Shown: positions 1-30,618 of the stretch, piece after piece | How positions within the stretch are numbered: the first letter of the stretch is position 1 | How the letters are laid out: every line of letters starts with the position of its first letter | Assembly (NCBI GenBank): GCA_018985225.1 | Contig: JADGIF010000037.1 | Location: 1 to 30,618 of the forward strand | DNA length: 30,618 nt | Direction of reading: 5' to 3' | Origin: Amoeboradix gromovi X-113 | Lineage: Eukaryota > Fungi > Sanchytriomycota | Made by a program: the position numbers and the translations under genes | The notes under the pieces: generated by a model | What the model was told of the DNA's origin: nothing | What the model saw: the letters and a program-made list of their open reading frames with translations, nothing else | Databases searched by the model: none

Positions 1-70
1 AAATTAATAAAGCTGAAATAATGTTCCAAGTTGTTACAGAAAGTTCGTTCAGTTTTATATTTGATGTCTC
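1..70. mobile_element. Right end of a ~300-bp TIR-bounded non-autonomous element (third copy, cut by window edge)
   Basis: 12-70 (gctgaaataatgttccaagttgttacagaaagttcgttcagttttatatttgatgtctc) aligns to 7733-7792 (cttgaaataatgattcaaactatctcagaaagttagtctagtttttatatttggtgtccc). Confidence 0.7.
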
Positions 71-134
71 TCTTGTCTAGTTAGAAAGAGAGATATTTTT
101 GGTGATGAACAAAATCAATTTACTCTAATACTTG

Positions 135-927
135 TTATTTTAATGATGAACACTTCAGAGGCTTCATTATGGTTGAGGACATTGACTCGACCAATCTAAC
201 AGTGTGGTATACCGTTTCAGGCCAATCCTTCTCTTGCCAAGCCTGTTCTCTTTGATGTTTTCTTGCCAATAAGTCTGGATACTAAGTTAATAGCAAATAC
301 GCCCCATAAATGATGTACTTGATGCAGAGCACCAACCTGAGCAAAGTAAGCACCATAACTTTGACAGTATTTAGTTCTACAAGACAACCCGCGCTTCCAA
401 TAATGTTCCCATTCTAGCAGATAGCCAGGTCTGATACTATAAGTGCGAAGTTCGTATATATTATTGCTGTGGTTATGCTCAAAAGGATCCCAAAAAGAAA
501 AGGAGAGATTAATCTGATTTTCTCTTTTTAAGACAAACTTTCTCAAGTCTTTTTTATACGCATTGTATTCCTTCATTTCATGCAGTATTGCCATCTTATG
601 AGTAAACTGCTCATAGCTTTTAAATTCCCATATATGAATGCCTTTGTCCAATTCACCAATGTCACTTACAAATGATCCTTTCATTGGCACAACTTGCGAA
701 AAAATAGGATAGTACTTGTTTACACAATCCAGATATTCATCAAAGTATTTGGGATTGATGTCGTGAAATGTAAACTCCGTTAGATTATCGGGTTTTGCCA
801 GTAGCTTTGACTGCGCGTCATCCTTGTATGGCATTTCCTGATTATCTACTCCATAAAGTACACTATGCAGTATATTCCTGCTCTTTCTCTTTACTAAACT
901 TGCAAACTGTCGCGAAAAAGTTTGCAT
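135..927 (-). CDS. NIPSNAP family protein; 2 exons (927-301, 281-135)
   Basis: NIPSNAP motifs IYELRTY..PG.L.EW...W and QVGALHQVHHLW. Removing intron 282-300 restores the C-terminus YPDLLARKHQREQAWQEKDWPETVYHTVRLVESMSSTIMKPLKCSSLK* (TAA at 137-135). Confidence 0.9.
282..300 (-). other. 19-nt spliceosomal intron GTATTTGCTATTAACTTAG
   Basis: GT-AG ends; removal shifts the frame and restores the conserved NIPSNAP C-terminus. Confidence 0.9.
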
Positions 928-1742
928 TTCGGTTTCAAGGAATTTTTGTTTATCCTAGGAAACAATTTGGGAATATGTGCACCTATCCTCCAGAGACACT
1001 AAATGTGCGTTTTTGATACAGTAAATTGAAAACTTGGTTTATTTAATAATTACTCTGACAAAGACAGTAAACTATCAAGGATTGACAGAGTTCTTGTCTC
1101 TTTTGCGCTTCTTGTATCTTTGAATGCAGGAAAACAGTAAATGTTAATCGTAAGCGAGTTGCAAACGGGAAATATAAGTGCTCCCAGTCTGGGCTCTAAT
1201 GCAGGAACAACAAAATAAGAAATAAGTTGTTTCTTGAGAAGATGCGACAAAGAACAGGTCGGTTGAGATCCAGAAAACTCATAGCAGAAGATTACCAGTG
1301 GTTTCGGACATGCTAATACTTTACCAACATAGTAAATGTCGCACTGTTTATTTGACCAGGCATGAGAACTCTACTTGGATCCAAAGAGCCTGAATGACCT
1401 GCAGCTATAAATTATTTTGCAAATTCGGCCCCACATGACATGCCCTGTGAATAGTTAAATTTGTTAAAGCGGAAGCTAATCTCTTGAAGGTCCAAGTGTG
1501 CGTTAGAGTTCATTCTGATGCAGTCGTGTATTGAGAATTGAATATGGACTATGGCAATATTAAAATATTGTGGGCAGCGCTGAAAATCTTACCTGCATAA
1601 ATGTGTTATTGCCAACAATGACTTATCACTTAAACCATGAGTGACGAATACGGGACTTGTGTTTGTAAATAGTGACTTGTGGATCAACTCGAACCACATT
1701 TAGCAACTGCAAAAGTAGTCTTAAATAATTGTGGTAGATTAT

Positions 1743-3731
1743 TTATTGCAAGTTATATTTTTTCAATTCTGCAAGTAATGCCTGAATGGGATGCGGCTGT
1801 CTTTTAAATGGGTATCTTTTGTTCGAATTGACTGTGCTTGTCTTGTTCTCATCAAAAAACACTCTGTCTAAAAGTGTCAAGTAACTGCTGTATGTCACAA
1901 TAAAAAACTCGCTTGTCTTCTTTTGCAAATAATTCACCAGTTCTGAATGCTCAAATGACATGGGTATGGCATACATTATATCTTGAAGCATACTTCGCCA
2001 TAAATTACTAAACTCCTCGCTGGTTTGTTCCAGCAAGTCCTGGCTGGGCTTTTCAACCTGGTCAAGTGTGAATTCATCTAATACATTCATTAGTCCAGGA
2101 AATGCGTAACGCAACATGTCCTTACAGAAGCCATCTACCAATGAATCAAACAATTTGTAGTGCCTTTCTTTTTGAGGCAATTCAAACTTATCTAATAAAC
2201 CTCGGATACCTACATCTATGACATACATGTTCTTTAGTATTATGCTGTGATAGTGCAAGATAGTAGTAGAGTGCTGTCTACTATAACCCTGTAAGCAGGC
2301 TATATAGGCGTTGTAGCTTGTAAATATCATGTCCCATAGTTCGGTGAATATTACACCATGGGCGTTAATATGGATCGACATACTAAATATGTCAAGCATA
2401 CATCTAGATCCTTGTAATAGCACAACATCCTTGGGCTGTAATGTCTGTAGTATATTGTATTCTGCTTGATTTTGTTGTTTAACGTTCTTTTTGGTATTGT
2501 TCTCCAAGTAAAGTATCAGATCTTTCAGGTACTGTCTTACTATAGTGCTGGTTTCTATCTGTAGATTACTTAATCTTAGTTCCTGCTTCGAGATTGGTGT
2601 TGAATTACCAAGATAAGTCATTGTTTGCAACAATACCATTGAGTTGGTTAAACTAGACTTAACCAACATGGAGTGCAGGGTAGTGAATACCAACTGATGC
2701 GTGGATTTGAAGACATCAAAATCAGGATGTCTTGGTTCTTTTTTGCTGATGCTCATTGTGCTTAAATGGAAAAAGTCCAATAAAAATGATCTCTCGCTGG
2801 ACCACGTATCTACCAATACCTTCAATAGCCCTTGAGCTACTTTTATTGGACTGATCTTATGATTTGGGCTCATAAACACCACGTGTTTCTCTGGTTTTAA
2901 TAACTCGTCAATGTTGTCGATATAGTAGAAACTCGGTGTATTTTGACAGGGTTTCAGCCAGTCAGTAAATGGCATAATGTCAGGATCCGGTATACACGAC
3001 TGTTTTAATGACGAAATGTACTCGGAGAACAATTTGAAGTAATAGTTCTCAACAATCGTAACATACTCCTGTCTTATTTTTGTATAAGTGTCAGGATAAG
3101 TTTTTTTAAGCATTTTAATAGCTGGTGCACATACTTTGAGTTTCTGATGACGAATCAAAATGTTGGTGTTGGGATGTTCCTTTATATAGTTGAGGTGGAT
3201 ATCAAAGTAAGAGCATAGTTTATCAAGTCCATATTTGCATAGTAGCTCAACATTAGGAAGCACTTTGCCCGTTACCTGCCAATGAGGGCGATGTTTAAGA
3301 TGGTCTAGAATAGTCAAAATGATGTTAAAATCTTGAATCCAGACTAAATTGACTTCTGTTAAAGTCAGCTTAACTATACTCTCCGGCTTTAATACAGAAT
3401 GATCAATTATTTGTGTAAGCATTTCTTTTAATTCTAAAAAACGAGCTAGTTGGGTCTGCTGTTTGTTTACCTGCTGTAGTATGCTCAATGCATTTGATTT
3501 CTTTATTTTATACTGAACAGAGCCAAGAGCCGTGGTGCTAAGTGTGTTGATCTTTGATATCGTAGCTTGTTCCTTAACAAAAGTATCAAATGCGTGCGCA
3601 TCCTGGTTCAAAGGTGTTTTTAAAAATTCTAGGTTGTTCTCGATATCTTCTAGAGATACTAGCTCTAAATGAAGATAAAATTCTTCCTGTTTCTGCATCA
3701 GCGCAACCAGATCATCTGCTATAGAAGGCAT
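1743..3731 (-). CDS. Vps52/Sac2-like GARP complex subunit (probable ATG at 3731, MPSIADDL)
   Basis: Long helical protein. The N-terminal coiled coil (LEDIENNL), HPNTNILIRHQKL and IRQEYV..V..YY..LF..YI..L resemble Vps52. The ORF-track start at 3770 is TTG, so the first ATG is used. Confidence 0.65.
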   Translation of the reverse strand: MPSIADDLVALMQKQEEFYLHLELVSLEDIENNLEFLKTPLNQDAHAFDTFVKEQATISKINTLSTTALGSVQYKIKKSNALSILQQVNKQQTQLARFLELKEMLTQIIDHSVLKPESIVKLTLTEVNLVWIQDFNIILTILDHLKHRPHWQVTGKVLPNVELLCKYGLDKLCSYFDIHLNYIKEHPNTNILIRHQKLKVCAPAIKMLKKTYPDTYTKIRQEYVTIVENYYFKLFSEYISSLKQSCIPDPDIMPFTDWLKPCQNTPSFYYIDNIDELLKPEKHVVFMSPNHKISPIKVAQGLLKVLVDTWSSERSFLLDFFHLSTMSISKKEPRHPDFDVFKSTHQLVFTTLHSMLVKSSLTNSMVLLQTMTYLGNSTPISKQELRLSNLQIETSTIVRQYLKDLILYLENNTKKNVKQQNQAEYNILQTLQPKDVVLLQGSRCMLDIFSMSIHINAHGVIFTELWDMIFTSYNAYIACLQGYSRQHSTTILHYHSIILKNMYVIDVGIRGLLDKFELPQKERHYKLFDSLVDGFCKDMLRYAFPGLMNVLDEFTLDQVEKPSQDLLEQTSEEFSNLWRSMLQDIMYAIPMSFEHSELVNYLQKKTSEFFIVTYSSYLTLLDRVFFDENKTSTVNSNKRYPFKRQPHPIQALLAELKKYNLQ

Positions 3732-4049
3732 GTGTTTCAAAAAATTGAGTTCACTTATGGAAACACGCAAGTATAATGATTTTATGAGACTTTTCTGCTG
3801 TGCTTGTAGCTGAAATATCTTAAGTATATCGCTTTTTTAGTTAGACAGCTGGACTTCTTTTATTATCGTGAACGTCATTTTGTTTCCTAGAAATACTTCC
3901 GCATGCACCAGATCTACTTTTATGATAATGATTTGTATGTGTGTAGTGGTTTGGTAACATTTGTGTGCTGTAGTTTGGCGCCTGATTACTGCTAGAGTCC
4001 AATAATTCCCTTTTTCAACATGATTACCGCTTTTCTCTCATTCTAAATT

Positions 4050-4445
4050 TCATTAGGTATGTCCCGTCTGCCTGAATTGCATTTCCACAATTGGATTTAC
4101 TTGTAAATCAAGTTGACAGTAATTTCGTATTCGTTGTTCGCAGCTCTATTGAACGCTGATAAACTGCTTAAATTCTTATAAAGTTCTCTTCAGATAAGCC
4201 TAAGAAGATTAATGAAAAATCACCATATCTTATGGTAGCATTAGATGAGATAAGGTATCCCATTGACAAACGTCAGACCCTATAGGGTTTCAGATTTTAT
4301 GTACTCAAAGTAACGTCTTGTCTTGCTGATTCAGTCTTGTTAGATTTCAAACACTATTGCCAGTTGTTACGTGCATAAGCTTTAAAAGCTGCAAGCTCAT
4401 CCGAGGAAATTCTTGATTCTCTCGGAAATCAAAACTTTTAAAGAG
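4050..4445 (-). pseudogene. Decayed Fanzor/TnpB remnant (C-terminal half, family A)
   Basis: Colinear fragments on the minus strand: SLKVLISERIKNF (~4443-4405), TLSH (~4255-4244), FIRI*AVY (~4182-4159), NCG...AD/RDI (~4092-4058). Nucleotide similarity to 10200-10250, 22225-22265 and 26690-26725. Confidence 0.6.
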
Positions 4446-4555
4446 AAGTAACTTTATTGAACAACAGTGAAAGATCTACCTGGATAATTCTGCCTCGCGA
4501 AATTATTTAAAATTTAGTGTATATTTTACAGTGTTTCCACCTTGAAACTACTTGA

Positions 4556-4984
4556 ATGAGTAAACAAACCAAAAGACGAACTTGGGATGTAAATGACTAC
4601 AAAAATATGGAGAAAGGCAAAAAAAACAACACTAAACTAAAGTACACAAGAAAGGAAGATCGAGTCACTGCAGTTCTGGATTTGAATTTAGAGAAAGCAG
4701 TAGGAAAACGATTTATAGATTCTACGCAACAAGCAGGTTACATGTGCAAGATATGTAGTTTGTTGTATTCAGATTCTCAGTCATATTTAGATCATATAAA
4801 TAGCAGAATGCATCAAATATCTGCCGGAATAAGTGATATTCCAGAAAAAGTATCGTTGAAGCAAGTAATTGATCGGATTGAATATTGGAAGAATCAGAAG
4901 CCTGAATCGGAAACAGTAGAGCAAGTAAAGAAGAGAGTGCTATCTCATCAATTGGAAATGCGAAAAAAGAAAAAAATCGCGTGA
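4556..4984 (+). CDS. SNU23: Snu23/ZMAT2 U4/U6.U5 zinc-finger splicing factor
   Basis: RRTWD N-terminus; AGYMCKIC...DS.SYLDHINSRMHQ matrin-type zinc finger; SL.QV..R. Confidence 0.9.
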   Translation: MSKQTKRRTWDVNDYKNMEKGKKNNTKLKYTRKEDRVTAVLDLNLEKAVGKRFIDSTQQAGYMCKICSLLYSDSQSYLDHINSRMHQISAGISDIPEKVSLKQVIDRIEYWKNQKPESETVEQVKKRVLSHQLEMRKKKKIA

Positions 4985-5004
4985 TAGAATTATAAAGCCA
5001 TTTT

Positions 5005-5877
5005 ATGTATGAAGTATATGTAGTTGTACTTGAAATGGGGTTTCTTACAGCTGGATTTGCTATAATATGCACTAGTATTAAAGAAATATATTACATCCAA
5101 AACTTGAGATTGAAATTAAAGGTAATGCTGCTTAGTAGAGCACTGATATTGTCGCCAACTTTTGCATGCATGATTTCTGAAAGATTTGTTGCGTTAGAGA
5201 AACAAACATTCACGTATGATCCAAGTACGCTAGCGTCGACATTAGATCTTAATTCAGCAGAGGAAGTGATGATTAATATAAATTCATTTGCAAATGGAAT
5301 GTTGTCAATATGGTTCATGCTTACTTTGAGCACGCTAACCTCAAAGAGGTTTACAAGGTTACAAAGATTCTTCCAAATTACTACTTGCGCTTATTTCTTT
5401 AACAATATGCTTATATACGGTGGGGTATACTATGCCTACCGTCCAATGCATACTTACCTATTTACAGCTCTGGAGTGGGGAATTATTATATTCAATGATT
5501 TTAGAACGCTTAAAATATTATCAACGATTAAGATAGACGAGGCCAAACGAAAGAGCTTGGTTGAAAATGTGAGGAGCTCATACAGGGCTGCATCGTTTTT
5601 TTATGTGGGAATGGGTGCCACGTTTTTTTTCTTAGTTGCATTAAATATATACAGTGTTGCAAGTGTAATCGTGACCTTGTTATGGCTTGTTAGTTCAATT
5701 TATTATAAGAACTCTGCCAAAGTGTTTTCTTATTTGGATTACGTACATATCTTTATAAACTCAACAATAAAGATAGAATCGAACACGGGAGATACCGAGA
5801 TGAAGGTGTACGGAATCACTATGCCTGTCACAGGCCAGCTGGAAGATTCAAGCGGAAATACAGATACAAATAAATGA
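5005..5877 (+). CDS. Hypothetical multi-pass membrane protein
   Basis: 290-aa ORF with about 6-7 hydrophobic segments. Start uncertain (alternative ATGs at 5035 and 5125). Confidence 0.6.
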   Translation: MYEVYVVVLEMGFLTAGFAIICTSIKEIYYIQNLRLKLKVMLLSRALILSPTFACMISERFVALEKQTFTYDPSTLASTLDLNSAEEVMININSFANGMLSIWFMLTLSTLTSKRFTRLQRFFQITTCAYFFNNMLIYGGVYYAYRPMHTYLFTALEWGIIIFNDFRTLKILSTIKIDEAKRKSLVENVRSSYRAASFFYVGMGATFFFLVALNIYSVASVIVTLLWLVSSIYYKNSAKVFSYLDYVHIFINSTIKIESNTGDTEMKVYGITMPVTGQLEDSSGNTDTNK

Positions 5878-6043
5878 ATTTATACAATTTTGCTTGTCCT
5901 CTGGAAAATTTCTTTGAGCCTAGTGCTGTATAACTACTCTTAGAGCTTGAACCATCATTTGCCTTCGATTCTGGAAATCTTGCCACAGCACAGCATTCCA
6001 ATTCCTCAAGTCAGGTCCACTTGAAACTTTTAAAAAGACTCAA

Positions 6044-7430
6044 ATGTCAGTAGCAGACATGAATGATGCAATCATATATCTCAATCAGCAATTTTCAGAT
6101 GAATCTAGTTTATATGATCACCTTGTAAGTTCTATGAGAACTATTTTGTATGAAAGACCTGCACATCCAAAGAAGGCATTTGCCATTTTAACTGACTTGA
6201 AAGTGACAGCCAAATCCTCTTCAGCAGTTGAAAGTGTAGCTGAGCAAAAAAACAATGATAAAATACAGGAATTGTTGCAATTTGTTCCGAAAGAAGAAAG
6301 AAATGTCCAGGATATTGGAAAACTTCATTACTTACTTGAAAATGCCGGAATCCCAATGTCTCTAAATGAATCAAAACTTTTAGCTGCCTCGATTGAAAGA
6401 CTCTCCGAAAATAAATCCTTGAACTCATCTAGATTTTGGGGTAGACTTGATATTGGTGCCGATAACCATTACTATATCGTTGAAGCAGATGCAGAGGAAA
6501 ATCAGAATAGCTATGATGCAAGCGTTTACGATAAGTTAAGCAGCAGTCCGAGGCCTGTAGCTCAAAATTCTCAAGCATTTAAGCCTGTTCCAGTGGAGGA
6601 GCACGATGGTCCCAATAAGTATGTATACTTTGCATGTAAATTCCTTTATGACGAGTGGCTAATGCTTCCTGAAGTTATACCATATCATATTACCGCTTCA
6701 AGAAATCAAAAATTGGCATTCACCGGTAATTTACAAAGCATAGTTCGCGGCCATCCACCATTTTTTGGAAATGAATCACAGTTGTTAAGGACCCAGATTG
6801 CTAGAATCACGGCATCTACGACTATTGCGCCGGTCAACTTCTACATTCTGGATGAACAGGATGATCAGGCAAAAGCTGAAATCATTTTAAATCCTGAATA
6901 CCAACCTGAAAGCGCACATGAGATGTCAAAATTGCAAAATTGGATGCATACAACAAGCTATTTGTTGCCCCAAGGTAGATGCAACTGGGCATCCACCAAG
7001 GCTGCTGATGTAAGTAAGGAGGAGGATGATGAACAATTCACAGATAGTAACGTATCGAATGGCGAAGATGACAAAGTAGAAGTAGGACCCAGTTTACTTA
7101 GCACTATTGATCAAGATGATGGTAACTGTAACTTATTTAGCTCACTTTGATTTACCTGCATGGTCTGCCCGCATCTATGGCATACAATCCAAATCAAAAA
7201 CTGTTTTATTGAGAAACCATAAATGGCCGGGAGCTTACGCAGTTTTTCAGCAAGGCACGTTTTATAACGTTTATATTGGCAATGGTCAAAAGGACTTTGT
7301 TGTTGACAGAAGCATTTCAATTTCGAATCAAATGGAAGAGGTATGTAGAGACGAAGAGCAAGACCCTGAACCTGAAATTGAGAGGATTGAGTTGGCACAG
7401 CAACAAGCAGAGGAAACTCTCGATGAATAA
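6044..7430 (+). CDS. Radial spoke head protein RSPH4/6 family; 2 exons (6044-7121, 7141-7430)
   Basis: Motifs SLYDHL, RFWG....NHYYIVEA, GPNKYVYFAC, GNESQLLRTQIARITASTTIAP, LLPQGRC and, after the intron, W...RNHKWPGAYA...NVYIGNGQK. Confidence 0.9.
7122..7140 (+). other. 19-nt spliceosomal intron GTAACTGTAACTTATTTAG
   Basis: Joins ORF 6044.. to ORF ..7430 in frame (DQDDA-HFDLPAWSAR). Confidence 0.88.
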
Positions 7431-7490
7431 ATTTTTTTATTTACAATGTTGAAGATTTAAAATGTCGAAATTTTCAAGTTAAGAGCTTTT

Positions 7491-7792
7491 GAGACATCAA
7501 ATATAAAAACTAGACCAAGTCGTCTTTAAAGGAGGTGCTCCATGAGGAGGAAATACTAATATTAATAAAAGTCCTTTTTCTTCGTACAACCTGTTTTTGT
7601 TTTCTAATGTCATTCCCCTCTTTAAAATAAGACAAGATGACCCACTCTCTTTCAAATAAGGTCTTTGAGTGTCTAAGCAAAATGTGCAACCAATAAGATA
7701 ATTTAATGTAACTTACTATCGGTTAATACACACTTGAAATAATGATTCAAACTATCTCAGAAAGTTAGTCTAGTTTTTATATTTGGTGTCCC
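7491..7792. mobile_element. ~302-bp MITE-like element with 25-bp TIRs; left 200 nt fold extensively
   Basis: 7491-7515 GAGACATCAAATATAAAAACTAGAC matches the reverse complement of 7768-7792 (GGGACACCAAATATAAAAACTAGAC) at 23/25. Second copy at 27034. Confidence 0.8.
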
Positions 7793-8632
7793 AGATGGCA
7801 GGTTGTACATGTGCATGTCCCCAATTTGTTTTTCTTCAGAGAGACACAACTCGTGTAAGTTCTTCCTTGCATTCCACAATGCCTTACTAGCCATTAACCA
7901 AATAAGAAGGACAGCGTTCTGTTTTAATTCAGTAAAAAAATTTCTAACAGACGGGACATGCACTACAAAAACTAGACAAAACAAAATGTATCCAAATTTC
8001 AAAAATAAACAGTCTGTATAGCTATTCTTTTGCCCTTTCATCCAGTCTTTATTTTAGATTTGTACGGTAACTATTGACTTTATGATTTCAAATACAATTC
8101 AATCAGAGTTGAAAGAAGAGGATTGCCACTTACAAAACATGAAAAGAGAGCGCAATTCCGCTGATGAAGAGAGCAGACCACCCTCAAAACGAGAGGCACG
8201 ATCCAAGTGCAATTACACCTATCAAACCAGCATGAAGTATGATGACAGAGAAAGAAAGAAAGTGCGTTATAAAAAGGTAAAAGAACGGGATAAAAAAGTA
8301 ATTTATTATGGAGATGCAGTCTACTTTTTACAGAGTGTGTCCCAAATGGGGACAAAGTGAAATATCAATCTCGCAGATGTGAAAGTTCGAGCTAGTATAC
8401 CCACTGTGCATCGAGGAATGAGCGCAAGCTATACCTGTTTCCAAGTCACAGAAAGACTTGAGCAAGATGAAAGAATTTATATTCAAGAATAGGATAAGTA
8501 ACGAGCCGTCAACCACGGTATTGGCGGCACATCACGGTAAAACTTAAATGAATATTTAAACTTCACGAAAGAGATGTCTACTTCTGTAGGCGTGCCTAGT
8601 CGGAAGGTTGAAAAATGAGTGAATAATTTATT

Positions 8633-9562
8633 TCAATCTGACGCTTTACGAACACAAGCAGATGGGAAAAATCCTTCTTTGTGGGAGGAAAGATTGTATC
8701 CTAAATACCAACCATCACCAAATACTGTAGTAACTCTAATAAAATCACCAATTTTTAAATCTAACTCATCGTCCAACGTAGGGTTGTACGGATGCATTAC
8801 CAAGACATTTTTACCCTCCAAAGATACCGGAGAGATGTCTACGTCAGATGTTACTACTTTTTCGGCAACCTGATTCTTTTCTTTCTTAATACTTTGAACA
8901 GTTTTTTTCTTATATTTTCTAAACACAAAAATTCCAGTTACTATTACTAATATAGTTCCTAGAACTATAAGTACCAATGCTAATGAGGAAATGTTTTGCG
9001 GCTCTTTCAATGTTGTGTTTTCTGTATTTGACATTGATCGCAGCGAAACACAATCTGTAGATGCAGAGAGATACCGGTATTGTGGTAACGGTTTACCATA
9101 ACACGAATTCTTTATTATATCTACACTTGATTGCCTTATACCTATCGAGGTTTCAACACATCCGCCATTTGGAAACACTTGGCTTTGTATCTTCGCAGAA
9201 TAATCTAAACATGAACTAGAGCACATATATTTGCGATTTTCATTCAGGTCATCACATTGAATACTCGCTCCTGCATAGTAAGCGCATAAATATAGCCTTC
9301 TTTCTTCTATAAATGGACCATTGTATGTGGACTTAGTAGGATCGCAATTTAGATCTTGCAACAAAGATGTAGTGTTTAGTTTTTTAGCCATAAACTCGTC
9401 AAATGAAACAACATCTGTGAATAGCACATTATTATTCTCTATAATCGCACTCAACTGCAAGTCGTAATCAGAGCACGATGCAGTGTCTCTGGTCGAAAAG
9501 CAAGCTAATACTAAAGCTCCGAAAATTAGTAGCGACATTTGAGTTGGCAAGGCACCATCCAT
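8633..9562 (-). CDS. Type I membrane protein: signal peptide, Cys-rich ectodomain, TM, C-terminal SH3
   Basis: Hydrophobic N-terminus; Cys-rich middle; TM LALVLIVLGTILVIVTGIFVF followed by RKYKKK; SH3 YNPTLDDELDLKIGD...DGWYLG...GFFPSACV. Confidence 0.85.
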   Translation of the reverse strand: MDGALPTQMSLLIFGALVLACFSTRDTASCSDYDLQLSAIIENNNVLFTDVVSFDEFMAKKLNTTSLLQDLNCDPTKSTYNGPFIEERRLYLCAYYAGASIQCDDLNENRKYMCSSSCLDYSAKIQSQVFPNGGCVETSIGIRQSSVDIIKNSCYGKPLPQYRYLSASTDCVSLRSMSNTENTTLKEPQNISSLALVLIVLGTILVIVTGIFVFRKYKKKTVQSIKKEKNQVAEKVVTSDVDISPVSLEGKNVLVMHPYNPTLDDELDLKIGDFIRVTTVFGDGWYLGYNLSSHKEGFFPSACVRKASD

Positions 9563-9999
9563 TTTTCAATATACAACCTCAATGCTGATTGGTTCTAGCA
9601 TCATCCACCAATTGGTTCACCTTCCGAAAATGTTGAAACGCCCCACCAGTCTAGGAAAATCTTGCCAAACTATCTCGTAAAATTGGCTCGTTTCCGTCTA
9701 TTTGTGCCGATTTAGTGTTTAATATGCCTCTTAACTAATAAGCGACATTTATGTGTTGATAGCAGCGCTCTACACTGATCAGAGACTTGGAGGTCCCGGA
9801 CTATTGAAAGATGCAATTCTATAGTCTTTACTTACGGCAAAAACTGCATAACACTTGAGCATAATATAAAACGGCTTTCTGTTAGATGCTGCATGATGCC
9901 TGCTCTAACGATGGTACCTGGAAGGGATATACAACTTGAAAACAGTGATAAAGAGGCAAAAAGATCATTACAAGCGACATTCTGCGACAGATAAATGAT

Positions 10000-10265
10000 T
10001 CGGCATTTTAGAAAGCGCAAGAGAAATAAACACTAAACCAAATTGAAATGCGAAAATATCAAATAAATTAGAGTTCGCATCAACTGTAGGCCACTTGTGT
10101 AGATACAGTTTAAGCATATTTTTGCCTAGGTTAATATTTCTATGATCTTCATGGTCGCAATTACAACATCTGATGAATTTTCTCGATTGGTGATTGCTAG
10201 TTTCTTTGGAAATTCTCGATTTTCTCGGAGATCAGGACTTTTAAACGAGAGTCATTAACGAGAAC
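10000..10265 (-). pseudogene. Internally deleted Fanzor/TnpB remnant (family A)
   Basis: RLKVLISEKIENF (~10248-10210), then CNCDHEDHRNINLGKNML (10165-10111), a degenerate CxxC..xRDxNAAxNI. Homologous at nucleotide level to 24970-25140, including ~100 nt beyond the motif. Confidence 0.7.
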
Positions 10266-10454
10266 AAGGTGCCACTGATAACAAATCGTATAAAACAGCA
10301 GCGCGAAATCCGTGGGCTAACAAATGCAGATACATAGGATTTAGATGATTGTGAGCCGAGTCATACTCAAAGAATAGCGGAAAAAGTAAAATAGATGATT
10401 TGAATGGCTGACAATAACTAACTTAGTTTTTATATCAGTGTCACATATAACAGT

Positions 10455-11948
10455 TTATTGATCATCATCCTCAGATTCGTCTTTAGTAATCTGAGCTTGT
10501 TCGTCGTACATCCTCAACAATCGCTGGATACTGGTTGTTTCCTGTGCCGATTTGTCATTTCTGATTCGCAGAAATCTGGGAAATCTAAGCGATATCCCAC
10601 TGGTGTGCACTGGACTCTTAGTTAAGTCTGCACATTGTATCTCCCATACATGTTTAGGCTCAACCCACACGTCTGCCTCTAGTTTACATTGGTACTCTTC
10701 TGGTTTCTTGGCTACTTTTAGTGGCATCAATAAATTACTAAAAACATCCAATTCTTCATCCTTAAATCCAGTTCCTAGTTTGCATACAGTCTTATATACT
10801 TCTTCGTCCTCATCCCAAGTACCTACTACAAATGTGCCTAATCCTCCGCTTCTCTTTCCTTTCCCATAAAATGCTCCCATGACCACTAGATCAAGCGAGT
10901 CACCCATTGTGGAGTCTAAATAATCCTTCTTTAGCTTAAACCAATTCAAACTGCGCTTACTTGGCTCATAAGTTGAGTCACGGCCTAGTAATGTTTTCAG
11001 CATTAAACCTTCACATTTATTAAGCACGCTCTCATTCAAGTACTCTGTAATCTGTTCCACGTCAGTGCAGTCCTTGTTTTTTGCAAACTCAAACACATTC
11101 GACCTTTGCTTAAAGTGCTTGTACAGCAGCTCACGACGCTCATTGAACGGGTGCTGCAATAGCGACTCCCCGTTCAGGTACAGCAGGTCAAACGCCACCA
11201 CAATCACTGGTATATCGATAGAGTCCAGCATCACGTTTTTGCGCTTTCTCTTCTGGAGTGCTTGGAACGGCTGAATCCCTTCTATCGGATCGCACGCTAG
11301 GGTCTCGCAGTCCAGAATGTATGACTCAGCTTCTGTTATTGTGGGGATCAGCGCGAGCACATCCGGGTATTTGTCACTCAGGTTCTCGCTGTTGCGGCTG
11401 TAGACCCAGCAGCCCTTTTTGCTGTAATGCAGCTGCGCCCGCTCTCCGTCATATTTGTACTCGCACGTGAATGTCTTGTTTTCAAACCTGTCCAGCACCT
11501 TGGCGATGCCTTTGGTTGGGTGCGCCAGCATGGGCTTGACCGGGATACCAGGCACCAGAACACAGTTGTCCTGCAAAAGCGAGATGCCCACGCTTGGATC
11601 AAGCAGCAGGGGGATTATGAGGTCGAAGGAAGGGCACGAACAATAAACCGACTTCAATACAGACTCTGCTTCTTTTACACTGAAGCTGCTGAACTTGGCT
11701 GCTGCCTGGGAGATGCAGGTGATGAGGGTCTTGTCGCTCAGCCCGATTCGCATCCTGCCACTCAGTATACGAATGAGATACTTGGACTCAACTGCTGTAG
11801 CGGAGCCCAGAAGGACACAGATCTTGTCGATCTTGCGGGACTGGCTGTTCTTCCCGCTGGTAAGAGAGATGTCTACTAGGGTTTTGAACAGGCCGTGGAC
11901 TGTAAGTGGTTTGGGGGCTGACACGAGGATTTGGTTCTGGCGGGACAA
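10455..11948 (-). CDS. CDC9: DNA ligase I (Cdc9/LIG1), apparently N-terminally truncated, no ATG start
   Basis: PMLAHPTKG, EYKYDGERAQ (catalytic Lys), FDLLYLNGE, EGLMLK, KLKKDY, SLRFPRFLRIR.DK. The ORF begins at TTG in the middle of the DNA-binding domain, with an in-frame TAG 13 codons upstream. Confidence 0.85.
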   Translation of the reverse strand: MSRQNQILVSAPKPLTVHGLFKTLVDISLTSGKNSQSRKIDKICVLLGSATAVESKYLIRILSGRMRIGLSDKTLITCISQAAAKFSSFSVKEAESVLKSVYCSCPSFDLIIPLLLDPSVGISLLQDNCVLVPGIPVKPMLAHPTKGIAKVLDRFENKTFTCEYKYDGERAQLHYSKKGCWVYSRNSENLSDKYPDVLALIPTITEAESYILDCETLACDPIEGIQPFQALQKRKRKNVMLDSIDIPVIVVAFDLLYLNGESLLQHPFNERRELLYKHFKQRSNVFEFAKNKDCTDVEQITEYLNESVLNKCEGLMLKTLLGRDSTYEPSKRSLNWFKLKKDYLDSTMGDSLDLVVMGAFYGKGKRSGGLGTFVVGTWDEDEEVYKTVCKLGTGFKDEELDVFSNLLMPLKVAKKPEEYQCKLEADVWVEPKHVWEIQCADLTKSPVHTSGISLRFPRFLRIRNDKSAQETTSIQRLLRMYDEQAQITKDESEDDDQ

Positions 11949-12020
11949 TTGGGTTTCAAGATTAACTGCCCTTTGGCTATTAGTAATCTACTTAGAAATC
12001 CCAAACGTTATATTAAGTAC

Positions 12021-13049
12021 CTAGTTTATTAAATTAAGGTCTTGTAATAAACCTGCGTTCTTATCAGTTATACAAACTATAACCTGCTTCTTTTGTGGAA
12101 ACCTCAATCTTCCTATTCTGTGTATTAAGCTGTTCATAGTTCCCGGTGCATCGTATAAAACAATTCTATCTAAATGCACAAAATCGATTCCCCGTTCTAG
12201 CAATCTAGATGATATTAAAGTTATAGGTTTAGTGCTAGTTCTATATCTGAGAACCTTCAATGCATCTATGGTAGATATGCCGTGCTCGTCTATGGGGTTA
12301 TGGAGTATTCTAGGATCAAATTCAGAAAAATCAGAACAAAGTCGCTTTTCAGTTCCCTTTTTGTTGCAAAATATTAAAGTGTTTTTAGAGATACTAAGAA
12401 TTCCTCGCAGGGAAGCCATCATGGATTCATGGTTCGAATTCCTAGAATCTAAGTAGATCATTTGGGGAGCCTCAGTTTTTGGCTCCGCGTGTAAAGTTAA
12501 AGCATTTGGACAATTTGAATCTATAATTTTTTGAGCAGATTCAGTTAATGTAGCCCCAACAAACCATTTCCTAGTTTGAGGTCCGATTCTATGAAGAATT
12601 GGAATAGCGTTGTCCAAGTCCTGTGGGTCTAGTAACACATCCATTTCATCAAATACACAAAACTCTAATGGTTTTAGATTAAATTCATTAAAGTATTTAA
12701 GCATATAACCAGGAGTACTAACCACGAATTGTGATTTCATGTTGGTGCGCTTCTTCCTCTGATTATATCCCAGTTTCCCATGAATTATTTGTACATCACC
12801 GCCTATCATATGCATATCGTGCCCTATTTGCTCTGCCAGCAATGATGAAGGCGTTAATATTAGTGCGTTTGGTCTAAAATCATTGTTATCTGTAATAAAC
12901 TTTTGTAATTGTACCAAGTAAGCCAAAGTCTTTCCTGATCCGGTTGGCGATCTTATAACATAGTCATTCAAAGGTGCGTCCCATAACATCTGTTGTATTT
13001 TGGTAGGTTTAACAAATCTCAAGTTCAATTTTGAAAACAACTGCTGCAT
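12021..13049 (-). CDS. Minimal DEAD-box RNA helicase
   Basis: Q motif PTKIQ, SPTGSGKT, TPG, DEMD, GAT, RGID, HRIGR. Confidence 0.85.
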   Translation of the reverse strand: MQQLFSKLNLRFVKPTKIQQMLWDAPLNDYVIRSPTGSGKTLAYLVQLQKFITDNNDFRPNALILTPSSLLAEQIGHDMHMIGGDVQIIHGKLGYNQRKKRTNMKSQFVVSTPGYMLKYFNEFNLKPLEFCVFDEMDVLLDPQDLDNAIPILHRIGPQTRKWFVGATLTESAQKIIDSNCPNALTLHAEPKTEAPQMIYLDSRNSNHESMMASLRGILSISKNTLIFCNKKGTEKRLCSDFSEFDPRILHNPIDEHGISTIDALKVLRYRTSTKPITLISSRLLERGIDFVHLDRIVLYDAPGTMNSLIHRIGRLRFPQKKQVIVCITDKNAGLLQDLNLIN

Positions 13050-13099
13050 GCTTGAGAAAAGTAGACTGGAGGGGTAAAATGGAGGACAAAAAGAAAAAG

Positions 13100-13560
13100 A
13101 AATGTTGATTTATTACATGAGCGGTATCAATAAAAACCAAAAACTATGTTAATTGAATCCTTTCAGACTGTTATACTTACAATAAATCACTATCATCCGA
13201 TAATTAAAGAAAGGTGATATGGGCCACATACGAAATACATTAAAATAGAGAAGATAAAACATGAGAAATTAATACACTATGGTGATTGTGGTTACAGGCA
13301 CAACATTAATGATCATCTAAAGAGTGCTGTAAACGTCGTAGGAAGAATTGCAAAAGTTATAGTATTCGGCAATGTTGTAGAAGTTATAAGCTGGCCCAGT
13401 TTGCCCACTGTGATGTGGCAGTGGATCGAGATGTGAAAGATTGTTACAACAACCTTCCAGTAACAGAAGGTCTACCAAGATAAGTCAAAGCCCAGAATTA
13501 CAAAGAAGAGGAGTTCGCAGCAGCGAGGTGCTGTCTGAGGAACTTGTGACAAATATGTAA
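13100..13560 (+). pseudogene. Decayed Fanzor1-like remnant with 3' hairpin
   Basis: KLIHYGDCGY (~13266-13295). Open frame 13313-13483: SSKECCKRRR...SYKLAQFAHCDVAVDRDVKDCYNNL..*. Hairpin at 13511-13545. Confidence 0.75.
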
Positions 13561-14355
13561 GTTCTTTACCTGGCTAGTTCTGCATTTTAGAGACAAGCAA
13601 ACTAAAAAACTGCTTTGTCTTGTACAGTGTGTCACTGTTGGTTTATGTTTTTCAATTGTTGTTAAATAAGATTATTTCTTTGAACCCTTAAAGAACTTTT
13701 GCGTTGTGTAATTGAGAAGAATATTCCTTTGAATGGCAATAAATAAATCTAACAGTAATTTGGCTACAATTTTACTGCTTTTCTGCCTTGATTGTCTCGG
13801 TAAGATTGTTCAGTTTCCTTTGATACCTTTGTTGAGTATTTGGAGTAGATTTGAATTTACTAAAAAGGAAGATCATTTATTTAACTGGTCCTGCTTTATC
13901 CACTCTTGTGTGCATTTAACCAAACCTTGATTTACCATTCTCCTTTACTAATGTCTTGTCCAATTTAACGTACTTTCATTTCGTTCAAACGAATTACATG
14001 CAGAAATATGTATGTATGTTTCTATGAGTCCATTCGATACATTCGATGAACACAATCTCCGAGTGGACAACAAAATTAAGTGACAAAATGTTTTACGGCA
14101 CAACTTCGTAACGATAATAGTTGGAGCTGTTATTACTAATAAAGAATCAAATTACACAAGACTGAGGAAGAGAAAGGCGGAGATAGCTATGTGATTAAAT
14201 TTTTTTTGGATCAGACATCAATAAAAGACGCCCATCATGGCCCGGTGACATCAGCTAATAGTGCAAAGTATTAACTGGCTTTATCAGCGTCTTTGTAGAA
14301 ATTCTTTATTTTCTACGAGACAAGGACATTTAATGAGGGGGTTGAGATTACTTTT

Positions 14356-16149
14356 ATGAAACGCTTCAAAATCGCAGGTTTGCTGGCTTTGATTTATTTG
14401 TTATCCAACTATGACCATCTCCAGAGTGATACTATCAATTCTACTCATCTTACCAAGACACTTAAGTTCCACCACTTTAACCTAACAGATTTTTCTTTCA
14501 TTCACTCAAGTGATTGGCATTACAGTCTACACAAGACTAACAACAACATCTACAAGGTACTCAAGAATCCTCTTCCTGTTAACTTCCATTTTGTCACCGG
14601 TGATCTAGTAGATAGCAAAAGTAAAGATGGCACCACATCTCATCAATATGAATTCGAAGAGAATCAAGTAAATCATATATTATCTACTTTTCATGACAAG
14701 TATAAGCTCCAATATCCTGATTTTAAAGGGTTCTTTACAGTTCTTGGTAACCATGATATATATGATACTTTGGAACATCAAAAAGAACGCCAACATCATA
14801 TTATTGATACTAATCTTGTCAAGATAGTAATGATTGATAGCGGTCCATTTGGGCTTGGTAGACCACTTAATTTCTTTGGTTTTATTGATGATTTGGTCCT
14901 AGATATCATTGAGATGAGTCTAGATAACAAACCCATCATAATTATGGCGCATTATCCATTGTCCACTACTTTTTATTCAAAGAAACTGTTGAAAACCCTA
15001 AGGAATTATAAATATCCTGTTTATTATCTCTGTGGCCATTTGCATTATTTAAAGGAACCTTTTGGACATTACCTACAAACTACGTACAACGGTATTGTTG
15101 AACTAGAAGTGGGCGACGTTAAAGAACATTCTGCTAGTAGGTTATTTCACGTCACTGAGAAAGGAGTGTCCTTTGTTAATTTGAATAACATAAATTATAC
15201 AAACGCCATAATTACTTGGCCTTTGGACTCTAAATTTATGGTCAACGATCCACCTAAATGGGATAACTGTATACATCTCGTGAATTACGATGCCCATACA
15301 CTTCATATTTATATTAACAACGAACTAGTGCATTCGATACTGAACGCTGAAAACAAGAAATATTTTAGCTGCAACAAATCATATGAAATTGCAGAATATG
15401 TTAAAGTACACGCTATCGGTAATAATGTGCATAACCACACTGTGTATATACATACTGTTAAACCCAGTAGCTTAGACTGGAAAGAAAGAGCGATGAATTA
15501 TTTGTTCAGTTTGAATTATGCGGATAGTTTCATTCCAACATTTTATCTTTACTATATTTTACAATTTATGCTGTTAGCCAGTTTGCTCTACAGCAAAGGT
15601 AAGCATGGTCCAAATTGGATGGGCCTTAGCTCTATGAAATACACATATAGCAAGGTTTGGATAGTATTTCTTATTACATCACTGTCATTTCTGTTTATGC
15701 CAATGTTTTATGGATCATTTGCCAAGGATAACAACAGATGTAGCGTATTCGAAGCACCATTCTATCCATTTGGAACTCAATATAATGGAGAAACTGTGTT
15801 TCAATTTGATTTCTTAATTTGGGCAAATTTGTTTTTGTATTACGAAAACTTTGTGATATTCATGGGATATCACATACACATAAACAGAAATAATATAAAA
15901 AACAAATGGGTCGTCATGATATATCCCGCACTAATAATATACATGAAGTATAGGTTACTTTGGAATATGTTTATATGGTATGTGTACGAGGACGCCAACT
16001 GCTTTCAAACAAGGTGGTTGTACTACATGTGGAATTCATTTGGATTCATGCAATTAACCCTGATGCCCGTATCGTGGATATTTTTAAGATACCTTCATTT
16101 AATGACAACCAACAAGTTATCTCTTGGATTTCGACCAAAAGATTTATAA
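14356..16149 (+). CDS. TMEM62-like metallophosphoesterase with C-terminal TM helices
   Basis: Calcineurin-like motifs SDWH, TGDLVD, GNHD, HYP, CGHLH, plus PLNFFG and ELEVGD; hydrophobic C-terminal third. Confidence 0.85.
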   Translation: MKRFKIAGLLALIYLLSNYDHLQSDTINSTHLTKTLKFHHFNLTDFSFIHSSDWHYSLHKTNNNIYKVLKNPLPVNFHFVTGDLVDSKSKDGTTSHQYEFEENQVNHILSTFHDKYKLQYPDFKGFFTVLGNHDIYDTLEHQKERQHHIIDTNLVKIVMIDSGPFGLGRPLNFFGFIDDLVLDIIEMSLDNKPIIIMAHYPLSTTFYSKKLLKTLRNYKYPVYYLCGHLHYLKEPFGHYLQTTYNGIVELEVGDVKEHSASRLFHVTEKGVSFVNLNNINYTNAIITWPLDSKFMVNDPPKWDNCIHLVNYDAHTLHIYINNELVHSILNAENKKYFSCNKSYEIAEYVKVHAIGNNVHNHTVYIHTVKPSSLDWKERAMNYLFSLNYADSFIPTFYLYYILQFMLLASLLYSKGKHGPNWMGLSSMKYTYSKVWIVFLITSLSFLFMPMFYGSFAKDNNRCSVFEAPFYPFGTQYNGETVFQFDFLIWANLFLYYENFVIFMGYHIHINRNNIKNKWVVMIYPALIIYMKYRLLWNMFIWYVYEDANCFQTRWLYYMWNSFGFMQLTLMPVSWIFLRYLHLMTTNKLSLGFRPKDL

Positions 16150-16437
16150 AATAAATAAACAATTATCAATTAGATATTCTTGTAACTAAATTTTGAAGTA
16201 GCTTTAACTTAATGTTAACTCAAATAGTCATTTACCCATAGGTTCATCGTAACTGGTTTAGGAAACAGAAACGAGATTAGATGATTTAGATATATTGCTG
16301 GCGTCAGGCGGAACTCGTCAAGGATTGTGCCACTCCGTGACCCGCTGTCCTATAGCTTGGTAGTTCAAGGGTATATGTGATTTCCGAATCAGAGTTTTAA
16401 ATGTAGCCTATATGCTAATTATGGGTTTCATCAGAAT

Positions 16438-17613
16438 TCATAAAATCATCGGGCTTTTGTTGTTCCTGTTTTTGTATTTTTCTACAGCACTTGCATTCCA
16501 ATTTTGAGGAATTACCATACTGCCAACAACGTAATCGCCATTAAATAGGCAGATGGTCTGACCAGGTGTTAATGCACGTACAGGAGTATCAAAGTATATA
16601 GTGTTTTCGTGAAACGTGCAAGAAATTAGTTTGTAAGGGTGTCTTATTTTCGCCATCATTCTTGGAGTTGGTTTTCTAAACCAATGTGAGCAAGAGGCAT
16701 CTATTTTGCTGACATAAAGTAACTTGTGATTGCAATGCCCCACATATATAGTATTCTGGGACTTATGAATAACGTAGAGTTTAAAAGAGCATCCAGGCAC
16801 CTTGATACCCTGTCCGATGGTATAAAAATGAGTTCCGCGGTGCTGTTGGATAATTGCGCCTGAATCGATTTCAATAATGTTTCCGTGACTCTGCAACAAG
16901 TAATTATCAACAAACTCACCGAAGTTACGCTTCCCAATAAAGCATATTCCCATACTCTCTTTCTTATTGAGGAGATCATGGAATACGTTGCTAGATCTAG
17001 AGTAGTATTTTTTAGAGATTAATTCAGAGTATGAGGAAGAATTAGAAGCTGCAATGCTGTATGCTAACCACTTAACTTGCAACTTCAGCAAATCACCCAG
17101 AGGAAAGATCACTTTATTTAGGTTTTTGACTTGACACAAAAAGTACGACTGGTCTTTCCATATGTCTCTACCTCTCATTAGATATCCATCTTCAACTCTA
17201 CAATAATGCCCAGTGGCCATGTATTCAGTATGTATATGCTTCCTAAGTTCGTCGAATTTAATATGAGAATTGCACTCGATGTCTGGATTGGGTGTCTGAT
17301 TGTCCTGAAGTTTACAAAGGAATGGCTCAAATACTCTACTCCAATACTCTTTTTGAAGGTCTATTAACTTCAGATCTATTTCCATAAAGTCGGCTACATT
17401 TTGGGCGTAAAGATAATCCTTATGGAACGGACAACCCAAATCAAAGTTTCTTTTAATTTTCGGAATTTTGTCATTTGATGTAGGTGTGGGCCAATTCTTC
17501 ATGTATATCGCTCTAACTTTGTATCCTTGCTTTTTTAATAGAAACGCAGATATGGCTGAATCTATTCCACCTGAGAGACACACAGTGACTTGCTTTTGAA
17601 AAAGTTTTTGCAT
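16438..17613 (-). CDS. SLM3: Mitochondrial tRNA-specific 2-thiouridylase (MnmA/Slm3/TRMU)
   Basis: SGGIDS PP-loop, TPNPDIECN..IKF, ATGHY, KDQSYFL, ESMGICFIG, YTIGQ, TPGQ. First ATG at 17613. Confidence 0.92.
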   Translation of the reverse strand: MQKLFQKQVTVCLSGGIDSAISAFLLKKQGYKVRAIYMKNWPTPTSNDKIPKIKRNFDLGCPFHKDYLYAQNVADFMEIDLKLIDLQKEYWSRVFEPFLCKLQDNQTPNPDIECNSHIKFDELRKHIHTEYMATGHYCRVEDGYLMRGRDIWKDQSYFLCQVKNLNKVIFPLGDLLKLQVKWLAYSIAASNSSSYSELISKKYYSRSSNVFHDLLNKKESMGICFIGKRNFGEFVDNYLLQSHGNIIEIDSGAIIQQHRGTHFYTIGQGIKVPGCSFKLYVIHKSQNTIYVGHCNHKLLYVSKIDASCSHWFRKPTPRMMAKIRHPYKLISCTFHENTIYFDTPVRALTPGQTICLFNGDYVVGSMVIPQNWNASAVEKYKNRNNKSPMIL

Positions 17614-17638
17614 CAAATCTACTCCTGATTATTTGTAG

Positions 17639-18253
17639 ATGTTGGTATTTCAAGCTATCATGTGCACATCATTTTTATTTCTTTTAGCCGATATACCTTT
17701 ATTTTTCAAATCTAGATTATTGCTAGGTTTAGTTTTCTCATTGTCTCTTTATTCCTGGGAAATTGATACTCTGTGTACTTTTTTTATTTTGTGGTCAGTA
17801 CCAATTGTCACACCGTCCATCTTGCTATTCGAATTGTTGAATTCTGATTTAAATACACCAGATAGAGTTTATGTTCCACAGTTTAAATATAGATGGCTTC
17901 TATTCATACCTATTATTTTAAATCTATTTGTTTTAAAGGTTCTAAGTAGAATGACTGTTTATGTTTACCTAGCTACACAATTGGTTTTATTTGTATCTGT
18001 GTTTATATTTATTCGACGATCATTCAATTACCTTCCAGTTGAAATTATATATAATTCTTCCTTTGTTATGTTTGATGTGCTGTTTTCCTACTGTTACTTT
18101 CAGATCAATATAATTGATGTAGACTACCACTCAACGATAAATTATTATTCAATTCGCCTTACTATTTTTACCTGGATATTCTGGTTTATAGTTCCATTTT
18201 TGCTTCACAGATATACTTGGAATCTACTGGTACGGTTATTACACAAGTCCTAG
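17639..18253 (+). CDS. Hypothetical very hydrophobic membrane protein
   Basis: 204-aa ORF that is almost all TM-like segments. The start may be ATG 17660. Confidence 0.55.
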   Translation: MLVFQAIMCTSFLFLLADIPLFFKSRLLLGLVFSLSLYSWEIDTLCTFFILWSVPIVTPSILLFELLNSDLNTPDRVYVPQFKYRWLLFIPIILNLFVLKVLSRMTVYVYLATQLVLFVSVFIFIRRSFNYLPVEIIYNSSFVMFDVLFSYCYFQINIIDVDYHSTINYYSIRLTIFTWIFWFIVPFLLHRYTWNLLVRLLHKS

Positions 18254-18302
18254 CAGAGCTATGCCTGCAAAATATTTATAACGTGCTGGCTGCTTTTTCA
18301 AT

Positions 18303-18560
18303 AGCTTGTTTTGCTAATTGATGAGACTCTCATATACTACCATCTCTTTAAGGGCCACTGAGGTAATACCAAGGATTACTAGAATGCGTGGTAAATAGGA
18401 CAGGAGCCTGTTTCCTGGTGTGTGTATGCAGCGGCTAGTTCACTAGAAGAATGCGTTCTATGTGTCGCGGTAATGCGTTAGTACGTAACATATTCTGGCT
18501 GTGGTGATATGAAGACATTTGCCTTAAATGGAGTGAGTATTCTGATTATTCAACTAAAGT
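18303..18560 (+). pseudogene. Decayed Fanzor/TnpB C-terminal remnant
   Basis: LVLLIDE (18305-18325), then FLVCVCSG*...CRGNALVRNIFWL (RuvC-III-like at 18466-18492). Confidence 0.5.
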
Positions 18561-18620
18561 ATTCTAGAAAGTGGGCATATTCCAGAGGTGAAACAGAAGT
18601 AATGCCGATAAATGGTTTAT

Positions 18621-19199
18621 TTAATTAGAATCGATGACTGTTTTAGCATTTTTTAAGATCTCATCGACTGTCCATTGGTCACCAGCATTCTTTCCATAAT
18701 ATATCTTCACTATTTTCCCGTTTGAGCAATCAATTATGGCATCCATTGGCAATAATTTCGATCCTCCTTCTTCTTTTTTAGGATTAGAAAATTGTTTTGT
18801 GATTTTTTTACCAGCTATAATTGCTTTGATCACGCTGAATTTCATCATTTTAATCATACTTCCGTTTTTACAACCAAAAGCTTTATAAATCTGCTTAGAC
18901 GGATCTGCTACGAATTCTAGACCAGCAGACCATGTAGCTTTTCCCTGGTTCTCTTGAATTACTTTTTTTTCGGAATGTAATACAATCACCTCACGAATCA
19001 ATGCATCCTTGAGATCCTTTAGATGGGTAGATATCGCTACCATTTTTAAATTACAAATGGGACATCCGGAGAATCGTCTCAAGCTTAAGTGAATCAAACC
19101 ATTGCTACCCTTGAGATCAATCTTAGCATCTGAGATTGTTGTTATGCTATCTATTGGTACGATGTCACCCTCTTGTAAATGCTTTTGAAAACTTACCAT
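18621..19199 (-). CDS. AhpC/TSA-like (peroxiredoxin-like, thioredoxin fold) protein
   Basis: HLSLRRFSGCPICNL (CxxC), ADPSKQIYKAFG, LPMDAIID..GKI...YG....DQW. Probable ATG at 19199. Confidence 0.85.
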   Translation of the reverse strand: MVSFQKHLQEGDIVPIDSITTISDAKIDLKGSNGLIHLSLRRFSGCPICNLKMVAISTHLKDLKDALIREVIVLHSEKKVIQENQGKATWSAGLEFVADPSKQIYKAFGCKNGSMIKMMKFSVIKAIIAGKKITKQFSNPKKEEGGSKLLPMDAIIDCSNGKIVKIYYGKNAGDQWTVDEILKNAKTVIDSN

Positions 19200-19484
19200 T
19201 TGAATAAAAATTATTTCGAAACAAAACGTGATATTGCTGCTGATTACTAACAATTTACAGACACGCATATAAAATATCTAATTTTGGTTTTATTTTATAA
19301 GTAGACTATTTAACGTTGTTGAAAAAACAACTTCTTGAATTATTTATTCAGCTAACTCTTTCCAAAGGCTGGTTCTAATGACCAAGGCAGCGTAAACAAC
19401 CTTATTCTTCTGTCCGTTTTCATCCTAAGCTGTTGACTAGTATACGGCACAGTTTCTGTAATTCAAACTCCTAGGACTTGTAAC

Positions 19485-19670
19485 ATGGATTTTTCAAAAT
19501 TAACCACGGCCCAACTTTTGCATTATATGCATACGTTCAAGATTCCACTTCCCGAGAACTCGAGTAGATTCAATCTGCTGAAATGTGTGAGAGATCATTA
19601 TGCGGAATCCGATGTTGATGAGCTAAGTTGCATGATTAATTTTATATATAAAAACAAGATAGGAGCTTAA
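19485..19670 (+). CDS. SAP30 Sin3-binding-domain small protein
   Basis: DFSKL....L..Y...FKI...SR..L...V..HY....VDE...M.NFIY pattern. Confidence 0.75.
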   Translation: MDFSKLTTAQLLHYMHTFKIPLPENSSRFNLLKCVRDHYAESDVDELSCMINFIYKNKIGA

Positions 19671-19687
19671 TAAAGAGTTTATTTACG

Positions 19688-20173
19688 TTATTGGTAATAT
19701 TTGTCTCTTACTTGTTTGGTTTCTTTTAAATAATTTAACATGAGAGGTTTTTCAAGCGTACCATCAGTCCATTTTTTGGTCATAAACACACTAGCTATTA
19801 AACCAGACAACCCCATTGCAGTTCCGAACATTACTCCACGACCCAGCTGCCCTTTCCTAACTCCTAAATATATTCCGCTAGCTAATAAAGCAGTGGCAAA
19901 AGGAACCTTCTCAGACGTAGCAAACTGTTTTACAAACATTTGAGTAGACATGAACACTAATCCTAGACCACCATATTTCAGAGTGTACCTGCTGTACATA
20001 GCTAGTTGGTTACTTGTTAAAAAAGGATTATTAAGTTGTTTGAACAATCCCAGTCCTAGGCCATATAAACCGCTAACTATCGTGAATTTTACGGTATTTT
20101 CTATATTGGGATTTAATGCATAACTTAATACACCCTCGTTAGATTGAGAGAATGGTGAAAGTAATTCAGTCAT
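19688..20173 (-). CDS. Tim17/22/23-family inner-membrane protein (possibly NDUFA11-like)
   Basis: Four Gly-rich TM segments with GxxxG motifs; 161 aa. Confidence 0.6.
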   Translation of the reverse strand: MTELLSPFSQSNEGVLSYALNPNIENTVKFTIVSGLYGLGLGLFKQLNNPFLTSNQLAMYSRYTLKYGGLGLVFMSTQMFVKQFATSEKVPFATALLASGIYLGVRKGQLGRGVMFGTAMGLSGLIASVFMTKKWTDGTLEKPLMLNYLKETKQVRDKYYQ

Positions 20174-20346
20174 GTATTCAAAGTTTCAGGGATAGAGTAA
20201 ACAGAAGAGTCTTGTTAAATTGATTAATTGACACGAAATATAATTCCAGAGAAGAACAGAAATGGTCTGAGCGAACTTTTCTCTCTTTCGGTATTTGAAA
20301 ATTTGAAAAACATCAAATTTAATAATTTTAAGGAGCTAACAAGGAT

Positions 20347-20850
20347 ATGTCAAAAACTGAAAATCTAGCAGTGACAGATACTCTAAATGATAATCCGTTT
20401 GCCGTGCAAAAAAAGCATGCTGTGATGTACATTTCTCATCTTCCTAAGGGCTTTGAGGACAGCGCTTTAAAAAGCTACTTTAGCCAGTATGGTAAAGTAA
20501 TGAATTGTAAAGTCAGCAGGCATCCTCAAACCCTAAAAAGTAGACATTATGGATGGATTCTATTCGAAGAAGAAAGTGTGGCCGAGATTGCATGCCAATC
20601 TATGAACAATTATATTTTAGGTGACCGCGTTATCAAATGTGAATTGTTAAGGGATGACCAAATCCATGATGGTTTATTTAAGCAATACAATATGAGAAAA
20701 ACCAAAAAGATTAGAGTAGAGGATTTTAAGAAAAAACGCGTGATTTCGTCGAGTACAGAGAGGAAGGCTAAGAAAGTACAGAAATATAAAGATCTACAGT
20801 TAAAATACAACGTGAATTTAGAGGATTCAATTGCAGCCTTATCACAGTAA
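20347..20850 (+). CDS. NOP15: Nop15/NIFK nucleolar RRM protein
   Basis: YISHLPKGFE..LKSYFSQYG.V....VSR...T.KSRHYGWI.F.....AEIA..SMNNY. Confidence 0.85.
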   Translation: MSKTENLAVTDTLNDNPFAVQKKHAVMYISHLPKGFEDSALKSYFSQYGKVMNCKVSRHPQTLKSRHYGWILFEEESVAEIACQSMNNYILGDRVIKCELLRDDQIHDGLFKQYNMRKTKKIRVEDFKKKRVISSSTERKAKKVQKYKDLQLKYNVNLEDSIAALSQ

Positions 20851-20989
20851 ATTTCAGCTTGTTTATTATTAATAAGTGAGTACCGCATATAAAAACTCTC
20901 CTCATTGTTTTGAATAGGGATTTTTTGGCAAAACTTTCAAGAAATCGACACTTTGGGAGCCATTTCTTGCAGTTCTGCCTTTTCATAGG

Positions 20990-21400
20990 CCCGCAATGAC
21001 TTCTTAGAACCTGGTCTTTTATAGATGTGTTCACCTCCCTATCACTTGAAAGGCAGTTAGTCATGAACTTTGCCTTTCACCACCACCTTCAATTTTTTTT
21101 GCTTGCAGCTGATAGGGAGGGGTCCATATTCATCTTCTTTATATCAAAAAGATGCCAGTATTAGTGCTGTTGCGAAATATGGGTTCCATCGCCTGGAGGT
21201 CCAAATTAGGTCAGTCTACCTTGATTCAGATGAATAATTTAACTAGAAAAGTACGCCCAAAATATTGTTTAGAGACTGTTGACAAAAACAATTTACTTGA
21301 AATGAGGAACGTAGTTTTGATACTTCTTATATAGAATCTGTGTATTCCGTAGCTTGAAGTGTTTACACGACCGAAATTATTGCTCGGCTCTCTATTAGAA
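20990..21400 (-). pseudogene. Decayed Fanzor1-like remnant
   Basis: Minus strand, in order: RFYIRSIK, GDG, STNTGI, EDEYG...SCK...VHD*L (~21136-21054), SDREVNTSIK (~21046-21017). Confidence 0.65.
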
Positions 21401-21859
21401 AACTTTAGATGTTTACTAATATGATCCTTGGAGCTATCTCCCAGTAAATAACAAGCTTTTATTTTGTTATTGATGTTCTTCCTCATCTTATTATTGAAAG
21501 ACGAATTACGAAAAAATTTATCTTCCCACTTTCTAAAGCTTTTTTGATGATGATCTAAATATTTTGGTAAATTCTGTACTTTCTGAAGGTCCTTCTTATA
21601 TATAATTCAAAAACTCCTGTGCAAGCAGTTTACAAAACTAATTAATAATGACGCATTTCATCAAAAAAATCCCCAGCTGTGATTTATTGCCGTTTTGCAC
21701 TGCAGTTCTTGAATTTTGTAAAATCAATCATTTATCGAGAATCCGTATGTATTTTTATATAATCACATGACTTTTCTAGATTTTTCAAATACCTTAAATT
21801 CTCGATATTCTTTATTTTCACAAATAGTAAATCAAATCTAAAGAAATAACCAACAGTTA

Positions 21860-22152
21860 CAGTATACATTCATCAACGTTGAGGAACTGGTCCAAACATG
21901 GACCAATTAGATGTCTTTCAACCCGTTCTCAAAAGAGATCAACGATAAATAAACCTGTTAACCATTTATTTAATTATTCGTATGTCTTGCGTGTGCAAAA
22001 ACGCTATATCTTAACACTTGTTATGCATGTACAAGCTGTAGCAATCGTAAGAAAACCAATTTAGAAACCTGAACCTGTACAAATTGTCATTTGGAAATAG
22101 ATAGAGACCATATGGCTGCAAGGAACATATACATCAAGTATATGCATCCTTA
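21860..22152 (+). pseudogene. Fanzor/TnpB remnant with near-intact zinc ribbon and RuvC-III
   Basis: One frame reads KTLYLNTCYACTSCSNRKKTNLET*TCTNCHLEIDRDHMAARNIYIK (DRD at 22100-22108). Upstream LSTRSQKR...VNHLF. Confidence 0.88.
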
Positions 22153-22275
22153 TTTAATCCCGCCTCAGGGTAGTGAAAGCGTGAGCAATCACTGTAATGG
22201 AGCATCTAGCATTGCTAGTTTCTCTGTGGAGATTCTCGATTTTCTCAGAAATCAGGACTTTTAACGGGGAGTTGA
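22153..22275 (-). pseudogene. Fanzor family A remnant (bridge helix/RuvC-II region)
   Basis: LKVLISEKIENLHRETSNARCSITVIAHAF. About 85% identical over ~103 nt (hand count) to 26691-26793 in inverted orientation. Confidence 0.75.
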
Positions 22276-22521
22276 AAATTAATGTTCGTATGACTCCTTA
22301 ACGAGGAGGGTAAAACAAACATGACACAACAAAACCTGGACTTTTTGAGCTGACAGTAGATTTATTGAATAAATATTAGTAATAAACAATCGGATTATGT
22401 TAAGTTGCGTACCAAACAGTCTGTCTTGTTCATAAATCGTGAACTAAATTAGTAATTCGCCAATCAACTCACTTAAAAATTCATTTATAAAAACGCGGTT
22501 GGAGCCATCTTCAAGTTTCTC

Positions 22522-24780
22522 ATGTCTTCCCAAAACAACCAAAAATCATTTGCTGCTGCGTTGAAGACCACTAGAGACGATAATGATATTCAGAAACAAC
22601 AAAGGTTATATAACGGAACGATGAGCGCTGTTGAAGGAACATTTAAAGAAAAACTGTTGGATGACTACATGCATGCCCATACAACCTTGTCTATGTTAGG
22701 CTTAGATACATCTAAACTTGACTTGGGATCTGAGGAAGTAATTACTCCAACGAAAACTATAGGTTTTGGTGATTTAGAAGCAATAGATAAAGAATCACGA
22801 TTTCTGATTATCGAGGCTTCGGATAATAAGGTTATAAACGCTTCTATCTTAAATGCAATCGGTAACTACAAGTTAGAGACTTACCGTAAAAAAGAAAGTT
22901 TGATGCAAATTGGATTTGTGAACTACGAAGATGCGGTTGAGGTTAAGGACAAGGTGGTTAGAAAAGGAAGCATTGATCTTGATAATGGTGAATCAGTCAA
23001 AGTTAATGTATACTTTGGTAAAACTCTCGAGAGCGATCATTCTAATATGTCCACTCGTTCTTTATACATTGGCAACTTACCGACATCTATTTCAATCAAC
23101 ACCCTTTATCAACTATTCCAGCCTTACGGCTCTATTGAAAGTTGCCGTGTACTTACAAACAAAAATTGCGGATTTGTAAATTTCGAGAATGATTTAGATG
23201 CTCTGAGCGCTAAAAAAGCATTAAATGGGTTTGATTTGTCTGGAAATGCGCTAAAGATTAACTTTGCAAAGGCACCCGTGGCTACTAAAACCGTGGAACC
23301 TCTATCAAGTCCCATAAGAAGCGCCTTAAAATTAAATACTACTATTCAGCCGATGTCTCCCGGTGGCTATTCTTCAAATAGCGCTCAGTTCTCACCTAGA
23401 GCAATGACTCCCCTAACCTTTTATCAAAACAGAATACAGCCTAACATTCCAAAAGATATGGGAACCGACCAGAGTGTCGTTTCTCCACTGATAACTCCAG
23501 CAGCATTTGGTGACTTTCAGGCACCGCAAGATGAATTTCAGGATGCCTTGCCGCCAATTAATGAGCTTAAAAAAATGGATCAAGGAAAACTGCGCGAATA
23601 CCGTCGAAAGTTGGATGGTAATCATTCTCAGCGTGATTTTGAATTTATATTCAAGGAGTTAATCGATGACATATTACCGTTGTCAGCAGATTATATCGGT
23701 AATACGATTGTTCAGAAATTAGCAGTTAAAGGTAGCAATGAAAAGAGACTAAGAATAATTAATGCACTCAGCACTCATTTTGCAACTTTAGGTGCACATA
23801 AACACGGCACATGGGTAATTCAAAAACTTATTGATATTGCAGACACTGAAGAGCAAATGAGTGCAGTTTGCAGTGCAGTTAAGGCATATGCGCCACCCCT
23901 TATGATTGATCAAGTAATTCATTATTTAATTTAGTTTGGTAACTATGTTGTGCAATGTTGTTTAAGACTAGGATCTGCAAACAATCAGTTTATTTATGAT
24001 GCAATGCATAACAGATGTCTGGATTTGGGCCAGAGCAGATTTGGAGCAAGAGCTATGCGGGCTTGTTTGGACTCACAATACGCTGAAATGAAGCAAAAGA
24101 AACACGTAGCACTAGCTATTATTCGTAATGTATTATCGCTGTCAACTAATCCTAATGGTAATCTACTAGTCAACTGGTTATTAGACTCTTCTAATCTGCC
24201 TGGAAGGTACAGAGTGGTTGTACCACAAATAATTTCTCATTTGGTGCAACTGTGTACTCATAAACTAGGCTCCCAAATAGTGTTTAAGATAGTACAGCAA
24301 ACTCAGGATTTGGATGCCCGTCAAACTGTTCTTAAAGAAATGTTCTTTGGTACAGTTTCCACGCCAAGTGGTCTAAATGTACAGGAGTATCCGATCCTTG
24401 AAGATATACTCTCAGACCAGATGTATGGTGCTCCGTTTATTCAGCGAGTATTTAATTCTATATCTGATCCGGAAGAGAATCGAGTTTTACAGGAGAAAGC
24501 AAACCAAGTGATGATGAGTTTGAATGCGTCGCAAGCACCGGGGCATCGGTATATCCAGCAAGCTTATGCCGCTTCTCACTTAGCTGCCCTGTCCTCAATG
24601 CAGAAGCAGCAAGCGCCTCCTGCCCTTAATATCCTCTCTCCAGGTGTAAACTCTTCTTTTGATGCTGTTGTATCTCCAAGATCCCAGAATTTTTCACCTT
24701 TTAGTCCAAAGTCAGAGTCTTGGAGACAGTGGACACCTTCTTCTTTTGATGCTTCTAAGAAGAGTAATGATAGCCAATAG
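22522..24780 (+). CDS. Jsn1/Puf2-type Pumilio protein with RRM; 2 exons (22522-23913, 23935-24780)
   Basis: RRM SLYIGNLP...CGFVNF; Puf repeats DYIGNTIVQK, HKHGTWVIQK, DQ|FGNYVVQC, SRFGARAMR, HKLGSQIVFK. Confidence 0.92.
23914..23934 (+). other. 21-nt spliceosomal intron GTAATTCATTATTTAATTTAG
   Basis: Removal restores the canonical Puf repeat DQFGNYVVQCCL. Retention reads an in-frame TAG. Confidence 0.92.
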
Positions 24781-24969
24781 GTTTAAGTAAATTATTTTAA
24801 TTTCTTTTGAGATAATGAAATTAGAACTCGTACCCCAGTGCATTTGTTTTAATTCAAGAGCCACTTTAGAGTAATGCTTTACTTATTGTCAGGTACATTC
24901 AGGCTTCTTCTTGAATATTAATCTCGGATCGTGTAGCGACGTAACGGCAAAGCGTTGTGTGAAATTAAA

Positions 24970-25200
24970 TAATGGCATTTTTAGGAAAGATAGGTTGCAA
25001 TGATCTGGTACGCTAAATATGAATATTAGAATGAGTTCAGAGTTCACAATTCTTAATTGTGGATAACTCGGCTAGAAACCATTGAAGCATATTTTTGCGT
25101 TGGTCAATATCCCTATAGTCTTCGTGACAGCAATTGCAGAATTCAAACCATTCAAAGGTATAATGTGCTGAACTTCAGCAACTCTGATAAACCTCGAGTT
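24970..25200 (-). pseudogene. Fanzor family A C-terminal remnant
   Basis: RFIRVAEV, then FEWFEFCNCCHEDYRDIDQRKNMLQ (~25156-25082); homologous to 10000-10165. Confidence 0.72.
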
Positions 25201-25439
25201 CTTTTCATTTCATAAAATGCTTATAAGGTGTATTCCTTTACTCAAGTTACTCAATGTCTGATATTCGTTCCATTAGAAAGTATGAGACCCATTCTGAAAA
25301 AACGTGTTCGTTAAAAGTAGAAGGAACACCCAGAAACCGCACTATATTATCCATCATCATTAATTCATCATTTGCAAGACAACAAAGAAACGAAAAGTCA
25401 GACAGATAAAGTAATTGAGTAAGAGCAAAAAAGATGATA

Positions 25440-25670
25440 ATGAAGCACTAGAAAGAATATTAAAAACATCAAGACAGATATGAAATAATAGTCGGTTGAG
25501 ATATTGCAACATGTGATCAAGTACTAATCAGCCAACCTATTTTGAAAGAGATATGGCTAGTGCATTTTCATATTGAGAAAAAAGTTTGATGGTATATTAT
25601 GGGACTGAGTCTTTCCAGGAGGTCCTCCGACTTGTAGTTGGGGACATTTTCTGAAAATGGGTCCCAATTG
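25440..25670 (+). pseudogene. Fanzor C-terminal remnant with downstream hairpins
   Basis: RLRYCNM*SSTNQPTYFERDMASAF (25493-25567). Stems at 25601-25626 and 25638-25666. Confidence 0.65.
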
Positions 25671-25715
25671 ATTAATTAAAAACATCCAATTTATTATAAT
25701 AGAAAGGGGATTACA

Positions 25716-26252
25716 TTAAAATAACGATGCATCGGGTAGCCTCTCTATCTTGAACTGGTGATTACTAACAAAAAGTATCGGTACCCCGGCAACTTTTCTA
25801 ATTCTTTTTTTCAAATCTCGATCGCAAGTGGCTACAATAAAACAACGATGTCTTTCGACTCTCTGAACTAGACAGTCATCCGCATACGTGCCTTTGTGAG
25901 AACATGGCACCATCTCAAAATTCTTAGCAGTTCGTAATGCTAATCTGTACTTTTCACCTAGTTTTTCCAACTCGGCCATAACACATTGAGTGACCAGTAT
26001 CTCTACTTTCGCAAACAAACAGCTCATGGCGTTTTCCACTATATCCAATTTGTTCTTTATCGACATGTTAATGAAATTGGTGTCCACTAGAATCGAGTAT
26101 GGTGGAACTAATGCAGAGTTGTAGTTCAAAAACATAGTGCTCGGCACTTGTGGTACATGGTTTAATACTTCTACTTTCTTTTCCACTGGCTTCTTTGGTA
26201 CTGCTGCCATTTTTTTAACCTTAATCAATCTCGTTTTTCGCACTTTCCCCAT
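25716..26252 (-). CDS. FCF1: Fcf1/Utp24 PIN-domain rRNA processing nuclease
   Basis: PPYSILVDTNFIN, CVMAELEKLG, CSHKGTYADDC, VATCDRDLKKRIRKVAGVP. Confidence 0.95.
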   Translation of the reverse strand: MGKVRKTRLIKVKKMAAVPKKPVEKKVEVLNHVPQVPSTMFLNYNSALVPPYSILVDTNFINMSIKNKLDIVENAMSCLFAKVEILVTQCVMAELEKLGEKYRLALRTAKNFEMVPCSHKGTYADDCLVQRVERHRCFIVATCDRDLKKRIRKVAGVPILFVSNHQFKIERLPDASLF

Positions 26253-26299
26253 TTGTAAACTCCTAAAATGCTCTCGATGTTCAAAAGATTTACTTCTTA

Positions 26300-26800
26300 T
26301 GGACGCACATACCAGCCATCTACAATTAAGAGAAAGAGGAAATGGGGATTCCTCAGTCGCATGTACAATTCACCGGGAAGGAAAATACTGTTTAGAAGAC
26401 TGCTTAAAGGAAGAAAAAGACTATCTCATTAACCTGAACTAGTAAATCTTTAAATTCAACTCGTAATATTTTGATGCCATGCACCCTATAGTGTTTATTT
26501 GATTTCAAACTATGATGTTAAAACATTTTTGAGATTGGTTATTGTAAAAGATGCAAATTTATTGCAACGCTTTGAAGTAACAGCGAAGATAGTTTTGAGA
26601 ATTAGTTAAATTCTAGAAATAAATGATTTTGAAAGAAATTTATTACATAATAATGGCAAATTTAACACTTGGTAGTCAATACTCCTCACTGAAAGTCCTG
26701 ATTTCTGCCCAAATCGAGAATATTCACAGCGAAATTAACAATGTTAGTAGCTCCATTACTGTGATTGCTCACGCTTTCACTATCTTGAGGCGGTATTACC
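26300..26800 (+). pseudogene. Longer decayed Fanzor family A remnant (WED to RuvC-II)
   Basis: [11 protein letters not shown] (26362), ISNYDVKTFL (~26502-26531, a decayed DPGVRTFL RuvC-I), LKVLISAQIENIHSEINN (26689). Confidence 0.65.
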
Positions 26801-27033
26801 TTTAGTTACTCTTTAGATTTAACATGTTCTAGATTACAACGCTTGATTCCATTTATCATTTGGGGAATGGAAGAAAATCGAGTACTTACAAGATTAGAAA
26901 ATCTGGAAAACACTATATATCAAGAAATTATGATTTAATCACGAAAGATGGTTTATCTAACAAATAAGGAAAGCTGTTAATTAATCTGGATCTGTTTCCA
27001 ATGAGTCATCACAAGTAGTTCTTTGCGACTATT

Positions 27034-27331
27034 GAGACACCAAATATAAAAACTAGACCAAGTCGTCTTTAAAGGAGGTGCTCCATAAGGAGGAAATAAT
27101 ATTATTAATAAAAGTCCTTCTTTCAAACCAATTTTCTTTCATTAATGTCATTCCCCTCTTTAAAATAAGATAATATGACCCACTATCTCTTCTAAATAGT
27201 GAAGGTCTTTGAGTGTCTAAGCAAAATCTGCTTATTCTTAGACGATACTTTTTTTCTGTTCCATTTTCGTATATTCATACACTCATCAGCACAGATAATT
27301 TATTTTTTTAAATGCTAATTTTTGATGGCCC
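27034..27331. mobile_element. Second copy of the ~300-bp TIR element
   Basis: 27034-27231 aligns in conserved blocks to 7491-7687. Degenerate right end gctaatttttgatggccc(aga) lies at nearly the same distance (298 vs 302 bp). Confidence 0.75.
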
Positions 27332-27521
27332 AGAATCTTGACGAATTGATTACAATTGTATTGTGGTTTTGATTTTTACAAATCTTAAAGAGCAGAACAA
27401 GTTTTAAAGACTTATTATAATGAGAAGCCGAAATAGGAAATAACACTCTGAAGCAGTTATCATAAACGTCAACCGGAGCAGAGCTCTCTTAAGGATCTGG
27501 TTAAAAGTCTCAAGTTTCTCC

Positions 27522-28679
27522 ATGTTCAAAATACATTTCTCAAAATTTAATGACGAATTCTATAACCATGCCATTGAAAAACTTACAGTAGCATTAAATC
27601 AAAAGAACAAACCGCAGCAGATTGTGGATGATATAATAGTCGAAGAGCTGGATTTGGGAACTTTACCACCAGCAATTGAGATACTAGAAATCGGAGAGCT
27701 TGATTTGTCCAGATTCAGAGGTATATTCCGGATCACTTACAGTGGAGATGCTTTTATTGTTATTAGAACCAAAATACAAGCAAATCCGTTTGTGAGTAAA
27801 CGTGGTGTAGCAGCCAATGCGCCGCTGGTAGTTCCAATAAAGATAAGGATTAGCAGATTGCGAATAAAGGGAATAGTTGGCCTTGTAATAGATAAAAGCA
27901 AGGGCATCACTGTCTCGATGAAAAACGAACCGTTGGAGAGCGTCTTGATTAGCAGTAGCTTTGACGAAACTCCAATGATTGCGAATTACTTACAGAATGA
28001 AATAGAGCAGAAGTTGCAGCTTCTGCTCACAGATGAGATACCTAGACTCATACATGAATACAGTTTAAAGAATTTCAATCAGGAGGAGGACGAAGTGGTA
28101 GAGGAGGTCTTGAGCGCATCCACTAGTGATCAGGAAGAATCATATGAATTAACTCAGGAAGATCTGCTGAATATGCAGAAGAGGTTTATAAGCATCAACG
28201 AGAAGTTCGAGGAGGACAAGGCTGGATTTTCAGAAATCACATCTATTTCTGATACTCACTCAATTCTGAGTAACGCAAGCACAGGGATAGTAAGAAGAAC
28301 TGAACTACCGCAATCGCTATCGAGAAGATTTAATAAAAGTAAAAGCATGGATAGCGAATTCGCTACTAAAAGGCCAAGTGTTGACAAAAGCGTAAATGAG
28401 CTGCATCCTATCAAAGAACTTAACAAGTCGCAGCCTGCTGTTTTTAGTAGAAGGTTGAGTAACTTATTAATGAGCAACCAGTCTCTATCACCGTTTCACC
28501 GTAATTATGAAAATTCAATGTTTAAGGCGTCACCCATAAAAAACAAGAACAAATCCGTTTACAGCGAAAGAACTAGTACTATGAGCAGGAGAAGTACTGA
28601 TCAAATGACGCTTGTGAAACCGAAAGTGCGATTAAAGAAGAAGCGAGTAATTGACTTGGAGAGATACTTTGGGAGCTAG
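27522..28679 (+). CDS. MDM34: ERMES subunit Mdm34 (N-terminal SMP domain)
   Basis: ALN...KP..IVDDI.VEEL.LG..PP..EILEIGEL...RFRGIF...Y.GDA...TKIQANP; KGIT...KNEPLESV..SSSFD. Confidence 0.92.
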   Translation: MFKIHFSKFNDEFYNHAIEKLTVALNQKNKPQQIVDDIIVEELDLGTLPPAIEILEIGELDLSRFRGIFRITYSGDAFIVIRTKIQANPFVSKRGVAANAPLVVPIKIRISRLRIKGIVGLVIDKSKGITVSMKNEPLESVLISSSFDETPMIANYLQNEIEQKLQLLLTDEIPRLIHEYSLKNFNQEEDEVVEEVLSASTSDQEESYELTQEDLLNMQKRFISINEKFEEDKAGFSEITSISDTHSILSNASTGIVRRTELPQSLSRRFNKSKSMDSEFATKRPSVDKSVNELHPIKELNKSQPAVFSRRLSNLLMSNQSLSPFHRNYENSMFKASPIKNKNKSVYSERTSTMSRRSTDQMTLVKPKVRLKKKRVIDLERYFGS

Positions 28680-28702
28680 CTACATTGTTAGCTGAATGGT
28701 AT

Positions 28703-29146
28703 TTATTGGTGACAAAGATACGCTTCTTTATCTTGGTGCTCCACTGGCTGCAATGCGTGCGCCACACCAGTGCCAAGAACAATAAATAAGATCACATAAA
28801 AATTGAATGTCATCATTGCTAGCATGAGCAATATGCCAATAAAAGACCTAATTGTAGTTTTTAGCGCATTCACGTATCTGTCCTGCTTTTTGCCAAGTTT
28901 CCTGAACTGATATCTACCAAGTAAGTCAATCGAGAAACTAGTGACGAAGAGAGCAAGCAATACTGCAGCAAATGCAGCCGCGCTATCGATGGTCCAGGTA
29001 TCAACTAAAATCGCAAATCCTGAAGTCTTAAAGTTAAACGAGGTCCCCATAGCCCCCATTGACATTGCTTCTGAGCTAGAGTTACTTTCGGATGACATAT
29101 TTGTACCGTCCATATGCATATGCTCTGAATCCATTGAGATTATCAT
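28703..29146 (-). CDS. Ctr-family copper transporter
   Basis: Met/His-rich N-terminus, F...W, LMLAMMTFN (MxxxM), GTGVA. The start may be ATG 29134. Confidence 0.9.
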   Translation of the reverse strand: MIISMDSEHMHMDGTNMSSESNSSSEAMSMGAMGTSFNFKTSGFAILVDTWTIDSAAAFAAVLLALFVTSFSIDLLGRYQFRKLGKKQDRYVNALKTTIRSFIGILLMLAMMTFNFYVILFIVLGTGVAHALQPVEHQDKEAYLCHQ

Positions 29147-29469
29147 TTACTCTTGTTTTGTATTGTACAAGTTAGTGGTAATTAATAATCTGATTGGTTC
29201 CTCTCAATAGGGTCTCCTCAGGCCCCTCATCAAAAAGTTTGGACATTATGTTGGATAAGTGTACCAAAGTGCTATACCATCAAAGAAGCCATAGTATAAG
29301 CAGTGGAACTCTGTTTATTAGAACCAATTTGACATATCCGCAGTGCTCCAATAAACGAACATGTAAATATTTCAAAATTTGAGCGATTTTTGATTGGCCA
29401 CAATCTTTTTGAAAACTCACCACAACTGGCATAAAGCGCTTGTTAGAGCATCAGAGGTGATCAACTCTT

Positions 29470-29720
29470 CATCGAGAGTCCCGGTTTGTTTGAAAATCAA
29501 GAATTCCGACAAACAAAAATTAATAAGAAAGTTTATTGAGTCATAAATATTATTTAACTCTAGAAGATGATCAATTTGAGATGCAGAGTTTGTGCGATCG
29601 CTACAGATGATCTATAGAATTAAAGTAGATCACTTTTACATACTGCTTGTGCAGTAAAGGATATGAATTAAATTTGTGATTTGTACTTTCAAGTGACCAA
29701 TTGTTGCAAATGAATTATCT
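29470..29720 (+). pseudogene. Highly decayed Fanzor family A remnant
   Basis: agagtcccggtttgtttgaaaatcaagaattcc resembles the family A KVLISEKIENF block. Downstream: RIKVDHFY / CSKG / TFK.. TNC fragments. Confidence 0.45.
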
Positions 29721-30429
29721 TTCCATTAATGTAGCAGCTCCTGGGCACTGAAGCATGCATTAATTGCTTATTAGCGATTTCTTTAGAATTAAGATTCAAG
29801 TACTGACCCGTTTACCACTTAAAAAGAACAAAACTCGCGTTTTGTGCCATTGGAAGTATCTGAAAAAGTATTATATGAAAATAAAGCGTCATGCAACCAC
29901 GATAAATACTTTATTAGATTGAGGTCTAAAGCTGCGCAAAAAATAAATAAACCCTTAAAAGTGAATTCCTCAAAAGGTAGATTCTTCAAACAAAGAAGTG
30001 TTGTATTTTTCCACCTATTTTCTAACAGCAACTCGCTATCGAAAACTACTTCTGTCCTGTCATATATTTTATAATTACACATTCATGTTTCGATATAAAA
30101 ACACATCTCAGTTGGTAAACTGGCGTATCCTGGACTTCTAGAAAGGTCTAAGCAGTTTCCAGTGAGATTTTACTGGAAATCGCATGCTGGTTTTTCACCA
30201 CTCAGACGCAAAACTTAATTATGCAAAGACCAAAATTGACGCACTATAATATTTGTCTAAGGTAAATTCAGAATGGAGAAAGGAAACAGCTTGACTATTT
30301 TCTTGAATAAATCATTTATCGCGAATTTGTATGCATTATTGTATAATTTCAAGACTTTTCCAGATTTTTCAAATAGCTCAAATACTAGATATTCTTCCTT
30401 TTCGCAGATGGTAAATCAATTCTAAATAA

Positions 30430-30618
30430 ATAACTAACAAGTACAGCATACAAAGACATGATCTTATACACTTACCATCGTTCAATACGAGCCAGCTGCC
30501 AAGTACCTTGTCGAGCAAGGTCGCAAGAAACATGGCTACAATGTCCCATTACGCATTCAAGGAACGCTTGAAGTTCAAGTGTAAGCAAAGAGGAAAGACG
30601 CTAGTTGAATGTAATGAA
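30430..30618 (+). mobile_element. Well-preserved Fanzor (TnpB-like) fragment, 5'-truncated and running off the window
   Basis: 63 stop-free codons: ITNKYSIQRHDLIHLPSFNTSQLPSTLSSKVARNMATMSHYAFKERLKFKCKQRGKTLVECNE. In-frame TAA at 30427. Confidence 0.9.

Follow-up and report, generated by a model that had tools for sequence, protein, structure and literature searches.

Why do the spacers in one stretch of DNA from the sanchytrid fungus Amoeboradix gromovi appear to hold pieces of Fanzor nuclease genes at so many places? The window, by which we mean positions 1-30,618 of contig JADGIF010000037.1, is the sole stretch analysed, and the element counts and density come from it. The original prediction listed 12 sites with TnpB/Fanzor motifs and saw in them a graveyard of once-complete genes. 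A strict motif scan with regular expressions recovered almost none of the quoted motifs, and an HMM built from 34 full-length Fanzor2 proteins gave two significant matches (shuffled maximum 6.8 bits):

22016-22144, plus strand: general Fanzor2 HMM match, 40 bits
30433-30618, plus strand: general Fanzor2 HMM match, 64 bits

These matches confirm Fanzor2 at the listed sites 22153 and 30430. A viral Fanzor1 HMM had no significant match in the window, and the two general models, with or without frameshift-tolerant alignment, found nothing beyond the two spots. Profiles of giant-virus Fanzor proteins served as search tools only. Sequence searches of the window fragments against the PDB gave no match, and Rfam and tRNA scans of the window found nothing.

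Family-specific protein and DNA models detect 14 Fanzor-derived elements plus a lone TIR in the window, with nine elements in family A, three in families C and D, and two in family B. These models drew partly on A. gromovi itself, and leave-out tests limit the circularity, some of which remains. In the proposed profile search against shuffled controls, general profiles support two spots only and family-specific models 14 elements. The density is one element per 2.2 kb, which agrees with the predicted one remnant per 2.5 kb (we find one every 2-2.5 kb), and the elements make up 3.7 kb of about 12.2 kb of the window's non-coding DNA. This share of about 30% bears out the claim that they supply much of it. 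That most listed sites are random motif matches in AT-rich spacers, with two real fragments only, would fit the two matches of the general profiles and the failure of sites 26300, 13100, and 20990. We regard this as very improbable, because models from other copies recover further loci far above shuffled maxima, DNA and protein models refute it at no fewer than 11 loci, and read contigs show the families to be highly repeated.

It is likely instead that the elements in the spacers are non-autonomous miniature transposons descended from two or more Fanzor-carrying parents, which a giant virus probably exchanged with the fungus. This reading sets out from the observed anatomy of the elements, their ends, the junctions that they share, the missing RuvC-I, and their viral kinship. 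Family A consists of amplified internal-deletion derivatives of 0.3-0.6 kb, in which a left end that follows CAG, a TnpA helix-turn-helix stump, the Fanzor2 C-terminus, and a right end ..GAGGAG stand in that order. For the end models, shuffled control maxima are 7.3 bits (left) and 6.0 bits (right).

21703-22271, plus strand: family A mini-element with both ends complete, right end ..GGGGAG; many Logan contigs pile up here
21825-21974, plus strand: IS607 TnpA N-terminal MerR-like helix-turn-helix stump, viral TnpA HMM 24.3 bits
22016-22264, plus strand: Fanzor2 zinc ribbon, RuvC-III (DRD), and tail, with one internal stop
30287-30618, plus strand: family A copy of subfamily A1 (junction YSI|QRH), truncated by the window end
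26682-26976, minus strand: shortest family A derivative, with left end, first ~18 TnpA codons, and right end/omegaRNA region
29465-29934, minus strand: old copy of family A, its two ends at 21 bits (left) and 13 bits (right)
18245-18640, minus strand: old copy of family A, left end after CAG at 9.2 bits versus 7.3, body p<0.005
4370-4448, plus strand: family A right end alone, 20.9 bits with a model from other copies (control maximum 6)
10180-10251, plus strand: family A right end alone, 32.2 bits
14243-14340, plus strand: family A right end, 18.1 bits
7792-7968, minus strand: family A Fanzor2 zinc-ribbon pieces in two tandem units, cut off by the family C TIR

The TnpA stump at 21825-21974 was scored with an independent, viral HMM (control maximum 7.8 bits) and is a 46% match to the intact TnpA of the giant-virus-like contig L001. 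Thus, the listed site 21860 is a real element, although it is an IS607 TnpA head rather than Fanzor, and the statement that no transposase was recognised no longer stands. The TnpA catalytic domain is absent from every window copy and the helix-turn-helix stump is kept. The adjacent Fanzor2 tail (22016-22264) overlaps the candidate omegaRNA. Family A fragments show the Fanzor2 features of a RuvC-II Pro motif with an alternative Glu, a C4 zinc ribbon, and the RuvC-III RD; the Pro motif and alternative Glu lie in the RuvC-II region of the 30287-30618 copy. The predicted sites 18303 and 29470 proved to be old family A copies on the minus strand, the former (18245-18640) with a TnpA-like head and a RuvC-II-region remnant. 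The left end starts after CAG in five of five window copies, and also in L001, L002, and L214. Right ends in ..(G)AGGAG occur in the viral copies as well as in those of the window, and it is exactly there that the L214 unitig breaks. No arm pair of a TIR links both ends; the family A termini in the window show CAG on the left and ..AG on the right, a matching short motif on both sides. At 3845 and 13163, possible left ends scored no better than shuffles.

Fungal family A ORFs sort into classes by their junction between TnpA and Fanzor. Junction A1 is found at window position 30433 and in P0063 and P0095, and junction A2 in 10 proteins, on different contigs. The Fanzor2 tail recurs at 76-94% identity in A. 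gromovi ORFs that form at least 51 clusters (63 sequences), and the longest ORFs that carry the tail are 99-213 aa. Read contigs map by the thousand onto families A and C, which we therefore read as highly repeated, with read-contig depth not taken as copy number.

These junctions also bear on the idea of a graveyard, in which many full-length Fanzor elements inserted and each was trimmed by a strong bias toward deletions as the parasite's genome shrank. The genome is indeed reduced, at 10.5 Mb (PMC8371127), several loci keep the right end alone or are heavily decayed, and more than one breakpoint exists. Such piecemeal trimming is nevertheless unlikely, given that identical junctions (A1, A2) recur on different contigs, that the middle is lost while both ends persist, and that the window lacks N-terminal or RuvC-I Fanzor fragments. 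HMM searches of the window found no N-terminal fragment, and RuvC-I had no match anywhere in it by motif scan or Fanzor2 HMM. The complete RuvC triad is absent from the window copies, and therefore none can cut DNA. Conservation of the zinc-ligand Cys residues (0.90 versus an average of 0.89) is no better than that of other positions; judged from this, the window copies decay about neutrally. In place of a graveyard of once-complete genes, we find amplified non-autonomous deletion derivatives with shared TnpA-Fanzor junctions.

Under the miniature-transposon reading, the family A parent would be an IS607-type element whose serine-recombinase TnpA overlaps Fanzor2. Internal deletions would have fused the beginning of TnpA to the 3′ portion of Fanzor, and a few derivatives (with fixed junctions A1, A2, and A3, and one very short) would then have been copied many times, presumably by TnpA acting in trans on the intact ends of the minis. 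Crossover probably occurs at the AG dinucleotide within CAG sites, and the predicted TAM is 5′-CAG. The copies would represent waves of unlike age, as the young ones are 76-94% identical and the old ones barely detectable; these mixed ages agree with the long-running invasion originally proposed. Fanzor C-terminal motifs recur because they adjoin and overlap the right end/omegaRNA region that the minis retain, and their recurrence owes nothing to protein function.

Perhaps, instead, the minis persist because they serve as omegaRNA-only ('ghost') loci: the RNAs of their right ends, with diverse flanking guides, might load an intact Fanzor from elsewhere in the genome or from an infecting giant virus and so provide an extensive RNA-guided repertoire. 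The right end is the best retained and most abundant part (four loci have it alone), read-contig depth peaks at 22091-22287, the ends can pair as CCUC/GAGG with a counterpart CCUA/UAGG in viral elements, and ghost omegaRNAs of Spizellomyces punctatus are functional in vitro (PMC10432273). Transposase binding explains the retention of right ends equally well, fold z-scores of the window copies are modest (-1.9 to -0.3), no RNA sequencing run was found to contain the sequence, protein searches found no intact host Fanzor, and flanks compared with CAG-adjacent sites in the window and viral contigs match at 11-12/14 at best, nothing beyond chance. We thus consider such a guide reservoir rather unlikely.

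The remaining elements fall into families B, C, and D. Family B comprises two copies of a TnpB/Fanzor-type tail in which zinc ribbon and RuvC-III are both present:

10042-10191, minus strand: family B zinc ribbon and RuvC-III-like tail (repeat pair E 4e-10)
25011-25165, minus strand: second family B copy (same repeat pair)

These account for the predicted sites 10000 and 24970, the first of which also lies near the family A right end, at 10193-10251 within the part listed as 10180-10251. Family B has a TNB-domain score of 0.96 against the ESM Atlas (29/30 hits, PF07282 clusters) and aligns with the Fanzor2 alignment in hhalign at E 0.0015. Families C and D contribute three Fanzor1 remnants, two of them within 30-bp GRG-TIRs:

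7491-7792, minus strand: family C element of 302 bp, ~30-bp GRG-TIRs and Fanzor1 C-terminal remnant
27034-27334, minus strand: second family C copy, left TIR decayed, Fanzor1 tail at 27131-27268
12-70, no strand assigned: lone family C TIR-like end, 10.2 bits versus a control maximum of 6.7
25330-25700, plus strand: family D repeated segment, Fanzor1 RuvC-III remnant at 25493-25564, then hairpins downstream

The tail at 27131-27268 is a 41% match to the intact L210 protein. The family D remnant, which accounts for the predicted site 25440, gives a 58% match over 24 aa to an intact Fanzor1, higher than all 20 controls. The TIR pattern has four matches in the window versus none expected by chance, and family C TIR flanks are mostly AT-rich with a terminal T. 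No TSD is present at the window's two family C copies, and no Sola2 DDE transposase was found in the window or in L210. For families C and D, the parent would be a Fanzor1 element that is bounded by 30-bp GRG-TIRs and, in the manner of Sola2, inserts at AT-rich targets of 4 bp; a DDE transposase, perhaps of the Sola2 type, would have acted on it in trans.

Eight of the 12 listed sites are thereby supported and one, near 4050, in part: the quoted motif found no support there, and the family A right end, at 4389-4448 within the part listed as 4370-4448, is real; 13100 and 20990 score no higher than controls. Site 26300 is a host gene:

26268-26432, plus strand: ribosomal protein bL34 gene, not Fanzor (Pfam PF00468, E 2.3e-19)

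Elements at 7491-7968, 14243-14340, 26682-26976, and 27034-27334 had been missed. To the eye, the segments at 13.2-13.5k, 20.8-21.1k, and 21229-21606 resemble Fanzor; profiles give them no support, and we assign them to no family.

Where, then, are the intact parents? The original prediction suggested that intact members elsewhere in the genome would be new editing-nuclease candidates. Protein searches with length and word limits found neither an intact A. gromovi Fanzor nor an intact host TnpA, and no host Sola transposase was seen; the mobilising enzymes are therefore inferred only. Intact relatives with ends matching the fungal elements occur in giant-virus-like metagenome contigs. L001 encodes an intact TnpA (Resolvase, E 3e-16, plus helix-turn-helix) that overlaps the Fanzor2 P0021, whose best PDB match is ApmFz2 (9b0l, E 1e-21). 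The intact Fanzor2 relatives have DPG, a Pro-type RuvC-II with alternative Glu, the zinc ribbon, and DRD. In a tree of 118 rows, the fungal copies nest with P0021, P0022, and P0098 (100/99), and P0022 is their sister (99/82). By these sequence comparisons, the family A minis are akin to viral Fanzor2 elements.

L210 is a 2.07-kb TIR element (TIR 28/28 identical) with a 642-aa ORF, whose motifs run TDG 321, DPG 357, RuvC-II Gly 531, and alternative Glu 569, followed by the zinc ribbon CxxC 577/603 and RD 615. It has invariant columns in common with 20 viral Fanzor1 proteins and a colinear 289-column alignment to the Fanzor1 profile, a weak match (E 0.026). Its AlphaFold fold is of low confidence (pLDDT 53), with PpFz and SpuFz as the top Foldseek matches, not significant at E 0.039. 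On its motifs and the colinear weak profile match, we read the protein as a Fanzor1, and its tail matches families C and D. The TIR pattern occurs in nine metagenome contigs that carry NCLDV capsid, D5 primase, RNR, and thymidylate synthase. The family A right-end pattern had no match in metagenomes, nor did families A, C, and L210 in IMG/VR. Because intact parent-type elements with matching ends reside in giant-virus-like DNA, virus-fungus exchange is probable: a giant virus of A. gromovi or a related host probably exchanged elements with the fungus, with the virus as the presumed vector. A more elaborate proposal is that a giant virus of sanchytrid-like fungi holds intact Fanzor1 and Fanzor2 and the host holds thousands of nuclease-less minis whose ends are cognate, a split OMEGA system. 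The omegaRNAs of the host minis, with diverse guides, might load a virus-supplied or rare host nuclease, and viral enzymes might mobilise the minis. This is highly speculative and quite unlikely.

Similar elements are known. Like family A, IS607-type Fanzor2 elements (ACa-1, ISvMimi, ApmFz2; PMC3627910, PMC10711439) have a TnpA serine recombinase overlapping Fanzor2, lack TIR and TSD, and carry a short dinucleotide at their ends. Unlike them, family A has been amplified in the nuclear genome of a fungus to hundreds of minis or more, each of 0.3-0.6 kb, with no intact host copy found. Tested Fanzor2 TAMs are GGG, CCG, and TAG, whereas family A ends point to a predicted CAG TAM and AG core. The Fanzor1 element Spu-1 of S. 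punctatus (PMC10432273) is laid out as L210 is, at about 2.1 kb with one ORF of about 640 aa and 30-nt IRs, and its ghosts are short ORF-less derivatives that retain both IRs and the right-end region; that species has 19 full-length Fanzor genes and 134 ghosts (PMC10432273). The A. gromovi copies, by contrast, retain the Fanzor tail at far higher density, their TIRs start GRG and have 4-nt flanks rich in A and T, and the sole intact gene found is borne on a viral contig. Like family C, the dictyostelid Sola2-Fanzor1 chimeras DFa/PPa (PMC3627910) hold Fanzor1 within TIR elements; their 4-bp targets are of the AWWT type, which the mostly AT-rich family C flanks may resemble, and their transposase is often deleted. 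Family C TIRs are 30 bp versus 12-21 bp in DFa/PPa, and no Sola2 transposase was seen in family C.

The genome paper (PMC8371127) does not mention repeats or transposons, we found no paper linking Amoeboradix and Fanzor, and A. gromovi is absent from the supplements of two Fanzor surveys. About 30% Fanzor-derived non-coding DNA, from one window, is unexpected for a reduced 10.5-Mb parasite genome. The copies would amount to an exceptionally rich natural collection of element ends, from which TAMs, omegaRNA structure, and the end requirements of IS607 elements could be studied in a eukaryote. The match between Fanzor1 and Fanzor2 elements in fungal and giant-virus DNA bears on the proposed viral spread of Fanzors. 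Three intact candidate nucleases emerge, namely P0021, P0022/P0098, and the L210 ORF, and CAG is the predicted TAM of the Fanzor2s among them. Of the predicted A. gromovi 'proteins', at least 60 are Fanzor fragments of such elements. Finally, the family A copy at 14243-14340 has a possible, marginal left end near 13968, and its right end sits 15 nt upstream of a host start codon.

Searches with general Fanzor profiles recover little from the window. An HMM built from 34 full-length Fanzor2 proteins and run in six frames gave only two significant matches, at 22016-22144+ (40 bits) and 30433-30618+ (64 bits; shuffles ≤6.8 bits), and an HMM of 82 viral Fanzor1 proteins found no significant match in the window. 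Taken alone, two spots would refute the original prediction, which listed at least 12 Fanzor/TnpB sites, by its own criterion. Because DNA self-comparison revealed several dispersed repeat families within the spacers, three of them with stacks of read contigs from the only public run, closer references were sought. These bring the total to 14 elements and one lone TIR, or one per 2.2 kb. The elements amount to 3.7 kb, about 30% of the non-coding DNA, and occur in 8 of 9 spacers longer than 700 bp. A rough extrapolation from this one window suggests a few thousand in the 10.5-Mb genome. Eight of the 12 predicted sites are borne out and that at 4050 partly so; the sites at 13100 and 20990 score at control level, and that at 26300 is a ribosomal protein gene.

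Features of the window (coordinates, strand, description)
30287-window end, +, family A (IS607/Fanzor2), junction class A1
21703-22271, +, family A, junction class A3
26976-26682, -, family A, 295-bp form, a shortened derivative
4389-4448, 10193-10251, 14253-14339, 29513-29464, further family A right ends (end models, 13-32 bits; controls ≤6)
29935 (21 bits), 18642 (9.2 bits), family A left ends (end models; controls ≤7.3)
7855-7789, -, family A Zn-ribbon piece, found with models from other copies
7491-7792, -, family C, bounded by ~30-bp inverted repeats
27034-27334, -, family C, second copy (DNA self-comparison, TIR pattern)
10042-10191, 25011-25165, -, family B, two copies, 70% alike
26268-26432, +, small gene for ribosomal protein bL34, arranged head-to-head with Fcf1, shorter than usual ORF-length cut-offs

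A search with the segment 22073-22261 recovered a single full-length Fanzor2, P0021, along with some 20 short ORFs of A. gromovi; a second search gave 63 sequences in 51 clusters, 99-213 aa long and most of them 76-94% identical. When aligned, these family A ORFs share a Fanzor2 RuvC-II/Zn-ribbon/RuvC-III tail and vary in the fused front part, where the beginning of an IS607 TnpA meets the tail at one of a few fixed junctions. With a TnpA profile drawn from 33 unrelated viral IS607 elements, 21825-21974 scores 24.3 bits, versus ≤7.8 for controls. The end models were each built from two or three copies; CAG precedes the left end in 5 of 5 cases, right ends terminate in GAGGAG or a variant, and the copy at 18.3 kb also retains a RuvC-II remnant. 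Because RuvC-I is missing from every copy and the Zn-ligand cysteines are conserved no better than the average position (0.90 versus 0.89), family A copies are dead as nucleases. In the EukProt EP00835 proteome (P0001-P0107), no fewer than 60 of the proteins predicted for A. gromovi are family A fragments, one of which (P0016) is joined in frame to an RRM protein, and their annotation as proteins inflates the gene count. One right end stops 15 nt upstream of a phosphoesterase start codon (14340-14356), where element DNA may supply the promoter or 5′ UTR.

Intact relatives of family A reside on metagenome contigs. On L001, an intact TnpA (Resolvase, E 3e-16), with which the window's TnpA stump shares 46% identity, overlaps P0021; the element's left end follows CAG and its right end closes with AGGAG. 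P0022 (L002) and P0098 (L214, from a different sample) belong to Fanzor2 elements without TnpA, with ends CAG|CTT (the bar marks the boundary) and AGGAG; L214 stops precisely at its AGGAG right end. In a midpoint-rooted tree of 118 Fanzor2 C-terminal regions (139 columns), the fungal copies fall into a single group that nests with all three proteins (support 100/99), and P0022/P0098 are its sister (99/82). IS607 elements recombine at matching dinucleotides (PMC10711439), and the family A ends suggest AG as the crossover. Tested Fanzor2s use the TAMs GGG, CCG and TAG; by analogy, CAG is the predicted TAM here.

The remaining families point to Fanzor1 and other TnpB-type sources. The family C TIR pattern matched nine metagenome contigs, among them L210, which carries a complete 2.07-kb TIR element with a single 642-aa ORF. 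Neither Pfam nor a PDB sequence search recognised this ORF; its Fanzor1 motifs are in the expected order, and Fanzor1 structures top the structural ranking of its weak fold model. The right TIR of L210 is identical to the window TIR at 28/28 positions, and its C-terminus exceeds 20 shuffles in matching both 27268-27131 (41% over 46 aa) and family D at 25493-25564 (58% over 24 aa). GRG termini and AT-rich flanks suggest that family C may be a Sola2-like element (PMC3627910). Family B reads as a Zn ribbon and RuvC-III-like tail (ESM Atlas 0.96; hhalign E 0.0015).

Several of the nine TIR contigs bear giant-virus genes (major capsid protein, D5 primase, ribonucleotide reductase, thymidylate synthase). 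The contig of P0022, L208, also bears ends of the L210 element, so that one and the same virus-like DNA carries both the Fanzor2 and the Fanzor1 family. Giant-virus-like contigs with both families are L205-L213, L001 and L002 (JACCDR01, JACCDU01) and L214 (SRR33452769); genes on them include capsid, D5, an RNR with an intein trace, a TBP-like gene and YqaJ. These contigs are previously undescribed, and their host is possibly a zoosporic fungus. Repeatedly, family C TIRs either lie inside family A or are 0-60 nt away from its ends, as in about 30 fungal read contigs (e.g., window 22261-22273 joined to 27032-27039) and in the window at 26976/27034 and 7792. On viral contigs (L002 337-452, L214 1-85), the TIR lies 13 nt upstream of the family A left end. 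This proximity may reflect targeting or shared tolerated sites.

Most likely, autonomous elements lost internal DNA to become minis with both ends intact, which transposases acting in trans would have multiplied over several waves, with insertions persisting only between genes. Protein searches found no intact Fanzor of the host genome. Overlap with the right end and its candidate omegaRNA (guide RNA) region would explain why the Fanzor tail keeps recurring. Fold z-scores for this region are modest for window copies (-1.9 to -0.3) and better for viral copies (-1.5 to -3.2); an end pairing in it differs on both sides between fungus and virus, in sequences too few for a covariation test. The omegaRNA-only ghosts of Spizellomyces punctatus can make guides (PMC10432273); by analogy, the fungal minis might still do so. 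Every element type here is already known. Judged by the literature covered, the novelty lies in the host, the scale within a reduced genome, an IS607 element amplified in MITE-like fashion in a fungus, and the presence on giant-virus-like contigs of intact relatives, both Fanzor1 and Fanzor2, whose ends match.

Amoeboradix gromovi is a sanchytrid that parasitises algae, with a 10.5-Mb genome of 36.27% GC (PMC8371127). The window (36.6% GC) has few introns and densely packed genes, which occupy ~60% of it and include radial-spoke, DNA ligase, DEAD helicase, MnmA, PUF, Fcf1 and Ctr genes. Eight proteins from the window are identical to entries in EukProt. At 13165-13514 (+) and 20898-21076 (-), DRD/DRE-like motifs are followed by GAGGAG, like family A right ends; profile scores there are no higher than controls, and perhaps these are further old IS607 subfamilies. 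At 21229-21606 (-), 126 codons without a stop hold a GD..EP motif that recalls Fanzor1 RuvC-II, unsupported by profile searches. The DNA ligase I ORF (10458-12000) has a GC-rich stretch (49-52% versus 36%) and starts inside the N-terminal domain. In the RRM+PUF gene (22477-24777), one in-frame stop (23932-23934) separates two long ORFs and could be an intron, readthrough or an assembly error.
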